A stretch of 64,000 bases of DNA from Calditrichia bacterium (GTDB lineage Bacteria > Calditrichota > Calditrichia > JAJRVZ01). Within the stretch, counting starts at the first letter, position 1. Each line of letters starts with the position of its first letter. Below the pieces are notes generated by a model, which searched no databases, was not told where the DNA came from, and worked only from the letters and a program-made list of their open reading frames with translations. The position numbers were made by a program, and so were the translations under genes. The stretch lies in NCBI GenBank assembly GCA_963796965.1, contig CAWCNS010000009.1, positions 585,470-649,469 on the forward strand, in the 5' to 3' direction. Shown one piece after another: positions 1-64,000 of the stretch.

Positions 1-318
1 GGTAATACAGGCATAGCTCTGGCCATGATTGGCGCTTCTTTGGGGTACCGTGTTACACTTTGCATTCCGGAAAATGCTGGTGATCTTCACAAACAAATGA
101 TGGTTTCTTATGGTGCAAAATTGATTTATACAGATCCTTTTAGTGGCACCGATGGCGCCATAGCAAAGGCCAGGGAAATAGTTGCCGAAAAACCTGATAA
201 ATTCTTTTATGTGGATCAATACAATAATCCCAAAAACTGGCAGGCTCATTATGAGGGCACTGGACCGGAAATAACTTATCAGACCCGGGCGCGATTACTC
301 ATTTTGTTGCCGGACTAG
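1..318 (+). CDS. cysM: cysteine synthase (PLP-dependent, CysM/CysK family), 5'-partial N-terminal part; reading frame breaks near 283-290 and continues in frame 3
   Basis: Translation GNTGIALAMIGASLGYRVTLCIPENA...KFFYVDQYNNPKNWQAHYEGTGPEI is typical of O-acetylserine/O-phosphoserine sulfhydrylase. After ...EITYQT the frame-1 product becomes nonsense, while frame 3 reads GAITHFVAGLGSSGTFVGTGRWLKK (the conserved CysM core). CCC/GGG homopolymers lie at the junction. Confidence 0.75.
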   Translation, partial: GNTGIALAMIGASLGYRVTLCIPENAGDLHKQMMVSYGAKLIYTDPFSGTDGAIAKAREIVAEKPDKFFYVDQYNNPKNWQAHYEGTGPEITYQTRARLLILLPD

Positions 319-701
319 GATCCAGTGGTACTTTTGTCGGTACAGGACGCTGGTTAAAAAAATATGACCCTGATATAAAATTAATATCAGTACAGCCCGA
401 TTCACCACTCCATGGTATGGAAGGAATGAAACATATGGAAACAGCTCTTATACCCGGAATTTATGATTCTGACCTTGCCGATAGAAATGTTGAAATTTCT
501 ACCGAGGAAGCTCAAACAATGGTTCATCGTTTAGCTAGGGAAGAAGGTCTTTTGGTGGGTAATTCTGCAGGAGGTGTTATGGCAGTTGCACTCAAAATTG
601 CAGAGGGTCTTCCCTCTGGTCAAATTATCATTATCTTTGCTGATGGTGCTTTTAAATACATGAACCAACCATTCTGGAAGGATTCATATCATGAAAATTA
701 A
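282..701 (+). CDS. cysM: cysteine synthase, C-terminal part (frame 3 continuation of the same gene)
   Basis: ITHFVAGLGSSGTFVGTGRWLKKYDPDIKLISVQPDSPLHGMEGMKH...LLVGNSAGGVMAVALKIAEGLPSG matches the C-terminal half of CysM/CysK. Stop codon at 699-701. Confidence 0.7.
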   Translation, partial: DPGAITHFVAGLGSSGTFVGTGRWLKKYDPDIKLISVQPDSPLHGMEGMKHMETALIPGIYDSDLADRNVEISTEEAQTMVHRLAREEGLLVGNSAGGVMAVALKIAEGLPSGQIIIIFADGAFKYMNQPFWKDSYHEN

Positions 702-1134
702 AATTAATCGCGTTGACCTGAAAGGTATTAAAAATCATGGTGTAAAAGATTATCCTTATGAGTGCTGTGGATTTTTGTTTGGTAAATCCTCTGAGGAGAC
801 TAAGACTATCTTGAAAATTCAGCCAGTTCAGAATTCTCGTGCTAGTGAAAACAAACATAACCGCTACCTGATTACACCCCAGGAATTTTTGAAGGCAGAA
901 CGTCTTGCCAGAATAGAAGGACTTGATATTATTGGATTTTATCATTCACACCCGGATGCAGAGGCAAGACCATCCCAATATGACCTGGATTATAGTTGGC
1001 CGGTATATTCTTATCTCATTGTATCTGTAAAAAAAGGGAAAGCTAAAGAAGCAACATCATGGCAGATAAAAGAAGATCGATCGGAATTTTTACAGGAGGA
1101 GCTAGCTATTAATACAGCTCCGGTTGAGATCTGA
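691..1134 (+). CDS. mec: JAMM/MPN+ (Mov34) zinc metalloprotease, Mec+/QbsD/CysO-hydrolase-like
   Basis: 147 aa with the JAMM motif (E...HSHP...S..D: GFYHSHPDAEARPSQYDLD). Start overlaps the cysM stop. Sits between cysM and the sulfur-carrier/E1 gene, as in the actinobacterial mec-cysO-cysM cluster. Confidence 0.8.
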   Translation: MKIKINRVDLKGIKNHGVKDYPYECCGFLFGKSSEETKTILKIQPVQNSRASENKHNRYLITPQEFLKAERLARIEGLDIIGFYHSHPDAEARPSQYDLDYSWPVYSYLIVSVKKGKAKEATSWQIKEDRSEFLQEELAINTAPVEI

Positions 1135-1220
1135 AGATCACTACAAAATAGTTGGAATTTAGACTTGGTAGTAGCAAAAAGAATGAATCATTAGTGGATA
1201 AAAACATGGAGCCATAAATC

Positions 1221-2663
1221 ATGAAGACCCAAATAATCATACCCAGCGCCTTGCGCCAGTATACAGATAATAATGATGCTATTGAATCTGCCGGTAAGAC
1301 TGTCGCAGAGGTATTAGAAGATTTAACAACACAATATCCGCTGCTTAAAAAACATCTTTTTAGTGAAGATGGCAGATTGCGGAATTTTGTTAATATTTAT
1401 ATTAATGAAGATGATATTCGCAGCCAGCAACAGAAACAAACTTCAATAAAGGAAGGCGATATCGTCTCAATTATTCCATCTGTAGCCGGAGGAAATTTTG
1501 ATATAGCTGATACAAAGGAAGTTGATTTATCTTCCGAGGAAATCAGTCGCTACAGTCGCCATATTTTAATGCCAGAGGTAGGCATTGAGGGTCAGAAAAA
1601 ATTAAAGAATTCATCGGCATTAATCGTAGGTCTGGGCGGTCTTGGTTCACCTTTGTCTTTATATCTGGCTGCCGCAGGAATGGGCAGATTGGGATTGGTT
1701 GATTCCGATGTCGTTGATCAAACCAACCTGCAGCGTCAGATCATCTATTCTGAAGATCAGGTTGGACAGTCAAAGATACAGAGTGCAAAAGATCGTCTTA
1801 GTGGCATTAATCCACATATCAGGATTGATACCTATGAAACCTTTTTTACTTCTGATAATGCAATGGAATTGGCTTCCCCCTACGATATGATTATTGATGG
1901 CACGGATAATTTTGCTACCCGCTATCTTGCCAATGATGTCAGTGTTCTTTTGGGAATTCCAAATGTACATGGCAGTATTTTTCGCTTTGATGGTCAGGTT
2001 TCTGTTTTTGATGCAAAAAATGGGCCCTGTTATCGGTGTCTTTATCCAGAGCCGCCACCTCCAGGTATGGTTCCAAGTTGTGCTGAGGGAGGCGTTTTGG
2101 GAATTTTACCTGGTATAATAGGCATGATCCAGGCAACCGAAGCGATAAAGCTGGCCCTGGGCCAGGGTGATAGCCTGGTCGGGAGATTATTAACCTTCGA
2201 TGCCATGCGCATGAAATTTCGGGAGTTGAAACTTAACAAGGATCCAAATTGCCCGATTTGTGGTGACAACCCCTCTATCACTGAGCTCATCGATTATGAT
2301 GCATTTTGCGGTTTAGGTCCTGATTCCCATGATATTCTGGAGGAGGAGTGGAATATTCACCCTAACCAACTAAAAAATGCTCTGGATAAAGGAGAAAAGA
2401 TTCGCATTGTGGATGTGCGTCAACCACAAGAATATGCTATCGCGAGATTACCGCAATCAGATCTGATTCCCTTATCAAACCTGGAGGTAAGTCTTCATAC
2501 ATTAAATCGTGATGAGGAAATTGTGGTGCTCTGCCGTTCTGGTATTCGCAGCGCTCAGGCAGTTAAATATTTACGAGAGGCGGGATTTAAAAATGTAAAA
2601 AATCTTGAAGGTGGCATTCTGGCCTGGGCCGATCAGATTGATTCAGAAATGATAAAATATTAG
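1221..2663 (+). CDS. moeZ: fusion protein: CysO/MoaD/ThiS-like ubiquitin-fold sulfur carrier (aa 1-91, ending ...SVAGG) + MoeZ/MoeB-type E1 adenylyltransferase + C-terminal rhodanese domain
   Basis: N-terminal ~90 aa beta-grasp ending in AGG. Then the ThiF/MoeB nucleotide-binding motif VGLGGLGSP, the zinc tetracysteine CYRC...C..C / CPIC, and a rhodanese domain with active-site CRSGIRS. Confidence 0.85.
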   Translation: MKTQIIIPSALRQYTDNNDAIESAGKTVAEVLEDLTTQYPLLKKHLFSEDGRLRNFVNIYINEDDIRSQQQKQTSIKEGDIVSIIPSVAGGNFDIADTKEVDLSSEEISRYSRHILMPEVGIEGQKKLKNSSALIVGLGGLGSPLSLYLAAAGMGRLGLVDSDVVDQTNLQRQIIYSEDQVGQSKIQSAKDRLSGINPHIRIDTYETFFTSDNAMELASPYDMIIDGTDNFATRYLANDVSVLLGIPNVHGSIFRFDGQVSVFDAKNGPCYRCLYPEPPPPGMVPSCAEGGVLGILPGIIGMIQATEAIKLALGQGDSLVGRLLTFDAMRMKFRELKLNKDPNCPICGDNPSITELIDYDAFCGLGPDSHDILEEEWNIHPNQLKNALDKGEKIRIVDVRQPQEYAIARLPQSDLIPLSNLEVSLHTLNRDEEIVVLCRSGIRSAQAVKYLREAGFKNVKNLEGGILAWADQIDSEMIKY

Positions 2664-2993
2664 ATCTCAATAATAAAGTGGGTGGCCATGATTAAAATTA
2701 AGAAATCGGATAATTACTCCCAGGGAAACAATCACAAAAAAGCTGCCCACAATTCCTCCCAATTCTAATCCTCCTATAAATGAACAAATCAATAAATAGA
2801 AAATTGATACCCAATTTAGAAAAATTAAGGATTTCGTCATGTCATGATCTCCTTTTCAGAATATGTATAAACCTTAGTAAATGATACATGCTTTGATGTA
2901 CATGGCACAGTTACTTTATCTATCTCGTATTAAATAATAAACCAACTGAATATACTCTTCAAGTGGTCGTTATAATTTTTATTCCAGAAATTG

Positions 2994-4595
2994 CTATATT
3001 ATTTCATGCTGATGTAGAAGTGTAATATCATTATTAAACGCGTTATCTTTGTCTTTCAAACTTCTTTTATCAAATTGAAATTTAATTAGACTATCATAAG
3101 TATCTTCTATTTTGTCTATAACCATTTGAATACTTACCATAATTTCATCGTAGATTTTTTGTTTTACATCATTTAGTTCTGGTAAACTTGATAAAATTTC
3201 AACAATAGATTCACCCGTACAACGTACTGCCTCCATTAATTCTTCTTTTATAAAACCCTCAATATATCTTTCTTCGGCCAATTTTCTGGCATATTCGAGC
3301 AAATTGGTACGGTCACCTGTTTTTAAATCATTCTCAAGCATCTTGTACAAGTAGCCCACTCTAAAAATTAATTTGTCCAGATTAATTTTTTGATATGATG
3401 GAAAAATATTTCTGTTTTTATTTGCCAGAAGTTTTTCCAAAATACTCTGAATGATCTTTTGACGATAAGCAATCAATGATTCATAAATGATTAAATATTT
3501 TCTCTCACTTACCGCTTTATATGGTCGTATCTCATTTCTATATCGCCATTCAAAAGGATTACTCTTCATATTTGCTATCAAAAATAATAGGCGGCGTTTA
3601 ATATCATAGCGAGAAGTTGGTGTCCAGGAAAGGATTGCATATGAAGAAGCTGGATTAACCCTCATTTCCCTATCAATATATTTCACCATCCAAATCTTCT
3701 CGAATGTGGGGGTATTAATCAATCGCCCTAATATACATTTGATAAATATTCCAATACGCGTAATACTTTTGGGTATAAACATGGGTTCAACATTCTCGAA
3801 ATATTTATACTTCGTTGCGATTTCGAATAATTCTTTATGAGAGGTACATTTAGGTGAACTTGCAATTAAAATTTTAAAATCTGGTATCTTTTTTGAGTTT
3901 TTAAGGCATTGCAAAAAAAAGAAAACAAGATCATATATGTGTAAGTATGGAACTGCTGCTCGGCCTTTACCCGCTAGCAATCTACAATTCCAATGGGGAG
4001 ATAACCAAGTAGATAAAAATGAATATAGAGGAAGATACTCGCACCAATCGCTGAAGATAGCTGACTGGCGAACAACAACACAGGGAAAGGTTTTCGAATA
4101 TTTTTTTACTAACGCCTCCCCTGCACTTTTTGATCGAGCATAGGGAAAGGTTGCATCAGCAGGACTCTTTTCTGTTAAGATACTATCCGACTTTGTAAAT
4201 TCTGATACAGTAAGTGTGCTTGAAAATATAAATCGGGATAGTCCCAGATCTTTACAATATTTAAGGATGTTTTCGGTGCCAAGAATATTTGTTCTTTCAT
4301 ATTCACGATCTTCACTATTCTGAAAATTATAAAAGGCTGCTAAATGTAGGAAGTAATCAGCACCTCCCCTTTCAGCAATTTCCTCCAAAAGATGCTTAAC
4401 TTTAATTTCATCGGCAATATCTAATCTATTCCAAACAATATTTGGATGAATAGCTATACCGGCTTCTTTTTGAGATCTTCTCGCCAAGCCATAGATATAG
4501 TACTTATCTTTTATGGCGTCCAGGAAATACCTGCCCACAAATCCGGAGGCCCCACTAACTATGATTACTGGTAAATCAGATGGGCGCTTCACCAC
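2994..4595 (-). CDS. NAD-dependent epimerase/dehydratase (extended SDR) family protein with ~190-aa uncharacterised C-terminal helical extension
   Basis: N-terminal Rossmann motif VSGASGFVGRYFLDAI with a YxxxK-type SDR core over the first ~330 aa. The C-terminal 190 aa (YKAVSERKYLIIYESLIAYRQKII...) has no family I recognise. Confidence 0.75.
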   Translation of the reverse strand: MVKRPSDLPVIIVSGASGFVGRYFLDAIKDKYYIYGLARRSQKEAGIAIHPNIVWNRLDIADEIKVKHLLEEIAERGGADYFLHLAAFYNFQNSEDREYERTNILGTENILKYCKDLGLSRFIFSSTLTVSEFTKSDSILTEKSPADATFPYARSKSAGEALVKKYSKTFPCVVVRQSAIFSDWCEYLPLYSFLSTWLSPHWNCRLLAGKGRAAVPYLHIYDLVFFFLQCLKNSKKIPDFKILIASSPKCTSHKELFEIATKYKYFENVEPMFIPKSITRIGIFIKCILGRLINTPTFEKIWMVKYIDREMRVNPASSYAILSWTPTSRYDIKRRLLFLIANMKSNPFEWRYRNEIRPYKAVSERKYLIIYESLIAYRQKIIQSILEKLLANKNRNIFPSYQKINLDKLIFRVGYLYKMLENDLKTGDRTNLLEYARKLAEERYIEGFIKEELMEAVRCTGESIVEILSSLPELNDVKQKIYDEIMVSIQMVIDKIEDTYDSLIKFQFDKRSLKDKDNAFNNDITLLHQHEII

Positions 4596-4832
4596 TGATA
4601 CCCCTTAAAAACGAATAGGTATATGCACGTAAGTAATTATCCAATTCGAGTAGGTAATTTTATTCTTAGTCTTAACAGAAAAGGAGAAGTGAAAATTTCA
4701 AGTAGAGGCTGGATCAGAAAGAATTTCCATGAGCTGTTTTAGGATTCATATCAAATATAGTTATTTTTAATCTCAAAACAAGCGAATTTATTAAGATATT
4801 GTGTTATAGTATCTGCAATTGTTATACACAAA

Positions 4833-5129
4833 TTAGCTTCGTATCACTTCATAGAGCCCCGGGTAATTAGATGGATAGTCGGTAGCTGATTCCACAATAC
4901 TATTGAGTTCTTTATTGTTCAAAGCAGCCATAAAATGGTCTGGTGATTCCCATTCTGAGATAATTACCAGATGAAATCTGGCATCTGGATTGATCGCGCG
5001 ATGGAACTTCGCCGTTACCTATCCTGGTTGCTTTCTAAAATACGCAGCAAATTTATCCCACATAACAATTGCCTGTTCCTCATTTCCTTCCGATACTTCG
5101 AATGGATTGATTACAATTATATTAGCCAT
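4833..5129 (-). pseudogene. ABM (antibiotic-biosynthesis monooxygenase / Dabb-like) domain protein interrupted by an in-frame TAG codon (minus-strand 5021..5019)
   Basis: Minus-strand translation MANIIVINPFEVSEGNEEQAIVMWDKFAAYFRKQPG*VTAKFHRAINPDARFHLVIISEWESPDHFMAALNNKELNSIVESATDYPSNYPGLYEVIRS. The frame is continuous across the TAG, where homologues usually carry Tyr. Missed by the ORF track because it is split into two sub-threshold ORFs. Confidence 0.5.
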
Positions 5130-5340
5130 TTATCCCCTAGATTTACTAAAATTAATATACCCTCATTTATTTGAATTATTCTATATTCAACCTGCTTCTA
5201 TTCCGGGTTATTCCATTAGTTAAATATAGAAAAACGTATATTGACAGAATTCAAATGAATAAAAACATATTGAAATTAAAATTGCTGGATGTTATTTTAG
5301 AAATAGATTATCGCCTTTATCATCATTCCCAATATTTTAA

Positions 5341-8300
5341 TTGAATACTAATATTGCACCGCTATCTTATATTATAAGGACTAATCCAGGAAAGGATGTT
5401 GTTGTGCGAAATTTCTTAAAAATTGTTGCGACAATAGTTCTACTCAAATTCTGTATGTTAATAGTACCGACGAGTGGCTTTGCTCAAATGAAGCCTGTAA
5501 TCGGACTACATGAGAATGTGCCCAATGTTGTTTATCTGACAAACGTCCGGATTATAAAAGCCCCAGGCCTTGTAATTGAAAAGGGCATTCTTTTTATAAG
5601 AGATGGCCGAATTGAAGCTGTTGGATCAGGTATAAAAGCGCCAGCTGATGCCCATGTTATTGACCTGAAAGGAAAAACAATCTATCCCGGGTTTATAGAT
5701 TTATTTTCTTCCTTTGGTTTGGAAGAGAATGATAATTCCAAAGCAAAAAGTGTCGCGAGTGAAAGCTATCAAACCAGAGGCGCTGTCTACTGGAACCCGG
5801 AAGTTCATCCCCAGACGAATGCCGCCCATGAGTTAGAGTCAAACAAAGAACAGGCTGATCTCTTACGTGGGAATGGATTTACGACCGTTCTTACCTTACC
5901 GGCTAAGGGTATCTTCCGGGGAAGCGGTGCTCTTATTCAATTAACAGATGACACACCAAATAAAATGATCCAAGAATCCAATCTGGTTCAATCCTTATCA
6001 TTTAAAAAGGGAAAGATACCTAGGATAAGAAGCACTGCATCATACCCGCGCTCGACAATGGGCAGTATTTCACTCATTCGTCAGGTTTTTTTGGATGCCC
6101 AGTGGTACGAACAGGCCTGGACAAAATATCGTCGTTCACCTTCCGGACGAGCGACCCCACCAACCGATTTAACTCTCGAGGCTCTGGTTCCATTTTTAAA
6201 TAAGAAGAGGCCGGTAATCACCTCCATATCTAACGAATTGGAGATATTTAGAGCCGCCAAGATAGCCCGGGAGCTTGACCTGAAGATGTGGTTCATGGGA
6301 TGTGGCAGTGAATATCGCCGCATTGATGATCTCAAAGATCTGAAAACGAAAATAATTATCCCTCTCAACTTTCCGCCTCCACCTATCGTTTCATCAGAGG
6401 AGCGAGCCCTTTCGGTAAATCTTCGTGATTTAAAATATTGGGATGTAGCAGCAGAAAATCCTGCCCGCCTAGCCAAAGCAAAAATAGATTTTGTATTATC
6501 TTCAACGCAGCTCACGAAAGAATCTGCTTTCCTCAAAAATTTAAGATTAGCTGTACGCAGAGGTCTTCCGGAGAAAGAGGCACTAACAGCCTTAACCCTC
6601 AGACCGGCTAAATGGCTAAATATGGATGATCAACTTGGTAGTCTTGACAAAGGCAAAATTGCCAATTTTTTTATCACAGATGGTGACCTATTTGAGGATA
6701 ATACACATATATTGGAGACTTGGGTAAACGGAAAAAAGTATCCGGTTATAAATGTGCCCGTTACGGACCCAAGAGGTCTGTGGACAGTAACCATAGCAAC
6801 GCAGAGTGGTGAGGAAACAGCAACGCTTGATATTGATGGCTCAATCGAAAAGCAAAAAGCAACGATAACATTGTGTAACGTTGAGGTTAAGATTAAAGAT
6901 ATTAAATTGGAAAATGGCATTCTCAATCTTTCCTTTACCGCAGATTCATCCTGCCATTCCGGAGTTACCCGCCTGACCGGTATTTTGACGGATCGGCAAC
7001 TATCCGGCCTCGGCATATGGGCCAATGGTAGCAGTTTCCACTGGAAAGCAGATCTAATCAATTCCTTGAATGAAAAAACTGATAGTACCGTAGTTAATTC
7101 AAATCGGATGGCCGAATTTCCTGTGGTCTATCCTGACGGTGCATTTGGAATGTCTTCTGCTCCGAATCAACCGCCTTCCCTGCTTATAAAAGATGCCACC
7201 ATATGGACGAGCGGCCCTGAAGGTATCATTGAAAACGCGGATATGCTCATTAAAAAGGGTAAAATTTTCCGCATTGGTCGGGATCTTTCAATTCCCTCTG
7301 ACACAAAAATTATTGATGCTGCTGGTAAACACCTAACTCCGGGACTCATTGATGCTCACGCTCATATTGCTACAAGTGGCGGAGTCAATGAAGGTACCCA
7401 GGCAATTACTGCAGAAGTCAACATTAGAGACATCATCGATTGTGATGATATCAATATCTATCGCCAATTAGCCGGTGGTGTGACAACAGTCTGCACCCTA
7501 CATGGTTCGTCCAACCCCATCGGAGGAACCTATGCTGTGATTAAACTAAGATGGGGCGAGATGCCCGATAAAATGTTACTTAGCAAAGCAAAAGATGGGA
7601 TAAAGTTTGCCCTGGGAGAAAATGTTAAGCAATCAAACTGGTCCAATTCCGTTCCCCGTTATCCACAAACACGGATGGGTACCATTGAAATCATTGAGGA
7701 TGCCTTTCGGGCAGCAATGGATTATCGTCAAGAATGGAATATGTATAAAACAGAATATAAAAAAAATAAAAATTTAATCTCCCCACGTAAGAACCTGCGG
7801 TATGAGAAAATTCTCGATATTCTTGATGGCAAGACTATTATCCACTGCCATAGTTACCGGCAGGATGAATCGTTGGCTTTAATGAGGTTGGCTGAAGAAA
7901 TGAATTTTAAAATTGCTGTATTTATCCATATTCTGGAGGGCTATAAAATTGCCACTGAATTAAAAGCCCATGGTGCCATGGCGACAACCTTCAGCGATTG
8001 GTGGACTTATAAAATGGAAGCCTATGACGCCATTCCATATAATGGTGCGATCATGCATGAACAGGGGATTATCGTTAGTTATGATTCGGACAGCGCAGAA
8101 CTAGCCCGGCGCCTGAATACCGAGGCAGCCAAGGCTGTCAAATATGGAAATGTGCCGCCTAACGAAGCTCTGAAATTTGTTACTTTAAATGCAGCCAAGC
8201 AATTGTTTTTAGAAGATCAGATCGGTAGCCTGGAGCCGGGTAAAGATGCTGATTTTGTTATATGGAGTGATTCTCCCCTCTCTACATATGCCAGGTGTGA

Positions 8301-8439
8301 ACAGACCTGGATTGATGGTCGCAAATACTTCGACCTGAAAGACGATGAACAGAGAAGGGAAAAAGTTGCCAGGGAGCGGAATGTTCTAATTCAGAAAATT
8401 TTGAAGATAGAGGAGACGAAAGAGTCCACGAATGAGTAA
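5341..8439 (+). CDS. amidohydrolase family protein (tandem metal-dependent hydrolase domains), secreted
   Basis: Signal-peptide-like N-terminus (probable real start at GTG ~5404: RNFLKIVATIVLLKFCMLIVPTSGFAQ). Amidohydrolase motifs GLIDAHAHIATSGG and IHCHSY..DE. 1032 aa with two amidohydrolase-like halves. Confidence 0.8.
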   Translation: MNTNIAPLSYIIRTNPGKDVVVRNFLKIVATIVLLKFCMLIVPTSGFAQMKPVIGLHENVPNVVYLTNVRIIKAPGLVIEKGILFIRDGRIEAVGSGIKAPADAHVIDLKGKTIYPGFIDLFSSFGLEENDNSKAKSVASESYQTRGAVYWNPEVHPQTNAAHELESNKEQADLLRGNGFTTVLTLPAKGIFRGSGALIQLTDDTPNKMIQESNLVQSLSFKKGKIPRIRSTASYPRSTMGSISLIRQVFLDAQWYEQAWTKYRRSPSGRATPPTDLTLEALVPFLNKKRPVITSISNELEIFRAAKIARELDLKMWFMGCGSEYRRIDDLKDLKTKIIIPLNFPPPPIVSSEERALSVNLRDLKYWDVAAENPARLAKAKIDFVLSSTQLTKESAFLKNLRLAVRRGLPEKEALTALTLRPAKWLNMDDQLGSLDKGKIANFFITDGDLFEDNTHILETWVNGKKYPVINVPVTDPRGLWTVTIATQSGEETATLDIDGSIEKQKATITLCNVEVKIKDIKLENGILNLSFTADSSCHSGVTRLTGILTDRQLSGLGIWANGSSFHWKADLINSLNEKTDSTVVNSNRMAEFPVVYPDGAFGMSSAPNQPPSLLIKDATIWTSGPEGIIENADMLIKKGKIFRIGRDLSIPSDTKIIDAAGKHLTPGLIDAHAHIATSGGVNEGTQAITAEVNIRDIIDCDDINIYRQLAGGVTTVCTLHGSSNPIGGTYAVIKLRWGEMPDKMLLSKAKDGIKFALGENVKQSNWSNSVPRYPQTRMGTIEIIEDAFRAAMDYRQEWNMYKTEYKKNKNLISPRKNLRYEKILDILDGKTIIHCHSYRQDESLALMRLAEEMNFKIAVFIHILEGYKIATELKAHGAMATTFSDWWTYKMEAYDAIPYNGAIMHEQGIIVSYDSDSAELARRLNTEAAKAVKYGNVPPNEALKFVTLNAAKQLFLEDQIGSLEPGKDADFVIWSDSPLSTYARCEQTWIDGRKYFDLKDDEQRREKVARERNVLIQKILKIEETKESTNE

Positions 8440-8524
8440 ATCACCCGTTGTCTCAGCGAGAAATACCGATGGGACATATCACGAATTATAATGATTACCG
8501 TAAGCAGAAAGCAGGAAAGAAAAT

Positions 8525-9844
8525 ATGAGACATTTATTAATCCAATTAATATTACTGTCAATTACATTTCTCGTTAATCAGAATGTGGGTTCAGATCAGA
8601 TACCTGCCGGACCTCAAAAACAACCGATCGCCCTTACAAATGTAACCATCCATCCCATAAGCACAGAAACCATCGATAATGGAATCATTGTTTTCTCGAG
8701 AGGCCAAATCGTTGCCATTGGGAAAAATGTATCTATACCCGGGAATGCGCATGTCATTGATCTGGCTGGTAAACATGTCTATCCGGGAATAATTGAAGCC
8801 TATTCCCGGATTGGACTAACCGAGGTCAGCGCTGTGAAAGCAACGAATGACTATCAGGAGCTTGGGCAAATAAATCCAAATGTCCGTGCAGAAGTAGCTA
8901 TCAATCCAGAATCTGAATATTTTCCGGTCCATCGGGCCAACGGTATTGCCATGGCTGTTTCAGCCCCAACAGGTGGTATTCTTTCAGGTAAATCAGCATT
9001 AATACGAATGGATGGCTGGACCTGGGAGGATATGACCTACAAAGCACCTGTTAGCATGATGATGGACTGGCCCTCTTTAAGCATTCCGTATTCTCCCTCC
9101 GGAGGGAAATCCGAAGAAGAAAGAAAGAATGCGATAGAGAAGAATATGGCTCTTCTTAATAAAACTTTTATGGATGTGCGTGCCTACATGGTTGCACATA
9201 GTTCCCAAACGAATAAAAATACCTCTCATTATAAAACCGATTTAAGACTTGCGTCACTTATTCCTGTTCTACAAAGGGAACTTCCACTTTGGATAAAGGC
9301 AAATTCCCTCGTCGACATAGAAGCCGCTATCAGCTGGTCAAAAACGCAACAAATAAGAATTGTTATTATTGGAGCAGCAGACACTGAATTTACCACTGAA
9401 CTATTAAAAGAAAATAATATTCCGGTGATCGTCAGCCCTATCCTCCGCCTTCCCTCCAGACGGGACGCCAATTTTGATCAGCCCTTCACTCTGCCCAACA
9501 AACTATATCAGGCAGGTGTAAAATTCTGTATTGCCAGTGGTGGGGCCAGCGCCGTACGCAATCTTCCCTACCATGCAGCAAAAGCAGCTGCTTACGGTTT
9601 ACCAAAACAAGAGGCGTTAAAAGCTATTACTGTATATGCGGCTGAAATTCTAGGCGTTTCCGATAAACTGGGTACACTTGAGATCGGGAAAGATGCCACC
9701 CTTATTATTACGGATGGTGATCCTCTGGAGATTACCACACATGTGGAAAAATTATATATTGAGGGTAGAGATATTGACCTTGGCAATAAACATAATGACT
9801 TATATCTAAAGTATCAGAAGCGATATGAACAAACCCCTAACTAG
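8525..9844 (+). CDS. amidohydrolase family protein, secreted
   Basis: Signal peptide MRHLLIQLILLSITFLV. The amidohydrolase fold motif VYPGIIEAYS is paralogous to the C-terminal half of the preceding gene. Confidence 0.8.
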   Translation: MRHLLIQLILLSITFLVNQNVGSDQIPAGPQKQPIALTNVTIHPISTETIDNGIIVFSRGQIVAIGKNVSIPGNAHVIDLAGKHVYPGIIEAYSRIGLTEVSAVKATNDYQELGQINPNVRAEVAINPESEYFPVHRANGIAMAVSAPTGGILSGKSALIRMDGWTWEDMTYKAPVSMMMDWPSLSIPYSPSGGKSEEERKNAIEKNMALLNKTFMDVRAYMVAHSSQTNKNTSHYKTDLRLASLIPVLQRELPLWIKANSLVDIEAAISWSKTQQIRIVIIGAADTEFTTELLKENNIPVIVSPILRLPSRRDANFDQPFTLPNKLYQAGVKFCIASGGASAVRNLPYHAAKAAAYGLPKQEALKAITVYAAEILGVSDKLGTLEIGKDATLIITDGDPLEITTHVEKLYIEGRDIDLGNKHNDLYLKYQKRYEQTPN

Positions 9845-9851
9845 GGCTGAT

Positions 9852-11102
9852 TTATTCATATCTCAAAGCTTCAACCGGCTCTACACTCGCAGCTTTGCGC
9901 GCCGGGAAGAAACCGGCAAATAGACCAATAAGCGAAAGGAGTGTAATAGATACTGCGATCACAGAATGTGATAAGAGAGGACGACCTAGAAAAGACATAG
10001 CCCCCTCCTGCGCCGGCATCATCCATACTAATTTGATCAAACCAACAGATGCTAACATTCCTAAAGAGCCACCAATAAAAGCGATGAGCAATGATTCAAA
10101 AATAAACTGAAAAATGATATGACTTCGCTTTGCCCCAACGGCCCGCTTAATACCAATTTCACGGGTGCGTTCTTTAGCAACCACATACATAATATTTGCC
10201 ACACCAACACCGGCAATTATCAAAGACATGGATCCTATCACCGCCAGAAAAATATTTATTCCTCTGAATATTTTTGCGCCTTCCTGTTCATTCTCAATAA
10301 AATTCCACATGGGCACTGCTCTTTCATCGGTGGGATCGAAATGATACTTCTTACCAAGAACCCTTCTGATTTCCTGCTCAACAAAAAGCCCGTTTTCAAC
10401 ACGGCTTGGTTTAACAATTAATTCATCAAGATAGGGATCTCCATAAATACTTTGAAAGGTTGTAAAAGGGATAAGTGCTCTTTCATCATCTGGACCATTG
10501 TTCATTGATGTCTGTAGCTTTTTGGGCATAGTACCGACTACAGTAAAAGGTATGCCATCAATTTCAACTGTCTCACCATAGGGATCGGGTCGACCGAAAA
10601 GCTCCCTGGCAATTTCACCCCCCAGAAAAACAACACGTTTTCTTTCTCGTAAATCCATACCATTCAAAAACCGTCCGCCAGCACCATGAAAGGTTCGACG
10701 TAAAAATTCAAATTCTGGATATACACCTTCCATATAGGTTGATGAAATTATATCGCCAACTTTTAGACGCGCTCTTCTGCCTAAACCAGGTACGGCAACA
10801 GCAACCTGTGGAATATTTTTTTCAATGACTTCACAGTCTTCGATGCGTAGCCAAATCCGACGGCCTACAGGTAATCCTTCCCATTTTTTTGTTGTCTGCC
10901 CACCATAGACACGAATTATTCTGTCACCAGCGTTGAGTAGACCTTCCCGCATTTGATGGGATAATCCTTCACCAAACGCCATTAAAAGGGTTACCGCAAG
11001 AATCCCCCAGGATATTGCAATAGTTGTTAAAATAGCTCGGGTCTTTTGTGACTTTATATCCTCAATAAACTCTCTTAATAATATCAACATATTCATAGAC
11101 AT
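9852..11102 (-). CDS. ABC transporter permease, FtsX/MacB-type (periplasmic domain + 4-TM FtsX domain)
   Basis: 416 aa with an N-terminal TM, a large periplasmic domain and the C-terminal FtsX signature NIMYVVAKERTREIGIKRAVGAKRSHII. Confidence 0.85.
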   Translation of the reverse strand: MSMNMLILLREFIEDIKSQKTRAILTTIAISWGILAVTLLMAFGEGLSHQMREGLLNAGDRIIRVYGGQTTKKWEGLPVGRRIWLRIEDCEVIEKNIPQVAVAVPGLGRRARLKVGDIISSTYMEGVYPEFEFLRRTFHGAGGRFLNGMDLRERKRVVFLGGEIARELFGRPDPYGETVEIDGIPFTVVGTMPKKLQTSMNNGPDDERALIPFTTFQSIYGDPYLDELIVKPSRVENGLFVEQEIRRVLGKKYHFDPTDERAVPMWNFIENEQEGAKIFRGINIFLAVIGSMSLIIAGVGVANIMYVVAKERTREIGIKRAVGAKRSHIIFQFIFESLLIAFIGGSLGMLASVGLIKLVWMMPAQEGAMSFLGRPLLSHSVIAVSITLLSLIGLFAGFFPARKAASVEPVEALRYE

Positions 11103-11123
11103 TCATCCTGAAATGGAAATCGG

Positions 11124-12371
11124 TTAATATCGCAGGCAATCAATTACGATTAACTTTGCAGCCCGGCGGGCTGGGAAAAAGCCAGCCAGAAAGCCAATCG
11201 AACTTAAAATAATAACAGTCACAATAGCAACGAGTGGATTTAAAACTGGTGTTCCTACGGCTTCTTTAAAATCACCCATCGGTATGGTATTAAGAAGGGT
11301 AATAATCCCTACAGCCAACACAAATCCTATAAATGCCCCAATTCCAATAACGACGAATGCCTCAAGTAAAAACTGTCCGAATATATTTCTGCTCCGGGCA
11401 CCTACAGAGCGCCGGATACCAATTTCACGCGTCCGCTCCTGAACAACCACATACATAATATTTGCCAACCCGATTCCACCAACAATGAGGGTAATGACAC
11501 CAATCAAACCCATAAAAACATTAAAACCCAAAGAAAAACTGGCGACAAAATCATCCATCGTCGTTGTATCCCAAATCCCTAATGTTTCTTTATCATTTGG
11601 ATCAAATTTAAATTTCTTACCCATGACAGTATATACCTGCTTCTTCACAGATGCAGATATTCCCGGTGAAGCAACCTGATAAATAAAATTACTCACATAT
11701 CGACGACCAAAAAGGGATTTATGAGTTGTCATAGGTATAAAAGCACGATCTCTGTCACGTTGGCTATAAGATGAATTTTGTGTTTTTTCCTTCATCACTC
11801 CAACAACCAAAAAGGGTGTCTCATCAATATATACATACTCACCAATAACAGAGGCGTTTTCACCAAAAAGAAAATCCCGCAATCTGTTACCCAAAAACAC
11901 AACCCTTCTTTTATATTCGTTATCCAAATCGTTAATCCAGCGTCCACCCGGTTCCGGCCAGATATTTCTCATGTACCCATATTCTGTAATTATACCGGTT
12001 ACATTAGGCCGATTAATTTTATCTTTTACCCGGACAGTAGAACCCCACTTACTAAACTCCGGACTAATTCTCAAGATATCTTTAACCTCATTGCGAATGA
12101 GCTCAATATCATCTTCAGTGAGTCGAATACGTCGGTCCCGACCATATCCTTCAAAAGGTATGCTCGTACGCCCCGGCCATACAATACCAATCCGTTCACC
12201 GATACCATGCATATTCTTGCTCATCTGCTTCTCAACGCCAACCCCAAAAGCGAGGAGTAAGATTACAGTTAAAGTACCCCAGATGAGACCAAACATGGTC
12301 ATCGCAGTCCTGGCTTTATACTGTCCCAGGTAATGAAGTATTTCCCGCAGACTATCGAAAAGATTTAACAT
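11124..12371 (-). CDS. ABC transporter permease, FtsX/MacB-type (paralogue)
   Basis: 415 aa with the same architecture as the upstream permease (NIMYVVVQERTREIGIRRSVGARSRNIFGQF). Confidence 0.85.
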   Translation of the reverse strand: MLNLFDSLREILHYLGQYKARTAMTMFGLIWGTLTVILLLAFGVGVEKQMSKNMHGIGERIGIVWPGRTSIPFEGYGRDRRIRLTEDDIELIRNEVKDILRISPEFSKWGSTVRVKDKINRPNVTGIITEYGYMRNIWPEPGGRWINDLDNEYKRRVVFLGNRLRDFLFGENASVIGEYVYIDETPFLVVGVMKEKTQNSSYSQRDRDRAFIPMTTHKSLFGRRYVSNFIYQVASPGISASVKKQVYTVMGKKFKFDPNDKETLGIWDTTTMDDFVASFSLGFNVFMGLIGVITLIVGGIGLANIMYVVVQERTREIGIRRSVGARSRNIFGQFLLEAFVVIGIGAFIGFVLAVGIITLLNTIPMGDFKEAVGTPVLNPLVAIVTVIILSSIGFLAGFFPARRAAKLIVIDCLRY

Positions 12372-12718
12372 TTTTTCCTAATTTATCCTCTTAATAAATT
12401 TTATCTAACTTCTTTCCTCACGCAACGACGCAAAGAAAAAATATTGTCCACGAATTCCACTAATTTCACAAACTAATTTGATTGTCATTCAGTATGAATC
12501 TTCCAGCGTGACAGATAAATATCTTCGATCAGGAAGATACCTATCCCGAGACGCGATCCCGTTCCGGGACGGGATGACGATTATTAACTTATCGTTTACC
12601 ATTCTCCATTCATAATTCATAACGACCCGGTAACTGGTCGGGCGGACACATGGGTCCCCCCCTACATCTCTTCGCTCTTCGCTTCTCGTTCCACGCTTTA
12701 CATTTTTTTTCTTAAAGA

Positions 12719-13852
12719 TTAAGTTATCTCCTTAACCTCTTTCTCCAATACTTCCTGACCTTCCTCCAATCCTTCTAAAACTTCAATCTGTATTGCATCG
12801 CTGAGACCTGTCTTTATGTAAATTTCCTCTGTTTTTTCAGGTCCGCTTGCTATTTCGACAAAGGCAGAGTCGTTTCGAAAGGTTACCACCCTCTCCGGAA
12901 TAGATATAACACTATCTCTTTTGGCAATAATAATGTGTGCATTGGAAGAAAATCCTGCCCGTAATACGACATCATTCGTGGGATTTATTTTTATTTCCAC
13001 TGGAAAAACAGTTGTATTATCTTCTTTTTTCGCTTTTAGAGATATGAGTTTTAAATATCCCGTAATATTTTTGCCAGGTAAAGCCCCAACCTGCAAATCA
13101 CAGTTCATCCCCTCTTTGATTTTGCCCACATCTATTTCATCTACAGTGCCCTTAAAAATCAAATCATTCATATCTGCCATACGCATGATTGCCGTTCCTG
13201 GCTGATATGAGGTGAGCGGTACTACCGGATCACCAAGATTGACATTTTTTTCTAATATAAATCCTGTCAACGGGGATTTGACAACTGTTTCTATATCTGT
13301 ATTAGCGATTTTCACTTTACCACTTTCTATTAACTGTAATTTTTCTTTTGATATCTGATGACGTAGCTTAGCTTCATCATACTGCCTATCAATAACCTCA
13401 TAGTCATGGTCAGAAATGAGGCCCTTTTCCTTCATTTGTTTATATCTTTCTAATTCTTTAACTAATGTTTGCAATTCAATGTCAACCATTTCCACATCAC
13501 GTTTGGCTTGAGCCAATTCAAGAGGGGTGGGATCAGGTTTAACATCCAGGAGCGGATCACCCACTTTGACAAAATCACCAACATTAGCATATAGTTTTCT
13601 GACAACGCCGGAAATTTTGGATTTAACATCAATTTCTGTCACTGGCTCTATTGAGCCTACAGCTAAAGCCTTGTCGATGATATCTTTTCGGCTAGCCTTT
13701 ACGGAACTTCGCCCATTTTCATCACCATTTGAATTTGAGGATATGGCCACTGTTACAATAATGATTATAATAAGGATCACAATAGACCAAATGATCCATT
13801 TTTTTGATTTTTTCATCATTGAAGCCCTTCTTCCGGAGGTTAACCGATGCAT
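12719..13852 (-). CDS. efflux transporter periplasmic adaptor subunit (HlyD/MacA membrane-fusion protein family)
   Basis: N-terminal TM, coiled-coil hairpin (LQTLVKELERYKQMKEKGLISDHDYEVIDRQYDEAKLR), lipoyl and beta-barrel domains. Operonic with the two FtsX permeases. Confidence 0.85.
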   Translation of the reverse strand: MHRLTSGRRASMMKKSKKWIIWSIVILIIIIIVTVAISSNSNGDENGRSSVKASRKDIIDKALAVGSIEPVTEIDVKSKISGVVRKLYANVGDFVKVGDPLLDVKPDPTPLELAQAKRDVEMVDIELQTLVKELERYKQMKEKGLISDHDYEVIDRQYDEAKLRHQISKEKLQLIESGKVKIANTDIETVVKSPLTGFILEKNVNLGDPVVPLTSYQPGTAIMRMADMNDLIFKGTVDEIDVGKIKEGMNCDLQVGALPGKNITGYLKLISLKAKKEDNTTVFPVEIKINPTNDVVLRAGFSSNAHIIIAKRDSVISIPERVVTFRNDSAFVEIASGPEKTEEIYIKTGLSDAIQIEVLEGLEEGQEVLEKEVKEIT

Positions 13853-14348
13853 GATGGCATGTGATAGATTTTACAAACTAAAGTAAAAGTGTATACGCTA
13901 ACAACTGTAGATTTGTTACGTGTGGATAATATATATCTAAAGATTCTTTTTTTGTCATGAAGGCCTGGATTGGCATCGATATTAATTTTAACTTTTTTTA
14001 AAATATTCTTGAATTCAGGGATTATTAAAGTATATTTTTCCTATTATTAGACACCATCCTATAAAAAAAGACAGCATTATAATTATTTTTAAATCTAACC
14101 ATCCAACATTAGTAAAAATATAAGGATATCCGGTCGTACCATGTCCCCATAAATAATAGTATAACTTAATATTTTAAGAGAGACAACAACAATACCCCAA
14201 TAATTTGATTGTTCGGTAGAGACAATACAAAGATCTGCTTACGGAAATCAAGGCACATGGAACAATTTAGTTACCGATGTTAGTTTATATTTCATCCCTG
14301 CCGCAATATACGCATACATATTAAAATTCGGAGGTATTTATGATACAG

Positions 14349-15396
14349 AGATTAATGAAACATATGCTTTTTATCGGATCTCTTATTTTTATGGCCACAT
14401 TCGCACACGCACAAACTAAAACCAGTATAGTCTGTTTTGCCATTAAGCAGCAATGGCATTTCACCATCAGAGGCACTTGTCCTCACCGATGAGCTACTAT
14501 CTGTTCTTGTACAATCAGATGTATATACAGTTGTCGAACGTAGTAACATGGAGTCAATACTGGAAGAACAGGGATTTCAGATGAGCGGTTGTACCTCCAG
14601 TGAATGTGCTGTGGAGGCTGGAAAACTTTTAGGTGTCCAAAAAATGGTGACAGGAAGTATAGGAAAACTTGGTGAGATCTACAATATCAATCTAAGATTA
14701 TTTGATGTTACCACCGGAAAAATAGAACAAAATATAAGTCAAAAACATGAGGGTTCGGTAGAAGAATTGCTAGACATTATTGGTCTTTTGGGTAAAAAAC
14801 TTTCTAACTACGATCCTGATTCCGGTAACAGTACTAAACTAACCTCAGAATCCCAACCATCTTCTATCGCTCCTGTCAACCGAATCGGATTTTGGGTAGG
14901 AGCAAATTTTCCCAAAACATCCACGATTTCAAATGTCAGTGGTGGATTTACCGCCGGACTATTTTATAAGGCCAATTTGAGTTCGAATTTATATTTACAG
15001 CCGGAAATTTCTTATGCCGGAAGTGAAATCGAAATCTATGAACCTACAGACCTTTTAATACTGGAATATCTACAGATAACTGCCTTATTTGCTTATGAGG
15101 TAACATCTGCTGGTCAAAATAGTCTTTTTCTCAATATCACTGCCGGTCCCGCTTTAAATCTGATTCTGACTGCGAATAATGATTACGAGGGATATGTTGC
15201 AGATGTGAAATCAGAGGTCAATAGCAGCGGAATGTTAGCTATTGTCGGTGCTGGCTTTGGATTTAAAGCGGGCAATATAATAATTTCTCTCGAAGGACGC
15301 TATGAAATCAGTATTGATACAATATTAAAAAATGATCAGGAATGGGAAATAGGAAAATTGCAAGCTTTTTATGTATTATTGGGCATTGCTTTTTGA
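14349..15396 (+). CDS. outer-membrane protein: signal peptide + TolB-N/LpoB/CsgG-like domain + C-terminal beta-barrel; disrupted by a 1-nt frameshift near 14425-14432
   Basis: Frame 3 encodes the signal peptide MIQRLMKHMLFIGSLIFMATFAHAQTKTSIV, then hits a stop. Frame 1 continues ...LPLSSNGISPSEALVLTDELLSVL...ILEEQGFQMSGCTSSECAVEAGKLLGVQKMVTGSI (TolB-N-like). A beta-barrel follows, ending in the aromatic GIAF-COOH. Removing one T from the T4 run restores a single ORF. Confidence 0.6.
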
Positions 15397-15677
15397 TCTA
15401 TAACAATTTGAGAGCAGAAATAAAGATCCAAATAGCGTAAATTTATAGACACGTCTCATATAGCAACCTGGATTGTAGATTTAGAGACGCAATTAATCAC
15501 GTCTTTGCATTAAAAAGATAACATTAATGGCAAATCAATTTTATTTAAGGCCGATATTTATAAGTTAAAAGCTTCCGAGCATTCCCACCCAGGATTTTTA
15601 TATGATTCCTTTTACTTGACAAAATTTTCCATTTAAGCCGGTAGTTATTCATATTATATTTTCTTATTTTACAATTA

Positions 15678-16751
15678 ATGAAATTATACTTTTATATAGC
15701 AATAGTAATAATTTTTCTTTTAGGTTGTTCCCCAAAAGGACCAACAAAAATTCAAATTCATGAGAGAAAGTCTGAGAGTATTCAAAGCATATCCATGGGT
15801 GGAAATAATCTGGATTTTTTTATTAATAATGAACCTAAACCCTATCGCTGTTCATTGAATACGGGCATAATGATCACAGGATCAGACACTTATTACACAT
15901 TAAACTTTTCATCCAGGAATCAAAAACTACCTTTCGAATTAAGCAACAACGATTCATTAAAACTAAAATTGGATAATAGTACCGTTAGCCTACCGACTCT
16001 GGATGTTAGTCGAACCGGAGATAATTTTTCCGCCTATTATCGCATCGCCTATTGGGATTTGCTAGATATGGGTAATGTGGATGGACTTGAGGTGGTGTTT
16101 ATACATGGTGATACACTATTCCATGCCAATTTTTCAGATGACAACATTTATAACTATCGATATTTTAATGCCAAATATATTTTAAAAAATGATGATATAC
16201 CAAAACCCTCACCACTCCCCTATCAACAACCATGGGGATTTTTTAGTGGTGGAGGTGGAACCACTTATGATTTCTGGCTAAGTTATTATACTAATTTTAT
16301 TTCCACACAATCAGGAATTGGGGATTTTGCCGCAGCAGGTTTTGGACTTTCCCCTTTTAGTTATAGTGAATGGATAAGAATACCCAAGGCCTCCCCTTCT
16401 TCAGAAAACTTAACTTATCAAATCACTCCAACAGACTCTTGGCATGAGCTTAATGAAGGACGTAGCACCAGCTATAATTTCCATATTATGTATGGTTTAA
16501 CGCAACACAAACCTCTTAGACATTGGTCTATAGAAATTGGACTAAGTTTTTTCTACTATTGGTCTGAAGCACGATGGATAGATGGGCAGGATAGATATCT
16601 GGGTTCTGATATTCTAACCATCGTTGAGAGTGGGACGACCTTTAAGGGGCCTGCCATAGGTGGATTCATTCAATTTGGTGGGTTATGGTTTCAATACAAC
16701 AGTAAACCCAGTTGGACTGCGGGCATTGCGATTCCGGTACCTTGGTGGTAA
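15678..16751 (+). CDS. uncharacterised lipoprotein
   Basis: Lipobox IIFLLGCS. 357 aa, beta-rich, Trp-rich C-terminus. No recognisable catalytic motif. Confidence 0.6.
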   Translation: MKLYFYIAIVIIFLLGCSPKGPTKIQIHERKSESIQSISMGGNNLDFFINNEPKPYRCSLNTGIMITGSDTYYTLNFSSRNQKLPFELSNNDSLKLKLDNSTVSLPTLDVSRTGDNFSAYYRIAYWDLLDMGNVDGLEVVFIHGDTLFHANFSDDNIYNYRYFNAKYILKNDDIPKPSPLPYQQPWGFFSGGGGTTYDFWLSYYTNFISTQSGIGDFAAAGFGLSPFSYSEWIRIPKASPSSENLTYQITPTDSWHELNEGRSTSYNFHIMYGLTQHKPLRHWSIEIGLSFFYYWSEARWIDGQDRYLGSDILTIVESGTTFKGPAIGGFIQFGGLWFQYNSKPSWTAGIAIPVPWW

Positions 16752-16895
16752 CAAATTTCTAACGCAGCGACGCAAAGTCGCAGCGAAGTGAAGAGTGACT
16801 TATTTTATACATGTTACGTTCTAAACCCGGTATAAAATGATAATCATGTATATCCTATTATCCTGTCATAAGAATAAACAAAGCAGAGGTATAGA

Positions 16896-19800
16896 ATGAA
16901 CAAAATATTATCCATTACGTTAATTATCGTTGTTGGAATCATCAATTTTTCATGCCAAAATAATACGCCTAATTTAATTCAGGACTTAAAATGTGAATAT
17001 GTGGTAAATCCCATTGGAATTGAAAATTCTTCACCGCGGCTCTCCTGGATATACACCTCACCAGAGGGGGGAAGCCGGCAGTCCGCTTATCAGATCCTTG
17101 CTGCTTCCGACCCAAATATCCTCAATAAAGCACAAGGTGATCTTTGGGATACAGGCAAAATTCCCAATGATCAATCCATCCAAATTTCCTATTCCGGTAA
17201 GAAATTAAAATCCCGCCAAATAGTCTATTGGCAGGTACGAATCTGGGATCAGAATGATCAGATCACAGAATGGAGTGACATTGCCTCATGGGAAATGGGA
17301 TTCATAGAGAAAGATGATTGGAAGGCTCAGTGGATTGGCGCACCCGGTGAAACGGACAGTTCAGAGAGCTCTCCCCTGTTTCGTGAAGAATTTGTAATTC
17401 AAAAACAACTCTATAAGGCGAGAGCCTACATCTCCGGTCTGGGATATTATGAATTATTTATAAATGGGAAAAAAGTGGGTGACCATGTTCTGTCCCCAAA
17501 CCAAACCAATTACAGTCATCGAAGAGTAGAAAAATGGACAGAATCAAGAATTGGCCATATGTCTACCAGGGTTCTCTATGAAATTTATGATGTCACCCAG
17601 TTTATTCGTGAGGGTGAAAACGCTATCGGCGTCTGGTTGGGCGGTGGTTGGTTTATTCAAAATGACCGATTATATGAGCCCTGGCTTTTATATGATACAC
17701 CTCGCTTCAGCACTCAGATTGAATTAGAATTCACTGACGGTTCAAGACAAATAATTATAAGTGATGACAGTTGGAAAACACATCCCAGTCCCATTCTACA
17801 TAATGGCTTACACACGGGTGAAATCTATGATGCCCGATTGGAGATACCTGATTGGAATCTACCCGGTGTTAATGAACAGGATTGGAAAAATGCGGTCCAT
17901 GTTCGTTCACCCGATGGCCCCCTGCATGCACAAATTTCACCTCCCGATCGGGTAATTAAAAATATATCCCCAACATCATTTTCTATTCTTGAAGATGGTA
18001 TATACCGCTATGATCTTGGACAAATGATCTCAGGATGGACAAGATTATCCATCAACGGGCCCAAAGGTACTTCAGTTAAAATGAAGTTTATAGAGGAATT
18101 AGGTCCAAGTTACAGCCAAACGGATACTTACATTCTCAAAGGAGAAGGAACGGAAATCTGGGAACCGCGGTTTACCTGGCATGCCTTTCGGTACATTGAT
18201 GTTACCTGTTCTGATATCAAATTAACTATTGATAATCTGGAGGGTCGGGTTGTTAATACAGATGTAAAGCATTCAGGTTCTTTTAAAAGTTCAAATCAAT
18301 TGTTTAATCAAATCTTTGAGAATTATCAATGGACGCAATTGGGAAATATGCATGGGGGAATTCCAAGCGACTGCCCCCACCGGGAAAGGCGTGGCTACAC
18401 AGGTGACGGACAGATTGCTGCGAAGGCAGCCATATATGCTTTTGATATGGCCCAATTCTATACCAAGTGGCTGAATGACATCGCAGATGCCCAAAATCAG
18501 GTAACCGGATATGTACCAAATACAGCACCCTATCAGGATGGTGGTGGTGGTACCGCTTGGGGATCCGCCTATGTGATTATTCCCTGGTATATGTATCTCT
18601 ATTATGGCGACCAGGCAATCCTGGAAACACATTATAAAGGAATGCAAAAATGGTTATTTTACTTAAATGGTCAATTAGATAAAAAAGGCCGCCTCGTTAA
18701 TCAGGGCCTCGGAGAATGGGTTCCGCCTGACATAAATAAACTACCCCCAGATTTTGTCAATACCTGCTACTATTATTACAACTGTATCCTCGTGTCTAAG
18801 ATAGCGGGTATTTTGGAAGAAAAAGCTGATCATACCCTTTATCTCTCCTGGGCAGAGAAGGCAAAGAACGCCATTAACAATAATTATTTCAATGATCACC
18901 AAAACAATTATTCCATTGGAAGACAAGGTGCAAATGTTTTTCCCCTAGGATTCGGAATCACTCAAAATAAATTAGTTCTTGAAAATCTGGTTAATCAGAT
19001 CAATCTGGATTGCCAGGGGCATTTTAATACAGGTATTCTTGGAACCCCCCTGTTATTAGATGTATTAACCACCAATGATCATGCTGGGTTGGCCTATACC
19101 CTCATGAACCAACGTGATTTCCCCGGCTTTGGTTATATGATCGAAAAAGGAGCCACGACAATTTGGGAGACCTGGCAGGGTGACCAATCCCACAGTCATC
19201 CCATGTTTGGCAGTGTCTGCCAGTGGTTTTATCAGATATTGGGTGGAATCAATCCGGATGAGAATCAGCCGGGATTTAAACATATCAATATCAAACCTTT
19301 CCCGATCGATGGCCTGTCTTTTGTTAATACATCTTATCAATCTCCCTATGGACGCATTCAGAGTAATTGGGAGATAGTGGATGATGATTTTTATCTTAAT
19401 TTAACAATCCCCTCCAATACCACAGCAACAGTTCATATACCAGGAAAATCTCCTGCGCAGATTTCGGAAAATCGTAAAACTATTTCAACTAATTCTGATA
19501 TTAGTTTTGGAAAATTGGAAAATGGATATGCCTCCTACAATATCGGTCCCGGAAAATATAGATTTATTTCCAAGGGAATTAGCAGTTTAAGACCCATTCC
19601 AAACTTAAGTGCGCCTCGTATTTTTCCCAATGATACATTGATCCATAAACCTGACTCACTTAAAGTAACAATCCTGTCAGAACATGAAGGAGCAGAAATT
19701 TTTTATTCCATGGATGGAAGCGAACCCACCCAAGAATCCATAAAATATAAACAACCCCTATTTGTAAAAGATAATTCAATAATTCATTCGCGCATTTATA

Positions 19801-20288
19801 AAAAAAATCGACAACCAGGATATATTAAAAAACGTATCATTCACTTTGTAGACCCAAAATTAAATGGTCTGAACTGGCGTTATTATGAGGGTGAATGGAT
19901 GTGGTTGCCAGATTTTGAAAAGTTGGAAGTAAAGCGAAGTGGGAGTGTATTTCAATTTGGTCTGGATAATATTAGATTTGATAATGATGAGTTTGGGTTA
20001 GTTTTTAACGGGTTCATTCATATAGATAAGCCTGGAAAATATCATTTTTTCACATTGTCCAATGACGGCAGTTGTTTATATCTGAAAAATAGGCTTGTGG
20101 TCAATAACGATGGTGGCCATGGACCTGTAGAGAAAACCGGTGCTATCTTCCTGAAGAATGGTACCTATCCCATCCGGGTCACCTATTTTCAGGCTGGTGG
20201 GGGTATGTTCCTAAAGGTAAGCTATGAGGGTCCTGAAATCACAAAACAAGAGATTCCGGCTAATATATTATTTAAAAATGACTTATAG
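16896..20288 (+). CDS. alpha-L-rhamnosidase (GH78) with Fn3-like/chitobiase-C-like module and C-terminal PA14 domain
   Basis: GH78 six-hairpin core DCPHRERRGYTGDGQIAAKAAIYAFDMAQFYTKWLNDIADAQ. C-terminal PA14-like segment (NGLNWRYYEGEW...GKYHFFTLSNDGSCLYL...GGMFLKVSYEGP). Signal peptide present. Confidence 0.9.
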   Translation: MNKILSITLIIVVGIINFSCQNNTPNLIQDLKCEYVVNPIGIENSSPRLSWIYTSPEGGSRQSAYQILAASDPNILNKAQGDLWDTGKIPNDQSIQISYSGKKLKSRQIVYWQVRIWDQNDQITEWSDIASWEMGFIEKDDWKAQWIGAPGETDSSESSPLFREEFVIQKQLYKARAYISGLGYYELFINGKKVGDHVLSPNQTNYSHRRVEKWTESRIGHMSTRVLYEIYDVTQFIREGENAIGVWLGGGWFIQNDRLYEPWLLYDTPRFSTQIELEFTDGSRQIIISDDSWKTHPSPILHNGLHTGEIYDARLEIPDWNLPGVNEQDWKNAVHVRSPDGPLHAQISPPDRVIKNISPTSFSILEDGIYRYDLGQMISGWTRLSINGPKGTSVKMKFIEELGPSYSQTDTYILKGEGTEIWEPRFTWHAFRYIDVTCSDIKLTIDNLEGRVVNTDVKHSGSFKSSNQLFNQIFENYQWTQLGNMHGGIPSDCPHRERRGYTGDGQIAAKAAIYAFDMAQFYTKWLNDIADAQNQVTGYVPNTAPYQDGGGGTAWGSAYVIIPWYMYLYYGDQAILETHYKGMQKWLFYLNGQLDKKGRLVNQGLGEWVPPDINKLPPDFVNTCYYYYNCILVSKIAGILEEKADHTLYLSWAEKAKNAINNNYFNDHQNNYSIGRQGANVFPLGFGITQNKLVLENLVNQINLDCQGHFNTGILGTPLLLDVLTTNDHAGLAYTLMNQRDFPGFGYMIEKGATTIWETWQGDQSHSHPMFGSVCQWFYQILGGINPDENQPGFKHINIKPFPIDGLSFVNTSYQSPYGRIQSNWEIVDDDFYLNLTIPSNTTATVHIPGKSPAQISENRKTISTNSDISFGKLENGYASYNIGPGKYRFISKGISSLRPIPNLSAPRIFPNDTLIHKPDSLKVTILSEHEGAEIFYSMDGSEPTQESIKYKQPLFVKDNSIIHSRIYKKNRQPGYIKKRIIHFVDPKLNGLNWRYYEGEWMWLPDFEKLEVKRSGSVFQFGLDNIRFDNDEFGLVFNGFIHIDKPGKYHFFTLSNDGSCLYLKNRLVVNNDGGHGPVEKTGAIFLKNGTYPIRVTYFQAGGGMFLKVSYEGPEITKQEIPANILFKNDL

Positions 20289-20323
20289 ATAATTGTTAAA
20301 CTTATATCACCGTACTTTTTTAA

Positions 20324-20452
20324 CACGAAGTTTCACGAAGACGCTTCTCCAATAGAGATGTCTTTGGCAAAAATATCACGAAGATTGATTAATTTTATTC
20401 TAAAAAACTTCATGTAATTTCATGAGTCCTTTGCGTTACTTCGTGATCCATC
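20324..20452. promoter_or_regulatory. phased (10-bp) direct repeats of CACGAAG/CTTCGTG-like heptamers upstream of the amino-acid permease gene
   Basis: cacgaagttt cacgaagacg; atcacgaag; cttcatgtaa tttcatgagt ... cttcgtgatc. The repeat units recur with ~10-bp spacing. Confidence 0.45.
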
Positions 20453-20478
20453 TGTTTTTTTACGACCATGAATAATGT

Positions 20479-21954
20479 ATGAATGCCCCTAAAAACAAAT
20501 CAAGATCAGAGGATGCACAGGAACTATATAAATTCGGATACGAGCAGCAACTCAAGCGTTCTATGGGTGGATTTTCAAGTTTTGCCATTTCATTTTCGTT
20601 GATATCCATTATTACCGGTATATTTGCTAATTTTGGATATGGCATTAAACTGGTTGGTCCCTATATCTTATGGTCCTGGGCATTAGTGGGAGCAGGGCAG
20701 TTTTTTGTTGCCCTGGTAATGGCTGATCTTTCCACACGTTATCCTCTTTCGGGATATGGATACCAGTGGACCAGCCGGCTTATGAATCCTCAATTCGGAT
20801 ATTTTGTAGGGTGGTTACTATTAATGCAATTCCTAACGGGCTTTCCCGGCGTTTGCCAGGCTCTTGCAGATACAGTATACAACATCATTGCCGGAGGAGG
20901 TAATGCAGATTGGACCATTACCTGGATAACCGTTGGGGTAATCTCTCTTATTACAGTTATTCATTTATACGGTATCCGCATCGTTTCATTGGTTAATGAT
21001 CTGGGGGTTTATACGGAAATTATTGGTGCTGCTGCCATCATTTTGATCCTATTAAGCCTTTATTTTTTATCTCAACAATTTGATTTTTCAAATTTTATGA
21101 ATCAGCTACGTAGGCAGGATGCAACGGGACCGGGTCTTTCGGCTTTTGCCTTATCTTTGCTAATGGGCGCATGGTGTCTTACTGGTTTTGAAGCGGCTGC
21201 GGATTTAGCGGAAGAAACCCATCGCCCTCGCCATACTGTTCCCCGTGCTGTTATTACATCACAGGTCACGGCTGCTCTTGGTGGTTTTTTATTGTTATTA
21301 GCATTAATTCTCTCTGTAGATGATTGGTCTCTTGTTAAGGCAAATGACTCACCTCTGATTTATATTCTTACATCGCGCCTTGGATCACAATGGATGTCTT
21401 TAATTGGATTAATTATTATATTGTCTATACTGGCCTGCGGTGTCGCCTCCATGGCCACTGCAAGTAGATTGATTTACTCCATGTCCAGGGACAATATTCT
21501 ACCCTTCTCATCACATCTTAAGCGTGTGCATACAAAATTTAAAGTGCCCCGTGCGGCTATATTATTGGTTTGGGCCGTATCTGTATTATGCGTGATTCTG
21601 CTCCGCCATCTTGAATTGATTACCAGTATTTCCGCAGTTGCCGGATATTTGGGATATGCGGGAATTATTTATGCGGCCATTTCTACAACTGGAAAAACAA
21701 ACAATATAACACAGGGATTTTCATTAGGTAAATATCGGCAACCGATACAAATCACCGCCATGATTTGGACTTTGGTTGTAGTTGGCGCCTTAACAGTTCC
21801 AGAAACCCAAATCCCCGGTTTAACAGAAACCCATCTTCCATTAAAATCGACGATTGTGGCAATCATTCTGGGAATCGCTATTTATATTGGGGTTATTCAA
21901 AAACGAATAAAAGCGGGTGAAGCAGGTCCGCCTGATATAACAAAAAATAATTGA
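20479..21954 (+). CDS. amino acid permease (APC superfamily transporter)
   Basis: 491 aa, ~12 TM, with the APC-type N-terminal signature region FSSFAISFSLISIITGIFANFGYG. Confidence 0.85.
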   Translation: MNAPKNKSRSEDAQELYKFGYEQQLKRSMGGFSSFAISFSLISIITGIFANFGYGIKLVGPYILWSWALVGAGQFFVALVMADLSTRYPLSGYGYQWTSRLMNPQFGYFVGWLLLMQFLTGFPGVCQALADTVYNIIAGGGNADWTITWITVGVISLITVIHLYGIRIVSLVNDLGVYTEIIGAAAIILILLSLYFLSQQFDFSNFMNQLRRQDATGPGLSAFALSLLMGAWCLTGFEAAADLAEETHRPRHTVPRAVITSQVTAALGGFLLLLALILSVDDWSLVKANDSPLIYILTSRLGSQWMSLIGLIIILSILACGVASMATASRLIYSMSRDNILPFSSHLKRVHTKFKVPRAAILLVWAVSVLCVILLRHLELITSISAVAGYLGYAGIIYAAISTTGKTNNITQGFSLGKYRQPIQITAMIWTLVVVGALTVPETQIPGLTETHLPLKSTIVAIILGIAIYIGVIQKRIKAGEAGPPDITKNN

Positions 21955-21978
21955 TAATTAATTTAACCTGCATTATCT

Positions 21979-22036
21979 GTCATTCCAAACTTGTTGCGGA
22001 ATCTCTTGGCAATCGAATCTGAAAACCTGAATTCAT
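21979..22036. repeat. REP/MITE-like palindromic intergenic element (GTCATTCC...GGAATC family), copy 1 (degenerate)
   Basis: gtcattccaaacttgttgcggaatct... is shared with the copies at 61464 and 63898. Located 3' of the permease gene. Confidence 0.5.
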
Positions 22037-22084
22037 TGTAGTAGTGTATAAGTGCAGTAATTTACATGATAAGGGGATAATATT

Positions 22085-23110
22085 GTGACCGAGATAAAGG
22101 GGCAAACAAATGTTAAATCTGTCAGATTTGGCAGTGGTTGTTTAAAGGGAATTGGTAAAGAAATAGGAAAATTTGTTGTAATGACCATGGATCTTCCCTG
22201 GGAGGTCACGCAAGACCATCTCGGTGCTGAACCACATGACATTGTCTTTGTTGATTCTGTAGAAAAGGTGATTCTGGATCAAACAATATCCGAATTACCT
22301 CTATGCGATACAGTTATTGGGATTGGCGGAGGCAAAGCTATTGATGCTGCAAAATATATGGCCTGGAAACGTGGGATCCGACTTGTTTCTGTACCAACCA
22401 TTATTAGTGTTGATGCTTTCGTTACACCGGCCGCCGGTGTCAGGGTAGAGCATGAAGTCGTCTATATCGGAGAGGCCAGCCCCGATCCTTTAATCATTGA
22501 TTACAATGTTATTCGTTCTGCTCCTCCTGAATTAAATATTGCCGGCATTGGTGATCTTCTTTCCATGCACACAGCAACCTACGATTGGGAGATTGCTGAG
22601 CAGGAGGGACAATCCAACTACCCCTTCTCAAACAGGGATATACAAAATGCAAGAAATATTCTTACTGACCTCTATGGGCGTCTTACCGATATCAGGGAAG
22701 TATCGGACTCCGGCCTTCGATCAATCGTTGAAGGGTATATGCGTTTAAATACTATCTGCTTGCCGGCAGGCCATTATCGTGTTGAAGAGGGATCAGAGCA
22801 CTTTCTATTTTATGAACTCGAAGAACGTTTGCAACATGCATTTATTCATGGTCATATTGTTGGCCTGGGAATATATTTAATGAGTCGTTTACAAAATAAT
22901 CAGGTTGAAGAGATTACAGGTATTATGGATGAGGTAGGATTAGAATATCATCCTGGCGGGATGGAAATTCAAAAGAAAAATCTTATTGACAGTCTTAAAA
23001 ATCTAAGATTTTTCGTGGAGAGCAGAGATAATCTATGGTATACGGTTATTGATAAAACAGAAATGACTGATGATTGGATTTCTGAGGCCATTTCTGGATT
23101 AAAATTTTAA
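22085..23110 (+). CDS. sn-glycerol-1-phosphate dehydrogenase-like protein (AraM/EgsA family; DHQS/iron-ADH fold)
   Basis: GTG start. GIGGGKAIDAAKYMAW nucleotide loop, PTIISVDAF (SxDG-like) and the conserved IAGIGDLLSMHTATYDWEIAE / H..LQHAFIHGHIVG metal-binding His cluster. 341 aa. Confidence 0.65.
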   Translation: MTEIKGQTNVKSVRFGSGCLKGIGKEIGKFVVMTMDLPWEVTQDHLGAEPHDIVFVDSVEKVILDQTISELPLCDTVIGIGGGKAIDAAKYMAWKRGIRLVSVPTIISVDAFVTPAAGVRVEHEVVYIGEASPDPLIIDYNVIRSAPPELNIAGIGDLLSMHTATYDWEIAEQEGQSNYPFSNRDIQNARNILTDLYGRLTDIREVSDSGLRSIVEGYMRLNTICLPAGHYRVEEGSEHFLFYELEERLQHAFIHGHIVGLGIYLMSRLQNNQVEEITGIMDEVGLEYHPGGMEIQKKNLIDSLKNLRFFVESRDNLWYTVIDKTEMTDDWISEAISGLKF

Positions 23111-23141
23111 TAATTTCCAGATGTAAATCCTCAATTGGCAA

Positions 23142-23801
23142 TTGGTAATTAAAAAAGAGATTGATACAAAGATCTGGATAAATGTTCATAATTTTGAAGA
23201 TTGGATAAATGCTGATTTTATTCTCACCAATTTGGAAGAAAGGGGTAAAAAACACTATGTTGATGCATCCGCCTTTCATAATTACAGCAATTCACCTGCA
23301 TCACATATGAAAGATCTTTATCAGAAACATCCAGACACAAAAATTGTATTTACGGAACATTCCGAATGGGGTGTTTTCGGTATGTACAATCTCCAACAAT
23401 ACTTCTGGAATTGGTCATCTTCCTATATGTATTGGGTTACAATGACTACTGCACAGTTAGACGAACACAATCAGAGTCCCTACAACAACGTGGATGACCT
23501 TTCACCCACCTTATTAATTGAACAAAAGGATGATCCATCCAAATGGTATGTAACAGCAGAATATTATTTACTCTCCCACTTTTCAAAATTTATTCGACCC
23601 GGAGCCGTGCGCATCGCCTGTGACAAGGGATCCGTAGACAGGATAATATTCGTTGGGTTTATTAATCCAAACAGTACCATAGTTCTCGTTGCTGTTAATC
23701 AGACTCAGATGACTCAATCTTTTACCCTGAAATTTAAAGACCAGTGCTTAACAACTGCTCTGCAAAAAAAATGTATAGGAACTTATGTCTGGAAGAATTA
23801 A
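23142..23801 (+). pseudogene. glycoside hydrolase family 30 (glucosylceramidase-like) C-terminal fragment; N-terminal ~250 aa of the TIM barrel missing
   Basis: FTEHSEWGV (nucleophile region), ...YYLLSHFSKFIRPGAVRI... and the C-terminal beta-sandwich align to the last ~220 aa of GH30 enzymes. There is no room upstream for the missing N-terminus, because the G1PDH-like gene ends at 23110. Confidence 0.55.
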
Positions 23802-23857
23802 TTTTAAGAGGTATTAGAACTTCTAATACAAACATGCTAACTAACTATGGATTATAA

Positions 23858-24706
23858 ATGAATGCTATATTACTATTATCCTGCCCCGATCGGAGGGGCC
23901 TTGTCTCACGAATCTCACACTTCATATACGAGCGTGGCGGCAATATTCTTGATCTGGATGAACATGTAGATCCGGAAGATCATATATTTTTTATCCGGGT
24001 AGCCTGGGATATGGAAAACTTTAGTATTCCTGCTGATCAACTTACAGAAGCCTTTTTACCTTTAGCCAAAGAATTTAAAGCTCATTGGGAAATCCGTTTT
24101 GATCAAAAGATACAGAATGTCGCCCTTTTCGTTTCCAAATATGACCATTGCCTTCAGGATATTTTATGGCGACATCAGATCAGGGAATTTAGGATGAATA
24201 TTCTCCTTATTGTTTCGAACCATCCTGATTTAAAAAAATTAGCGGATCATTATAGAATTCCTTTTCATGTATTTCCCATTGACAAATCAAATAAAGACGA
24301 TCAGGAAAAGAAAGAACTAAAATTACTATCAGAAAATAACGTTGATACTATTGTGTTAGCCCGATATATGCAAATATTATCCCCCAGGATGGTAGAACAG
24401 TATCCGAATCGTATTCTCAATATTCACCATTCATTTTTACCGGCATTTATTGGTGGAAACCCTTACAAGCAGGCTTACCAGCGCGGAGTAAAAATCATTG
24501 GTGCCACCAGTCATTATGTAACCCCAGATCTGGATGAAGGCCCCATCATTGAGCAGGATATTATCCGGATCTCTCATAAAGATACCCTCAAGGACCTGGT
24601 TCGAAAAGGCAGAGATCTTGAACGTCTGGTCCTAGCCAGGGCACTTCATCATCATCTTGAGGATCGCGTATTGGTTCACGGACACCGAACAATAATTTTT
24701 GAGTGA
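23858..24706 (+). CDS. purU: formyltetrahydrofolate deformylase
   Basis: N-terminal ACT domain (MNAILLLSCPDRRGLVSRISHFIYERGGNILDLDEH) plus a formyltransferase domain (NIHHSFLPAFIGGNPYKQAYQRGVKIIGATSHYVT). Confidence 0.9.
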   Translation: MNAILLLSCPDRRGLVSRISHFIYERGGNILDLDEHVDPEDHIFFIRVAWDMENFSIPADQLTEAFLPLAKEFKAHWEIRFDQKIQNVALFVSKYDHCLQDILWRHQIREFRMNILLIVSNHPDLKKLADHYRIPFHVFPIDKSNKDDQEKKELKLLSENNVDTIVLARYMQILSPRMVEQYPNRILNIHHSFLPAFIGGNPYKQAYQRGVKIIGATSHYVTPDLDEGPIIEQDIIRISHKDTLKDLVRKGRDLERLVLARALHHHLEDRVLVHGHRTIIFE

Positions 24707-24917
24707 TTTTTCCAATCAATGATGGCTTAAGCCAGAGTATATTCTAATCATGGTTTATGCTTATTCTCAGTAGTTTAAAGTAGCGACGCGGTTAAGAGGG
24801 TGTGTGAGAAGAAGAATCAACCATGGAATCACACAGATTTACACAGAAATTAAAAAAATTTATGGATTACTGTCTTACTTTATTTACTTAACTCACCAAC
24901 TTAAATCAGGGTATAGT

Positions 24918-25641
24918 ATGAACAGAGTAATTAATCGTGTTTTCTCCATTAATTTCTATTATTTTATAGCCTATCTTTTTACTTCCTCAATATATTCTCT
25001 ATTCTCAAGATAGTACAAATACTGATCCTGATCCTCTTCGTTTTGAGAAGCAGATTGAGATATTCATAGAATGGGACAAAAAGAACAGTTATCCTGAAAA
25101 GGCGGTATTATTTGCAGGAAGTTCGAGCATCAGATTGTGGCCTACCCACGAAGATTTTCCTGATATTCCCATAATTAACCGGGGATTTGGCGGTGCCCAT
25201 ATTTCCGATATGCTCTATTATTTCGATCAAACAATTAGAAAATATCATCCGGCAATTATTGTTTTTTATTGCGGGGATAATGATATTGCCGGTGAAAAAA
25301 CTGCTGGCAGGGTTTATAATGATTTTTTAAAATTTATTTCTAAGATGCATGATTACCTTCCCGGTACAAAGTTAATATATCTTCCCATCAAACCTAGTTT
25401 CTCCCGCTGGGAGATGTGGTCGGAAATGCAGAAAACAAATCAATTAATAAAAGACTTAATTCAAAAAAATGATGATCTAATCTATGTTGATACTGCTAAT
25501 CCTTTAATTTCTGCAGAGAGCAAACCCTCACAATTTCTATTTATGTCTGACAGTTTACATCTAAACCAAAAGGGTTATAGAATCTGGCAATCGATTTTAA
25601 ATCCAAGTTTGATGAAATTTTATGATCAGATAAGTAAATAG
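24918..25641 (+). CDS. SGNH/GDSL-family hydrolase (lipase/esterase), signal peptide separated from catalytic domain by a frameshift near 24974-24980
   Basis: Frame 3 has MNRVINRVFSINFYYFIAYLFTSS...* (signal-like). Frame 1 continues ...QDSTNTDPDPLRFEKQ...AVLFAGSSSIRLWPTHEDF...GDND (SGNH block I Ser in GSSS, block III GDND). Deleting one T from the T5 run joins them. Confidence 0.6.
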
Positions 25642-25812
25642 CGATCCCATCACTTTTTTGACAGCATTCCTATACTTTGCCTCCAAATGAAAATAAATAT
25701 TCTCAATGAGAACAATAACGCGACTATATATTTGAACAGAAATATAAAGTTGAATAAATTATAGGTCGAATAATTATAAGTAAATATACAATGCCATGTT
25801 CAGATTTATAAT

Positions 25813-27309
25813 ATGTTAAAGAATTTAATCACAATACTTATTTTAATTTTGCCAGCATCTGGATTATTGATAGCGGCTGAGTCCTCCTCAGAATATTTGG
25901 TGGATCAGGAGGGTTATCGTTATATGGAAACCAAAGAATCCGGCATGGATATAACAATTGACGGTGTTATGGATGAAACCGCCTGGCTAAATGCTAAATT
26001 TCAGGATCAATTTCTTCAGCGCGAACCAAAATATGGTGAAAAGATTAGTGAAGAAACGCTAGTTGCTGTTCTCAAAGATGGGGATTATCTATATATTGGC
26101 ATTAAATGCTATGACAGCCCTGTCTCTAAAATAATCGCCAACGAAATGCGTCGTGATGCCCGGGTTGATAATGATGATTTTTTTGAGTTAATACTCGATA
26201 CATTTCATGACCATCGAAACGGTTATTATTTTATTATTAATCCGAATGGGGTGAAGCGAGATGCAACAGTCGGTGATGAAGGAAAATCCTATAATCCCGA
26301 TTGGGATGGTATCTGGGATTGTGCTACCGAAATTACCGATGAAGGCTGGTTTGCAGAAATCGCTATTCCCTGGGAAACGTTGCGTTTTGATCCTAACCGT
26401 GACTCACTTTGGGGTATAAATTTTGCCCGAATGATCCGAAGAAAAAATGAACACGCCTTTTGGCAGTTAGTGCCCCTCGACGCCGGACGTGGCGGATTGT
26501 TTCGTATTTCACAAGCAGGTGAATTACGTGGACTAACCAATATTCAGGCCGGTGGGAATATTGATATCGAGCCCTATTTGATGGGTGGTATTTCCCGGAA
26601 CCCCGAAGTACTGCAAACACAAAAGAATGTCACAGAAGTGGGAATCGATGCCACTCTTGCTTTGACTTCTAATGTTAATCTTAAACTATCATGGAACACA
26701 GATTTTGCTCAGGTTGAATCAGACCAGGCCATGGTTAATCTTAGCCGTTTCTCCTTATATTTTCCTGAAAAAAGAGAATTTTTTCTTGATGGTGCAGAGA
26801 TTTTTAATTTTGGTAGTGCCAAGAGAAGAAGTGGGGGTGGTATCTTCGGGAATAATGTGAATCTTTTTTATAGTCGTCGCATTGGGATCGTTGAGGGACA
26901 TCAACAGCCAATCGTAGGTGGGGCAAAATTATTGGGTAAATTAGGTTCTTATCAATTTGGCTTCCTTAGTATGCAAACGGAGGGAATCACAGCCATTGAG
27001 GATGATTTATCAGTCAAATATGAAGGCGCCAACTATTCAGTATTTCGATTACGAAAAGATCTGTTTAAACGCTCCTCTATTGGTGTAATGATGCTTAATA
27101 AACAATATAGTCAGTCCCCTCTTTATAACCGTTCGGCTGGTATTGACGCCATTTTTCCATTAACTGAAACGTTTACCCTCGCTGGAAATATCGCGGCATC
27201 TGTTGACCCTTTATACAAAATGGTTGGTCTGAATGATAAAAACATGGCTGGTTCTTTTTCAGCCTGCCTACGATTCCGATCTTTGGGAGCTCAGTCTATC
27301 ACATCTTAG
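25813..27309 (+). CDS. DUF5916 / CBM9-like carbohydrate-binding hydrolase-family protein, N-terminal fragment (frameshift near 27255-27272)
   Basis: Signal peptide. The DGVMDETAWLNA...DDFFELILDTFHDHRNGYYFIINPNGVKRDA pattern typical of DUF5916 proteins. Ends in a nonsense tail after ...NDKNMAGSFS. Confidence 0.7.
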   Translation: MLKNLITILILILPASGLLIAAESSSEYLVDQEGYRYMETKESGMDITIDGVMDETAWLNAKFQDQFLQREPKYGEKISEETLVAVLKDGDYLYIGIKCYDSPVSKIIANEMRRDARVDNDDFFELILDTFHDHRNGYYFIINPNGVKRDATVGDEGKSYNPDWDGIWDCATEITDEGWFAEIAIPWETLRFDPNRDSLWGINFARMIRRKNEHAFWQLVPLDAGRGGLFRISQAGELRGLTNIQAGGNIDIEPYLMGGISRNPEVLQTQKNVTEVGIDATLALTSNVNLKLSWNTDFAQVESDQAMVNLSRFSLYFPEKREFFLDGAEIFNFGSAKRRSGGGIFGNNVNLFYSRRIGIVEGHQQPIVGGAKLLGKLGSYQFGFLSMQTEGITAIEDDLSVKYEGANYSVFRLRKDLFKRSSIGVMMLNKQYSQSPLYNRSAGIDAIFPLTETFTLAGNIAASVDPLYKMVGLNDKNMAGSFSACLRFRSLGAQSITS

Positions 27310-28075
27310 CATTCAGGAAAATTTTAACGCTGAAATGGGATTTATCAGAAGAACAGATATCCGGCGTACTTCCTCACAGATTCAATATTCACCAAGACCT
27401 GAGAATTTAAAGTCCATCCGTCAATTCGGCTATCAGCTTCAATATGACTATACGACCGACCAACAAAATCGCATGTTAGAATACGATATCGGAGCCCGAT
27501 TTTCAATAAACTTTCAGAATAGCTCAAGAGTATTTCTTGGGGTGAGCCGCGAAATGGAATTTGTAGATGAAGATTGGGAGGTGAGGGAAAATATCTTTAT
27601 TCCTAGTCAAAATTACGAAAGTTGGGAGTCTTTTGCCTGGCTTATGTCTGACGAGAGTAAAGATATATCAGGAGGCTTGTTTTTAATGTATGGTGATTAT
27701 TTTGGCGGAAAACGATATTATGCAAGTCCGGAATTAATATTTAAAAATTTTAAACGTTTACGTGCTGATATTGATTTTACCTATATTAATGTCACACTTC
27801 CAAATGGTGATTTTGATATTCGAACGGTCGGAGCCAGGTTTTATTATTTTTTCTCAACCAAACTCTTCCTGAAGGCTTATTTACAATGGAATGATGATCA
27901 GAAAGCGAACGAAGGTGATCGTATCGCTCTATCCAATGTTCTTCTTCGCTGGATTTACCGACCAGGTAGTGATATCTACCTCGTTTATAATGAGGGGTGG
28001 AATCTTGGCCCTCTTGGCAACCGGAATTTCAACAGGACACTCTTGCTTAAGTTTACCTATTTTTGGAGAAACTAA
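27233..28075 (+). CDS. DUF5916 protein, C-terminal fragment (frame 2 continuation)
   Basis: AYDSDLWELSLSHLSIQENFNAEMGFIRRTDIRRT... continues the beta-barrel-like C-terminal region. A T5 homopolymer at ~27255 sits at the frame junction. Confidence 0.7.
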   Translation: MIKTWLVLFQPAYDSDLWELSLSHLSIQENFNAEMGFIRRTDIRRTSSQIQYSPRPENLKSIRQFGYQLQYDYTTDQQNRMLEYDIGARFSINFQNSSRVFLGVSREMEFVDEDWEVRENIFIPSQNYESWESFAWLMSDESKDISGGLFLMYGDYFGGKRYYASPELIFKNFKRLRADIDFTYINVTLPNGDFDIRTVGARFYYFFSTKLFLKAYLQWNDDQKANEGDRIALSNVLLRWIYRPGSDIYLVYNEGWNLGPLGNRNFNRTLLLKFTYFWRN

Positions 28076-28265
28076 ATAGCGCCCGGATAGATTTCTTCCC
28101 TTTTAATATTTAAGATTCAATTTATCTCTTTGAACTTTCCTTTCTTTTTAATATTTTTTCCAATACCAGATGTAGTAAATCTTCAGTCAATCGAATTCAT
28201 ATAAATAACTATTAACTCTCTGTTAATTTTTAATAAAATTTTCAGACCCATTCACGGAGGATTAT

Positions 28266-29321
28266 ATGCTTACCTATTTTATCAGAATCTTTATCATGAT
28301 GCTAATTATCCCTGTTCTTCTCTACGCTCAGGACACACCCATGTGGAAAGCCCATGACTTAAACAGGCCTACACCAAAAATTATTACCCCGCCGGCACAA
28401 TACCTGCCGGTAATGCCTCCATCCGATGCGATCGTTTTGTATGGGGGTAAAGATTTGTCACAATGGGTTGGAATGGATGGTAAGGCGACAAAGTGGATCA
28501 ATGGAGAGGGCTACTTCGAGAGTGTCAAAGGGAGTGGTTATGTACAAACCAAACAAGCCTTCGGCGATATACAGTTGCATATAGAATGGTCTGCCCCACT
28601 CCCGGCAAAAGGTCAGAGTCAGGGTCGCGGTAACAGTGGGGTTTTTCTGATGGGAAGATATGAAGTTCAGGTGTTAGATTCCTACGAAAATATTACCTAT
28701 GCTGATGGCCAGGCCTCAGCCGTTTACGGACAATATCCACCTCAGGTAAATGCAGCTCGTCCCCCGGGAGAATGGCAATCCTATGATATCGTCTTCCGCC
28801 GCCCCAGATTTAACAGTTTGGGTGTAGTGGAAAAGCCAGCACGTATAACTGTGTTTCATAATGGTGTATTAGTTCAGGATAATGTGAATCCCTGGGGTGG
28901 CACAAACTGGCAACGATACACCCCTTACCAGTATCATCCCGACAAATTACCTCTTTCACTTCAGGACCATGGAAATCCGGTCCGTTTCCGTAATGTCTGG
29001 GTCCGTGAGCTTTCTGAAGAACCTGAGCAAGCTCCTAATTATCTGCCGTCCATTACACTTAATGAAAAAGATTTAAAAAAATATACTGGAACATACCAGG
29101 ACCAAAAGGGTGTGAAATACCAAATCATCCTTGAAGCAGACCAGTTATATTTAATTCGTCCCAATGACCGAAAAGACGATTTGATTATTCATACTAAGGA
29201 TAAGTTTTCCTTAAAATACACGGCGATGGACCTAGATTTTCAATTGGACAAAAATGGCATACCGGTAGAAATGACCCTTACCTTCACCGGAGATAATTTT
29301 AAATTCAAGAAAATTGAATAA
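28266..29321 (+). CDS. secreted DUF1080 protein (3-keto-disaccharide hydrolase / LamG-like jelly-roll)
   Basis: Signal peptide. WINGEGYFE..GSGYVQTKQAFGDIQLHIEW...GNSGVFLMGRYEVQVLDSY...GEWQSYDIVFRRPRF is the conserved DUF1080 core. Confidence 0.8.
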   Translation: MLTYFIRIFIMMLIIPVLLYAQDTPMWKAHDLNRPTPKIITPPAQYLPVMPPSDAIVLYGGKDLSQWVGMDGKATKWINGEGYFESVKGSGYVQTKQAFGDIQLHIEWSAPLPAKGQSQGRGNSGVFLMGRYEVQVLDSYENITYADGQASAVYGQYPPQVNAARPPGEWQSYDIVFRRPRFNSLGVVEKPARITVFHNGVLVQDNVNPWGGTNWQRYTPYQYHPDKLPLSLQDHGNPVRFRNVWVRELSEEPEQAPNYLPSITLNEKDLKKYTGTYQDQKGVKYQIILEADQLYLIRPNDRKDDLIIHTKDKFSLKYTAMDLDFQLDKNGIPVEMTLTFTGDNFKFKKIE

Positions 29322-29427
29322 TCCAGATAATGGGTGATTTACTTACAGGATCGTGATTAAGTCTTATAAATTCTTGCTGTGATACCATGCAAAGGTTAGA
29401 AAAAGAAGTTCAGAAAAGAGGGATAAT

Positions 29428-30316
29428 TTGAAGATACTTTTGATCTATAATCCTCATGCTGGTCATAAACGTGCACACAAGTTGCTTCCGGAAGTTGAAG
29501 CAGAATTCAACAGATATGATGTTAATTTTGACCTCCAACTAACCGATTATCCGGAACATGGCATTGAGATTATCTCTCAGACAGATTTCTCAAAATACGA
29601 TGGTATCATAGCCGCTGGCGGAGATGGCACTATTTTCGAGGTAATAAATGGTTATTATAAAAATAATCAGTCACAGAAACCTCCTTTGGGTGTTCTTCCT
29701 GTAGGAACAGGTAATGCATTCGCCCGCGATCTGAACTTACACACGGATCACTGGAAAGACGCAGTAAAGATCATTAGCCAGAATCGCACCAAAGGTGTCG
29801 ATGTTGGACACTTCAAAACCCACGGTCAGGATTATTATTTTTTAAATATTCTGGGCGTGGGTTTTGTTGCTGATGTAACACAAACGGCCCACAAATTGAA
29901 GTTCGTTGGCAACATATCCTATACTTTAGGTGTATTGTACCGCACCATCTTTTTAAAGCCTGACAAAATGAAGATCTATCTGGATGATAATTTAATTGAA
30001 CGTGCCTGCACATTTATTGAGGTTTCAAACACACGCTATACCTCGAATTTTCTGATGGCGCCAGCTGCTAAAATTGATGATGGATTATTTGATATAACCA
30101 TTGCCGGACAATTCGGGCGGTTAAAACTATTACAAAGTTTCCCAAAAATCTTCACGGGAGAGCATATCAATTTAGAATGAGATTGAAACCTATCAGGCAA
30201 AAAAAATTAAAATAGAAAGCGAGATATCAAAAGTGCTGACACCTGATGGTGAGTTGGTGGGAATTACGCCTGTTGAGATTAATTGTTTACCAAAGGCAAT
30301 CGAGGTGTTTTGGAAA
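29428..30316 (+). CDS. diacylglycerol-kinase-catalytic-domain lipid kinase (YegS/BmrU family); C-terminal ~45 aa in a different frame (shift near 30170-30180)
   Basis: GGDGT motif (IIAAGGDGTIFEVING) and PVGTGNAFARDL. After ...FTGEHINLE* the frame-2 continuation IETYQAKKIKIESEISKVLTPDGELVGITPVEINCLPKAIEVFWK matches the conserved DAGK C-terminus. Confidence 0.7.
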
Positions 30317-31023
30317 TGAGGTTTCCTCAGTCGGTATACCTCTGGTTAGTGGCTTCTGTATATTTTATATCATTTTTGTTCATCGCCCTGGGGGTGTCAT
30401 TTCTTTTTAGGCCCGAGAGATATGACCCCTGGCTTAAAAAAATCTTACGCTGTTTTTTCAAGGTACTTCGTATCCCTGTAATAGTCGAAGGATCAGAACA
30501 AATTGATCCCACAAAATCTTATCTGTTCATGTCCAATCATGTCAGTTTGTTTGATATTCCTTTACTTGGGGGCTTTGTTCCGGGATTGGTCCGGGGATTA
30601 GAAGCACAACGCCAACATCGTTGGCCATTGTACGGTTGGGTAATGGGGCGGTTGGGAAGCATTCCTATAGAAAGAGAAAACATTCACAGCTCCATCAAAT
30701 CCATGAAGAAAACTGCAAATGCCATCAATGAGGGTCTTTCTATAATCATTCTACCTGAGGGACATCGCACTCTTGATGGAAATCTCAAGCCATTTAAAAA
30801 ACTACCATTTTATTTAGCAAAAAAGATTGATAAGGATCTTGTTCCCATTGGACTTTCAGGACTCTTTACCTTAAAGCGTAAAGGATCCTGGCACATACAA
30901 CCAATCACAATAAAATTGAAGATTGGCAAAAGAATATCCCGTGAAAAAATTGATGCACTTTCAACACACGAATTAAGAGATTATGTGAGAGACAAAATAA
31001 AGGATCTTGTTGAGGAACCTTAA
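30314..31023 (+). CDS. plsC: 1-acyl-sn-glycerol-3-phosphate acyltransferase (lysophospholipid acyltransferase)
   Basis: HxxxxD motif (SNHVSLFDIPLL) and the PEGHRT motif. ATG overlaps the stop of the upstream lipid kinase (ATGA), consistent with translational coupling. Confidence 0.8.
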
Positions 31024-31154
31024 CTCTGAATTTATAATTTACTTTTATCTTTGTCCCACCTACGGTGGTGCATGCTAAAAAATGTTTACGATTTTCATTT
31101 GCATATAAGTTTTTTAAAAATAATAGTGACAGCTGGTATGATCAGATTGGAAAC

Positions 31155-31246
31155 CACAAAGATATACAGAAGATACACAGAATTTAATTTGTAATACTTT
31201 TGTATATATATTTTTAAAACTCTGTGTGTCTCTGTGTAATTCTGTG
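31155..31246. promoter_or_regulatory. inverted pair of 10-bp-phased triplet repeats (3x CACAGA ... AT-rich 35-bp spacer ... 3x TCTGTG)
   Basis: ccacaaagata tacagaagata cacagaat ... tctgtgtgtc tctgtgtaat tctgtggtta. Lies in a 540-bp intergenic region. Confidence 0.45.
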
Positions 31247-31268
31247 GTTAAACAATTATTGTTAAAGA

Positions 31269-31389
31269 CCCCGTGAAACGGGGCGGGCTCGAAGGGCGAG
31301 CGCTAGGTACTTTGTGCATTTTCCCGACAAAAGTCGGGATGGAGGATTTCATCCCGATATGGCTACGTGATGTAGACATATATATCGGG
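31269..31389. other. cluster of four consecutive GC-rich hairpins in a long intergenic region (structured RNA or REP cluster)
   Basis: ccccg-tgaaa-cgggg; gctcg-aaggg-cgagc; tcccgac-aaaa-gtcggga; cccgatat-(21 nt)-atatcggg. Confidence 0.4.
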
Positions 31390-31565
31390 GCTTAGTGCTC
31401 TTTGTGTTTAAAAAGCAGATAAACAATTAAGTAGATCATTATAAAACAGACAGCGTCTCTACAATTTTTAAATGGGTAATAGACATAGATGAGAGGAGCC
31501 ATTGAATATATTTTTAACAAACGTGTATGTATAAATAACTCTAAATTTCAAACAGGGAGGAAAAA

Positions 31566-32435
31566 ATGAATAATATTCTGGTAATTGCAGGTGTACTTTT
31601 TATAATTCTATTTTTATTTGGTATGCGTATCATCCGACCCACGCAAAGAGGATTAGTTGAACGACTAGGTAAGTACCGTAAGTTCGCCATGCCTGGATTT
31701 CATTGGATCATTCCGGTAATCGATCAAATGTATAAGATTAATGTGACAGAAATAATGATCGATGCACAACCCCAGGAAATTATTACCAACGATAATCTAA
31801 ACGCTTCGGTCGATGCACAGGTCTACTTCAAGATCAAAGAAGACGAAGATAATGTTAAACGATCTCAGTATAATGTCAATGATGTGCAGCGCCAGATCGT
31901 CAACCTCGCCAGAACAACACTCAGAAATATTATCGGAACCCTGACATTAAAATCAGCCAATAGTGAGCGTGGCAAAATAAACTCTGAACTCCATCAGGTA
32001 TTGATTTCTGAAACCAAAAACTGGGGTATTGATGTTGTACGGACCGAATTAAAGCAGATCGATCCGCCAAAAGATGTTCAGGAAACGATGAATAAGATCG
32101 TTAAAGCTGAAAACGAGAAAATTGCTGCTGTGGATTATGCAACTGCTGCTGAAACTGCTGCCGATGGTGAAAAGAGAGCTTCCATTAAACAAGCTGAAGG
32201 TATTAAAAGATCTCAAATATTAAAGGCCGAAGGTGAAGCAGAGGCAATCCAGTTGGTGAACGATGCCGCCAATAAATATTTTATTGGTAATGCCCAGTTA
32301 CTAAAAAAATTAGAAACCGTTCAAAAATCATTACAGGATAATGCCAAAATCGTTATTCCAGCAGATGGTGAGTTGGTTAATGTTATTGGTGATCTTTCTG
32401 GGGTGTTGCCCTTAAAGAGAGACAAAAATAATTAA
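31566..32435 (+). CDS. SPFH/band-7 (stomatin/HflK/C-like) membrane protein
   Basis: N-terminal TM followed by an SPFH domain (RIIRPTQRGLVERLGKYRKFAMPGFHWIIPVID...). Strong RBS GGGAGG. Confidence 0.85.
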   Translation: MNNILVIAGVLFIILFLFGMRIIRPTQRGLVERLGKYRKFAMPGFHWIIPVIDQMYKINVTEIMIDAQPQEIITNDNLNASVDAQVYFKIKEDEDNVKRSQYNVNDVQRQIVNLARTTLRNIIGTLTLKSANSERGKINSELHQVLISETKNWGIDVVRTELKQIDPPKDVQETMNKIVKAENEKIAAVDYATAAETAADGEKRASIKQAEGIKRSQILKAEGEAEAIQLVNDAANKYFIGNAQLLKKLETVQKSLQDNAKIVIPADGELVNVIGDLSGVLPLKRDKNN

Positions 32436-32604
32436 ATTCGAAAATTGCCCGACCGTATCGGTGCGATTAATCGCACCGTTACAGAAAGAGCATTTACCGA
32501 TATTTTTTTCGATATAATATAACCAAGGGAATAAAAATAAAATTATCGCGTATTAAAATATTAACAATCAAAGAAAATAAACATTTTATCAAGACAATTT
32601 TGAT

Positions 32605-32769
32605 ATGACTAAATTTAAGACCCTTTGCGACCTCGATAAAAAAGATATTGAAAAAAAATTGGAAGATATTACAAAGATCGTTCTTAATCCCAATTATATT
32701 TGCCGCAAATGCGCCCGGGCGTCCAATAAAAAAGATTATTTGTGCAAACCACAAAGGATTAAACTTTAA
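32605..32769 (+). CDS. small (54 aa) Cys-containing protein, possible zinc-ribbon
   Basis: ATG at 32605. MTKFKTLCDLDKKDIEKKLEDITKIVLNPNYICRKCARASNKKDYLCKPQRIKL (C..C...C...C-like). Overlaps the antisense low-complexity ORF 32494..32754, which I consider spurious. Confidence 0.3.
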   Translation: MTKFKTLCDLDKKDIEKKLEDITKIVLNPNYICRKCARASNKKDYLCKPQRIKL

Positions 32770-32932
32770 AAAATCGAATCCAGTATTCCATCATCTCATT
32801 CATATAAACATTCATACCATTTGCATATAAGTGCAAGGAAATAATTTTTTCCTTGCACACTCCTGCAAGAATAAGTATTTTAATTAGACCAACTCCCCCT
32901 TTTAAAAAGAAATTACTATAAGGTTCCCAAAA

Positions 32933-33376
32933 ATGATTGGGAAAACGATATCACATTTCAAGATTCAGAGTGATCTTGGTGAAGGTGGCATGGGCAAAGT
33001 CTACCTCGCTCTGGATACTGAGCTTGAACGAGAGGTAGCCCTAAAATTTCTTCTTCCACATTTGACTGAAAATGAGAAAATTAACTCCCGGTTTAAGCAG
33101 GAAGCCCGCACTTTAGCAACGCTGAATCATCCTAATATAATTACAATCTATGAGGTGGGTGAATTTGAAGGACATTCCTTCATTGCAACTGAGTATGTAA
33201 AAGGTCAGAGTCTTGAAACGATATTATTCAACAAAACTTTATCTATAAAACAAATACTTGATATTGTGATGCAGCTCTGTGATGGCTTGCATGAAGCACA
33301 TGCACATGGTGTTATTCATAGGGATATCAAACCAGGTAATATTTTTATTGAAAATAACGGGCATGTAAAAATATAG
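32933..33376 (+). CDS. Ser/Thr protein kinase, N-lobe and catalytic loop (fragment; frameshift at A5 run ~33367-33371)
   Basis: GEGGMGKVYLA, VALKFL and HRDIKPGNIF motifs. A stop falls right before the DFG motif. Confidence 0.8.
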   Translation: MIGKTISHFKIQSDLGEGGMGKVYLALDTELEREVALKFLLPHLTENEKINSRFKQEARTLATLNHPNIITIYEVGEFEGHSFIATEYVKGQSLETILFNKTLSIKQILDIVMQLCDGLHEAHAHGVIHRDIKPGNIFIENNGHVKI

Positions 33377-33384
33377 ACTTTGGT

Positions 33385-34860
33385 TTGGCAAAATTAAAGG
33401 AAGCCGGAAGAAAAACCTCAACGACGACCACTCTTGGTACTTTATATTATTTATCTCCCGAACAGATACAAAATTCTACCGTTGATCAAAGGACTGACAT
33501 CTTTGCCACAGGGATTCTTTTATATGAAATGATCAGTGGACAACTTCCGTTTAGGGGTGATCATGAGGCCGCTGTGATGTATACTATCCTCAATGAAGAT
33601 CCGGAACCTTTAACCCGTTATAAATCCGGTATTTCACCAAACCTTCAAAATATTGTACTTAAAGCCCTTCGCAAAAATCCCGATGTGCGCTATCAGCATA
33701 TCGATGATCTCTTATCAGACCTGAAGAATGAGCTGAGCGAAACAGAAACCTCAACAATTTCCATAAAAAAATCTACACAAGAAAAAACAATTCGTAAACT
33801 TGCTGCCATCATGTTTACTGATATCTTCAGTTACTCCCATATGATGGGAAAGGATGAGGAGAAAGCATTTAAACTTCTTGAAGATTACGACGCAATGGTC
33901 TCACCACTTATTGAAAAACAAAACGGTCAAATTTTAAAGAAAATTGGTGATGGATTTTTCTGTGAATTCTCCTCAGCCCTGGAAGCAGTGGAATGTGCCT
34001 TAGATATTCAGAATGCATTAAACGATTATAACCTAAATCAGGGAAAAGATTTTCAATTAAAGGTCCGCATTGGCATCCATGTGGGTGATGTTATAAAAAA
34101 AGAGAATGATCTGTTTGGTGATGGTGTAAATGTTGCAGCAAGAATAGAACCCTTAGCACCTCCCGGCGGTATTTATATTTCTGATACGGCGTACTCGGCT
34201 ATCAGTAGCCATCCCAAGTTTGAGATAATAGATATCGGTCCCAGAACTTTGAAAAATATAAACAAAGCACCTACCTTGTATCAAATAGTCACCGGTTATG
34301 AGGACCCAATAGAAAAAGTCAAATCCTCTCATATCAAATCTCCCCCAAAAGCAAAAAAGATATCCACTATAAATGACCAGCAACAAAATCAGCGATTTAC
34401 TTTGCCTAGATTCGCTTGGATTGTCAGTATGGCAGTTATTATTACAGTTGTAGCCATATGGCTCTCCAACTCATCTAACTCTTCAATTTCAACACCAGGC
34501 GAACAGTCAGAAACAAATATTCAAGAAGCTATGGGTACTAAATCAAATTACCCTGAGGTTTCTAAATTGCTTGAATCTGAGAAATCTAAAAGATTTGTAT
34601 CTGACGTTTTAAAAATTGAAGATTCAAACACCTTATTAAAATATTTAAAAGAGAATAAAAACCTGGGCAGACTAACCTTTGGGAAAAAAGGTAATTATTC
34701 AGAGATAGAGGGTAAGTATGTTATTATCCTTGACGAACAGCGGATTTATTCTCTTTTGCTGTATCACGATCAAAAATATTTTGATGTCATGGGCAATGAT
34801 ATCTACGATGATCTCTCTGAAAATTTTCGAGGTAAAAGAGAAATTTGGATTGACTTGTGA
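33385..34860 (+). CDS. Ser/Thr kinase C-lobe + class III adenylate/guanylate cyclase (CHD) domain + TM segment + uncharacterised C-terminal domain (continuation of 32933..33376)
   Basis: The upstream in-frame sequence reads DFGLAKL..., followed by TLYYLSPE (APE-like). The cyclase domain is AAIMFTDIFSYSHMMG...KIGDGFFCEF...VRIGIHVGDV...GDGVNVAARIE. TM segment FAWIVSMAVIITVVAIWL. Confidence 0.8.
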   Translation: MAKLKEAGRKTSTTTTLGTLYYLSPEQIQNSTVDQRTDIFATGILLYEMISGQLPFRGDHEAAVMYTILNEDPEPLTRYKSGISPNLQNIVLKALRKNPDVRYQHIDDLLSDLKNELSETETSTISIKKSTQEKTIRKLAAIMFTDIFSYSHMMGKDEEKAFKLLEDYDAMVSPLIEKQNGQILKKIGDGFFCEFSSALEAVECALDIQNALNDYNLNQGKDFQLKVRIGIHVGDVIKKENDLFGDGVNVAARIEPLAPPGGIYISDTAYSAISSHPKFEIIDIGPRTLKNINKAPTLYQIVTGYEDPIEKVKSSHIKSPPKAKKISTINDQQQNQRFTLPRFAWIVSMAVIITVVAIWLSNSSNSSISTPGEQSETNIQEAMGTKSNYPEVSKLLESEKSKRFVSDVLKIEDSNTLLKYLKENKNLGRLTFGKKGNYSEIEGKYVIILDEQRIYSLLLYHDQKYFDVMGNDIYDDLSENFRGKREIWIDL

Positions 34861-34881
34861 ATATTGAACTAAGGAACCCTT

Positions 34882-35748
34882 ATGAAAACAAAATACAATC
34901 TAATGATTATTGTTTTTATTGTGATTTGGCCAACCATTTTAGCAGCAGTAGAAACTAAAATAATTCTACTTTCGGGTGGTGAGGATCAATACAGAAGAAA
35001 AGTTGAGACGGTTCTGACTTCTGTGCTCAATGGTGTGAACAATAATCATGATAAGCAGACGCCCCTGAAAACAATTAGTACGTATTTTACGAAAAATGCC
35101 TTTGGAGAATTTGCAGAGCTTGTCGAGAAAACAAAACTTTATGCGACTCAGAAAGAATACCGGACGTATCTTCTTAAAACTTCAAATGGCAATTTTGAGG
35201 TACGAAATATAAAAGTGCGTATATATTTAGGAGAAACAACAGGCATTCCTTTTCAAAGCCTCGTATTCTCACTGGACTCAACAGGTGTTATTGTGAGTTT
35301 AAACTTTGCTGTAGAAGATCATCATTATCAGGAGATCATCCAGCAGGGCAAACAGCTGGAGGATCTGGCCTACAGAGAAAAAATCCTCCACTTTATAGAA
35401 TTATATCGAACAGCCTATAATAAAAAAGATCTTCCCTTTATTGAGAAGACATTATCTGAAGATGCCCTGATCATTGTCGGACATGTGATTGAAGTTCAGA
35501 AACAGTCTCATGATTATTTAGGGAGTAGTTATCTGGGTGATGAGAAAATCGAATTTATTCGTCTGGGGAAACATGAATATCTGGAAAGATTAAACAAGGT
35601 ATTCAAAAATAATGATTTTGTTAGAGCCATATTTGATGAGATAAATATTCAGCGCCATCCTCAGTTCGAAAAGATTTATGGGGTTCACTCAAACAACGCT
35701 GGCAATCATCTTTCTATAGCGATGAAGGATATCTTTTTCTCCTGGTAG
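34882..35748 (+). CDS. hypothetical secreted protein
   Basis: Signal peptide MKTKYNLMIIVFIVIWPTILAA. 288 aa with no recognisable motifs. Confidence 0.5.
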   Translation: MKTKYNLMIIVFIVIWPTILAAVETKIILLSGGEDQYRRKVETVLTSVLNGVNNNHDKQTPLKTISTYFTKNAFGEFAELVEKTKLYATQKEYRTYLLKTSNGNFEVRNIKVRIYLGETTGIPFQSLVFSLDSTGVIVSLNFAVEDHHYQEIIQQGKQLEDLAYREKILHFIELYRTAYNKKDLPFIEKTLSEDALIIVGHVIEVQKQSHDYLGSSYLGDEKIEFIRLGKHEYLERLNKVFKNNDFVRAIFDEINIQRHPQFEKIYGVHSNNAGNHLSIAMKDIFFSW

Positions 35749-35832
35749 ATTTTATTAATGAAGATGAACCGATTATCCATGTGCGTGCCTGGCAACCTGA
35801 AACGTTTACTGATGGTTCTACAATAAGTATTT

Positions 35833-36769
35833 ATGATTTTGAAATCATTGAGTAGAAAAATGGCGAAAATTTTTGGAAAAATTACTTTCACTACCGTTGT
35901 TATCCTGGCAACTATTAATTTTCTTTATGCACAAAAATCTAATAGTCCGGGCCTCTATTTTTCCGATTCATTGGGAAACAATACTGTTGAATACTATGAT
36001 GCCAACAATACCGATTTATTACAGGAAGCGCTATACCAACGTCTGAAGACACGAATAAACAATCCTGTCTCGGCTGAAAAAGATCCAGTTTCTAAAACCA
36101 GATTTCAATTTCTGCAAAAGCTCTCTGAAATACTATCCACAAGCCTCCCTGAATGGAGAGATACTTGTCATTCCCTATCCACAGGGAAAATTTAAAAGCT
36201 TAAGTGAAATCCATTATCATCTCCCATCAGATTTTTTTAAGGATTCCGGTACCGTTACTGCATTACAACCTGAGATTTTACTCATTCAAGGCTCAGATAA
36301 GAGCACACTTATTTTTAATAAGGCTTACACGTTAGTCTTTTATCGCTCACCGGGGACAAGTTCTGATGCCTTATTTGAAAGTATTCAGGCGATAAAAAAA
36401 GTATATAATCTGCTTTTGCCGGGAGCAGAAAAATCTGGCTCTGGAAAATCAATTTCAATTAAAGGCAGCCTCTTATATAAGGGTTATGAACCTCATACCC
36501 ATTGGCTCACCTCGCTGAACCAAGTACGTGTCTTCCTGGATGAACTTGCCGTGGAAGGATCACTTTATTTTTATCCCTCCAGAATTGAAATCCATGAAAA
36601 TAACATCATGATAAATGGCTTATTATATGTCATTAAAAATGATATCTTAAATATTTACCATTTTGCTGATACCACTGTCCTATTCACAAACGCTTCTACG
36701 CCTGAATACTCTGAATTCAAAATTAAATTCTATCCGTATATAAAAAACTTGCATGTGACGAACGAATAA
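35833..36769 (+). CDS. hypothetical secreted protein, probably one gene split by a frameshift near 36150 (35833..36195 frame 1; ~36055..36769 frame 2)
   Basis: Signal peptide MAKIFGKITFTTVVILATINFLYAQ. Frame 2 is open from ~36055 through 36769 without a start codon until the TTG at 36416, so the ORF 36416..36769 is most simply the C-terminal part of the same protein. Confidence 0.4.
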
Positions 36770-36837
36770 GCAGTTTTGTTATTGCACCTCACTGTAAAAC
36801 GAACATAGTTCATATAACAATAAACTTTAACCGGGGT

Positions 36838-38289
36838 TTGATGATGACTTCTGAAATCCATCGATATACTTTCCCTATTTTGATTTTCTTTTTCTTTTTT
36901 AGTACCTCCTTTGCTCAACAAATACTAGATGAAATGCAATTAAGTGATATTTCCGATCAGCCATCTATAAAATCTTCGGTCATACGGGATCCCAACCAGG
37001 CCTTAATAATCGTTAAAACACAGATTTCTGCTCTACGTATAGAATCAAACAATATCATTATAAAGTCAGAACAGGTGGAACCCGGAACCTGGCATATTCG
37101 GGTAGAACCCGGCACACACCGCTTGAGTTTCCAGGCTGAAGGATTTATCTCCGTTCAGCAAAGATTTTATTTTAATCCAAAAGATGTAAAAGGTGTCCAA
37201 ATACGCGTTATATCGGCAGCAGAAAAAAAGGAAGAAAAGAATTCGGGGATCATTGTCATTAAAAGCACCCCGGATAGCGCTGCCGTATATTTAAATGATC
37301 AGTTTTATGGCACTACGCCCTATCTTGGTAAAACCCTGGGCGGACAGTATAAACTGGAATTAAAAAAAGAACCTTTCCATTCCCATATCCAGCAGATCAT
37401 TATTATTCCCGGGGAGACTTTACCTGTAAATGTTGATCTCAGTGCTGATCTCGGCTCTGTAGAAATTATATCTAATCCATCCAACGCCAGAATTGAAATC
37501 GATAATCAGTATATTGGCGAGACACCTTTCACTTTCAAAAAATTGGCAAAAGGTAAACATGTCATTCAGGTGAGTTTGGAAAATTATGTGCCTTTTGATT
37601 CTGAATTTGAGATAAATAAGGATAATCTTAATCAGCGATTTAATGTTCTGCTAAAACCAAAGGAATCAATATTAAGCGTAAAGGGTTCGCCCCGGAATGC
37701 CCAAATTGAACTTAATGAGAAAAAGGTGGGAATTCTTCCCAGCGAAAAGATCAAACTGGCCTTTGGCGCTTATAATCTTACCGTAACCCAGCCAGGTTAT
37801 TATCAGTATCAAAAAAATATTGTCATCGCTTCAGGTGATCCCTATGACTTAAATATAGCATTGAGGCCAAAAAGCAAATATTCGGCCCTCTTATACTCCA
37901 CTTTGCTTCCGGGAAGTGGACAAATTTATTCTGGAAGACCAACACAAGGTATCATATTGGGTGTGGCATCCCTGGGATGTGCGGCTGTTGCCCTGGTATT
38001 TACAAGCGACTATAACGATAAAAATGAGACCTATATGGATACAAAAGCAATTTACGATAACAATACGGATCTGGGGAAGATGGACGAACTCTATCAGGCC
38101 ACCCAGGAGAGCTATGGTGAAATGGAAGATGCCCATAAACAGGCACAGCTCATGTGGGGTATTACGATTGCTGTCTGGTTATATAATATGGCCGATGCCC
38201 TTTTCTTTTTTCCGGATATTAGTGGGGTACAACTAAAAGCCAATACCCAGGCATCTTCTTCCAAACTGGTTCTGACTATTCAGTTATGA
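36838..38289 (+). CDS. PEGA-domain protein with C-terminal transmembrane segments
   Basis: At least three PEGA repeats (IKSTPDSAAVYLNDQFYGTTP; IISNPSNARIEIDNQYIGETP; VKGSPRNAQIELNEKKVGILP). Signal peptide. TM helices near the C-terminus. Confidence 0.8.
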   Translation: MMMTSEIHRYTFPILIFFFFFSTSFAQQILDEMQLSDISDQPSIKSSVIRDPNQALIIVKTQISALRIESNNIIIKSEQVEPGTWHIRVEPGTHRLSFQAEGFISVQQRFYFNPKDVKGVQIRVISAAEKKEEKNSGIIVIKSTPDSAAVYLNDQFYGTTPYLGKTLGGQYKLELKKEPFHSHIQQIIIIPGETLPVNVDLSADLGSVEIISNPSNARIEIDNQYIGETPFTFKKLAKGKHVIQVSLENYVPFDSEFEINKDNLNQRFNVLLKPKESILSVKGSPRNAQIELNEKKVGILPSEKIKLAFGAYNLTVTQPGYYQYQKNIVIASGDPYDLNIALRPKSKYSALLYSTLLPGSGQIYSGRPTQGIILGVASLGCAAVALVFTSDYNDKNETYMDTKAIYDNNTDLGKMDELYQATQESYGEMEDAHKQAQLMWGITIAVWLYNMADALFFFPDISGVQLKANTQASSSKLVLTIQL

Positions 38290-38327
38290 TAAAAAATATA
38301 ACAAATAGTTTTGGTTTTTATCCAGTA

Positions 38328-38350
38328 GAGACGTCCCGCTGGGACGTCTC
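38328..38350 (+). terminator. perfect 10-bp stem / 3-nt loop hairpin 3' of the PEGA gene (possible terminator, no T-tract)
   Basis: gagacgtccc-gct-gggacgtctc, 40 nt after the stop at 38289. Confidence 0.35.
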
Positions 38351-38404
38351 CAATTCAATCAACATCAATTTATATACTATTTATTATTCGAATGGAGATT
38401 ATCT

Positions 38405-39007
38405 ATGAAACGTATTTATCATATCCCCATTTTCAATTTATGCTGTCTCCACATATTATTTGTCCTATTATCTGCTTTCTGGTTGAGTAATTGCAGCGAA
38501 TTACCATCCAAATCAGAAGGACCCGATAATCCCCTTGATCCAAGAAATCCAGCCAATAAAAACCAAGGGCCGGTTCTGGTTCTTTCTCCAACTCAAATCA
38601 ATGTAAATAGTGGGAATAATTTTCAATTAGAATTATGGATCGTGGGAACCGATTCTATCGCTGGTTTGAGTACCAGAATATCTTATGATCCTCAACAATT
38701 GAGTGTTGAAGAAATAGACTCCCTCGTGACAGCATCCGAATCAATTTTACTACAAAATGGCGGTCAATTGATTTTCTTTAGTAACGTCGATACGGATAGT
38801 GGTTTTATTGATATTGATTGCGCCGTTGTTGAGGGGAAACCTCGTAATATCACAGGATCCGGTATAATAACAAGAATAAATTTTCGACATCTTAGTGGTA
38901 CAAGTGAAACAAATTTGGAAATTTCAGAAAACAGTCTTTTACGTGATGATTCAAATACCGAAGTGGCTCTAGCAGATCGTATTGGCTCGCAGATAAATAT
39001 TAAATAA
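38405..39007 (+). CDS. lipoprotein with cohesin-like domain
   Basis: Lipobox FWLSNCS. AGLSTRISYDPQQLSVEEIDSL... resembles the cohesin hallmark (GFQF.L.YDP..L) also present near the C-termini of the two downstream giant proteins. Confidence 0.5.
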   Translation: MKRIYHIPIFNLCCLHILFVLLSAFWLSNCSELPSKSEGPDNPLDPRNPANKNQGPVLVLSPTQINVNSGNNFQLELWIVGTDSIAGLSTRISYDPQQLSVEEIDSLVTASESILLQNGGQLIFFSNVDTDSGFIDIDCAVVEGKPRNITGSGIITRINFRHLSGTSETNLEISENSLLRDDSNTEVALADRIGSQINIK

Positions 39008-39035
39008 GAACGGTTTTATACGAGAGAGGTGACAT

Positions 39036-39461
39036 GTGCAATTATCAAAATCCTTTATCTTCTATATTATTGTACTCTTTTTTTTAATAAAAATAACTCC
39101 GGGTCAGACATTTGAAAATATCAGCCTGGTTGGCAGATGGGCGGAAGGACCCTGTAATGCCGTATCTGTTTCAGGTAATTTCATTTATAAAGGCAGTGGT
39201 TCACTTATTTATATTCTAGACATCTCCGGCGAGGGGGATCCTCTCCCGGTGGGAGAAGTACTCTTACCTAATATCGCAAAACATATTGCCACTTTTGGGA
39301 ACAGGTTATATTTGATCGATGAAGATGAGATCCTCTATGTTTTTGATATATCAAATCCAACCACCCTCTTAGAAACTGGCTCTTTACCTCAGGGATATTT
39401 GTTGCTGATATGGTTGCACAGGGAAATTATTTATATCTGGGAAACAGTAATAACGGTTTAA
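39036..39461 (+). CDS. giant LVIVD-repeat T9SS surface protein A, fragment 1/4 (signal peptide + first LVIVD blades); frameshift at GGG ~39392-39394
   Basis: GTG start. Signal peptide MQLSKSFIFYIIVLFFLIKITPGQ. The LYLIDEDEILYVFDISNPTTL blade ends in a nonsense tail. Confidence 0.75.
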   Translation: MQLSKSFIFYIIVLFFLIKITPGQTFENISLVGRWAEGPCNAVSVSGNFIYKGSGSLIYILDISGEGDPLPVGEVLLPNIAKHIATFGNRLYLIDEDEILYVFDISNPTTLLETGSLPQGYLLLIWLHREIIYIWETVITV

Positions 39462-40690
39462 AAATATTCAATGTTTCTGATCCCACCAATATCAATGAAA
39501 TAGGAGCGCTTCCCGATCTGGATGTTCGTGATTTAGATATAAAAAATTCAAACTTGTTTGTCGCAGCGAATACGAAGTTTAGTATTGTTGATATTTCAGA
39601 TCCTGCTAATCCATCGGAAATTGCTTTTTTATCCTTTAGTGCACATGCCATAACCCTAGGGACGGATTTTGCTTACGTGGCAGGGAATAAAGCATTACGA
39701 GTAATTTCAGTTTCTGATCCATCCAATCCGTTTCAGGCAGGCATTACCAGCTATCAGGGATCTATAGATGCCATAGGATATGCTTATAATTATGTTTTTT
39801 TAGATGATTATTTTGATGCCGGAGGATATTATTTAAATACAATCCGTGCTTTTTACGTGGGAGATCCGGAAAATCCCGTGGAAACACAGTCTTTTGATAT
39901 TTCAGGAAATATCAAGGATATTTTTACAAAAGATGGTTTAGTATATACCGCAGCAGAAAATGCCGGACTGTATATCCTCAATGCTTTTGAATTTGAACAG
40001 GTATGGGATTTAGAATATTCTGAACCCTGTGCCGTAACTGTTGAGGGTAACTATGCCTATGTCGTTCAACGAACCTTTCCCAGCATATTACATATATTTA
40101 ATATTATAGATCCGGAAAATCCGGTTGAAATCGGTTCCTGCACTATCGATAATACCAGCGATTGGTTACAGGGCATAACGGTAAAAGGTCCATATGCCTA
40201 TGTCGTACAAGGTCAGTCAGGTCTGCATATTATCGATATTTCTAATCCCTCTGCACCTAGTAAAATCGGGGAGTTCAGGGATGCGTCTGAATGTCTGGAT
40301 GTGGCCGTAGAAGGTAACTATGCCTATATCGCCGGCGCAGATCACGAAACCTGGGAAAAAGGCTTGATGATTGTTGATATCTCCGATCCTGTAAATCCAT
40401 TTCTTGTCTCTCTCACAGGGAATGCCACTGCCTATGATGTAGAATTAAAGGATGGATACGCTTTTGTTAGTGGCCGTGATGGATTTCAGATCTTTGATAT
40501 TTCAGATCCTGCAAATCCTGATTCAGTTAAAACGGTAGATGATCCAACACGGGGATATGCTTTAGTCCTTGATGGCACCAAGGCCTATATTTCTACTGAT
40601 CATGGTCTATATATATATGATATTTCAGATCCGGAAAATCCATCTGGCTGGGATTTTATGGTTCCGGCTCCTATGATGGTCTTGAGGTAA
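39410..40690 (+). CDS. giant LVIVD-repeat surface protein A, fragment 2/4 (LVIVD beta-propeller repeats); frameshift at T4 ~40655-40658
   Basis: Repeated G.YAYV...GL.I.DISDP.NP units (LVIVD repeat, PF08309-like). The upstream in-frame sequence lacks a start codon and joins fragment 1. Confidence 0.75.
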   Translation: MVAQGNYLYLGNSNNGLKIFNVSDPTNINEIGALPDLDVRDLDIKNSNLFVAANTKFSIVDISDPANPSEIAFLSFSAHAITLGTDFAYVAGNKALRVISVSDPSNPFQAGITSYQGSIDAIGYAYNYVFLDDYFDAGGYYLNTIRAFYVGDPENPVETQSFDISGNIKDIFTKDGLVYTAAENAGLYILNAFEFEQVWDLEYSEPCAVTVEGNYAYVVQRTFPSILHIFNIIDPENPVEIGSCTIDNTSDWLQGITVKGPYAYVVQGQSGLHIIDISNPSAPSKIGEFRDASECLDVAVEGNYAYIAGADHETWEKGLMIVDISDPVNPFLVSLTGNATAYDVELKDGYAFVSGRDGFQIFDISDPANPDSVKTVDDPTRGYALVLDGTKAYISTDHGLYIYDISDPENPSGWDFMVPAPMMVLR

Positions 40691-40698
40691 AAGGTGAT

Positions 40699-42828
40699 AT
40701 GGCCTATCGCGCTGCTTATGATGGCCGTTTTGAAGTTTTTGATGTTTCAGATCCCAACAATATTACTGAATTTGACAATCCAAGAATGACATTCCCTTAC
40801 TATACCGTAAAATTTATGGCACTTAAGGGAGATTATTTATACTGTGCGGGGGAAAGTGATTTCCGTATTTTCAGAACCCTTAACATCACTGAGCGATATC
40901 ATCACGCTTCAGCAGATTATACAAAAAATATTACCACTTCCGGCAATTTTGCCTTTGTAGCCAATGAACAAAACGGGCTTTACATTCTGGATATAAGCAA
41001 TCCCGCCAATCCTGACCAGCATGGGTATCTTGATACCCCGGGTAGTGCAAGTAATGTGGACGTTTATGGGAACTTAGCTGGTGTTGCTGATAATAATGAA
41101 GGTTTGCGCATCATCGATATTTCTGATCCTGCCTCTCCCTATGAAATAAGTACAGCTGATACCATTGCCTATAATATTGAACTCGTTGATAACCGTGCTT
41201 ATATAGCTGGGGAAGAAGGCATGCATATCGTAGATCTCTCAAATCCTGCTTCTCCCCAGGAAATAGGATTCTTTAATGCCTATGGACGGGTTTCTGATAT
41301 TGTCGTTATGGATGATGTTGCCTACCTATGTGGAGGATCCAGTAATAATTACTTTGTTATTGTTGATATTTCTGATCCCGGAAATCCGGTTGAAGTAAAT
41401 CGTCATCTCAATAGCGGGCGAAATTTAAGTGTAAATGGTGGTTATGCTTACCTTGCCGAAGGCTGGTATGGATTTACGATTTTGGATATAAACGATCCCT
41501 ATAATATCGTTGAAGTGGGGGATTTCCCGAATAAAGTCCAGGATGTTATTGTTATTGGAGATTATGCTTGCATTACCGAAGGCTCAGATGGCTTACGGAT
41601 ATGGAACATTTCTGCCCCGCAAGCACCCGTTGAAGAAGGATATACCAATATAGGGCAAAATCTATCAGGTATAAGCCTGAATGCAGGCCATATCTACGTC
41701 GCTGATGGCGAGAATGGCTTGTATGTATTTAAAGAAGAAATACCACCCGAAAAACCGATAGATCTGCAAGCGGGAGGATCTTCACCCAGCCCCTGGCAAG
41801 CTTCACCGATTTTTGAAGTCGATTGGACCAACCCGGGGGACTTATCAGGCATCCGCAATGCTAAATTTAAATTGGGATCTCCCCCGGGAAGTAATGATGA
41901 CTTTGAGGAGATGGTGGGAGGTGAGCCCCCTTATAATATTGAAGTTTCTGAAGAAGGGATCCATCCTTTATATTTATGGGTGGTTGACAGTGCGGGCAAT
42001 GAAAATTTTGCTAACTATAATACCGTGAATTTAAGATATGACGGCTCCTGTGCCTCGCCAACTAATTTTAGGGACATTAATGAACTCGAAACGGATGTCT
42101 GGCAAAACAGTAAAAATAATGCGATCATTTCCTGGGATGCACCTTCCGATCCGGCGGGAATTGAAAAATACTATCTTTATCTTGGATCGGATCCATCCGG
42201 TACCTCCCCTTCAGATTCAACCACGGCAACCAATTCTGACGTGTCTTTTTCCGAAGGTGTCACTTATTTCCGCATTCAGGCCAAAGATAATTTAGGTAAC
42301 CCTAGCGACTGGATGACCGGTTTTATTTTCAAATATGACAAGACAATCCCCAAGGGTGCACAGGCCTCTGTTGCCGATTCATCGGCCGGCAGTTTTGTCG
42401 TCTCCTGGTCTACCGGCAGCGATGAAGGAGGGTCCGGTTTAAGCGGTATCTATGATGTCCGGTATAAAGAGGGTGAAGGTGAATGGTCGGACTGGCTGAC
42501 CGATTATAACGGCGACAATGCCGTTTTTACAGATGGAGCAGGCGGACAAACCTATTATTTTGAAGCGGCTGCCCGGGATAGTGCGGGAAATGCTGAGCAA
42601 TTCACCGAACAGGCCGAATGTTCCACTTTTGTCAGTTCACATCTGGGTACTGCTATAACCAATTTATCCGGCGAACAATCCGGTTCTATAGAAATTCATT
42701 ATACAATCTCAAATTCAGACAGTACCTCAACTGATATCAAATGTGAATATTCATTGTCGACAAGAGAATGTCTGGGATTTAGTCACTATCACTGGAAAAA
42801 CAACCAATATATTGCCGGCAAGTTATAG
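40699..42828 (+). CDS. giant LVIVD-repeat surface protein A, fragment 3/4 (LVIVD blades + Fn3/Ig-like repeats); frameshift ~42758-42770
   Basis: More LVIVD blades, then ~95-aa Fn3-like repeats (...DSAGNENFANYNTVNLRYD...; TGFIFKYDKTIPKGAQASVADSS...). The ORF finder's M is internal. Confidence 0.75.
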   Translation: MAYRAAYDGRFEVFDVSDPNNITEFDNPRMTFPYYTVKFMALKGDYLYCAGESDFRIFRTLNITERYHHASADYTKNITTSGNFAFVANEQNGLYILDISNPANPDQHGYLDTPGSASNVDVYGNLAGVADNNEGLRIIDISDPASPYEISTADTIAYNIELVDNRAYIAGEEGMHIVDLSNPASPQEIGFFNAYGRVSDIVVMDDVAYLCGGSSNNYFVIVDISDPGNPVEVNRHLNSGRNLSVNGGYAYLAEGWYGFTILDINDPYNIVEVGDFPNKVQDVIVIGDYACITEGSDGLRIWNISAPQAPVEEGYTNIGQNLSGISLNAGHIYVADGENGLYVFKEEIPPEKPIDLQAGGSSPSPWQASPIFEVDWTNPGDLSGIRNAKFKLGSPPGSNDDFEEMVGGEPPYNIEVSEEGIHPLYLWVVDSAGNENFANYNTVNLRYDGSCASPTNFRDINELETDVWQNSKNNAIISWDAPSDPAGIEKYYLYLGSDPSGTSPSDSTTATNSDVSFSEGVTYFRIQAKDNLGNPSDWMTGFIFKYDKTIPKGAQASVADSSAGSFVVSWSTGSDEGGSGLSGIYDVRYKEGEGEWSDWLTDYNGDNAVFTDGAGGQTYYFEAAARDSAGNAEQFTEQAECSTFVSSHLGTAITNLSGEQSGSIEIHYTISNSDSTSTDIKCEYSLSTRECLGFSHYHWKNNQYIAGKL

Positions 42829-44977
42829 TGGTAGTGTCTTTTGGGATTCAGATACCGATGCACCCGGAATTGACCGTAGTTTTGCTCAATTTAGAATCAC
42901 ACCTATTGATATAAAAGGAAAAGGTATCGCTGCTATAACGTCTCCCTTCCATCTGGATAACAACCAATCCCCCACTATTGTAATTGATCCTCTTGCGGAA
43001 GAACAAAGTGAAGATATTTTGATTTCCTTTCATCTTTCTGATTCTGAAAATGACACCCTGTCTATCAGAGGTGAATATTTTCATCAAGGAAGTCAGATCT
43101 GGCTGGATGCCACCTTGATTGGCGCAACTGAGCATCTTATCGATACGGATAATCAGGTCACATGGCAATCAGGCATCGATCTAAACACGGCCCTTGGTAA
43201 TTACCAAATCAGGATCCGCCCCTATGATAATGATCACGGAACAAGTGATACTTTAAGTATATTTATTGATAATGTCGGTGCTCCGGATATTTTATCCATG
43301 ACGGAACTTACGGAAGAACAGAGCGGAGATATCACGATTAATTATATTCTTGCTGATAATGAAAGGCAAACCATTAATCTGATCTGTGAATATTCTCAAG
43401 ATTCTGGCAAAACGTGGTCCTTAGCTTCTGCATCTGGGAGTGTCACCGGTATTTCATTCAGTGAATATGCCGGTTCGCTAATCTGGCATTCATCTACCGA
43501 TCTTCCCGGTGTTGACAAAACCACTGTACAATTCCGAATCACGGCTACAGACGGTAATGCCGGACGGCCAAGAGAAACGTCTGAATTTCATCTGGATAAT
43601 AATCTTCCACCAACACTTCAGATTGGTCCACTTAGGTCAGTACTATCCGGAAATATTGAGATTCCCATAACGATTGATGACACAGAAAATGATACCATAT
43701 CCGTAATAGGACAGTATAGAAAAGAAAACGAAAACTGGCAGTGGATGACATCAAGTTCCCTATCGCAGATCATACCCTCTCAGTATACCAATGCGTTTTT
43801 TTGGGATAGTAACAGTGATCTGGGAATTGGGAAATATTCACAGGTACAACTGCAGACTTTTGCTAAGGATGCTGATAGGGGGGTATCAACAGTAACAGAC
43901 ACCTTCAAAATCAAGAATTTTGCTGGTGATTTCAGTGGTGATATCTCGGTTGACTCCGAAGATCTGCAACCTTTTGCTCTAGCCTGGCGAAAGCAGGATC
44001 TTAGTAAAGAGATAGGTCCGGCCAGCGGTGAGCCACCAGATCTTATTCCGGATCCGGATGGTATCATCGATTTTGAAGACTTGATAGTGTTAGTACAACA
44101 ATGGAACTGCAGTTTTGACGGAAATCTAAGTAAACTGACAGTTGAAAGAGATTTTCAGACGACGGCAACTGAAATCACCCTAAAAACTGATGATCAGCAG
44201 AAACATATTTTATTAAACCTTGACAAAAATTTTCAAACACCTAAGCATATGACTCTTCCATCAGTCCAGACAGGCCTGATAAAAATGGCACAATCCGAAT
44301 ATGACAAATGGTCTAATAAATTTGCCGATGAATTAAATTTAGATCTGGATACCACCGCTTCTATTCTGGGCTTTCAGATTGTTCTCGACTATGATCCAAA
44401 GATTTTTACACTATCAGGTATAAATTCCAAAATATTTGATGAGCAAGATGGTATTCTTTTTAAGACTGATGATAGTGAGAATAACCACATTCTGATAGAT
44501 GCTTTTGTATTGGAATCTGAAAAAAATTTGACTGAGATCGATGGTGAATTTTTAACGATCAACATTAAAGCGCTTCAAGAAAAAAGAATAACATCAAATT
44601 TTTCCTGGATAATTTATCAGGAAGACGGAACTATTCTCAGCCAGGGCCAATCCGAAATAGATCTTGAGACTCATCGATCTGTTCCCCAAACTTTCTCGCT
44701 ATATCAGAATTTTCCTAATCCCTTTAATCCCTCAACGACCATTCGCTATCAACTACCTGATGGAGGCAAAGTCCAGCTTACGATCTTTAATATTCTCGGG
44801 GAGAAAGTACAGACACTTGTTAACGAGAATCAAAAAGCCGGCTATTATAACTACCTATGGGATGTATCGCAAAGTAAAAGCTCTATCGCCAGCGGAATCT
44901 ACTTTGTTCAATTATTGGTCAAAGGCAATGATGGAAACCGATATATAGATCATAAAAAACTTATGTTTTTGAAATAG
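42743..44977 (+). CDS. giant LVIVD-repeat surface protein A, fragment 4/4: Ig-like repeats, dockerin-like Ca-binding pair, cohesin-like domain, T9SS C-terminal sorting domain
   Basis: Dockerin-like GDFSGDISVDSEDLQPFALAW...DPDGIIDFEDLIVLVQQWN. Cohesin-like ILGFQIVLDYDPKIFTLSG.... T9SS CTD YQNFPNPFNPSTTIRYQLPDGGKVQLTIFNILGEKV...GIYFVQLLV. Confidence 0.75.
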   Translation: MNIHCRQENVWDLVTITGKTTNILPASYSGSVFWDSDTDAPGIDRSFAQFRITPIDIKGKGIAAITSPFHLDNNQSPTIVIDPLAEEQSEDILISFHLSDSENDTLSIRGEYFHQGSQIWLDATLIGATEHLIDTDNQVTWQSGIDLNTALGNYQIRIRPYDNDHGTSDTLSIFIDNVGAPDILSMTELTEEQSGDITINYILADNERQTINLICEYSQDSGKTWSLASASGSVTGISFSEYAGSLIWHSSTDLPGVDKTTVQFRITATDGNAGRPRETSEFHLDNNLPPTLQIGPLRSVLSGNIEIPITIDDTENDTISVIGQYRKENENWQWMTSSSLSQIIPSQYTNAFFWDSNSDLGIGKYSQVQLQTFAKDADRGVSTVTDTFKIKNFAGDFSGDISVDSEDLQPFALAWRKQDLSKEIGPASGEPPDLIPDPDGIIDFEDLIVLVQQWNCSFDGNLSKLTVERDFQTTATEITLKTDDQQKHILLNLDKNFQTPKHMTLPSVQTGLIKMAQSEYDKWSNKFADELNLDLDTTASILGFQIVLDYDPKIFTLSGINSKIFDEQDGILFKTDDSENNHILIDAFVLESEKNLTEIDGEFLTINIKALQEKRITSNFSWIIYQEDGTILSQGQSEIDLETHRSVPQTFSLYQNFPNPFNPSTTIRYQLPDGGKVQLTIFNILGEKVQTLVNENQKAGYYNYLWDVSQSKSSIASGIYFVQLLVKGNDGNRYIDHKKLMFLK

Positions 44978-45074
44978 AATTTATGACTTATTGTCGCTAT
45001 CATATAATGAAATTGCTGTTTCAATAAAAGATATATATCTAAAGAAAAATCTTATCAATCCCAAGGGAGTGTTT

Positions 45075-47411
45075 ATGAAAGTTTTTAAATACTCACTGGT
45101 ATTTTTCTTATCAATACTATCGAGTCTCTCAGGTCAAACATCTCAGAATGTAAATTTAATTGGTAGATGGGGGCATGGTTCCTGCCAGGCGGTATATGCG
45201 GATAGTATTCATGCCTTTATAGGTAATGGTGTTAGCTTTCAGATTCTTGATATGACTGATCCAGAATCACCCCAGGTATTGGGAGAAGTAGTTCTTCCAG
45301 AAGCAATCAAAAAGATTATCATCAGGGATAACTTTGCCTATGTGCTAACGGGACAATCTGGGGTACGCGTTGTTGATATTTCTAATTATTATACACCAAC
45401 TGAAATCACTTTTTATAAACTGCAAACCTATATTGAAGATCTGGCCATTGGTGGTAATTGTGCATATGTAACTGCCGGTGATTCCGGATTACGGATTATT
45501 GATATTTCTAATCCCCTATCTATAAATGAAATAAGTGATATTTATCCATCCGGAAGAGCCAGATTTGTTGATGTTGATGAAAACTTTGCTTATGTAAGCA
45601 TCGAATGGTCTCTCCGTGTTATCGATATATCTGATCCGTATAATCCAAGTGAAGTTGGGCATATTGATACCTGGGCATATAGAATGGATATTTCAGGAGA
45701 TTATGCTTATGTAACCAGCGGTTCATTTTCTGACCTGCACATAATTGACATATCTGATCCATCAAATCCAAATCAGATAAGTTCTGTAAATACGCCAAGC
45801 TGGGCAAATAACGTAACTGTACACGGACAATACGCCTATATTGCGAATGGTGATTCTGGGATACGTGTAATAAATATATCTGATCCTGAAAATCCCCAAA
45901 CCGTAGCATTTTATCATACACCCGATCACGCCCTGGATGTAGCAATATCCGGAAGATATGCCTATGTTGCTAATCGTGCTTCAGGTTTAAGAATAATTGA
46001 GGTAATAAATCCAACTCCTGTTGGAGCCGTAGGTCCCTTATATTATCCTCAGGATGTGACGGTGAGAGAGATTTATGCCTATGTGGCAGATCATTTGGAT
46101 GGATTGATAATCTTTGATATATCTAATCCGGCATCTCCAAATCAAATAGGCTCAACATTAACACGAGAACGCGCCCTGGGTATCACACTTGGTGAAAACC
46201 GTGCCTATCTTGCCTGTGGTGATTCAGGCCTGACGATCGTTGACATCACAAATCCGGCTAATCCAAATGTCCTTGGGGGAAAAAACACACCCGGAGATGC
46301 TGTTAACGTAGCAGTCGACGGAAATTGGGCATATGTGGCAGATCGGGGGGCCGGATTGCGTATTATAGATATTTCCAATCCTGCTAATCCGATCGAGGTT
46401 GGTTTTTTTCTTACAACAGTCGGTGTATACAGTATCGCTGTTAGAGAAAATATTGCCTACGCTGTCGACGAAATTACTGGCTTGCACATACTGGATATTT
46501 CAGATCGCTCAGATCCTGTGGAACTTGGCTCGTATAATAGTGCGGGGGACTCATATGATATCGTCGTTCACGGGGATATTGCCTATCTGGCAGATTATTA
46601 TGCTTTATGTGTTATTGATATCTCCGATCCTGCCCATCCTAACCAAATTGCCTATATACCTGTGGCTGACGAGTTAACTGATATTGCTATCGAGGGTGCT
46701 TATCTCTTTGGAGGTGGATCTGATTTGTTTGTATTTGATATCACAAATCCAGAAAGACCTCAACAAGTTGCTACTTATTCCCGTGGCTCAGCGGGCATTG
46801 CTGCTCAAGGGAATTACGCCTATATGGTGAGTGGTATCGGGGGATTCGAAATCATTGATCTAATCAATCCTGTTGAGGCTGGTATTCATCACGCAGCGCA
46901 CGAAGCCAATGGCATTGTAATAAATGAGAATTATGCCTATGTCTCGGAGGGATATTCAGGTATGCACATTCTGGATATAAGTGATCCATCCAATCCTGTT
47001 GAGATTAGTTATTTAGATACACCCGGAGGTGTTCAGGAAATAGTATTACAAGGAAATTATGCCTATGTAGCGGATAACACTTCTTTTCGTACTGTCAATA
47101 TCTCTGATCCTCTAAATCCGGTTGAATCAGGCTTTGTGTCGGTCTATGCAAATGCATTGGCTCTATCAGGAAATTACGCTTATACATCCAGCGGTCCTAT
47201 CGAGATTATTGATATTACCAATCCGGCTAGCCCTATAAATGTTGGTACCTATACTACGCCTTCCACTACCCAGGATATTGAAATACAGGATACATACGCC
47301 TATTTAGCCTGTGCTTCTGCGGGCTTACGTATTTTAAATCTTTCTAATCCAACTAATCCAGTCGAAACAGGTTATAATACGACAGCGAATAATGCCTACG
47401 GTGTACTGTAA
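45075..47411 (+). CDS. giant LVIVD-repeat T9SS surface protein B (paralogue), fragment 1/2; frameshift ~47403-47408
   Basis: ATG at 45075 with an AAGGGAG RBS. Signal peptide MKVFKYSLVFFLSILSSLSGQ. More than 20 LVIVD-type blades (YAYVANRASGLRIIEVINP..., YAYVADRGAGLRIIDISNPANP...). Confidence 0.8.
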   Translation: MKVFKYSLVFFLSILSSLSGQTSQNVNLIGRWGHGSCQAVYADSIHAFIGNGVSFQILDMTDPESPQVLGEVVLPEAIKKIIIRDNFAYVLTGQSGVRVVDISNYYTPTEITFYKLQTYIEDLAIGGNCAYVTAGDSGLRIIDISNPLSINEISDIYPSGRARFVDVDENFAYVSIEWSLRVIDISDPYNPSEVGHIDTWAYRMDISGDYAYVTSGSFSDLHIIDISDPSNPNQISSVNTPSWANNVTVHGQYAYIANGDSGIRVINISDPENPQTVAFYHTPDHALDVAISGRYAYVANRASGLRIIEVINPTPVGAVGPLYYPQDVTVREIYAYVADHLDGLIIFDISNPASPNQIGSTLTRERALGITLGENRAYLACGDSGLTIVDITNPANPNVLGGKNTPGDAVNVAVDGNWAYVADRGAGLRIIDISNPANPIEVGFFLTTVGVYSIAVRENIAYAVDEITGLHILDISDRSDPVELGSYNSAGDSYDIVVHGDIAYLADYYALCVIDISDPAHPNQIAYIPVADELTDIAIEGAYLFGGGSDLFVFDITNPERPQQVATYSRGSAGIAAQGNYAYMVSGIGGFEIIDLINPVEAGIHHAAHEANGIVINENYAYVSEGYSGMHILDISDPSNPVEISYLDTPGGVQEIVLQGNYAYVADNTSFRTVNISDPLNPVESGFVSVYANALALSGNYAYTSSGPIEIIDITNPASPINVGTYTTPSTTQDIEIQDTYAYLACASAGLRILNLSNPTNPVETGYNTTANNAYGVL

Positions 47412-50400
47412 GAGGAAACTATGCCTATATAGCAGATTTCGATGTACTTCGCATCTTTAACGTTTCCGACCCTTCCAATCCTATAGAAACAGGTGCGCTA
47501 GAAGTAAGTTGTAAACAAGTCGTTATCAGCGGTGACTATGCCTGTGTATCCCATGATTATAATTTTGATTTTCAAATTATCGACGTCTCTGATCCGGAAA
47601 ATCCACAAGTGGTCGGACAGTTTGACGAGGGATATGGGGCCCGAGGAATATCCATTGCTGGCTCTAATGTATATCTTACCCATGGACCGGAAGGTGTCTA
47701 TGTTCTTCGGGAAACTATTCCGCCATTTTCTGCCCTTAATTTAACTGCCGGAGGGAGTTCACCCAGCCCCTGGCAAAACAATCCCACTTTTTTGCTCAAT
47801 TGGCAAAATCCGGGTGATATGAGTGGTATCAATCAAGCGAAATATAAAATTGGTACTCAACCACCTTCCAGCAACAATGATTTTGCTGCATACTTGCCTG
47901 GTACTTCACCCCAGTCAATTACAGTTTCTCAGGAAGCCAATCAATCTCTCTATCTTTGGCTGGTCGATAATGCAGACAATGAAAATTATCAAAATATAAA
48001 TACTGTTGGTATTCGGTATGATGCATCTATTTCCCCCCCCACAAATTTTTTTGAGAGTCATGGCGTTGTATCCGATACCTGGCAGAACAGTACCCGTAAT
48101 CCGACATTTTCATGGACAGCCCCAACAGATTTATCCGGCATTGATAAATATTATCTATATTTCGGATCCAATCCGGGCGGTAGTGTACCAACCGACTCTA
48201 CCAGCAATATATCTTTCAGTTTTTCAGGCTCGGAAGGAACCTCCTATTTTCGGATTCAAATGAAAGATAATGCAGGGAATATCAGCGCCTGGACTACGGC
48301 GTTTATCTTTAAATATGATAATACGGTTCCTGTTAATCCTTTACAAGCAACAGAAGTTGGCGGAGCAAGTTCTGATGTCTGGCAAGCGGATGTTGCCGAT
48401 CCCAATTTTACATGGAGTGGCACTTCAGACATTCTCTCCGGAATCGCAAAATACTGGATCTATATGGGGCCAGATTTGGATGGAGAACCGTTTATTGAAA
48501 GTACAACCCCTACATTCAATCCGGGTCCGTTTACAAATGGTACATATTATTTGCGTGTGATGGTGGAGGACGCGGCTGGTAATCTCTCACCCCCTAAAAC
48601 TCTATTTATCTTTAAACATGATGCCATACCCCCAGAGAATCCAACAGATTTTAGTGATATTGTCGGCTCTGAAAATAATATTTGGCAAAATACGGTCAAT
48701 GATCCGAATTTCTCTTGGAATCCCGGGAATGATCCACTCTCAGGAATTCAAGCTTATCAATACTATTGGGGGAAAGATCCCAATGGGATATCTGATAATA
48801 TGGTGATGTCTCCCAGTTATAATCCCGCACCGGCCGATACGGGTAGTTGGTATCTTCGGATTAGTACAATCGACAGAGTATCCAATGCTTCGGCCTGGAT
48901 CACTGCTTATATCTTCAAATATGATAATATCGCCCCCCATGTTATTGCTGCCTCTAATGATACCAGTGGATATCTTAGCTTTACTGTCAGCTGGGTAAAT
49001 GGAACTGACCAGGGTGGATCAGGAATAGAGTACTATCATATACGCCTCAAAGAAAATGAAGGAGAATGGGTAGACTGGCAAGTTAATACATCCAATATAA
49101 GTGCCCTTTATACCGGAGAGCACGGTCAAACCTATCATTTTGAAGCGACAGCCATTGATAAAGCCGGTAATGTTGAAAGTTTTTCAAACCTGACTGAAAC
49201 ATCAACCTATATAGATACGCTGACAACAGATATGATTGCTCCGGGTAAACCCATTAATCTGCTCTCAAAAGGTAGCGATCCCAGTCTTTGGCAGAATTTT
49301 CCCCAATTTGAATTGAATTGGACGAATCCGTTTGATGAAAATGGTATTGCCCACGGCTATTATAAACTGGATAGTCCTTCTAGCTCAACCAATGACTATG
49401 ATGGTTCTGTTGGTGGCACTCCACCTCAAACAGTTGTTATTAATAAAGAGGGCGGTCAAAATGTATATCTATGGTTGGAAGATGGACGAGGGAATGTAGA
49501 TTATCATAACTACGATTTTATTGAATGTCGCTATGACTCAACGCTACCACGCGGCGCTCAGGCCAGTTCAGCCGATACAAGTGTCACCGCCTCCTTTCTG
49601 GTTAGTTGGTCAGGAGCCACTGATGAGGGCGGGTCGGGGATCTCTGGTCGTTATGATATAAAAGTGCGTGATAATCAGAGTGCCTGGTCCTATTGGCTGC
49701 AAGACAGTCTTTGTACGAATGCCTATTATCTGGGTGAACAAGGTCATACCTATTATTTCGAAGCAGCTGCACGGGATGATGCCAAAAATATTGAAGTTTT
49801 TACCCGTCAACCCGAATGTTCTACCTATATCGGAACCCGCTTGGCCATTTCCCTTTCATCCCTGTCAGGAGAACAATCCGACGATGTCTCATTCAATTAC
49901 ACCATTTATAATTTTGAAAACAATCTTACCAGCTTAGCATGTGAATACTATTCCCTTTCTGATAATGCCTGGCAATCAGCGACCATGACAGGGAATGTTA
50001 CAGATATTCAGCCTCAGGATTATAGCGGTACCCTGGTTTGGGATTCATATACAGATCTGCCCGGTCTTGATTGTGAGAACATGCGTTTTAAAGTAACACC
50101 ATTGGATTCAAAAGGGAATGGACTTGCCGACTCCACCTACTTTTTTCATCTGGATAATAACCGTATCCCCTCTGTGCACTTAGATCCCCTCATAGGCGAG
50201 AGAAAAAATGATATTACTGTTTCCTATTACTTAAAGGACATGGAAAATGATACGATATCGCTCGTATGTGAATATTACAACCCGCTCAGCCAGTACTGGT
50301 TTCAAGCCACTACTACAGGGAATCTATCTGATATATTAAACTATGATGGTACTATCACATGGAAATCATACACAGACCTACCTGGTACAGCAGATTCAAT

Positions 50401-52201
50401 CAAATTCCGGATCCAGCCATCTGATACTGATCCGGGTACAGCCGACACAATTATAATAAATCTGGATAATGTGGGCGCGCCCGATGTCTTATCGATCAGC
50501 CAGTTGGATCAGGAACAGAGCGGGAATATTGATATTAAATATGTCCTCGCCGATGACCAGGGCGATAGGGTCAATCTGATTTGCCAATATTCAGATAATT
50601 CTGGTAGTCAATGGAATCTGGCCTCTGTCTCAGGTACCACAGCAAATATTTCACAGTCTGACTACACAGGTTCGATCATATGGCAATCAAATAACGATCT
50701 GCCCGGTGTGGATAAAACAACGGTTCGATTTAAAATTACCCCAAACGATGGTCATGCCGGAACAGCATTAGCCACCAATGATTTTCATCTGGACAATAAT
50801 CTTCCCCCTTCTATACAGATTGGTCCAATAAATTCACCGCTGTCTGCTAACATTGACCTGCCCATTTCGATCCAGGATTTGGAACAAGACACAATATATA
50901 TAATGGGTAAGTATTCAAAAAAAAACGGGATCTGGAAAAAAATGAAGTTTACAGAGTTACCCCTGCAAAATAAAAATAATTATACGGATACGCTCTACTG
51001 GCAAAGCCTGCATGATTTGGGATACGGAAAACATGAAACGATCCAGATCAATCTATACCCTGCTGATAATGATACGGGAATTAGTGTTCAATCAAATTCA
51101 TTTAATGTATATAATAAAGCCGGCGACTATACAGGCGATTTTAATATTAACTCAGATGACCTTCCAGCTTTTGCTTTGGCCTGGAGACAGCAGGATCTCA
51201 GCAAAGAAATCGGACCTTCGGATCCCGCTACTACTCCAATCCCGTATCTGATACCCCAACCCGATGGAAAGATAGACTTTGAAGATCTGATGGTATTAGT
51301 GCAACAATGGAATTTTTCCTATAAATATCCCAATTATTTCAAAGTTAGTAATAACCAAAGATCCAAAAAGGCCCAGGCTAAAATAAATTTACAAATGGAT
51401 CAAAAAACCACCCTCTTGTTAAATGAACCTATTTTTATTCCAGAAAGAAATGAATCTGTTAGTCTTAAAAGTTCTCATTTAGTCCACCTCATACAATCAG
51501 ATTATGATCAATGGGCTAATAAACTCGGCAATGAGCTTAGTATTAAACTTGATTCATCAGTCTCTATACTTGGCCTGCAAATTGAAATTCAGTATGATGC
51601 CGGCTCCTTTTCTTTTACTGGCCTGGAAAATAAATTTCTCAAGGAGCAAAACGGCCTTACCTTTGAAATTAATGACACAAAAGAGGGGTTTTATTGTCTA
51701 AATACCTTTGTATTAGATGAAAAAAAACCCAACCATTTATCCGGAGAACTTTTACGATTCAAAATTGAAGCCTCAAAGGAGGCTACCTCTTCTATATCCT
51801 ACCAATGGAAGATATACGCGAGTGATGGACGCATTCTTTCAGAGGGTGTAGACATGTTTGATATAGATGTGCATCCAACAAAACCAACCCATTATGCCTT
51901 ATATCAAAACTATCCCAATCCCTTTAATCCGGCAACAACAATACGCTATCAATTACCTGTTGATGGAAAGGTGCGCTTGGATATTTTCAATATTCTTGGA
52001 GAACGCGTCACAGAGATCGTCAATCAAAATCAACCCGCCGGTTATTATAATCAAATCTGGGATATTTCGGAGAATTCTCGAACGGTAGCCAGTGGAATTT
52101 ATTTTGTGAGACTTCTCATTTCAGGTAAGGATGGTTCGCGATATGCAAATCACAAAAAGTCTGATTTTGTTAAAATAGTAGAGATCATAATGGAATGTTA
52201 A
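47402..52201 (+). CDS. giant LVIVD-repeat surface protein B, fragment 2/2: remaining blades, Fn3/Ig-like repeats, dockerin-like pair, cohesin-like domain, T9SS CTD
   Basis: Frame 2 is open from ~47402 (...VRGNYAYIADFDVLRIFNVSDPSNPIE...). ORF-track M at 47609. Dockerin-like GDYTGDFNINSDDLPAFALAW...QPDGKIDFEDLMVLVQQWN. Cohesin-like ILGLQIEIQYDAGSFSFTG. CTD YQNYPNPFNPATTIRYQLPVDGKVRLDIFNILGERV...GIYFVRLLI. Confidence 0.8.
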   Translation, partial: CTVRGNYAYIADFDVLRIFNVSDPSNPIETGALEVSCKQVVISGDYACVSHDYNFDFQIIDVSDPENPQVVGQFDEGYGARGISIAGSNVYLTHGPEGVYVLRETIPPFSALNLTAGGSSPSPWQNNPTFLLNWQNPGDMSGINQAKYKIGTQPPSSNNDFAAYLPGTSPQSITVSQEANQSLYLWLVDNADNENYQNINTVGIRYDASISPPTNFFESHGVVSDTWQNSTRNPTFSWTAPTDLSGIDKYYLYFGSNPGGSVPTDSTSNISFSFSGSEGTSYFRIQMKDNAGNISAWTTAFIFKYDNTVPVNPLQATEVGGASSDVWQADVADPNFTWSGTSDILSGIAKYWIYMGPDLDGEPFIESTTPTFNPGPFTNGTYYLRVMVEDAAGNLSPPKTLFIFKHDAIPPENPTDFSDIVGSENNIWQNTVNDPNFSWNPGNDPLSGIQAYQYYWGKDPNGISDNMVMSPSYNPAPADTGSWYLRISTIDRVSNASAWITAYIFKYDNIAPHVIAASNDTSGYLSFTVSWVNGTDQGGSGIEYYHIRLKENEGEWVDWQVNTSNISALYTGEHGQTYHFEATAIDKAGNVESFSNLTETSTYIDTLTTDMIAPGKPINLLSKGSDPSLWQNFPQFELNWTNPFDENGIAHGYYKLDSPSSSTNDYDGSVGGTPPQTVVINKEGGQNVYLWLEDGRGNVDYHNYDFIECRYDSTLPRGAQASSADTSVTASFLVSWSGATDEGGSGISGRYDIKVRDNQSAWSYWLQDSLCTNAYYLGEQGHTYYFEAAARDDAKNIEVFTRQPECSTYIGTRLAISLSSLSGEQSDDVSFNYTIYNFENNLTSLACEYYSLSDNAWQSATMTGNVTDIQPQDYSGTLVWDSYTDLPGLDCENMRFKVTPLDSKGNGLADSTYFFHLDNNRIPSVHLDPLIGERKNDITVSYYLKDMENDTISLVCEYYNPLSQYWFQATTTGNLSDILNYDGTITWKSYTDLPGTADSIKFRIQPSDTDPGTADTIIINLDNVGAPDVLSISQLDQEQSGNIDIKYVLADDQGDRVNLICQYSDNSGSQWNLASVSGTTANISQSDYTGSIIWQSNNDLPGVDKTTVRFKITPNDGHAGTALATNDFHLDNNLPPSIQIGPINSPLSANIDLPISIQDLEQDTIYIMGKYSKKNGIWKKMKFTELPLQNKNNYTDTLYWQSLHDLGYGKHETIQINLYPADNDTGISVQSNSFNVYNKAGDYTGDFNINSDDLPAFALAWRQQDLSKEIGPSDPATTPIPYLIPQPDGKIDFEDLMVLVQQWNFSYKYPNYFKVSNNQRSKKAQAKINLQMDQKTTLLLNEPIFIPERNESVSLKSSHLVHLIQSDYDQWANKLGNELSIKLDSSVSILGLQIEIQYDAGSFSFTGLENKFLKEQNGLTFEINDTKEGFYCLNTFVLDEKKPNHLSGELLRFKIEASKEATSSISYQWKIYASDGRILSEGVDMFDIDVHPTKPTHYALYQNYPNPFNPATTIRYQLPVDGKVRLDIFNILGERVTEIVNQNQPAGYYNQIWDISENSRTVASGIYFVRLLISGKDGSRYANHKKSDFVKIVEIIMEC

Positions 52202-52460
52202 AAACTCCGAGGCCTTTGTGAAAAGAAAGATGTAGGCCACCTTTAAGATGGTCTACATCTATTCCATATTCCACCTAAAACAGATTAATCAATTTTTAAT
52301 TAGACTCTCCTTCAAGTTTGATTTTATTATCTTTCTTTTTAGATTACCATTATATATTCCATATGCTAATTTTTATTATATTATTTATAAACCCATACGT
52401 CGCCTTATTGAATCATTCGATGCATGGATTGGTTCCCCAGAATTTTTATGGAGCGAAAAC

Positions 52461-53339
52461 ATGATTAGCCAAAAATTCATACAAAAATTGATATATCTAA
52501 TTTTGAATGGAATCATCGCCCCGCTACTTTTTTTATTTTTGAATGGCTGCGAAATTAAAGAAGAAAATGCACAAAGATTACCAAACATCATTTTTATCCT
52601 GGTTGATGATATGCGTTGGGATCAACTGGGCTCAACAGGCCATCCTTTTGCTAAAACGCCCAACATTGATCGAATCGGCAAAGAAGGTGTCACCTTCAAC
52701 AATGCCTTTGTCTGCACACCGCTCTGTTCTCCCAGCCGGGCCAGTTTTCTCACAGGACAATTCCCTCATAAACACCGAATAATTAACAATGATCGCAACG
52801 GCTTATCCTTTATCAGTCATAAGTTAGTTACTTTTCCACAATTATTACGTCGGGTTGGATATAAAACCGCCTTTATTGGCAAGTGGCATATGGGTGATGA
52901 TGATTCCCGTCGTCCCGGGTTTGATCATTGGATTAGTTTTCGTGCTCAGGGAATTTTTATTGATCCGGTTGTAAATACCAATGGTCAACGGAGTCAATAT
53001 ACGGGTTATATGACCGATTTATTAAACCAGTGGTCTGTTGATTTTCTCAATCAAAAACATGATAAACCTTTTCTTTTGTATCTTTCTCACAAAGCCGTTC
53101 ATGCCCCGTTTATACCTGCAGACCGACACAAAAACCAATATACCGATCACTCCTATCTGCCACCAACAAAGAGCATCGATGATCTTAAGGGTAAACCTGC
53201 AATAAACCGTAAACTGCCCCCGGTTGATGTTCTCCAAATTCCAGGGGCTACACCGGAACCCGCTGAACCCCGATATGGACGTGGATCAGCTGAAGAACGA
53301 TATCTATTTGGATCATCATCGCTGTCTCAGTTCTGTTGA
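52461..53339 (+). CDS. sulfatase (arylsulfatase/N-sulfoglucosamine sulfohydrolase family), fragment 1/3; frameshift at G4 ~53244-53247
   Basis: ATG at 52461. Lipoprotein signal ...LFLFLNGC. Sulfatase signature CTPLCSPSRASFLTGQFPHKH (C-x-P-x-R formylglycine motif) and NIIFILVDDMRWDQLG. Confidence 0.8.
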   Translation: MISQKFIQKLIYLILNGIIAPLLFLFLNGCEIKEENAQRLPNIIFILVDDMRWDQLGSTGHPFAKTPNIDRIGKEGVTFNNAFVCTPLCSPSRASFLTGQFPHKHRIINNDRNGLSFISHKLVTFPQLLRRVGYKTAFIGKWHMGDDDSRRPGFDHWISFRAQGIFIDPVVNTNGQRSQYTGYMTDLLNQWSVDFLNQKHDKPFLLYLSHKAVHAPFIPADRHKNQYTDHSYLPPTKSIDDLKGKPAINRKLPPVDVLQIPGATPEPAEPRYGRGSAEERYLFGSSSLSQFC

Positions 53340-53784
53340 TGATGGTATCGGAATGTTATTTGATGTACTGGAACAGAATGGTAAATTGGATAATACCTTG
53401 ATAATATTTGCCAGTGATAATGGTTTTCTATTCGGAGAACATGGGTTGTTCATGAATAAACGAGTGCCATATGAAGAGTCACTTCGGATTCCTCTGCTTA
53501 TGCGTTATCCAAAATTGATAAGGCCGGGAAGTAAAAGTGAACAAATGGTCTTAAATATTGATATTGCACCGACTTTATATGAGCTGGCTGGTGTTAATGC
53601 TCCGATTCCTATTCATGGGAAATCACTTGTTCCGGTCTGGCAGGATCCATCTCTCAAACTCAGATCTGAATTTTTAGCGGAATACTATATTGAAAAAATC
53701 ACACCTCTCTACGCCACCTGGCAGGCTGTCAGGTCAGCTCAAATGGAAATATATCCGCTATCCAGAACTACCAGATATGGATGA
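53224..53784 (+). CDS. sulfatase, fragment 2/3; second frameshift ~53735-53745
   Basis: LHRNPLNPDMDVDQLKNDIYLDHHRCLSSVDDGIGMLFDVLEQNGKLDNTLIIFASDNGF...IPLLMRYPKLIRPG is the conserved sulfatase middle region. Confidence 0.75.
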   Translation: MMFSKFQGLHRNPLNPDMDVDQLKNDIYLDHHRCLSSVDDGIGMLFDVLEQNGKLDNTLIIFASDNGFLFGEHGLFMNKRVPYEESLRIPLLMRYPKLIRPGSKSEQMVLNIDIAPTLYELAGVNAPIPIHGKSLVPVWQDPSLKLRSEFLAEYYIEKITPLYATWQAVRSAQMEIYPLSRTTRYG

Positions 53785-53914
53785 GCTTTATAATCTTGAA
53801 AACGACCCCGGGGAATTGAAGAACCTCTTCCATTCTCCAAAACATCAATCCAGGATAGGGCAAATGCAGTCGAAGCTAAGGCAATTGTTAGAAAATTCTC
53901 AGGGTGTTTATTAA
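53690..53914 (+). CDS. sulfatase, fragment 3/3 (C-terminal)
   Basis: KWKYIRYPELPDMDELYNLENDPGELKNLF is the typical sulfatase C-terminal motif. Confidence 0.7.
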   Translation: MKKSHLSTPPGRLSGQLKWKYIRYPELPDMDELYNLENDPGELKNLFHSPKHQSRIGQMQSKLRQLLENSQGVY

Positions 53915-53960
53915 AAATTGTATATTATAGTTCATGTCAAAAAACAAAATCAAGATGTAT

Positions 53961-53977
53961 CACGATGTGACACGAAG
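53961..53977. promoter_or_regulatory. two CACGATG/CACGAAG heptamers 10 bp apart upstream of the GH109-like gene
   Basis: cacgatgtga cacgaagatt, ~85 bp upstream of the start at 54059. Confidence 0.4.
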
Positions 53978-54058
53978 ATTAATACAGATTTTCTATTATA
54001 AAGTAATCGAACCAACAATAAACCAGCTAATGTCATCCAATTCCGGGAGATAAATTCA

Positions 54059-55330
54059 ATGAGATCCAAAAAAATAAATCAAACAAATGAATCAAGAACC
54101 ACACGCCGACATTTTATTAAAATTGGTAGTACGGCGGTGGCTGGAATTGCATTGGCAGGTAACAGGTTATTTCCAGCAGACACCTCCCCCAAAAAGATTC
54201 GCATCGGGATTGTAGGGGGAAGATTCGGAGCCAGTTTTCAATGGCACGAGCATCCCGACTGCATTGTAGAAGCGGTGAGTGATTTGCGGCCTGAGCGCCG
54301 AAAGCATCTAATGGAAACCTATAATTGCAGTAAATCTTATCCAAGTCTGGAGGAATTGGTTAAGGATAAAAATATTGATGCTGTAGGTGTCTTCACTGAG
54401 GGACCAAATCATGCCAAACATGTGATCGAATGTATAAAACATGGCAAACATGTGATTTCCGCGGTTCCTGCTTGCGCAGGTGGTGGCGTGGAAGAAGCTG
54501 AAGAAATGTTTGATGTTGTAATAAAAAGCGGTCTAACTTATATGATGGCCGAAACCAGTTATTACCAACAATTTACAATTTCTGCCCGTAAGTTTTATCA
54601 ACAAAAAAAGTATGGGAATCTATATTACTGTGAATCGGAATATCAGCATTCTGGACTTGAGGTGCTCTTTTTTGAAGACGGTAAACGCACATGGCGACAT
54701 GGCTTTCCTCCCATGCTCTACCCTACACATTGTACTGCTCATTTGATTAGTGTCAGTGGTGAACGTTTAACCGAAGTTGTTTGTCATGGATGGGGTGACG
54801 ACAATGAAATATTAAAGGATAATGTTTATAATAATCCCTTCTGGAATGAGTCGGCGATGTTTAAAACTAATCGAGGCAATGCCTTTCGGGTAAATATCTG
54901 GTGGAAGGGCGCTCACCGCGGTGGTGAACGGGCGGAGTGGATTGGCGATAAAATGAGTTTTTATGCCTATCATCCAAATGGTCTTGGACCGGTGATTGTC
55001 CGACCAGATAATGACCGGATGGAAAAGGATGATGCCGGATTTGAACGCTTTCTTCCCGCATTAGAAAATTATAAACAACCGGAATGGTGGAAAACGGATC
55101 TATTGCCCGAACCATTAAGACATAACTCCGGTCACCACGGATCCCATACTTTTCTGACGAACGAGTTTATTGATGCCCTTGTTCATGACAGACGGCCAAC
55201 TATTGATATAAATGAAGTTATGGCTTATACAGTTCCGGGAATCATTGCTCATGAATCAGTCTTTGCAGGGCGGGGTATATATGCAGATCCCTCAATTAAG
55301 CTAATTACAAAAAATTTATCTCACGCAGAG
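54059..55330 (+). CDS. TAT-exported Gfo/Idh/MocA-family NAD-dependent oxidoreductase (GH109-like); 3' end uncertain because no in-frame stop separates it from the next gene
   Basis: Twin-arginine signal TRRHFIKIGSTAVAGIALA. Rossmann motif KIRIGIVGGRFGASF. Conserved Gfo/Idh/MocA core through ...GIIAHESVFAGRG. After ~55300 the in-frame translation becomes AT-rich junk (ISNFLIIKMYWISLGFD) that runs into the next signal peptide. Confidence 0.65.
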
Positions 55331-55405
55331 CCGCAGCGATTTATAAGAATAAGGATTTCAAATTTTCTAATAATTAAAATGTACTGGATATCTTTAGGAT
55401 TCGAT

Positions 55406-56659
55406 ATGAGAACAATTTTAGTCCTCACTCCATGTATCATTCAATATAGAATTAATTATATTAAAAAAATCATTTCTATACATTCGCCCGCCATTTGGCC
55501 AACCATCAATTCTTTTGTTATAGCAGCCTTCTTTCTATTGCCAATGGTGGCATGTAATCAGCAAAATTCCGTTGAAGATAACTTTAATAACGAACTTTAT
55601 CATCTAAAGAACCTGCAAAGCCGGGCGGCATCAGCGGAAAATCCAACAGCTGAACCTGGTAAGGGTGGTATGACGGCCAATGGATTAAAGGGATCACCGG
55701 CCATTAAAGATTTTAAACACGGCACTACCGAAATTCTGCTGGATCAAATAGGACCGGGAAAGATTCGACATATTTGGTGTACATCAAAGCCACGCAAACC
55801 AGAACATTTGAGAAACCTGATCCTTAGAATGTACTGGGAAGGTAGCAAAATCCCAAGTGTTGAGGTACCACTTAGCGATTTTTTTGGTGTTGCCCATGGT
55901 GCACCTGTGCCGATGTATTCAGCAATGGTTGCAACTCAGGAAGGTAGAGGATTTAACTGCTATTTTCCTATGCCCTTTTCAGATGCAGCTTTAATCACCA
56001 TCTCAAATGATTCGGATACAGATCTAGATTATTTTTTCTATCAGATTGATTTTACACTCGGTGATCCTGTAAGTAAGGAGGATGGACGATTTCATGCCTC
56101 ATTTCGACGCGAAAATCCAACTATTTTAGGCCAGGATTTTACTCTTCTTGATACGGAAGGTGCCCGTGGTATTTACCTTGGTGCCGTGATTGGTGTCCGG
56201 TCCCTGTCCGAAGGTTGGTGGGGTGAAGGTGAGGTAAAAATATTTATTGATGATGATAAAAAATATCCAACGATCTGTGGTACAGGTCTTGAGGATTATA
56301 TTGGTTCGGCATGGGGATTAGATGTTCATAATACACCTTATCAGGGCGCCCCTTTAGTGCATGGCAATTTCTTTTCTATATACCGTTTTCACGTACCCGA
56401 TCCAATCTATTTTCAAAATCGTATAAAGATTACCGTTCAACAAATGGGTAGTACCCATAAAAAAAATGTCCTACCCATATACGGTGATAAATTGATATTT
56501 AGCTCTAAGAATCATCCACGACGGGATCCGGAAGATGGTTATTACCTGCGTTCCGATGACGTCTGTGCTGTTGCCTATTGGTACCAATGGCCATTGATAC
56601 AAAAAAGAAAACCTCTTCCAGATAAGGAAAGGCGAAGAGCTAATTTGATAGGAGATTAG
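55406..56659 (+). CDS. DUF2961 protein (glycoside hydrolase family 172-like), lipoprotein
   Basis: ATG at 55406. Lipobox LLPMVAC. Conserved DUF2961 segments (ILLDQIGPGKIRHIW, YWEGS, GLEDYIGSAWG). Confidence 0.65.
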   Translation: MRTILVLTPCIIQYRINYIKKIISIHSPAIWPTINSFVIAAFFLLPMVACNQQNSVEDNFNNELYHLKNLQSRAASAENPTAEPGKGGMTANGLKGSPAIKDFKHGTTEILLDQIGPGKIRHIWCTSKPRKPEHLRNLILRMYWEGSKIPSVEVPLSDFFGVAHGAPVPMYSAMVATQEGRGFNCYFPMPFSDAALITISNDSDTDLDYFFYQIDFTLGDPVSKEDGRFHASFRRENPTILGQDFTLLDTEGARGIYLGAVIGVRSLSEGWWGEGEVKIFIDDDKKYPTICGTGLEDYIGSAWGLDVHNTPYQGAPLVHGNFFSIYRFHVPDPIYFQNRIKITVQQMGSTHKKNVLPIYGDKLIFSSKNHPRRDPEDGYYLRSDDVCAVAYWYQWPLIQKRKPLPDKERRRANLIGD

Positions 56660-56698
56660 TACTTCCTATGATTTTGTATAATTTAAAATTGTTTTTTA

Positions 56699-56738
56699 TC
56701 TTTGTGTACTTTGTGTTTTCTTTGAGCTCTTTGTGTTT
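56699..56738. promoter_or_regulatory. four 10-bp-phased CTTTGTG-like repeats upstream of the S15 hydrolase gene
   Basis: tctttgtgta ctttgtgttt tctttgagct ctttgtgttt, 75-115 bp upstream of the ATG at 56814. Confidence 0.45.
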
Positions 56739-56813
56739 ATTTTTTCCTTATGACTTTCTGAGGGAATTTATTTTTAAGGTGAACTAATGCGTATTATAAA
56801 TGTGGAGATTACA

Positions 56814-58484
56814 ATGAATCTAAAAATTAAAAGATTGTTTAGTTTTATTCTCCTATTCCTGATGATTCCTGCTTCAGTTGTTTGCCAGGGAAACACGCAA
56901 GAAGCAGATACTGCAACGTTTATTACCCGGCATGAATTTATTACCATGAAGGACGGTGTAAAACTTTCAACAGATATTTATCTTCCCAAAGTAGAAGGAA
57001 AATATCCTGTGATTTTGGTACGCACACCTTATAAAAAAAAGGCGTTGGAAAAAGGAGGCGCTCTTTATACGGCTCAAAATTACGTTTTAATTGCCCAGGA
57101 CTGTCGGGGAAAATTTGAATCGGAGGGAAAATTCTATCCTTTTATCAATGAAAGAGAAGATGGGTTGGCAACCGTAGAATGGATCCGTCAACAACCCTGG
57201 TGTAATGGAAAAATAGGGGGTTGGGGAGGCAGTTATGTGGGCTATACCCAATGGGCCATCGCTGATGTTCTGGATTGTATTACACCGGAATTAACAAGTG
57301 CCAGCATGTATGATTTGATCTATCCCGGTGGTGCATTTTCATTGGCAACAGCATTTAACTGGGGGCTCGTCGTCGATGCCAAAACTGTAAATCATGTAAA
57401 ACCAGAAAAGATTTTGGACAGCTACTGGATATTACCTCTTTCGATTGCCGATGATTCAACCACCAAAGATATTGCCTATATTAATGATTGGCTTGCGCAC
57501 GAGGAATATGATGAATTCTGGCAGGCACAAAATCACCGGCAAACCGCCAAAGCTCCTGTGGTATCGTTAGCCGGTTGGTATGATATTTTTCTCGGACCTC
57601 AGATTGTGGACTTTCAATCATTAGATGAAAACATCCGTAATAAGAGCCGTCTGATTATCGGACCATGGTGCCATGGCAAACAGGCATGGGATAATGATTA
57701 TGGCGGTGGTGCTAAAAAGGGAAATAAAACAAATTGGATGGCCGGATTTTTTAACGAAAATTTAAAGGATAAATCCTTTAATTATGATGACCCTGTCTTC
57801 AAAAACAAAATGTACAATCTTTTTGTCATGGGACGTGATGAATACTATGCGTCTAACAGCTGGCCTCCTAAAGCTGTTGAATTTATCCCCTATTATTTGG
57901 GACCTGAGAATCAACTATCACTAAACCTACCTTCCGGGGAAGGTAAAGTTTCCTATACCTATGATCCAGTAGATCCCTTTCCAAATAAGGGCGGGACTTT
58001 TCTTGGTATGAATGTAGGTGCCGCTGTTCAAAACGAAAATTTAACTCGGGGAGACCAATTAGTTTTTGAGACCGATATTCTGGATTCTGAACTCATTCTA
58101 TTGGGACCTCTCGCTGCCACTATATATGTAAGCAGTGATGTACAATCAACCGATTTCTATATTTCCCTGCACGATGTTATGCCCAATGATACGATTATAA
58201 ACATTCAGGAGAGTGGGAAGAAGGTTACTATGGATCCCGGGGTAAATAAAATAGATCTGGATATCTGGGCAACGGGCTATCAGTTAAATCCCGGTCATAA
58301 ACTACGTGTGGTAATTACTTCAAGTCTTTTTCCACGTTACAACCGTAATTTGAACACGGGAGAGCCCATCTTTTCTGCCAAAACGATAAAGAAAGCAAAC
58401 CAAACAATTTACTTTGGTAAACATCCCTCTTCGGTAACCTTACCAATTCTACAATGGAAGGAAGGGGATAAATTTGAGGAGTGA
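56814..58484 (+). CDS. CocE/NonD-family hydrolase (S15 X-Pro dipeptidyl-peptidase-like alpha/beta hydrolase), secreted
   Basis: GGAG RBS before the ATG at 56814. Signal peptide MNLKIKRLFSFILLFLMIPASVVCQ. VRTPYKK and GGWGGSYVGYTQ motifs characteristic of CocE/NonD. Confidence 0.85.
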   Translation: MNLKIKRLFSFILLFLMIPASVVCQGNTQEADTATFITRHEFITMKDGVKLSTDIYLPKVEGKYPVILVRTPYKKKALEKGGALYTAQNYVLIAQDCRGKFESEGKFYPFINEREDGLATVEWIRQQPWCNGKIGGWGGSYVGYTQWAIADVLDCITPELTSASMYDLIYPGGAFSLATAFNWGLVVDAKTVNHVKPEKILDSYWILPLSIADDSTTKDIAYINDWLAHEEYDEFWQAQNHRQTAKAPVVSLAGWYDIFLGPQIVDFQSLDENIRNKSRLIIGPWCHGKQAWDNDYGGGAKKGNKTNWMAGFFNENLKDKSFNYDDPVFKNKMYNLFVMGRDEYYASNSWPPKAVEFIPYYLGPENQLSLNLPSGEGKVSYTYDPVDPFPNKGGTFLGMNVGAAVQNENLTRGDQLVFETDILDSELILLGPLAATIYVSSDVQSTDFYISLHDVMPNDTIINIQESGKKVTMDPGVNKIDLDIWATGYQLNPGHKLRVVITSSLFPRYNRNLNTGEPIFSAKTIKKANQTIYFGKHPSSVTLPILQWKEGDKFEE

Positions 58485-58586
58485 TTTTGTCCACGGATTT
58501 TACGAATTTTCACTAATTAATAAAATCTGACTTTTTGTTAATTAAGTATGGGAATTCGTGTTAATTAGTGTAAGTCGTGGACAATA

Positions 58587-59450
58587 TTATTTTTTAACAT
58601 CAAACACTACCTTCTCCACAGTGAACCTGGCATAACAGAATTCAATATCATCATAATGCCAGATGGCCTTTCCAAAAGTGGGTATCAGCTGACCGTTAAA
58701 TTCTTTGTAATCACCAAAAGGTGTGGACCACATGGTGCGAACGTATTTTTTGGGATCTTTTGGATCGCGATTTAAAAACCGGTCATTGGTTATATAATTT
58801 GCTAAAAGCCCCTGGTCATCAAACTGCAATTCTGCTTCTATCACTATGTTGTGATCTGAAAATTTAAAACTTAGCACCTTATCATTAACCTCTTTCCAGG
58901 TAAACCTGTCTTTAAGCTGAATTAATACCCAGGGAAACATTAAAAAAGCATCATTGATATAAGTGTTCAACTCACCAATATCAAAGGCTTCTCCCCTCTC
59001 ATCGAAAATGGTAATCAGGCGCATTAACTTTCCTTTCATATTACCATGTCCATCCTGGTAAATATCTGATCCAACCATGGAAAAGAGCCCCATCTTATCA
59101 GCACGAATAAAAAAGAGACGTAACGGTTCTATAAAAGAATTAAACTGCAGCGTATTAACTTTAATCCACGGCTGGTCTTTTGCCATTTTGAAATCGCCAT
59201 TAAAATATAAAACGGCATTTTGATAAAGAGGTTTTCCTACCATACCGCGGATTTTAAAATATTTTTTTATTTGTTCAGGGAAGTCCTCCAAATCGGTTTC
59301 GTTAACCATTCTTTGCATACCCCTGAAATGTATATCAGGAAGTTCTTCAAGTACCTCGCTTAACTTGTCATCTAATGAGACATTTTTTAAATACAGAAGT
59401 ACAGCGATAATAATAACCAGGATGATTAAAACAAGAATAAAAATTTTCAT
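58587..59450 (-). CDS. hypothetical membrane-anchored protein
   Basis: N-terminal TM MKIFILVLIILVIIIAVLLYL. 287 aa, no recognised domain. Confidence 0.55.
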   Translation of the reverse strand: MKIFILVLIILVIIIAVLLYLKNVSLDDKLSEVLEELPDIHFRGMQRMVNETDLEDFPEQIKKYFKIRGMVGKPLYQNAVLYFNGDFKMAKDQPWIKVNTLQFNSFIEPLRLFFIRADKMGLFSMVGSDIYQDGHGNMKGKLMRLITIFDERGEAFDIGELNTYINDAFLMFPWVLIQLKDRFTWKEVNDKVLSFKFSDHNIVIEAELQFDDQGLLANYITNDRFLNRDPKDPKKYVRTMWSTPFGDYKEFNGQLIPTFGKAIWHYDDIEFCYARFTVEKVVFDVKK

Positions 59451-59777
59451 GATTTTTCCGATATACTTTGGTGAAGACCTAGTTAATCTATTGCAGATTA
59501 GTTAAATTTTAAAGAATAATGTGATTATTTGTTTGATTAAGCAAAATCTATTCGAACAGATCAATACCTATTTACATCAAAATTATCTCCTCTATGAGTG
59601 CCTTTAAAAGGTAACTATATTGTGTTTTATTTAAGCTTAATTATTAGAAAATTCAATTGCTAATTTTTTCACCAAGTGGTACCTTATTGACGCACAAACC
59701 TCTCGAGAACCGACACCAATTATCAATTGCCCATTGATAATTGCAGATTGACAATTTAGTATAGTAAGGAGACAAAT

Positions 59778-61313
59778 ATGTCCTGTTGTCATACTAACAT
59801 GAACAGACGCGAGTTTCTGGAATTAACTGCTGCCGGTACGGCGGCCATTAGTCTGGCAGGAATAGCACCCCTGTATTCCGGCAGAACAATCCCTGACTGG
59901 AATCCCGACGCACCATTTATGAAAATCGGACGAGAACTTATCGTCCAACCGGTTTTAATGTACACCGAATCCACCCCCAGAAAACAAACCTCGTATAAAT
60001 CCTGGGGAGGCATACAGGATGATGCCTCTGCCGATGAAGAGGTAAATCGTATTACAATAGAATTGAAAAACCTGGGCAAAACATCGGACTTTCCTCTGGA
60101 AATTTTACCCGTAAAAAAAGCCAAAACGGTTGATATGGCGAATCAGATCCACAAGGGAAAATTTGATGTAATCATCGTTTACCCGGCCCGGGGTGGTGGT
60201 GACTTACTACGTGCTTGTATTTCACAGGAGAAAGATACCCTTATTTTTGCCCGTCAAAAATCCGGGCCTGTTTATTACTGGTATGAAGCGTTGAGTGTTC
60301 GTTACCTGAAGACGGATGATCAAACAAGAGAGGAAGCTATTGCAGAAGGTAAATTCGCATCTGTTCAGGATGTCGTAATTGACGATATGGAGGAACTGCA
60401 AAGTAAGCTTCGATCCCTGTTTGGTGTAATTAATTTTATGGGTACAAAGATTGTTTCTCTGGGGGGACCGATTGGAAAATATAGTCCAGAAGCGCCCGAT
60501 ATTGCACGAAAGAACTATAACTGGGACATTGTGAATGTCTCATATGTGGATCTCAACAAGCGAATCCAAAGCGCCCGTGCGGATCAACGACTGATCAAGA
60601 AATCTAAAGAATGGGCACAGAGATATCTTTCAATTCCTGGAACAACTCTTAAAACCGAGCCTCAATTTGTAGATAACTGCTTTATCCTTTATTCAATATT
60701 CAGAGATTATATGAATGAGCACGATACCCAGGCTTTTACCATTAAAGACTGCATGGGTACTGTAATGCCCATGTCCGAAACAACTGCTTGTCTGACTTTA
60801 GGCCTGCTCAACGATGAAGGTTACATGGCTTTTTGTGAGTCCGATTTTGTGATTATTCCACCTGGTGTCCTATTACGATATATTTCAGGTAAACCAGTAT
60901 TTTTGCACAATTCCACCTTTCCCCATAAGGGTGAAGTTACCTGTGCCCATTGTATTGGTCCACGACGTATGGATGGCGATCGCTACGAGCCAACCGAGAT
61001 CATGACCCATTATGAATCGGAATATGGTGCGGCACCAAAGGTTGAAATTCCAATTGGGCAAGAATTAACATTTCTTGACCCAGAATATAGTACTGGTCGG
61101 TGGTTGGGATTTAAAGGAAAGGTTCTTGGTAATCCTTATTATGAGATCTGTCGTTCCCAGCAGGATGTAAAAATTATAGGTGACTGGAGAAAACTAAAAA
61201 ATGAAGTTCGCGATTCCCATTGGGTAACTGCCTATGGTGATCATTTGGATGAATGTGGTTATGCTGCCCATAAACTGGGACTTAAATGGGAGAATTTTTC
61301 AGAAACAATTTGA
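59778..61313 (+). CDS. TAT-signal secreted protein of unknown function
   Basis: Twin-arginine motif NRREFLELTAAGTAAISLAG. 511 aa. Good RBS AAGGAG. Confidence 0.6.
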   Translation: MSCCHTNMNRREFLELTAAGTAAISLAGIAPLYSGRTIPDWNPDAPFMKIGRELIVQPVLMYTESTPRKQTSYKSWGGIQDDASADEEVNRITIELKNLGKTSDFPLEILPVKKAKTVDMANQIHKGKFDVIIVYPARGGGDLLRACISQEKDTLIFARQKSGPVYYWYEALSVRYLKTDDQTREEAIAEGKFASVQDVVIDDMEELQSKLRSLFGVINFMGTKIVSLGGPIGKYSPEAPDIARKNYNWDIVNVSYVDLNKRIQSARADQRLIKKSKEWAQRYLSIPGTTLKTEPQFVDNCFILYSIFRDYMNEHDTQAFTIKDCMGTVMPMSETTACLTLGLLNDEGYMAFCESDFVIIPPGVLLRYISGKPVFLHNSTFPHKGEVTCAHCIGPRRMDGDRYEPTEIMTHYESEYGAAPKVEIPIGQELTFLDPEYSTGRWLGFKGKVLGNPYYEICRSQQDVKIIGDWRKLKNEVRDSHWVTAYGDHLDECGYAAHKLGLKWENFSETI

Positions 61314-61463
61314 ATCATAACGCGTAGTACAAGCAAGCATCGTGGAATAGGGGAAATTGTGATGACTTCCCCTATTTTTCTTCGTAACTTATGCGACTAA
61401 AAAGAATCTAACCACAGAGAACACGAAAATATCTTCAAAGGTATAAAGATTATTGATCTCTTA

Positions 61464-61531
61464 GTCATCCCGAACTCGTTTCGGGATCTAATTGCACGAG
61501 TGATAAGATGCTGAACCAAGTTCAGCATGAC
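61464..61531. repeat. REP/MITE-like palindromic element, copy 2 (GTCAT ... ATGAC termini, two internal hairpins)
   Basis: GTCATcccgaactcgtttcgggatctaattgcacgagtgataagatgctgaaccaagttcagcATGAC. Hairpins tcccgaa/ttcggga and tgctgaac/gttcagca. Confidence 0.55.
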
Positions 61532-61578
61532 GAAATTGATTAAATACGATTCAAATAGTACATGATGTTATTGATAAG

Positions 61579-61608
61579 ATTTCGTGTCTACTTCGTGCTC
61601 TTCGTGTT
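61579..61608. promoter_or_regulatory. three ~10-bp-phased TTCGTG repeats upstream of the M3 peptidase gene
   Basis: tttcgtgtcta cttcgtgctc ttcgtgttat, 47-76 bp upstream of the ATG at 61655. Confidence 0.45.
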
Positions 61609-61654
61609 ATAAAAAATAAACATTAGTCAAACAAAATAAGATAGGGAAATTATT

Positions 61655-63751
61655 ATGTATAAGTTTGTTTTATTATCAATTATCGGAGGGCTATTTTTAA
61701 TGGGCTGTTCAAAAAAAGATTCAAACCCCTTTTACAACGAATATGACACGCCATTTAAAACACCTCCCTTCGCTGAAGTAAAGATGGAACATTATATGCC
61801 GGCATTTAAAGACGGTATTGTACAGGAAAAAGAGGAAATTATTGCCATTGCCACAAACCCGGAGGCAGCGACATTTAAAAATACCCTTGAGGCAATGGAA
61901 AAAACAGGCGAACTTTTAGATAAAGTCAGTAATGTATTCTACAATCTGAAATCATCAAATACTAATGATGAAATGCAAAAAATAGCAAAAGAATTATCTC
62001 CGATGCTTTCCAAACACCGTGATGATATTCGTCTTAACAAACAGCTTTTTGAAAGAATTAAAACCCTCTATGACCAGAAAGACAAACTGAACTTAAATGG
62101 TGAACAGAACCGGTTACTGGAAAAGTATTATAAAAACTTTGTTCGTGGTGGTGCTAATCTCAATGAAACACAAAAAGGTGAACTCCGGGAAATAAATAAG
62201 CAGTTATCGCTTTTAACCCTACAATTTGGTGAAAACATTTTAAATGAGAATAATTCTTTTGAAATGGTAATCGAAAAGAAAGAAGATCTGGCCGGATTAC
62301 CAGATGCTCAGATTGCTGCCGCTGCAGAAACGGCTACAAGTCGTAAACATGAGGGTAAATGGGTTTTTACCCTCCACAAACCAAGTTTGATACCATTTTT
62401 ACAATATTCTGAGAAACGCGATTTACGCGAAATCATGTTTAAAGGGTACATAAACCGTGGAGACAACAACAATGATCTGGATAATAAAAAGATATTAACC
62501 CAAATCGCTGCTCTCCGTGTAAAACGGGCAAATTTACTTGGGTATAAATCCCACGCAGACTATGTTTTAGAACAAAACATGGCAAAAAATCCGGCAAAAG
62601 TCTATGCCCTTCTTGATGATTTGTGGAAACCTGCTTTGGCAAAGGCTAAAAATGAAGTAAAAGAGATGCAAAAAATGATCTATGCCGAAGGTAAAAACTT
62701 TAAGCTGGAGCCATGGGATTGGTGGTTTTATGCCGAGAAAGTAAAAAAAGCAAAATATGATCTGGATGAAGAAATGATTCGTCCCTATTTTCAGGTTGAA
62801 AATGTTCGCCAGGGAGCATTTGATGTCGCTACCAAATTATTTGGAATCACCTTTACTGAAAGAAAAGATATCCCTATTTATCATGAGGACGTGACGGTTT
62901 ATGAAGTAAAAGAGGCCGACGGCACCCACATTGGTATTTTATATACAGATTATTTCCCCAGGGCAAGTAAAGGGGGTGGCGCCTGGATGAATGAATTCAG
63001 AGCCCAGTCCAATATGGACGGCAAAGAGATCAGACCATTGATTGTCAATGTGGGAAATTTTACAAAACCTGTAGGTGACAAACCCGCCCTGATCAGCTAC
63101 GATGAGGCAAATACGCTTTTTCATGAATTTGGACATGCCCTTCATGGCCTCCTTACCGATGTAACTTATCCCAGTTTATCCGGAACAAATGTCTCCCGGG
63201 ACTTTGTCGAACTTTGTTCCCAGATTATGGAGAATTGGGCATCAGAACCAGAAGTATTAAGATCCTACGCCCGCCACTATAAGACTGGCGAACCAATTCC
63301 GGAAGAGTTAATAAATAAAATCAAAGAGAGTGGAAAGTTCAACCAGGGTTTTGCAACATTAGAATATTTGGCCGCTTCATATCTGGATATGGATTGGCAT
63401 ACAATTACGGAAACGACCGAACAGGATCCATTAAAATTTGAGACAACTTCGATGGCAAAAATCAATCTTATAGATGAGATTGTTCCACGCTATCGCAGTC
63501 CCTATTTTTCTCATATTTTTTCCGGTGGCTATTCATCCGGATATTATAGTTATATCTGGGCAGAGGTTTTAGATGCCGATGCTTTTGCAGCATTCAAAAA
63601 AGCAGGAATATTTGATCAAAAAACCGCCAAAGCCTTCCGGAAAAATATTCTTGAGCGGGGTGATACTGAGGATCCAATGGAATTATATGTGCGCTTCCGG
63701 GGTGCCGAGCCAAAAATCGAGCCGATATTGGAACGAAGAGGTTTAAATTAG
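61655..63751 (+). CDS. dcp: M3-family zinc metallopeptidase (peptidyl-dipeptidase Dcp / oligopeptidase A-like), lipoprotein
   Basis: HEXXH in LFHEFGHALHGLL. Lipobox LFLMGCS. M3 family length of 698 aa. Confidence 0.9.
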   Translation: MYKFVLLSIIGGLFLMGCSKKDSNPFYNEYDTPFKTPPFAEVKMEHYMPAFKDGIVQEKEEIIAIATNPEAATFKNTLEAMEKTGELLDKVSNVFYNLKSSNTNDEMQKIAKELSPMLSKHRDDIRLNKQLFERIKTLYDQKDKLNLNGEQNRLLEKYYKNFVRGGANLNETQKGELREINKQLSLLTLQFGENILNENNSFEMVIEKKEDLAGLPDAQIAAAAETATSRKHEGKWVFTLHKPSLIPFLQYSEKRDLREIMFKGYINRGDNNNDLDNKKILTQIAALRVKRANLLGYKSHADYVLEQNMAKNPAKVYALLDDLWKPALAKAKNEVKEMQKMIYAEGKNFKLEPWDWWFYAEKVKKAKYDLDEEMIRPYFQVENVRQGAFDVATKLFGITFTERKDIPIYHEDVTVYEVKEADGTHIGILYTDYFPRASKGGGAWMNEFRAQSNMDGKEIRPLIVNVGNFTKPVGDKPALISYDEANTLFHEFGHALHGLLTDVTYPSLSGTNVSRDFVELCSQIMENWASEPEVLRSYARHYKTGEPIPEELINKIKESGKFNQGFATLEYLAASYLDMDWHTITETTEQDPLKFETTSMAKINLIDEIVPRYRSPYFSHIFSGGYSSGYYSYIWAEVLDADAFAAFKKAGIFDQKTAKAFRKNILERGDTEDPMELYVRFRGAEPKIEPILERRGLN

Positions 63752-63781
63752 ATTCCCATAAATTTTCTTCCTTTTTAATAT

Positions 63782-63815
63782 GGCCCCTTACTACTTTTGT
63801 TTGGGGCCTTTTTTT
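63782..63815 (+). terminator. rho-independent terminator 3' of the M3 peptidase gene
   Basis: ggcccc-ttactacttttgttt-ggggcc followed by the T-tract ttttttt. Confidence 0.6.
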
Positions 63816-63897
63816 ATCCTTTATCCCATGATTGGTTTATTTAACCTGTAAATTGTAGCGACGAAAATTAATGATCAAATGAAAGTCTCATCTCAAA

Positions 63898-63964
63898 TGT
63901 CATTCCGAACTTGTTTCGGAATCTAATAGCTATCATTTTAGACCCTGAAACGAGTTCAGGGTGA
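63898..63964. repeat. REP/MITE-like palindromic element, copy 3
   Basis: GTCATtccgaacttgtttcggaatctaatagctatcattttagaccctgaaacgagttcagggTGAC. Same two-hairpin architecture and similar length (67 bp). Confidence 0.55.
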
Positions 63965-64000
63965 CTAATACCCACCAAATCAATTTAATACAGATTTTCA

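What the first reader, a model, noticed from the sequence alone, without database searches (positions are those of the whole stretch)
1..2663. CysM - JAMM protease - (CysO fused to MoeZ): sulfur-carrier-protein cysteine biosynthesis with the carrier covalently fused to its own E1
The three adjacent genes reproduce the mycobacterial CysO/CysM/Mec+ pathway, which is an established pathway. In it a ubiquitin-like thiocarboxylate carrier, activated by MoeZ, donates sulfur to CysM, and a JAMM protease (Mec+) releases cysteine from the carrier. Here the CysO-like beta-grasp domain (aa 1-91, ending SVAGG) is translated as a single polypeptide with the MoeZ adenylyltransferase-rhodanese. That implies the adjacent JAMM protease must also cleave after the GG to liberate the carrier, as the QbsD/QbsE prokaryotic ubiquitin-like processing system does. 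A fused carrier-E1 with a dedicated JAMM partner is a compact, rarely characterised arrangement. It would also be the first such module in an FCB-group genome that I am aware of.
Basis: partly seen in the sequence, partly recalled or inferred. Interest (0 to 1): 0.6.

Follow-up and report, generated by a model that had tools for sequence, protein, structure and literature searches.

The report
Cysteine-synthesis operon with carrier fused to activator
This is a three-gene bacterial operon for making cysteine with a small ubiquitin-like sulfur-carrier protein, in which the carrier is translated as one polypeptide with its activating enzyme; the arrangement is real and biochemically untested, but it occurs in many bacterial phyla.

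Summary
They are a cysM-like PLP enzyme (1..701), a JAMM/JAB metalloprotease (691..1134), and a 480-aa protein (1221..2663) made of a CysO-like beta-grasp domain, an E1 adenylyltransferase and a rhodanese domain. The beta-grasp domain matches M. tuberculosis CysO (E 1e-15) and ends in an invariant PS[VI]AGG. A linker of variable length and sequence follows, which AlphaFold2 models as disordered.

The order cysM-JAB-(Ubl)E1 recurs in 64 of 80 species-level genomes from many phyla. In 16 of these 80 the carrier and the E1 are separate ORFs, and the split arose at least 11 times. The covalent link is therefore dispensable, which fits release of the carrier after GG by the adjacent JAB. That cleavage is inferred, not shown.

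Two caveats. In this window cysM is cut by the window edge and carries a 1-nt deletion. This is probably an assembly error, because other genes here are also frameshifted. The claims of rarity and "first in FCB" fail: the fusion occurs in Bacteroidota, Gemmatimonadota, Calditrichota and KSB1, and the operon type was catalogued in 2006, when JAB-mediated release was also predicted.

Verdict: a new member of a known kind, of modest interest.

The parts
1..701 (+). 3' part (about 233 codons) of a cysM-like PLP-dependent sulfhydrylase gene. It is cut by the window edge and its reading frame is broken: frame 1 up to about nt 290, frame 3 from there to the stop at 699..701.
   Evidence: Translations. 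Closest solved structures are E. coli/Salmonella CysM. Intact 322-aa orthologues exist in L081-L083.
286..293 (+). Site of a 1-nt deletion (frameshift) in cysM, relative to close relatives.
   Evidence: DNA alignment: window CAGACCCGGGCGC-GATT against L081 CAGACCCAGGGGCAGATC. Other genes in the window are also split by frameshifts, so an assembly or sequencing error is the likelier cause.
691..1134 (+). JAMM/JAB (MPN+) zinc metalloprotease gene, 147 aa. It overlaps the end of cysM by 11 nt. Catalytic residues are E24 (nt 760..762), H85-S-H87 (nt 943..951), S95 and D98 (nt 982..984).
   Evidence: Pfam Prok-JAB, E 5.6e-22. PDB 2kcq_A, E 4.5e-27, and P. furiosus JAMM1 5lda, E 4.7e-10. The motif residues are invariant in 78 syntenic orthologues.
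1208..1211 (+). GGAG Shine-Dalgarno-like motif 9 nt upstream of the ATG of the fusion gene, inside the 86-nt JAB-to-fusion spacer (1135..1220).
   Evidence: Read directly from the sequence. Not tested further.
1221..2663 (+). Fusion gene, 480 aa: CysO-like ubiquitin-fold sulfur carrier, linker, MoeZ/MoeB-type E1 adenylyltransferase, rhodanese.
   Evidence: Pfam and NCBIfam. 119 of the 120 best homologues have the same architecture. AlphaFold2 model with mean pLDDT 86.5 and pTM 0.81.
1221..1493 (+). CysO-like beta-grasp domain, aa 1-91, ending PSVAGG. The G90-G91 codons are at 1488..1493.
   Evidence: PDB CysO hits 4n6e_B (E 1.7e-16) and 3dwg_C (E 1.4e-15), aligned end to end and both ending AVAGG. 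P86, A89, G90 and G91 are invariant in 107 homologues. Modelled beta-grasp with pLDDT 85-94.
1494..1529 (+). Inter-domain linker, aa 92 to about 103. The predicted JAB cleavage site lies at its N-terminal edge (G91|N92).
   Evidence: pLDDT below 50 for residues 90-99 and no secondary structure across 87-104. In 107 homologues the linker is 5-19 aa long, its sequence varies, and the residue after GG is N, S, A, V, K or others. In 16 related genomes a real stop codon lies in this segment.
1551..2255 (+). E1-like adenylation domain (ThiF/MoeB fold), aa 111-345. It has the nucleotide-binding G137-x-G139-G140 motif, D229, a Cys4 zinc site (C270, C273, C344, C347) and the crossover-loop residue C287 (nt 2079..2081).
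   Evidence: Pfam ThiF, E 4.8e-81. Invariant residues. Foldseek match to MoeB 1jw9_B with TM 0.95 (normalised to target) and rmsd 1.7 A. phmmer hits to Uba4 and MoeB.
2361..2633 (+). C-terminal rhodanese (sulfurtransferase) domain, aa 381-471, with active-site C438 (nt 2532..2534) in the loop C-R-S-G-I-R-S.
   Evidence: Pfam Rhodanese, E 3e-19. C438, G441 and R443 are invariant.

Best explanation
The locus is a cysM-JAB-(cysO~moeZ) operon for cysteine synthesis that depends on a sulfur-carrier protein. It belongs to the same kind of pathway as M. tuberculosis CysO/CysM/Mec+/MoeZ.

Proposed mechanism:
1. The 480-aa protein is made as a carrier-E1 polyprotein.
2. The adjacent JAMM protease hydrolyses the peptide bond after Gly91, inside a flexible linker, and so exposes the GG carboxylate of the CysO-like domain.
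3. The E1 domain adenylates that carboxylate.
4. The persulfide on rhodanese Cys438 converts the adenylate to a thiocarboxylate.
5. The CysM-type PLP enzyme adds the thiocarboxylate to its aminoacrylate intermediate. Whether the precursor is O-acetylserine or O-phosphoserine is unknown.
6. After an S-to-N acyl shift, the same JAMM protease hydrolyses the GG-Cys amide, which releases cysteine and regenerates the carrier.

The pathway already needs a protease that cuts whatever follows GG, so a C-terminal extension on the carrier costs nothing, even when that extension is a whole E1. This would explain why fused, tailed and split forms interconvert freely in this family.

Shown here: the domain identities, the conserved catalytic residues, the conserved GG, the disordered variable linker, the conserved synteny and the fused/split polymorphism.
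Inferred: cleavage by this JAB, thiocarboxylate chemistry, and cysteine as the product.
For: Domains:
- Pfam and NCBIfam assignments.
- The Ubl domain is 40-45% identical, end to end, to the structurally characterised CysO proteins 3dwg_C and 4n6e_B, and is far weaker against MoaD or SAMP1.
- The E1 domain matches MoeB/Uba4 and has the invariant nucleotide-binding, zinc-site, crossover-Cys and rhodanese-Cys residues.
- The JAMM motif is invariant in 78 orthologues.

Junction:
- PS[VI]AGG is invariant in 107 of 107 homologues. It is followed by a 5-19-aa linker that varies in length and sequence.
- AlphaFold2 gives pLDDT below 50 for residues 90-99, between two confident domains.

Context:
- 74 of 80 genome loci have a JAB gene upstream, and 64 of 80 have contiguous cysM-JAB-(Ubl)E1.
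- No second CysO-like ORF lies in the 64-kb window or in the fetched flanks (up to 6-8 kb each side where the contig allows) of any of the 83 related loci.

Natural experiment:
- In 16 of the 80 genome loci, genuine TAA, TAG or TGA stops in the linker split the carrier from the E1. In 15 of 16 the two ORFs are in the same frame, and in 15 of 16 the carrier keeps a 1-27-aa tail after GG.
- On a neighbour-joining tree of the E1 domains, fused is the inferred root state, with at least 11 independent changes to split.

Precedents:
- The CysO/CysM/Mec+/MoeZR pathway (PMC3227635).
- MoaX must be cleaved after GG to be active (PMC4326299).
- HvJAMM1 cleaves a linear SAMP1-MoaE fusion exactly after GG (PMC4443979).
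- Iyer et al. 2006 predicted that JAB releases fused ThiS/MoaD.
Against: - No biochemical evidence exists for any member of the fused family, and I found no paper that describes it explicitly.
- The CysM orthologue scores below NCBIfam's cysM equivalog cutoff (337 against 394 bits). It is closer to enterobacterial CysM than to M. tuberculosis CysM. Its partnership with a protein thiocarboxylate therefore rests on synteny alone.
- In this window cysM is frameshifted. If the frameshift is real, the pathway is broken in this organism.
- The AlphaFold2 model is a monomer and says nothing about access of the JAB to the linker.
Confidence: 0.75

Rival explanations
1. The fused beta-grasp domain is never released. 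It acts as a permanent docking, regulatory or autoinhibitory module of the E1, and the real sulfur carrier is a stand-alone ThiS/MoaD/CysO encoded elsewhere in the genome.
For: Iyer et al. 2006 argued this for a different group of Ubl-ThiF fusions that co-occur with stand-alone ThiS genes. Only 64 kb of this genome could be searched.
Against: - The GG is invariant in 107 of 107 homologues and sits exactly where CysO ends. A docking domain has no need for it.
- No second carrier gene lies in the window or in any of the 83 related loci.
- The domain has been split off as a free protein at least 11 times without loss of the operon.
- The operon always carries a JAB protease.
Confidence: 0.07
2. 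The gene is what databases call it, a MoeB-type molybdopterin-synthase adenylyltransferase. On this reading it is fused to MoaD and serves molybdenum-cofactor or thiamin biosynthesis rather than cysteine synthesis.
For: - The NCBIfam model PRK08762 (MoeB) is passed, at 464.8 bits against a cutoff of 449.
- GenBank names for homologues are 'molybdopterin-synthase adenylyltransferase MoeB'.
- M. tuberculosis MoeZR serves both CysO and MoaD (PMC3227635), so a second role in trans is possible.
Against: - The Ubl matches CysO at E 1e-15 to 1e-16 but MoaD only at 4e-5 to 0.03.
- The conserved neighbours are cysM and JAB, not moaE, moaA, moaC or thiG.
- According to Iyer et al. 2006, classical MoCo and thiamin operons never contain a JAB.
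Confidence: 0.07
3. The module is a protein-conjugation system, either sampylation/urmylation-like or an anti-phage Ubl system such as CBASS Cap2/Cap3 or Bil. In that case the JAB would act as a deconjugase.
For: - There are weak domain-level hits to the 6A-MBL cap2_3 model and to PADLOC E1-E2 and JAB models.
- The best NCBIfam hit for the JAB is the Haloferax desampylase, although below its cutoff.
- The Ubl also resembles SAMP1.
Against: - The PADLOC hits cover only the Rossmann core, at 60 bits or less, against about 500 bits to MoeB/MoeZ. There is no E2 domain and no effector gene.
- A rhodanese domain and a cysM neighbour point to sulfur chemistry.
- Side conjugation, as seen with Urm1 or SAMPs, cannot be excluded.
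Confidence: 0.03
4. In this particular organism the operon is decaying: the cysM frameshift is real and the pathway is non-functional.
For: A 1-nt deletion relative to three close relatives disrupts cysM.
Against: - The 137 codons downstream of the shift remain open and highly conserved.
- The JAB and fusion genes are intact.
- At least one other gene in the same window is clearly split in the same way: the sulfatase at 52248..53784. The LVIVD and DUF5916 genes probably are too. This pattern is typical of indel errors in an assembly.
Confidence: 0.12

Closest known systems
M. tuberculosis CysO (Rv1335) / CysM (Rv1336) / Mec+ (Rv1334) / MoeZR (Rv3206c) cysteine pathway
   Same: It has the same four functional modules: a CysO-type beta-grasp carrier ending AGG (E 1.4e-15 to 3dwg_C), a CysM-type PLP enzyme, a JAMM protease and an E1-rhodanese activator. 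The predicted chemistry is the same (PMC3227635).
   Different: - Here the carrier is translated in one chain with the E1, so a maturation cleavage is needed.
- The gene order is cysM-JAB-cysO~moeZ, with the E1 inside the operon. In M. tuberculosis moeZ is not in the cysO/cysM/mec operon (own knowledge of the Rv gene numbers, not tested here).
- The CysM is closer to enterobacterial CysM than to Mtb CysM.
- The serine-derived substrate is unknown.
Iyer, Burroughs & Aravind 2006 operon type 4c (ThiS/MoaD + E1-rhodanese + JAB + cysteine synthase; for example Salinibacter ruber, Solibacter usitatus, Rubrobacter, Chloroflexus)
   Same: The gene set is the same and the distribution is similarly sporadic and multi-phylum. 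The best solved structure for the JAB here is 2kcq_A, a Mov34/MPN/PAD-1 family protein. The paper already predicts that JAB frees the C-terminus of fused ThiS/MoaD domains.
   Different: The parts of the paper I could read do not single out the carrier-E1 fusion in this operon type. They describe N-terminal Ubl-ThiF fusions in thiamin operons, and one Pelobacter case next to cysteine synthase.
Sulfur-carrier precursors with tails after GG that a JAMM protease trims: QbsE/QbsD (quinolobactin) and HcyS/HcyD (Wolinella methionine pathway)
   Same: An operon-encoded JAMM protease is expected to remove residues that follow the GG of a ThiS/MoaD-type carrier before an E1 can activate it. What I state about QbsE/QbsD and HcyS/HcyD comes from my own knowledge of the literature and was not re-read here.
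   Different: Those tails are 1-2 residues long. Here the 'tail' is a 389-residue enzyme. In split relatives it is 0-27 residues.
MoaX (M. tuberculosis fused MoaD-MoaE) and the HvJAMM1 / SAMP1-MoaE linear fusion
   Same: In both, a sulfur carrier is fused N-terminally to a pathway partner. Cleavage exactly after GG is required for activity (PMC4326299). A JAMM enzyme has been shown to perform such a cut (PMC4443979).
   Different: The fusion partner there is the sulfur acceptor enzyme MoaE, not the activating E1. The protease that cleaves MoaX is unidentified, and the SAMP1-MoaE fusion was engineered.

Membership tests
CysO/CysM/Mec+/MoeZ-type sulfur-carrier-protein cysteine biosynthesis | A ThiS/MoaD-family beta-grasp carrier of the CysO type whose fold ends in Gly-Gly | tested here: met
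   Pfam ThiS, aa 6-91. End-to-end alignment to CysO structures 3dwg_C and 4n6e_B. Confident AlphaFold2 beta-grasp. GG invariant in 107 homologues.
CysO/CysM/Mec+/MoeZ-type sulfur-carrier-protein cysteine biosynthesis | The Gly-Gly is the free C-terminus of the mature carrier and becomes a thiocarboxylate | not testable with these tools
   In the primary translation product, G91 is followed by 389 residues. Exposure requires proteolysis, which is inferred from the linker disorder, from the split relatives and from precedents.
CysO/CysM/Mec+/MoeZ-type sulfur-carrier-protein cysteine biosynthesis | A MoeZ-type activator: an E1 adenylation domain plus a C-terminal rhodanese domain with a catalytic Cys | tested here: met
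   ThiF and Rhodanese domains. 490.7 bits to the MoeZ model NF005902, which is below its equivalog cutoff of 647. Invariant nucleotide-binding, zinc-site, C287 and C438 residues. Fold match to MoeB and Uba4.
CysO/CysM/Mec+/MoeZ-type sulfur-carrier-protein cysteine biosynthesis | A dedicated JAMM/MPN+ metalloprotease with an intact E...HxH...S..D motif in the operon | tested here: met
   A JAB gene lies upstream in 74 of 80 related loci.
CysO/CysM/Mec+/MoeZ-type sulfur-carrier-protein cysteine biosynthesis | A CysM-type (type B) PLP sulfhydrylase in the operon | tested here: inconclusive
   The best model is TIGR01138 cysM and the best structures are E. coli/Salmonella CysM. However, the intact orthologue scores 337 bits against the 394-bit equivalog cutoff. 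In this window the gene is truncated and frameshifted.
CysO/CysM/Mec+/MoeZ-type sulfur-carrier-protein cysteine biosynthesis | CysM uses O-phosphoserine and the carrier thiocarboxylate, and the JAMM releases cysteine from the carrier-Cys adduct | not testable with these tools
   This needs enzymology. The sequence does not discriminate between OAS and OPS use.
JAMM-processed sulfur-carrier precursors (QbsE/QbsD, HcyS/HcyD type) | Residues encoded after the GG of the carrier, together with an operon-encoded JAMM protease | tested here: met
   A linker and the E1 follow GG. The JAB is adjacent. 15 of 16 split relatives have tails of 1-27 aa.
MoaD-MoeB molybdopterin synthase sulfurylase system | A carrier of MoaD type, and genomic linkage to moaE, moaA or moaC | tested here: not met
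   The Ubl matches CysO at about E 1e-16 but MoaD at 4e-5 or weaker. The conserved neighbours are cysM and JAB. The flanking genes are hydrolases, transporters and an SDR.
Anti-phage E1-E2/JAB systems (CBASS Cap2/Cap3, 6A-MBL, Bil-like) | An E2 domain fused to or adjacent to the E1, plus effector or cyclase genes | tested here: not met
   PADLOC and NCBIfam give only weak hits to the E1 core (60 bits or less) and to the JAB. There is no E2 and no effector.

The most novel reading that the evidence does not exclude
JAB cleavage of the carrier-E1 polyprotein may be a regulated licensing step rather than constitutive housekeeping. The uncleaved fusion would then be a zymogen-like, inactive store. 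The protease, perhaps responding to redox or sulfur status, would switch on thiocarboxylate-dependent cysteine synthesis while also acting as the turnover hydrolase in every catalytic cycle.
Probability: 0.12. Interest if true: 0.55.

Novelty: new member of a known kind. Interest (0 to 1): 0.3.

Why it matters
If the mechanism holds, one small JAMM protease does two jobs. It matures a ubiquitin-like carrier out of a polyprotein, and it releases the product, cysteine, in every catalytic cycle. That would be a clean bacterial analogue of ubiquitin-precursor processing combined with deubiquitination.

The family is large and spans many phyla. It includes a cultured Moritella isolate, so the proposal can be tested directly. 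The repeated natural fission events already suggest that the covalent link is not needed for function.

On the practical side, these genes are currently annotated as 'MoeB' or 'ubiquitin-like small modifier protein 1', which hides their likely role in cysteine synthesis. For this window itself the finding is ordinary. It is one more member of a widespread operon, and its cysM copy is damaged, probably by an assembly error.

Tried and rejected
- Rfam scan of the whole window found nothing at gathering thresholds, so there is no riboswitch or RNA element to add.
- The promoter/terminator scan of 1..5400 gave no more sites than shuffled sequence, so operon boundaries could not be defined.
- A search of 1.84 billion 50%-identity cluster representatives with the Ubl domain found 4761 hits at E<=1e-3 and 1173 at E<=1e-10. 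The top list mixes stand-alone CysO-like proteins of about 90 aa with N-terminal fragments of fused proteins. It is therefore not a usable census of fused against free forms, and I used the 80 genome loci instead.
- The cluster-member lookup gave almost no taxon names for the closest homologues. The window's organism was not identified beyond T9SS sorting domains, which point to the FCB group.
- I tried to obtain an alignment to M. tuberculosis CysM to inspect its O-phosphoserine-specificity residue. Mtb CysM ranked too low to be displayed, so I make no claim about OAS or OPS use.
- Burroughs et al. 2009 (E1-like superfamily) could not be retrieved. Four full-text searches found no paper that describes a CysO-E1 fusion.
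- Stop-codon readthrough or selenocysteine as an explanation for the 'split' relatives is rejected. The stops are a mix of TAA, TAG and TGA, several loci have further in-frame stops, and each E1 has its own ATG.
- The anti-phage reading is rejected.

Full report
**Anatomy**

The region 1..2663 holds three co-directional genes on the + strand.

(i) A PALP-family gene enters from the window edge. Frame 1 reads GNTGIALAMIG...GPEITYQT and then reaches a stop at 316..318. The conserved continuation (GAITHFVAGLGSSGT...KDSYHEN*) lies in frame 3 and ends at 699..701. Three close relatives carry an intact 322-aa gene: L081, whose fusion protein is 89% identical to the window's, and L082 and L083, at 85%. 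DNA alignment shows that the window lacks one base at about nt 289-293.

(ii) ORF 691..1134 (147 aa) overlaps the cysM stop by 11 nt. It is a Prok-JAB/JAMM protein (PF14464, E 5.6e-22). Its best solved relatives are 2kcq_A (E 4.5e-27) and Pyrococcus JAMM1. E24, H85-S-H87-P, S95 and D98 are invariant in 78 syntenic orthologues.

(iii) An 86-nt spacer follows, with a GGAG 9 nt before the ATG. ORF 1221..2663 then encodes 480 aa with three Pfam domains: ThiS (aa 6-91), ThiF (aa 111-345) and Rhodanese (aa 381-471).

**Is the fusion real?**

Yes. Of the 120 best homologues among 5.8 billion proteins, 119 are 474-500 aa long with the same three domains, at 59-100% identity. In alignments of 25 and 107 of them, P86, A89, G90 and G91 (PS[VI]AGG) are invariant. 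So are the E1 nucleotide-binding glycines, D229, the four zinc cysteines, crossover-loop C287 and rhodanese C438.

The segment between GG and the start of the E1 (ELSxxEIxRYSRH) varies in length (5-19 aa) and in sequence. The residue after GG is N, S, A, V, K and others.

An AlphaFold2 model built from 107 sequences has mean pLDDT 86.5 and pTM 0.81. It shows a confident beta-grasp for residues 1-86. Residues 90-99 have pLDDT below 50, and no secondary structure is predicted across 87-104. The E1 part superposes on MoeB (1jw9_B) with a target-normalised TM-score of 0.95 and rmsd 1.7 A.

Neither was met.

**What is the N-terminal domain?**

Its best solved relatives are the two structurally characterised CysO proteins. 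These are 4n6e_B (E 1.7e-16) and M. tuberculosis CysO in complex with CysM, 3dwg_C (E 1.4e-15). Both align from residue 3 to the terminal AGG. MoaD and SAMP1 structures score orders of magnitude worse. The domain is therefore a CysO-type carrier, not a generic MoaD.

**Context and distribution**

A scan of one genome per GTDB species returned at least 598 relatives, and the 80 best all cover residues 1-480 of the query. By their record titles, which are MAG labels I did not verify, they come from:
- Acidobacteriota (many)
- Gemmatimonadota
- Bacteroidota (L019, L028)
- Chloroflexota
- Cyanobacteriota
- Armatimonadota
- Eisenbacteria
- Elusimicrobiota
- Rubrobacteraceae
- the cultured Moritella sp. 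PE36 (L071)
- Thermoplasmata archaea (L004, L072)
.

tblastn with the window's JAB and CysM found a JAB gene upstream in 74 of 80 loci; three of the other six have no upstream sequence. A contiguous cysM-JAB-(Ubl)E1 block occurs in 64 of 80.

No second CysO-like ORF exists in the 64-kb window, nor within the fetched flanks of any of the 83 loci.

Named GenBank homologues include Caldithrix, KSB1, Nitrospinae and Acidobacteriota. Two proteins in the window carry T9SS C-terminal sorting domains. This fits an FCB-group origin, which I did not pin down further.

**Fused and split forms**

In 16 of the 80 genome loci the carrier and the E1 are separate ORFs. A genuine stop codon (a mix of TAA, TAG and TGA) lies 0-27 codons after GG, and the E1 has its own ATG.

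In 15 of 16 the two ORFs share a frame, as expected if point mutations interconvert the two forms. In 15 of 16 the free carrier still has a tail after GG, and several tails are Cys-rich.

On a neighbour-joining tree of the E1 domains, parsimony infers fused as the root state and at least 11 independent changes to split. The tree is rough and the count is approximate.

The covalent link is thus repeatedly dispensable, while GG, the JAB and cysM are retained. This is what one expects if the polyprotein is always cut after GG.

**Mechanism**

The established M. tuberculosis pathway runs as follows. MoeZR adenylates CysO and converts it to a thiocarboxylate. CysM then adds the thiocarboxylate to an aminoacrylate derived from O-phosphoserine. 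Finally the JAMM protease Mec+ hydrolyses the CysO-Cys adduct (PMC3227635).

A carrier embedded in a polypeptide cannot be adenylated. MoaX, a natural MoaD-MoaE fusion, must be cut between G82 and S83 to be active (PMC4326299). The JAMM enzyme HvJAMM1 cuts a linear SAMP1-MoaE fusion exactly after GG, both in vitro and in vivo (PMC4443979).

Hydrolysing GG-Cys and hydrolysing GG-Xaa are the same reaction. I therefore propose that the operon's single JAB both matures the polyprotein and turns over the adduct.

The domains, motifs, linker properties, synteny and fission pattern are shown here. The cleavage, the thiocarboxylate and the cysteine product are inferred.

**CysM**

The repaired fragment scores best against the cysM model, and so does the intact orthologue from L081. 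The scores for L081 are TIGR01138 cysM 337 bits and cysK 277 bits, but 337 is below the 394-bit equivalog cutoff.

Among solved structures, E. coli and Salmonella CysM come first, and M. tuberculosis CysM ranks lower.

It is a distinct subfamily, and its serine-ester substrate cannot be called.

**The frameshift**

The sulfatase gene at 52248..53784 is clearly split in the same way, with Pfam profile positions 1-189 in one ORF and 203-301 in the next. An LVIVD-repeat gene and a DUF5916 gene probably are too.

The part of cysM downstream of the shift is open and conserved. An indel error in the assembly is the more likely explanation, but a recent pseudogene cannot be excluded.

**Comparison with the literature**

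Iyer, Burroughs and Aravind (2006) catalogued the operon 'ThiS/MoaD, E1-rhodanese, JAB, cysteine synthase' in Salinibacter ruber, Solibacter, Rubrobacter, Chloroflexus and others. They noted N-terminal Ubl-ThiF fusions, and they predicted that JAB domains free the C-terminus of fused ThiS/MoaD.

I found no paper that describes or tests the CysO-E1-rhodanese fusion itself. The library is limited to open-access text, and the 2009 review of the E1 superfamily was not available.

**Rivals**

- A never-cleaved docking domain is made unlikely by the invariant GG, the absence of another carrier and the repeated fission.
- A MoCo or thiamin role is contradicted by the CysO affinity and the neighbouring genes, although the E1 could also serve other carriers in trans, as MoeZR does.
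- Anti-phage or conjugation systems are rejected, because there is no E2 and only weak domain-level PADLOC hits.

**Verdict**

The pathway assignment and the cleavage inference are well supported but untested. The claims of rarity and of a first occurrence in the FCB group are wrong.

This is a new member of a known and widespread operon family. Its fused-carrier architecture is common in genomes but not yet characterised biochemically. Interest is modest (0.3).

Noticed in passing
window 286..293 (cysM); 52248..53784; 39036..40690; 25813..28075: Several genes in the window look frameshifted. cysM has a 1-nt deletion relative to its relatives. A sulfatase is split into ORFs that cover Pfam profile positions 1-189 and 203-301. 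An LVIVD-repeat gene and a DUF5916 gene form overlapping ORF pairs. This suggests indel errors in the assembly rather than specific loss of cysM.
   Followed up: partly
window 2500..4600 (ORF 2994..4595, - strand; small ORF 2667..2840, - strand): A 533-aa protein with an N-terminal SDR/NAD-epimerase domain, and a 57-aa hydrophobic ORF, sit in a low-GC stretch (about 0.31 against about 0.40-0.43 nearby). The stretch is absent from close relatives L082 and L083, where the fusion gene is followed directly by the large amidohydrolase gene. It is probably an insertion.
   Followed up: no
L034 5199..5579, L055 5707..6348, L074 2105..2485, L056, L057: In relatives where the carrier is a separate gene, its tail after GG is often Cys-rich: GGCCPCGCCCCPR, ...GCCPPACGR, GGSSCCR, GGC and GGSCADGE. 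The function is unknown. The tails might bind a metal or carry a persulfide before the JAB removes them.
   Followed up: no
L009, L013, L019, L024, L026, L032, L034, L035, L047, L054-L057, L074, L079, L080: In 15 of the 16 split loci the carrier ORF and the E1 ORF are in the same reading frame, even where 60-100 nt with extra stops separate them. On a neighbour-joining tree the split state arose at least 11 times from a fused ancestor. This points to repeated gene fission by nonsense mutation in the linker.
   Followed up: partly
L004 and L072 (Thermoplasmata archaeon MAGs); L071 (Moritella sp. PE36): The same fused gene, with upstream JAB and cysM, appears in contigs labelled archaeal and in a cultured gammaproteobacterium. 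This implies horizontal spread and provides a culturable organism for experiments. The MAG taxon labels were not verified.
   Followed up: no
window 39036..52201: A cluster of large secreted-type proteins with LVIVD repeats and beta-propellers. Two of them, 42743..44977 and 47609..52201, have T9SS (Por) C-terminal sorting domains, which is consistent with an FCB-group organism.
   Followed up: no
window 5341..13852 compared with L082/L083: Downstream synteny with the close relatives is conserved: two amidohydrolases, two MacB/FtsX permeases on the - strand, and a HlyD-type membrane-fusion protein. Upstream of cysM the relatives carry an alpha/beta-hydrolase gene that lies outside this window.
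   Followed up: no

Follow-up and report, generated by a model that had tools for sequence, protein, structure and literature searches.

Sixteen single-base frameshifts in a Calditrichia metagenome contig, concentrated at AGCT and almost certainly long-read consensus errors

Frameshifted genes and their repair

The window, the whole 64,000-nucleotide (64 kb) stretch analysed here, belongs to a contig of 772,253 bp from an uncultured bacterium known as a metagenome-assembled genome, which encodes T9SS-secreted LVIVD-repeat proteins and has its closest named homologues in candidate division KSB1. It contains 16 single-base frameshifts, breaking 12 otherwise intact genes. An earlier note on this DNA had listed 14 disruptions, all of which are present, with every named gene truly frameshifted according to Pfam profile continuity and orthologue tblastn; two further disruptions were found at ~35688 and ~52160. 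The note named the right genes, but its coordinates were 6-50 bp off at six or more sites. The sites are:

284..289, + strand: cysM, one base missing in CCCGGG
14429..14433, + strand: CsgG-like/OMP lipoprotein, extra T inside AGCT, AG[T]CT, base 14431
24968..24972, + strand: GDSL hydrolase, extra C inside AGCT, AGC[C]T, base 24970/24971
27261..27265, + strand: CBM9/DUF5916 protein, extra C inside AGCT, AGC[C]T
30178..30182, + strand: DAGK/YegS-type kinase, extra T in GAA[T]GAG and a substitution at 30182
33373..33374, + strand: Ser/Thr kinase-cyclase, C of CTAG missing, true sequence ATACTAGAC
35687..35688, + strand: g324 (gene at 34882), missed earlier, G of AGCT missing, true sequence TTCAGCTCA
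36113..36130, + strand: hyp (gene 35860-36769), extra base a few bp from an AGCT (36119-36122)
39388..39395, + strand: gA (giant LVIVD/T9SS protein A) site 1, one base missing, which G4 called as G3 would explain
40646..40650, + strand: gA site 2, A of AGCT missing, true sequence TCTGAGCTGGGA, with a neighbouring substitution against contig L008
42762..42763, + strand: gA site 3, extra A in GACA[A]GAG
47405..47406, + strand: gB (giant protein B) mid-gene, G of AGCT missing, GTA[G]CTG
52158..52162, + strand: gB end, missed earlier, extra T inside AGCT, AG[T]CT, 9 codons before the true end
53292..53301, + strand: sulfatase site 1, extra C at 53298 in GAAGAA[C]GAT
53736..53746, + strand: sulfatase site 2, extra base within AGCTCAAATGG, adjoining AGCT or in an A3 run
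55258..55262, + strand: Gfo/Idh/MocA, extra T inside AGCT, AG[T]CT, 11 codons before the stop

One single-base edit per site yields an uninterrupted full-length ORF collinear with orthologues at 16/16 sites, without in-frame stops. The earlier statement that adding or deleting one base restores a full-length protein holds for every gene it listed, with lengths matching the orthologues. Repaired and orthologous lengths in amino acids are 1980/1983 for gA, 2375/2377 for gB, 753/753 for DUF5916, 642/642 for the Ser/Thr kinase, 296/296 for DAGK, 240/240 for GDSL, 324/324 for g324, 483/479 for the sulfatase, 414/416 for Gfo and 302/305 for hyp. The lesions comprise 16 ±1 indels and 0 nonsense codons; all fragments of gA, with three frameshifts, and of the sulfatase, with two, are still open. 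Orthologues are intact in five related contigs. A 5'-truncated GH30 fragment at 23142-23801 is either a real gene remnant or a misjoin.

Among the genes up to 34 kb, Pfam matches continue across the shift in cysM (PALP positions 64-154 and 156-294), DAGK (YegS_C 4-112 and 114-157) and the Ser/Thr kinase (Pkinase 2-139 and 138-253). The correct cysM sequence is either a G4 run (..TYQTRGA..) or CC[A]GGG (..TYQTQGA..), with orthologues reading TYQT[Q/R]G.ITHF fitting both. In OMP, frame 2 encodes the signal peptide and frame 0 the mature protein; removal of the extra T gives ..TKTSIAVLPLSSNGIS, matching P0390 (84% identical, ..MSMAVLPLSSNGIS) and P0391/P0393 (IAVLPL). Shortening of the T4 run was rejected for OMP, as it would yield IVCLPL against the orthologous IAVLPL. 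Neither OMP nor GDSL has a start codon upstream of its conserved core, their signal peptides lying in another frame. The corrected DUF5916 protein reads ..AGSFSAAYDSDLWEL, as in orthologue P0151, with AFSAEYD in P0150; at 753 aa it equals P0150 in length, and full-length homologues of the fused protein are also 753 aa. Shortening of the T5 run, which would yield SFQPAYD, was rejected.

The g324 gene encodes 288 aa as written and 324 aa once repaired, with residues 1-269 of the L005 orthologue matching one frame and residues 270-324 another; intact cluster members include P0546 and P0547. For hyp, L001 and L005 encode orthologues of 305 aa whose alignment to the window spans two frames.

The giant protein gA shows three frame switches in tblastn with P0001 (1983 aa). 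At site 1 the switch falls at 39365-39395, L006 reads GGGG and the paralogue alignment is contiguous. The site 2 junction lies between TCT and CTGGGA and not in the T4 run, because P0001 reads ..NPSKIGFYGSG; L008 reads CTGAGCTCGG. At site 3, paralogue gB is contiguous across 42750/42752, P0001 reads CEYSLSAENVWD and the extra A is absent from L008. In mid-gB, the match to P0004, an intact orthologue of 2377 aa reading ..AYSVAISGNYAY, changes frame at 47402-47405; insertion of G gives AYGVAVRGNYAY. The end of gB as written is ..NHKKSDFVKIVEIIMEC*, and without the T it becomes ..NHKKLILLK*, matching the orthologous endings ..NHKKLIVLK* and ..HKKVIVLK*. This last site was spotted first by its atypical C-terminus, its fit to AGCT being recognised afterwards.

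In the sulfatase, the 479-aa orthologue in L009 fixes the first junction between ..GRGSAEE and DIYLDHHRCLSSVDD, and the 479-aa orthologue switches frame at 53741/53742 for the second. Pfam matches continue across both sites (Sulfatase 1-189 and 202-301; SGSH_C 1-86 and 103-152). The Gfo/Idh/MocA gene, correctly described earlier as lacking its own stop and running into the next gene, has a shifted frame that is open by chance and fuses it with GH172/DUF2961 in an 866-aa ORF. Its 416-aa orthologues end in HESALQGG..IPQL*, encoded in another frame of the window, and cluster members at >=90% identity measure 412-422 aa and end in ..AHESAL.G..MKIPQL. Without the extra T, Gfo ends in HESALQGGVYMQIPQLS* at 414 aa; GH172 is a separate gene of 389 aa in L009.

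Near-identical assemblies

Four sites are directly contradicted by near-identical, independent assemblies, GDSL and DAGK by Logan contigs (run ERR11523668) and the Ser/Thr kinase and g324 by ENA contig_17118 (L008), from which intact proteins P0125 (240 aa), P0124 (296 aa), P0136 (642 aa) and P0546 (324 aa) are available. Logan contig L003 is 99.92% identical to the window over 3.6 kb around GDSL and L007 is 99.86% identical around DAGK; in each the sole gap is the frameshift base and the gene is intact (240 aa; 296 aa, P0124). Over the 5.7 kb that L003 and L007 cover together, they show 2 gaps and 4 substitutions relative to the window, both gaps being frameshift bases; Logan contig L004 (969 bp) is identical to the window. 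L008 equals window positions 32746-37126 except for two gaps, both frameshift bases, with zero substitutions in this clean 4.4 kb. It holds the intact 642-aa kinase-cyclase (P0136), reading GHVKILDFG, and keeps the G of g324, giving an intact 324-aa gene.

The companion assembly carrying L008 names its contigs in Flye style and contains noisy stretches rich in indels. In the clean 4.4 kb of L008, the hyp error beside AGCT recurs, but those at 35688 (AGCT) and 33374 (CTAG) do not. The hyp gene is split there as well (111 + 117 aa), the only site common to another assembly, and because contig_17118 and the window both carry the frameshift it could be genuine rather than an artefact. The split gene models that the earlier note proposed to look for in homologues are confined to hyp in L008; orthologues are single-frame.

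Sequence context and competing explanations

The indels are concentrated at one short motif. Half of them (8/16) lie inside AGCT, as AG[T]CT, AGC[C]T, A[-]CT or [-]GCT (binomial p ≈ 4e-12), the exact base at 4/8 of these sites being taken from orthologue residues and not from near-identical DNA; only ~1.2% of window positions fall in or directly beside AGCT. Among DNA-verified sites the proportion is 3/6 (p ≈ 3e-5), with the comparison DNA for gA sites 2 and 3 coming from the noisy part of L008. Two further indels are adjacent to AGCT, one lies in CTAG and three occur in GA-rich sequence that is not a run; DAGK, sulfatase site 1 and gA site 3, among three or more sites, have no clear motif. 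AGCT occurs 117 times in 64 kb, and ~8 of roughly 125 AGCT sites (~6%) are affected. The first 14 kb contains 39 AGCT sites and 0 AGCT-linked frameshifts against ~2.5 expected, the only frameshift there being that of cysM at ~286. The concentration at AGCT is real, and the errors are systematic, not random.

Miscounting of homopolymer runs by pyrosequencing, Ion Torrent or nanopore sequencing is very unlikely to explain every indel, and as the main cause it is largely refuted. A run of >=3 bases is found near most sites, as the earlier note's phrase "mostly at homopolymer runs" implied. Such runs lie within 10 bp of 84% of window positions, so run proximity is uninformative, the association being at chance level. 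A change in run length is possible only at cysM and gA site 1, both compatible with G4 read as G3, and at sulfatase site 2, which could be A2 read as A3; the other 12-13 sites exclude or disfavour it, and at most 3-4 of the 16 indels can sit in runs >=3. In near-identical DNA, the runs at GDSL, the Ser/Thr kinase, DAGK and g324 are unchanged and the indel is elsewhere. At OMP (IAVLPL), DUF5916 (SFSAAYD), Gfo (HESAL) and the gB end (HKKL), orthologue residues favour correction at AGCT over run correction, which gives residues absent from orthologues. No run >=3 exists in the 2-bp window holding the DAGK shift or in the 16-bp window of the mid-gB shift.

Where fixable, the true base usually lies outside the run that had been named. 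GDSL had been placed at a T5 run at 24976, and the near-identical Logan contig puts it at 24970; DUF5916, assigned to a T5 run at 27255, maps by orthologue residues to 27263. The Ser/Thr kinase site is 33373/4, with the supposed A5 run intact, and the second gA site is 40646/7 instead of the T4 run at 40654. In the sulfatase, the first site is 53298 and not the G4 run at 53245, and the hyp interval is 36113-36130 instead of 36150. Among the platforms proposed in the same note, unpolished nanopore fits; pyrosequencing and Ion Torrent are not supported, given that half the indels are inside AGCT and that neither 454 nor Ion Torrent yields a metagenomic contig of 772 kb.

A strain-mixture artefact, in which a polisher merged co-existing strains and turned misaligned polymorphisms into indels, has a similarly small chance of being correct. 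Substitutions 3-4 bp from the indel at DAGK and gA site 2 are in its favour, as is Logan protein P0547, which shows a ~95% identical strain in public data. It leaves the AGCT concentration unexplained, however, and polymorphism is absent beside most sites; L008 shows no substitution at all in its clean 4.4 kb.

Genuine pseudogenisation, with the strain really carrying the indels and losing a quarter of the region's genes, is highly improbable, in agreement with the earlier reading of assembly indel errors rather than pseudogenes. Pseudogene-rich reductive genomes include Mycobacterium leprae and host-restricted Salmonella, and real decay is a mix of nonsense mutations, deletions and frameshifts common to the population. 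The window resembles such genomes in its dense disrupted ORFs, affecting about one gene in four, but here all lesions are ±1 indels, motif-bound and absent from near-identical assemblies. The recurrence of the hyp frameshift in another assembly of this population and the GH30 fragment, at least one remnant or misjoin, would be compatible with decay. Against it stand the near-identical intact copies at four sites, with 0-2 substitutions per contig besides the frameshift bases, an indel:substitution ratio of 2:4 against the Logan contigs, far above that of real strain divergence, and a frameshift:nonsense ratio of 16:0, with multiply hit genes showing no other decay. To our knowledge, no mutational process targeting AGCT is known in bacteria.

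There is likewise little chance that some AGCT-linked indels are real, arising by motif-targeted damage or repair slippage at modified or restriction-targeted AGCT, as population ±1 heterogeneity captured by the long-read consensus only. Programmed ribosomal frameshifting or transcriptional slippage restoring the proteins in vivo is scarcely credible and already refuted, since the sixteen sites lie in unrelated genes, are both +1 and -1 and lack a common slippery motif, and orthologues are single-frame with near-identical intact copies.

Proposed cause and consequences

Consensus error in a long-read metagenome assembly is almost certainly the origin of the 16 frameshifts, which makes them an artefact rather than gene decay. 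The fuller explanation, motif-specific ±1 consensus errors of a long-read assembly, probably nanopore and linked to methylation, is very likely correct. The 772 kb length of the source contig points to long reads, and the assembly is most likely native-DNA Oxford Nanopore, made without (full) accurate-read correction. The error pattern points to probable methylation of AGCT, and perhaps of CTAG, in the organism, which would be the most likely cause. Modified bases would alter the pore signal. Basecalling or polishing software untrained on the modification could then insert or drop a base at ~6% of motif occurrences. We infer both the nanopore platform and the AGCT methylation.

Two documented systems are comparable. 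With default basecalling models, the Dcm methylation motif harboured ~70% of ONT consensus errors (Wick et al. 2019, PMC6591954). Those CCWGG errors are similar in their concentration in one short, probably methylated motif, in persisting in the consensus at a fraction of motif occurrences and in dominating the residual errors (PMC6591954). The present case differs in that the motif is AGCT, possibly with CTAG, and not CCWGG, the visible errors are ORF-breaking indels, and methylation and platform are putative. Systematic ONT errors causing frameshifts have been partly ascribed to species-specific DNA modification (PMC8011154). In that Homopolish case, as here, long-read frameshifts in coding genes were found and repaired via homologues, but the errors were mainly homopolymer indels, which at most 3-4/16 of the present ones can be (PMC8011154).

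The deposited contig splits or mis-ends 12 of the ~45 window genes, including the two giant T9SS-secreted LVIVD proteins (~1980 and ~2375 aa), the sulfatase, the kinase-cyclase and the false 866-aa Gfo–GH172 fusion. Pseudogene counts, pangenome analyses and domain-fusion inferences drawn from this MAG would be wrong. Homopolymer-aware polishing alone is insufficient; the contig has to be re-basecalled with methylation taken into account, or polished with short reads or by reference to homologues. The practical upshot is that the contig needs polishing; as biology the finding is of little interest. Fragments of the broken genes are already present in public protein collections.

Reality and repair of the frame switches

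All disruptions in the earlier note, which had reported at least 14 frameshifts, proved real, as Pfam profiles and orthologues cross from frame to frame. The orthologues used are single ORFs from related metagenome contigs, each aligning to the window in at least two frames. In the giant LVIVD/T9SS proteins, gA and gB, each paralogue also aligns contiguously over the junctions of the other.

Genes of the window whose Pfam profiles or orthologues cross frames
cysM: PALP profile 64-154, then 156-294 in the next frame (Pfam)
DAGK (YegS-type kinase): YegS_C profile 4-112, then 114-157 in the next frame (Pfam)
STK (Ser/Thr kinase-cyclase): Pkinase profile 2-139, then 138-253 in the next frame (Pfam)
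Sulfatase: Sulfatase profile 1-189, then 202-301; SGSH_C 1-86, then 103-152 (Pfam); orthologue of 479 aa, two frame switches
hyp (hypothetical gene at 35860): orthologue of 305 aa, split across window frames
gA: orthologue P0001, 1983 aa, 83% identical, three frame switches
gB: orthologue P0004, 2377 aa, split across window frames
DUF5916: orthologue of 753 aa, split across window frames

The Gfo/Idh/MocA gene (Gfo) does lack its own stop codon, as had been claimed, and its true C-terminus is read in another frame from about 55260. Members of its cluster (at least 90% identity) measure 412-422 aa and end in ..HESAL.G..MKIPQL, and by chance the original frame runs on, without a stop, into the GH172 gene. 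Two further sites had been missed, one at about 35688 in g324 (gene at 34882; 288 aa as written versus 324 aa in orthologues and after repair), and one at about 52160, nine codons ahead of the true gB end. Apart from these two additions and a change of position at several sites, the earlier observation is confirmed in substance. A single-base correction per site turns all twelve genes into one ORF each, of orthologue length and free of internal stops. The correction deletes a base at eight of the first 13 sites and inserts one at the other five; the later three follow the same +/-1 pattern (one base added at 35688, one removed at 52160 and at 55260), giving a density of 16 sites over about 56 kb.

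Near-identical assemblies and gene decay

Four frameshift sites are comparable with near-identical, independently assembled DNA. Contig L003 (Logan run ERR11523668) differs from window 23186-26786 by two substitutions and one gap, and this sole gap is the GDSL frameshift, the gene being intact there at 240 aa. L007, from the same run, also shows two substitutions and one gap against window 29037-31100, the gap being the DAGK frameshift and the intact protein P0124 (296 aa). L008 (ENA ERZ25039514 contig_17118) equals window 32746-37126 exactly, two gaps excepted, which are the STK frameshift (intact as P0136, 642 aa) and site 35688 (intact, 324 aa). Beyond window 37126, L008 is very noisy, yet it carries the frame-restoring state at gA sites 2 and 3. 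A strain only about 95% identical is the source of protein P0547, whose Logan contig (2,665 bp) may span the hyp site. The junctions guessed as DEIE for DAGK and KIID for STK are not exact matches; the intact proteins read EEVE and KILD instead, and therefore these two indels do not lie where they were first placed.

The intact genes at these four sites support the reading of the frameshifts as assembly errors, not pseudogenes. Gene decay as their cause is not supported: sixteen of sixteen lesions are +/-1 indels with no nonsense codon, every fragment stays open in genes struck two or three times, and intact orthologues of all twelve genes occur on related contigs. Among the 16 sites, the sole misfit to the artefact picture is the hyp frameshift, identical in the window and contig_17118, which may be genuine or may be a systematic error that recurs.

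Two observations concern assembly quality and truncation. L008 locus 4383-12116 (window 37126-44774) is the noisy part: 480 substitutions and 179 gap columns accumulate over 12 kb, and the ORFs are broken into fragments of 70-250 aa; this public primary assembly changes abruptly in quality inside one contig. At window 23142-23801 (+), a 219-aa ORF represents the C-terminal part of a GH30 protein only (Glyco_hydro_30C and the barrel end), beginning 32 bp past the stop codon that ends a complete Fe-ADH-like gene, with the N-terminal ~260 aa absent and no other member in its 90% cluster. No frameshift explains this ORF, which is either a genuine remnant that has lost its 5' part or a misjoin of the assembly.

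Sequence context of the indels

The claim that the frameshifts lie mostly at homopolymers fails, and the pyrosequencing or Ion Torrent reasoning attached to it is not supported. Positions within 10 bp of a run make up 84% of the window for runs of at least 3 and 45% for runs of at least 4, so a nearby run means nothing. The named T5 run of GDSL and A5 run of STK are unchanged in near-identical DNA, with the indels 5-6 bp off; the DAGK indel is a surplus T, GAA[T]GAG, and the 16 bp in which the mid-gene gB shift must lie contain no run of at least 3. The cysM site and gA site 1 could each be a G4 miscalled as G3.

The AGCT tetranucleotide contains 8 of the 16 indels.

Indels within AGCT (extra base in brackets, missing base as [-]) and the basis of placement
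GDSL: AGC[C]T; near-identical DNA
g324 (35688): A[-]CT; near-identical DNA
gA site 2: [-]GCT; noisy DNA and orthologue length
DUF5916: AGC[C]T; yields SFSAAYD as in P0151, where the T5 fix yields SFQPAYD
OMP (CsgG-like/OMP lipoprotein): AG[T]CT; yields IAVLPL as in P0390, P0391 and P0393, where the T4 fix yields IVCLPL
gB mid-gene: A[-]CT; yields the orthologue's Ala
gB end: AG[T]CT; yields NHKKLILLK*
Gfo: AG[T]CT; yields HESAL, as three of four orthologues read, the fourth having TSAL

An intact AGCT stands a few bases from the hyp site and from sulfatase site 2, STK has lost the C of CTAG, and DAGK, sulfatase site 1 and gA site 3 fall in GA-rich contexts, not runs. The window has only 117 copies of AGCT, roughly 6% of them affected; if 16 events fell at random, 8 or more would land in or beside the motif with a probability of about 4e-12, and the figure for 3 of the 6 DNA-verified sites is about 3e-5. 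A scan of the window for hidden errors at AGCT-plus-one-base 5-mers recovered the known sites 27263 and 52160 and gave nothing else convincing. GAAGA (an MboII-type motif) is only a tentative candidate for a second error motif at DAGK and sulfatase site 1, a link of two events only in a common motif (p about 0.03, our own estimate).

Residual systematic errors of nanopore basecalling or polishing at a modified motif would fit the indels, which are motif-bound, go in both directions and sit in a metagenomic contig of 772 kb. We infer from this the nanopore platform as well as AGCT and CTAG methylation in the organism. In Klebsiella data basecalled with default models, the Dcm methylation motif accounted for about 70% of ONT consensus errors; polishing removed only part of them, and generalisation to other taxa with other modifications was proposed by those authors (PMC6591954). 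Homopolish work likewise describes systematic errors that cause frameshifts and are partly linked to species-specific modification (PMC8011154).

Four substitutions separate the window from the Logan contigs (24913, 25363, 30182 and 30327): one replaces CTAG with ATAG in the window, another immediately precedes a GTAC, and a third is part of the DAGK indel event. Substitution errors may also be motif-linked, in which case silent or missense errors would occur in genes that look intact. Ratios of observed to composition-expected counts in the window are 0.16 for CTAG, 0.52 for AGCT, 0.56 for GTAC and 1.5 for GATC; similar ratios in related contigs of other assemblies (L005, L006, L009) make them genome properties, not artefacts.

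Gene models, gene content and relatives

Beyond a hint on the organism's methylome, the frameshift set holds no biology. Its value is practical: until the contig is polished, the gene models as deposited, among them a spurious 866-aa Gfo-GH172 fusion and the giant proteins in fragments, are not to be trusted. Exact look-ups place the window proteins, truncated fragments included, on record from a 772,253-bp contig in NCBI and ENA. Several window ORFs gave no exact match, but one of them (34882-35748) is present in the collection by another search, so start-codon choice need not lie behind these misses. Searching the literature for the accessions of the run, the assembly and the contig gave no hits. 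A good lipoprotein signal peptide belongs to the GH172/DUF2961 gene at window 55505-55546 (+) (NSFVIAAFFLLPMVAC), with no ATG, GTG or TTG ahead of it and ATC at the expected ATG position (..ACC ATC AAT TCT..); its start is either non-canonical or hidden by a substitution error.

The window has a G+C content of 39% and genes mostly on the + strand, including amidohydrolases, an ABC/HlyD export system, a rhamnosidase, PurU, the kinase-cyclase, the sulfatase, Gfo/Idh/MocA, GH172 and the tandem pair of giant LVIVD-repeat proteins, which have T9SS C-terminal domains. Queried alone and as a 3-sequence alignment, the PEGA-domain protein (gene 36838-38289) had no relative among GTDB representative genomes, and therefore no sister genome emerged by that route. 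For DUF5916, the nearest named homologues belong to candidate division KSB1 (53-55% identity).

Within the export cluster, a HlyD-type adaptor gene (12719-13852, -) and two MacB/FtsX-type permease genes (9852-12371, -) lie only 348 bp apart, with no ABC ATPase gene in the cluster. Window 1-2663 (+) carries cysM, a JAB/Mov34 peptidase gene (691-1134, overlapping the cysM end) and a 480-aa protein, in that order. By eye, the first ~90 residues of the latter, with ..SVAGG at their end, resemble a ThiS/MoaD/CysO sulfur carrier and appear fused to a putative MoeB/ThiF-type adenylyltransferase and rhodanese domain. Judged by eye, we take this set to resemble the CysO-CysM-Mec thiocarboxylate route to cysteine, in a form where one protein would combine the carrier and the enzyme that activates it. 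Between gB and the sulfatase, close relatives have a 386-aa AAA_14/DUF4143 ATPase gene (L009 7064-8224, L010 975-2135); the window has only ~260 bp there (52201-52460). At window 39036-52201, gA (~1980 aa) and gB (~2375 aa) follow a cohesin-like gene as tandem paralogues, 30-47% identical; both also occur in L006, an 83%-identical relative, and the B-type gene stands alone in the more distant L005 (6072-13205), suggesting that a duplication specific to the lineage gave rise to the pair.

Follow-up and report, generated by a model that had tools for sequence, protein, structure and literature searches.

In the genome of an uncultured sediment bacterium, the gene of a small cohesin lipoprotein, predicted to be anchored in the membrane, directly adjoins two genes (A and B) for giant proteins which are predicted to be secreted to the cell surface. 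The cassette which ends both giants, composed of a dockerin-like module, a cohesin domain and a T9SS C-terminal sorting domain (CTD), ends at least 675 protein clusters with varied non-catalytic heads. The pairing of lipoprotein and giant is conserved across the Marinimicrobia/Fidelibacterota group. Whether the lipoprotein cohesin binds the dockerin-like module of the giants is, in our judgement from sequence, a proposition with even chances for and against.

Layout of the locus and its predicted products

The relevant features of the window, i.e., of the whole 64,000-nucleotide stretch of DNA that was analyzed, are listed below.

32906..34860, + strand: Ser/Thr-kinase and nucleotide cyclase gene (Pfam Pkinase, Guanylate_cyc), split by a frameshift; start of the conserved cluster
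36838..38289, + strand: PEGA/DUF5683 protein (Pfam PEGA 134 bits, DUF5683 31 bits), directly upstream of the lipoprotein
38405..39007, + strand: cohesin lipoprotein, 200 aa (Pfam Cohesin, signal peptide, lipobox)
38492-38494, + strand: lipobox cysteine, residue 30 of the lipoprotein
38591-38983, + strand: lipoprotein cohesin domain, residues 63-193 (Pfam Cohesin)
39036..44977, + strand: giant gene A, 1980 aa as reconstructed
39123..41706, + strand: beta-propeller region of gene A, made up of about 20 LVIVD units with 41-42 aa each
41707..42651, + strand: middle part of gene A, about three beta-sandwich modules of the Ig/fn3/OmpL47 type with about 100 aa each (weak fn3 and NF047446 matches)
42652..43909, + strand: stalk of gene A, in which a repeat of about 105 aa (E-x-S-G...Y-S...W...W-x-S-x-x-D-L-P-G...D-N-N-x-P-P) occurs four times in tandem
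43904..44125, + strand: gene A dockerin-like module; loop 1 GDFSGDISVDSEDL and helix, linker EIGPASG..P.L, loop 2 IPDPDGIIDFEDL and helix
44255..44683, + strand: gene A cohesin domain, assigned by predicted fold and family transitivity
44711..44977, + strand: gene A T9SS type-A CTD (TIGR04183, PF18962)
45075..52201, + strand: giant gene B, 2375 aa as reconstructed
45162..47715, + strand: LVIVD region of gene B, with about 20 units (Pfam LVIVD)
51101..51331, + strand: gene B dockerin-like module, 64% identical to that of A
51470..51895, + strand: gene B cohesin domain, aligning with the cohesin of A
51896..52201, + strand: gene B T9SS type-A CTD (TIGR04183, PF18962)

The Pfam cohesin profile (PF00963, gathering cut-off 24.1 bits) matches the lipoprotein with 29.7 bits (E 8.6e-7) and over positions 6-132 of its 139; nine of 19 members of the lipoprotein family also match it (E<=0.01). 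Profile comparison by hhalign showed this domain to be homologous to the cohesin of the giants (98.4% probability, E 8e-15). Because the model of the latter has the cohesin fold, the match is indirect support for a nine-stranded jelly-roll beta-sandwich in the lipoprotein. The product is a putative bacterial lipoprotein in that its signal peptide ends in a lipobox cysteine; read in alignments, this residue is preserved in at least 90% of a 19-sequence alignment, is usually preceded by G, A or S, and is kept in 14 Marinimicrobia homologs. The asparagine at position -1 in the window lipoprotein (...AFWLSN-C30) is atypical. The cysteine is followed in the family alignments by a conserved D-N-P-L-D-P motif, and in many homologs there are acidic residues no more than two positions away from the lipid-bearing cysteine; in Bacteroidota acidic residues at this location favour surface export. 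An AF2 model built from the 19-sequence alignment reached a pLDDT of only 47 and was unusable for a fold search, while PDB profile searches with the small alignments A1 and A2 returned nothing significant, the best match of the lipoprotein being a cohesin at E 0.29. A pattern scan of the genome collection found no relative of the lipoprotein; its distant homologs surfaced only upon HMM scanning of loci retrieved via the giant.

The genes upstream are also shared with other loci. Both pieces of the split kinase/cyclase gene match one ORF in locus L003, a cyclase gene is found upstream of the lipoprotein in nine Marinimicrobia loci, and the position of the PEGA/DUF5683 gene is occupied likewise in loci L003-L009, L011, L012, and L016.

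Gene A is distributed over four ORFs by single-base indels near 39395 (-1), 40646 (-1), and 42763 (+1), and gene B is split once by a single-base deletion near 47406. These frameshifts are probably assembly errors, since an ortholog of A with 83% identity over the full length is intact (1983 aa; locus L002). A pseudogene reading was rejected on the same ground and on the finding that unrelated neighbouring genes are split likewise. Once bridged, A and B are paralogous: residues 983-1980 of A align with 1360-2367 of B at 45% identity (E = 0), the LVIVD halves at 35% identity (E = 0), and the middle modules of A have their paralogous counterpart in B 1077-1380. Both proteins show the same order of signal peptide, LVIVD units, Ig-like repeats, dockerin-like module, cohesin, and CTD.

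The LVIVD profile (PF08309, cut-off 20.2 bits) matches A in tandem with 36.5, 180.5, and 179.1 bits and B with 433.6 bits over 15 stretches. The unit period is 41-42 aa in both proteins and there are about 20 units in each, which corresponds to the low end of the 20-40 blades given in the preliminary description; the upper figure was not borne out. The Ig-like repeats behind the propeller measure about 100-105 aa, and the four conserved stalk copies directly precede the dockerin-like module; the stalk repeats of A have no Pfam match and are also present in the family consensus. The last 90 residues or so of each protein match the T9SS sorting domain, by TIGR04183 (30.3 bits for A and 32.2 for B, cut-off 23) as well as by PF18962 (29.9 and 30.5 bits, cut-off 27), and the N-terminal signal peptides were read from the sequence. 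The HMM scans that gave these scores detected no catalytic domain in A or B. The LVIVD repeats, the lipoprotein cohesin, the sorting domains, and the paralogy of the bridged genes, all of which had first been read from the letters of the window, are present at the positions first given. The idea that the locus diversifies also found support, as the second gene of a close relative carries an FG-GAP head in place of LVIVD.

The C-terminal cassette and its distribution

The cohesin of A scores 19.3-23.3 bits with PF00963, below the gathering score of 24.1, and that of B has no Pfam match of its own. Relatives within the same alignment reach E-values of 1e-14 to 3e-17 with the cohesin profile, and the C-terminal domain of A and B adopts a cohesin fold in the predicted model; AF2 of the three-domain cassette segment gave a pTM of 0.82 despite a disordered linker of 44 residues. 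The predicted fold together with family transitivity firmly supports the identity of these domains as cohesins. The earlier cohesin calls have in this way proved real, for the lipoprotein by HMM and for the giants by this indirect route.

The module preceding the cohesin is a borderline case, and we refer to it as dockerin-like only. Dockerin_1 (PF00404) gives no Pfam match in A, where only EF-hand_8 was detected (E 0.028), and in B it scores 14.1 bits against a gathering score of 22.9 (E 0.057). Across 56 family segments Dockerin_1 matches 18 (E<=1, best E 2.2e-5) and EF-hand families match 19. When the module was used for a PDB profile search the top 12 matches were all dockerins (E 1.4e-3 to 0.05). 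The dockerin assignment made at the outset is borderline in this light. In the AF2 model of the gene A module (pLDDT 90-97) helices are predicted at residues 18-30 and 57-71, each following a loop. Loop 1 (D9-D20) displays the ligand pattern D1/S3/D5/D9/D12, as read from the sequence, and loop 2 (I48-D59) has aspartate at positions 5, 9, and 12, isoleucine at position 1, and a position 3 which is unconserved in the family; at these two positions the second calcium loop is without acidic ligands. Over the 56 diverse segments EIGPAxG, PDGxIDFEDL, and three tryptophans are invariant or nearly so.

The clusters carrying the cassette come mostly from Marinimicrobia/Fidelibacterota, and among the 150 matches listed nearly every full-length protein has the dockerin-like module accompanied by a cohesin, the distance to the C-terminus being fixed at 300-360 residues. 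A word-indexed homolog search with the cassette returned three proteins only, and an exhaustive search of representatives was needed for the wider set. The head families most frequent among 38 sampled cassette proteins were propellers, Ig-like, PKD, beta-helix, and BNR. Enzyme-like heads were isolated cases, e.g., P0077 with PcRGLX domains. The preliminary description had treated the system as a feature of LVIVD proteins; this does not hold, as the cassette sits behind many different heads and is independent of LVIVD.

Conservation of the lipoprotein next to such giants had been set beforehand as a check on which the proposal could fail, and the proposal survives it. A homolog of the lipoprotein lies just upstream of the cassette giant, and on the same strand, in all 15 GTDB loci with readable upstream sequence; these loci had been fetched via the giant only, and the other 14 have no readable sequence upstream. 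The pairing was also found in metagenomic loci which reach into the downstream gene, with the full cassette in L002 and with L003-L009 ending before it. This cohesin subfamily extends beyond the cassette: a multi-cohesin protein (P0158/L039) carries such cohesins without a dockerin-like module, and in locus L040 one is found at the end of a neighbouring protein of 645 aa. A further relative (P0157) has a canonical Dockerin_1 and Cohesin pair (40 and 35 bits) arranged as in the cassette.

A proposed tether and its alternatives

The locus can be read as a lipid-anchored cohesin "socket" together with at least one giant T9SS-exported surface protein, in which a variable beta-propeller head would be carried on the Ig-like stalk and followed by the fixed cassette. 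The giants would leave by Sec and then by the T9SS via the CTD. At the outer membrane the dockerin-like module would plug into the cohesin of the adjacent lipoprotein, giving a non-covalent membrane tether, and the giant's own cohesin would stay free to receive the corresponding module of another cassette protein, such as paralog B, which could lead to short chains or a lattice. In favour of this reading are the cohesin of the lipoprotein and its homology to that of the giants, the dockerin matches of the module and its family, the ligand pattern of loop 1, and the conserved gene pairing. We infer the calcium dependence, the orientation of the lipoprotein, and the processing of the CTD. Binding in trans is argued for by the multi-cohesin protein without a dockerin-like module and by the cohesin ending the protein in L040. 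The mean identity across 17 loci was 45% for the dockerin-like module, 33% for the lipoprotein cohesin, and 20% for the cis cohesin, a comparison that is suggestive only, as all three modules track phylogeny (Spearman 0.61-0.77). The dockerin-like module being the most conserved would fit a shared conserved partner, an argument weakened by the tendency of small calcium-binding modules to stay conserved regardless of partner.

Since every giant combines a dockerin-like plug with a cohesin socket, the giants could even daisy-chain head-to-tail into a scaffoldin-free "plug-and-socket" polymer, with the lipoprotein as membrane-embedded terminator and anchor, in function resembling a pilus anchor subunit. 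We regard this extension as unlikely; if true, Marinimicrobia/Fidelibacterota (SAR406) and relatives would possess a hitherto unknown kind of surface fibre or lattice which depends on the T9SS and whose heads are exchangeable.

Several observations count against binding by the lipoprotein. The window giants have no significant dockerin HMM match, the second calcium loop is short of acidic ligands, and every cassette contains its own cohesin; the pTM of the cassette model may mean that the dockerin-like module packs on it in cis. The latter is the basis of an alternative to which we assign a minor but appreciable chance, namely that the module clasps the cohesin of the same polypeptide to form a rigid C-terminal pedestal before the CTD, the lipoprotein cohesin being a paralog with a different ligand. 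The constant co-occurrence of the two modules near the C-terminus, the pTM of the three-domain segment with its disordered linker, and linkers of roughly 25-60 aa, enough for binding in cis, are consistent with such a clasp. However, the cis cohesin evolves much faster than the dockerin-like module, and with a clasp no partner remains for the conserved lipoprotein, which has only a cohesin, or for the multi-cohesin proteins.

By analogy with type-B CTD cargo, which has dedicated PorP/SprF-type partners, the lipoprotein might instead face the periplasm from the outer membrane and, by binding the C-terminal cassette of the giant, hold it or deliver it to the T9SS. The close coupling, within an operon, of a small protein targeted to the outer membrane to a single giant cargo agrees with such a role in export, as does the cassette immediately adjoining the CTD. 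We nevertheless hold it to be rather improbable, given the acidic residues close to the lipid cysteine in many homologs, a Bacteroidota pattern from which the host phylum may differ, and given that, to our knowledge, known cohesin-dockerin pairs are all extracellular.

Specific pairing might also be absent altogether, the dockerin-like segment being a calcium-stabilized spacer of the EF-hand type and the cohesin a generic beta-sandwich of the stalk, with the lipoprotein co-transcribed for unrelated reasons or a local duplicate. The sub-threshold Dockerin_1 scores in A and B and the near-equal numbers of segments matched by EF-hand families and by Dockerin_1 point in this direction. The chance of this being so appears slim: the near-invariant motifs and tryptophans are more than a spacer needs, synteny is kept across a phylum, and some relatives, such as P0157, combine a canonical dockerin and cohesin in a like arrangement. 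Finally, an enzyme complex which degrades polymers in the manner of a cellulosome has been proposed for Cloacimonadota (PMC8542988). For the present locus it is very improbable and was rejected, for while cohesin and dockerin-type modules do co-occur with a CTD anchor and the family includes a scaffoldin-like multi-cohesin protein, such a complex consists of dockerin-bearing catalytic subunits on a multi-cohesin scaffoldin, and A, B and the commonest sampled heads are non-catalytic.

Significance and comparison with known systems

In textbooks the cohesin-dockerin pair is what holds Gram-positive cellulosomes together; in the present diderm a divergent form of it is seemingly built into the C-terminus of giant T9SS cargo, next to a lipid-anchored cohesin. 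The conserved pairing suggests a variation on non-cellulosomal cohesin-dockerin systems, by which giant adhesins would be attached or linked on the cell surface in a manner not yet described. If the binding of the dockerin-like module by the lipoprotein is real, it would provide an alternative or supplement to the A-LPS attachment of T9SS substrates, and would account for the display of very large adhesins with exchangeable heads by a marine and sediment phylum which is abundant but has hardly been cultured; it would also yield a conserved module, compact at about 75 aa, and a partner for it, both of which lend themselves to direct tests in vitro. The cassette also supplies an annotation rule for the clusters which now have no domain call in this region.

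In Bacteroidota the type-A CTD of T9SS cargo is cleaved and the protein linked to A-LPS, and type-B cargo has adjacent PorP/SprF-like partners. Our locus shares with these systems the sorting domain, the giant adhesin-like cargo, and the small envelope partner encoded alongside, but the partner is a cohesin lipoprotein and not a PorP/SprF beta-barrel, and the attachment would be protein to protein via the dockerin-like module. The anchoring scaffoldins of the clostridial cellulosomes (SdbA/OlpB/OlpC; PDB 4dh2, 5k39, 1ohz) are cell-surface cohesin proteins which bind a dockerin. In contrast to these, the anchor here would be a lipid at the N-terminus, held by the outer membrane of a diderm, and neither SLH nor sortase. 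The giant adhesin-like cargo of the T9SS is non-catalytic and has its own cohesin, and the dockerin diverges in its degenerate second loop and in the unique conserved EIGPAxG linker.

Non-cellulosomal cohesin-dockerin modules have been surveyed by Peer et al. (2009), as cited in PMC8542988. Those compared here, from the GH84/GH33 toxin complexes of Clostridium perfringens (PDB 2vo8, 2w1n, 2ozn) and the cohesin of Archaeoglobus fulgidus (2xdh), are tied neither to the T9SS nor to a partner lipoprotein, and they do not belong to a fixed C-terminal cassette whose heads can be exchanged. Literature searches on dockerins in LVIVD proteins and on dockerins and cohesins in Marinimicrobia found no description. 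There is a likeness to Ca. Stygibacter (Cloacimonadota), also an FCB-group bacterium with cohesin and dockerin modules and a T9SS-type CTD for surface attachment, for which a putative cellulosome-like complex of dockerin enzymes and a CTD-bearing multi-cohesin scaffoldin was reported (PMC8542988). There, canonical dockerins are found on enzymes and many cohesins on one scaffoldin (PMC8542988), whereas the locus described here has one dockerin-like module and one cohesin per giant non-catalytic protein and a cohesin lipoprotein encoded in the same operon.

Gene models and domain architecture of the locus

The locus consists of a gene for a lipoprotein with a lipobox Cys and a cohesin domain, followed by two large genes, A and B, whose products are referred to here as the giants:

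38405-39007, same strand as the giants: lipoprotein ORF, 200 aa (from the ORF listing and its translation)
39036-44977, same strand as the lipoprotein: gene A, four overlapping or abutting ORFs, 1980 aa once bridged
45075-52201, same strand as the lipoprotein: gene B, two ORFs (44991/45075-52201), 2375 aa once bridged

Gene B starts with the ATG at 45075, which has an AAGGGAG motif ahead of it. Three-frame reading across the junctions showed that the protein sequence continues in a different frame past single-base shifts near positions 39395, 40646, 42763, and 47406. The related metagenomic contig L002, with a nucleotide identity of 88% over gene A, carries an uninterrupted gene A ortholog of 1983 aa (83% identical over its full length) relative to which the gene A indels are single bases, and two unrelated upstream genes of the window (32906/33358 and 35827/36059) are likewise split with respect to single ORFs in the related locus L003; assembly error is thus the economical explanation for the frameshifts. 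At least six genes are broken by single-base frameshifts within about 20 kb (32906-53784), at sites near 33358-33373, 36059-36192, 39395, 40646, 42763, 47406, and 53224-53339. Besides both giants, these include a kinase-cyclase, a conserved hypothetical gene, and a sulfatase-like gene with a CSPSR signature, and splits at such a density suggest an error-prone assembly and not pseudogenes. The ORF pair 25813-27309/27233-28075 may be a further split of this type.

Both giants end in a cassette composed of a dockerin-like module, a cohesin, and a T9SS type-A sorting domain, the last of which, as proposed in the preliminary description, scored above the NCBIfam and Pfam cut-offs in both proteins. 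The N-terminal head gave a very strong match to LVIVD beta-propeller repeats in A and B, with a DISxPxxP motif every 41-42 residues from about residue 30 to 890; this period corresponds to about 20 units per protein, the lower end of the roughly 20-40 blades initially counted. Ahead of the cassette lies a stalk, which in gene A includes four 105-aa repeats (42652-43909) with the pattern E-x-S-G...C-E-Y-S...W...W-x-S-x-x-D-L-P-G...D-N-N-x-P-P, also found in the 50xxx region of gene B. These repeats recur in the consensus of the cassette family, where they are kept ahead of the cassette, had no match in Pfam or NCBIfam, and appear to be an unclassified family of Ig-like repeats.

The cohesin-like domain ascribed to the lipoprotein passed the Pfam Cohesin cut-off (29.7 bits against 24.1), and nine of its 19 homologs match Cohesin and no other family. 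Those ascribed to the giants scored 19-23 bits in gene A, below the cut-off, and went undetected by the Pfam Cohesin search in gene B, but when an enlarged alignment of the lipoprotein cohesin was compared, profile to profile, with the cohesins of the cassette, the probability was 98.4% (E 8e-15), so that the three cohesin assignments in the window are all sound.

The dockerin-like module and the cassette family

The pair of dockerin-like loops noted in the giants gave no significant match to Pfam Dockerin_1 in either A or B. The modelled segment does form two loop-helix units, with helices at 18-30 and 57-71 each following a 12-residue loop. In loop 1, GDFSGDISVDSEDL, the EF-hand/dockerin positions 1, 3, 5, 9, and 12 are occupied by acidic or hydroxyl ligands; in loop 2, IPDPDGIIDFEDL, this holds for positions 5, 9, and 12 but not for 1, and position 3 varies across the family. 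Over 56 diverse module segments D20, P39, P45, D52, and D59 are invariant and D9, W28, G38, G42, W67, and W69 nearly so; the conserved residues take in a linker motif, EIGPAxG..P.L, which canonical dockerins do not have. Dockerin_1 was matched by 18 of these 56 segments (best 2e-5), with EF-hand families matching about equally many, and against PDB sequences the segment profile returned dockerins as the top 12 and most of the 27 matches, at weak E-values of 1.4e-3 to about 1. P0157, a relative, carries besides the cassette a canonical Dockerin_1 (40 bits) that directly precedes a Cohesin (35 bits). We read the module as a divergent dockerin-type F-hand pair, to be classed as dockerin-like, short of a demonstrated dockerin.

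A profile of the dockerin-like and cohesin region matched 675 cluster representatives at E<=1e-3 and 292 at E<=1e-10. Among the 150 matches listed, protein length ranged from about 300 to 4700 aa, and in nearly all full-length proteins the module begins 300-360 residues before the C-terminus; the T9SS tail was matched in 42 of 54 short members. Among 38 full-length members sampled, the heads include LVIVD, FG-GAP, and PQQ-type propellers, ASH/HYDIN Ig, PKD, beta-helix, BNR, and Reelin-B, with enzyme-like heads in isolated cases only. The system is therefore not tied to LVIVD proteins. In L002 the gene following the A ortholog (7136-10908) has an FG-GAP_2 propeller head where gene B has LVIVD, yet keeps a middle repeat region 61% identical to that of gene B, so the LVIVD head is one interchangeable option. 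Nucleotide homology between L002 and the window ends where gene A ends, and the second giant looks like the outcome of head replacement by recombination.

The lipoprotein family and its genomic neighbourhood

Direct searches found a small lipoprotein family of 20 proteins, all metagenomic. The gene order PEGA/DUF5683 protein, lipoprotein, large protein was present on every sufficiently long contig of close relatives; the full cassette is visible in L002, while in L003-L009 the downstream gene ends with the contig. An independent test of the pairing, a GTDB scan of one genome per species whose patterns were taken solely from the cassette of the giants, returned 29 loci, most of them labelled as Marinimicrobia/Neomarinimicrobiota/Fidelibacterota MAGs and the others unclassified or oddly named (including one Ignavibacteriota and one "Bacteroides sp. 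SM23_62"). In 15 of these the lipoprotein HMM matched an ORF of about 300 aa just upstream of the giant on the same strand (E 2e-30 to 2e-11); at the other 14 no upstream sequence is readable, as the giant ORF reaches the contig start or adjoins apparent upstream fragments. The pairing thus recurs at all of these loci where it could be read.

In all of these upstream homologs the cohesin is preceded by an additional Ig-like domain, about 100 aa long, and 14 of the 15 show the lipobox Cys followed by N-P-[FLI]-D-P as in the window, the L023 copy being cut at the contig start. The motif, [DN]-N-P-[LFI]-D-P within about 8-15 residues after the lipid Cys in the window family (38492-38545) and the 14 Marinimicrobia homologs (L011-L038), may serve to sort or attach lipoproteins of this family. 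The signal peptides of the window (38405-38491) and L002 (306-392) lipoproteins are unrelated, whereas the proteins are near-identical from the lipobox Cys on, and DNA homology sets in at 38491, which points to a recombination or assembly breakpoint precisely where the signal peptide meets the mature protein.

In nine loci (L024 3-1724 and eight others) the lipoprotein has a nucleotide cyclase upstream of it, a CHASE2-cyclase in Marinimicrobia; the window lineage likewise has a kinase-cyclase there (window 32906-34860). Together with a PglZ-domain response regulator downstream of the giant in L027 (8996-10600; the one locus tested), this hints at cyclic-nucleotide control; several other loci have ORFs of similar size after the giant. 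A gene of the formylglycine-generating-enzyme (FGE-sulfatase-like) family lies between lipoprotein and giant in seven Marinimicrobia loci (L027, 1587-2759; L023, L024, L026, L031, L033, and L038), a sulfatase-like gene follows gene B in the window (52248-53784), and a PEGA protein is upstream in L011, L012, L016, and the window lineage.

Possible partners of the dockerin-like module

Apart from the corrections to blade number, dockerin significance, and LVIVD-specificity, the original observation was confirmed. The best-supported reading, to which we give an even chance on the basis of domain identity and conserved synteny, is that of a non-cellulosomal cohesin-dockerin surface system which would be layered on T9SS. 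In P0158 (L039 13-6069; 2018 aa), thrombospondin type-3 (TSP3) Ca-binding repeats are interspersed with six to seven lipoprotein-subtype cohesins, and a further multi-cohesin protein comes next (6200-9502); the dockerin-like module is absent from both, which makes them look like scaffoldin-type partners. Multi-cohesin proteins of this kind imply partners binding in trans. In L040 a 645-aa CarboxypepD_reg/BACON protein (5675-7612) has at its C-terminus a full-length lipoprotein-subtype cohesin (E 7e-31); it sits two genes downstream of a cassette giant with a canonical cohesin (63.6 bits) at its own start, and in P0077 and P0147 lipoprotein-subtype cohesins flank the module on both sides.

The module could instead form an intramolecular clasp with the cohesin of its own polypeptide, an alternative kept alive by the invariable pairing of the two and by the high pTM of the cassette model. 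Over 17 loci the module had a mean pairwise identity of 45%, compared with 33% in the cohesin of the lipoprotein and 20% in the fast-evolving cis cohesin, values which fit a conserved partner shared by the modules better than co-evolution with the cis cohesin, although this argument against the clasp is weak.

In agreement with the preliminary description, literature searches found no such system in LVIVD proteins, nor in Marinimicrobia. The only related idea that these searches found is for Cloacimonadota, in which the dockerins are on enzymes and the cohesins on a CTD-bearing scaffoldin (PMC8542988).
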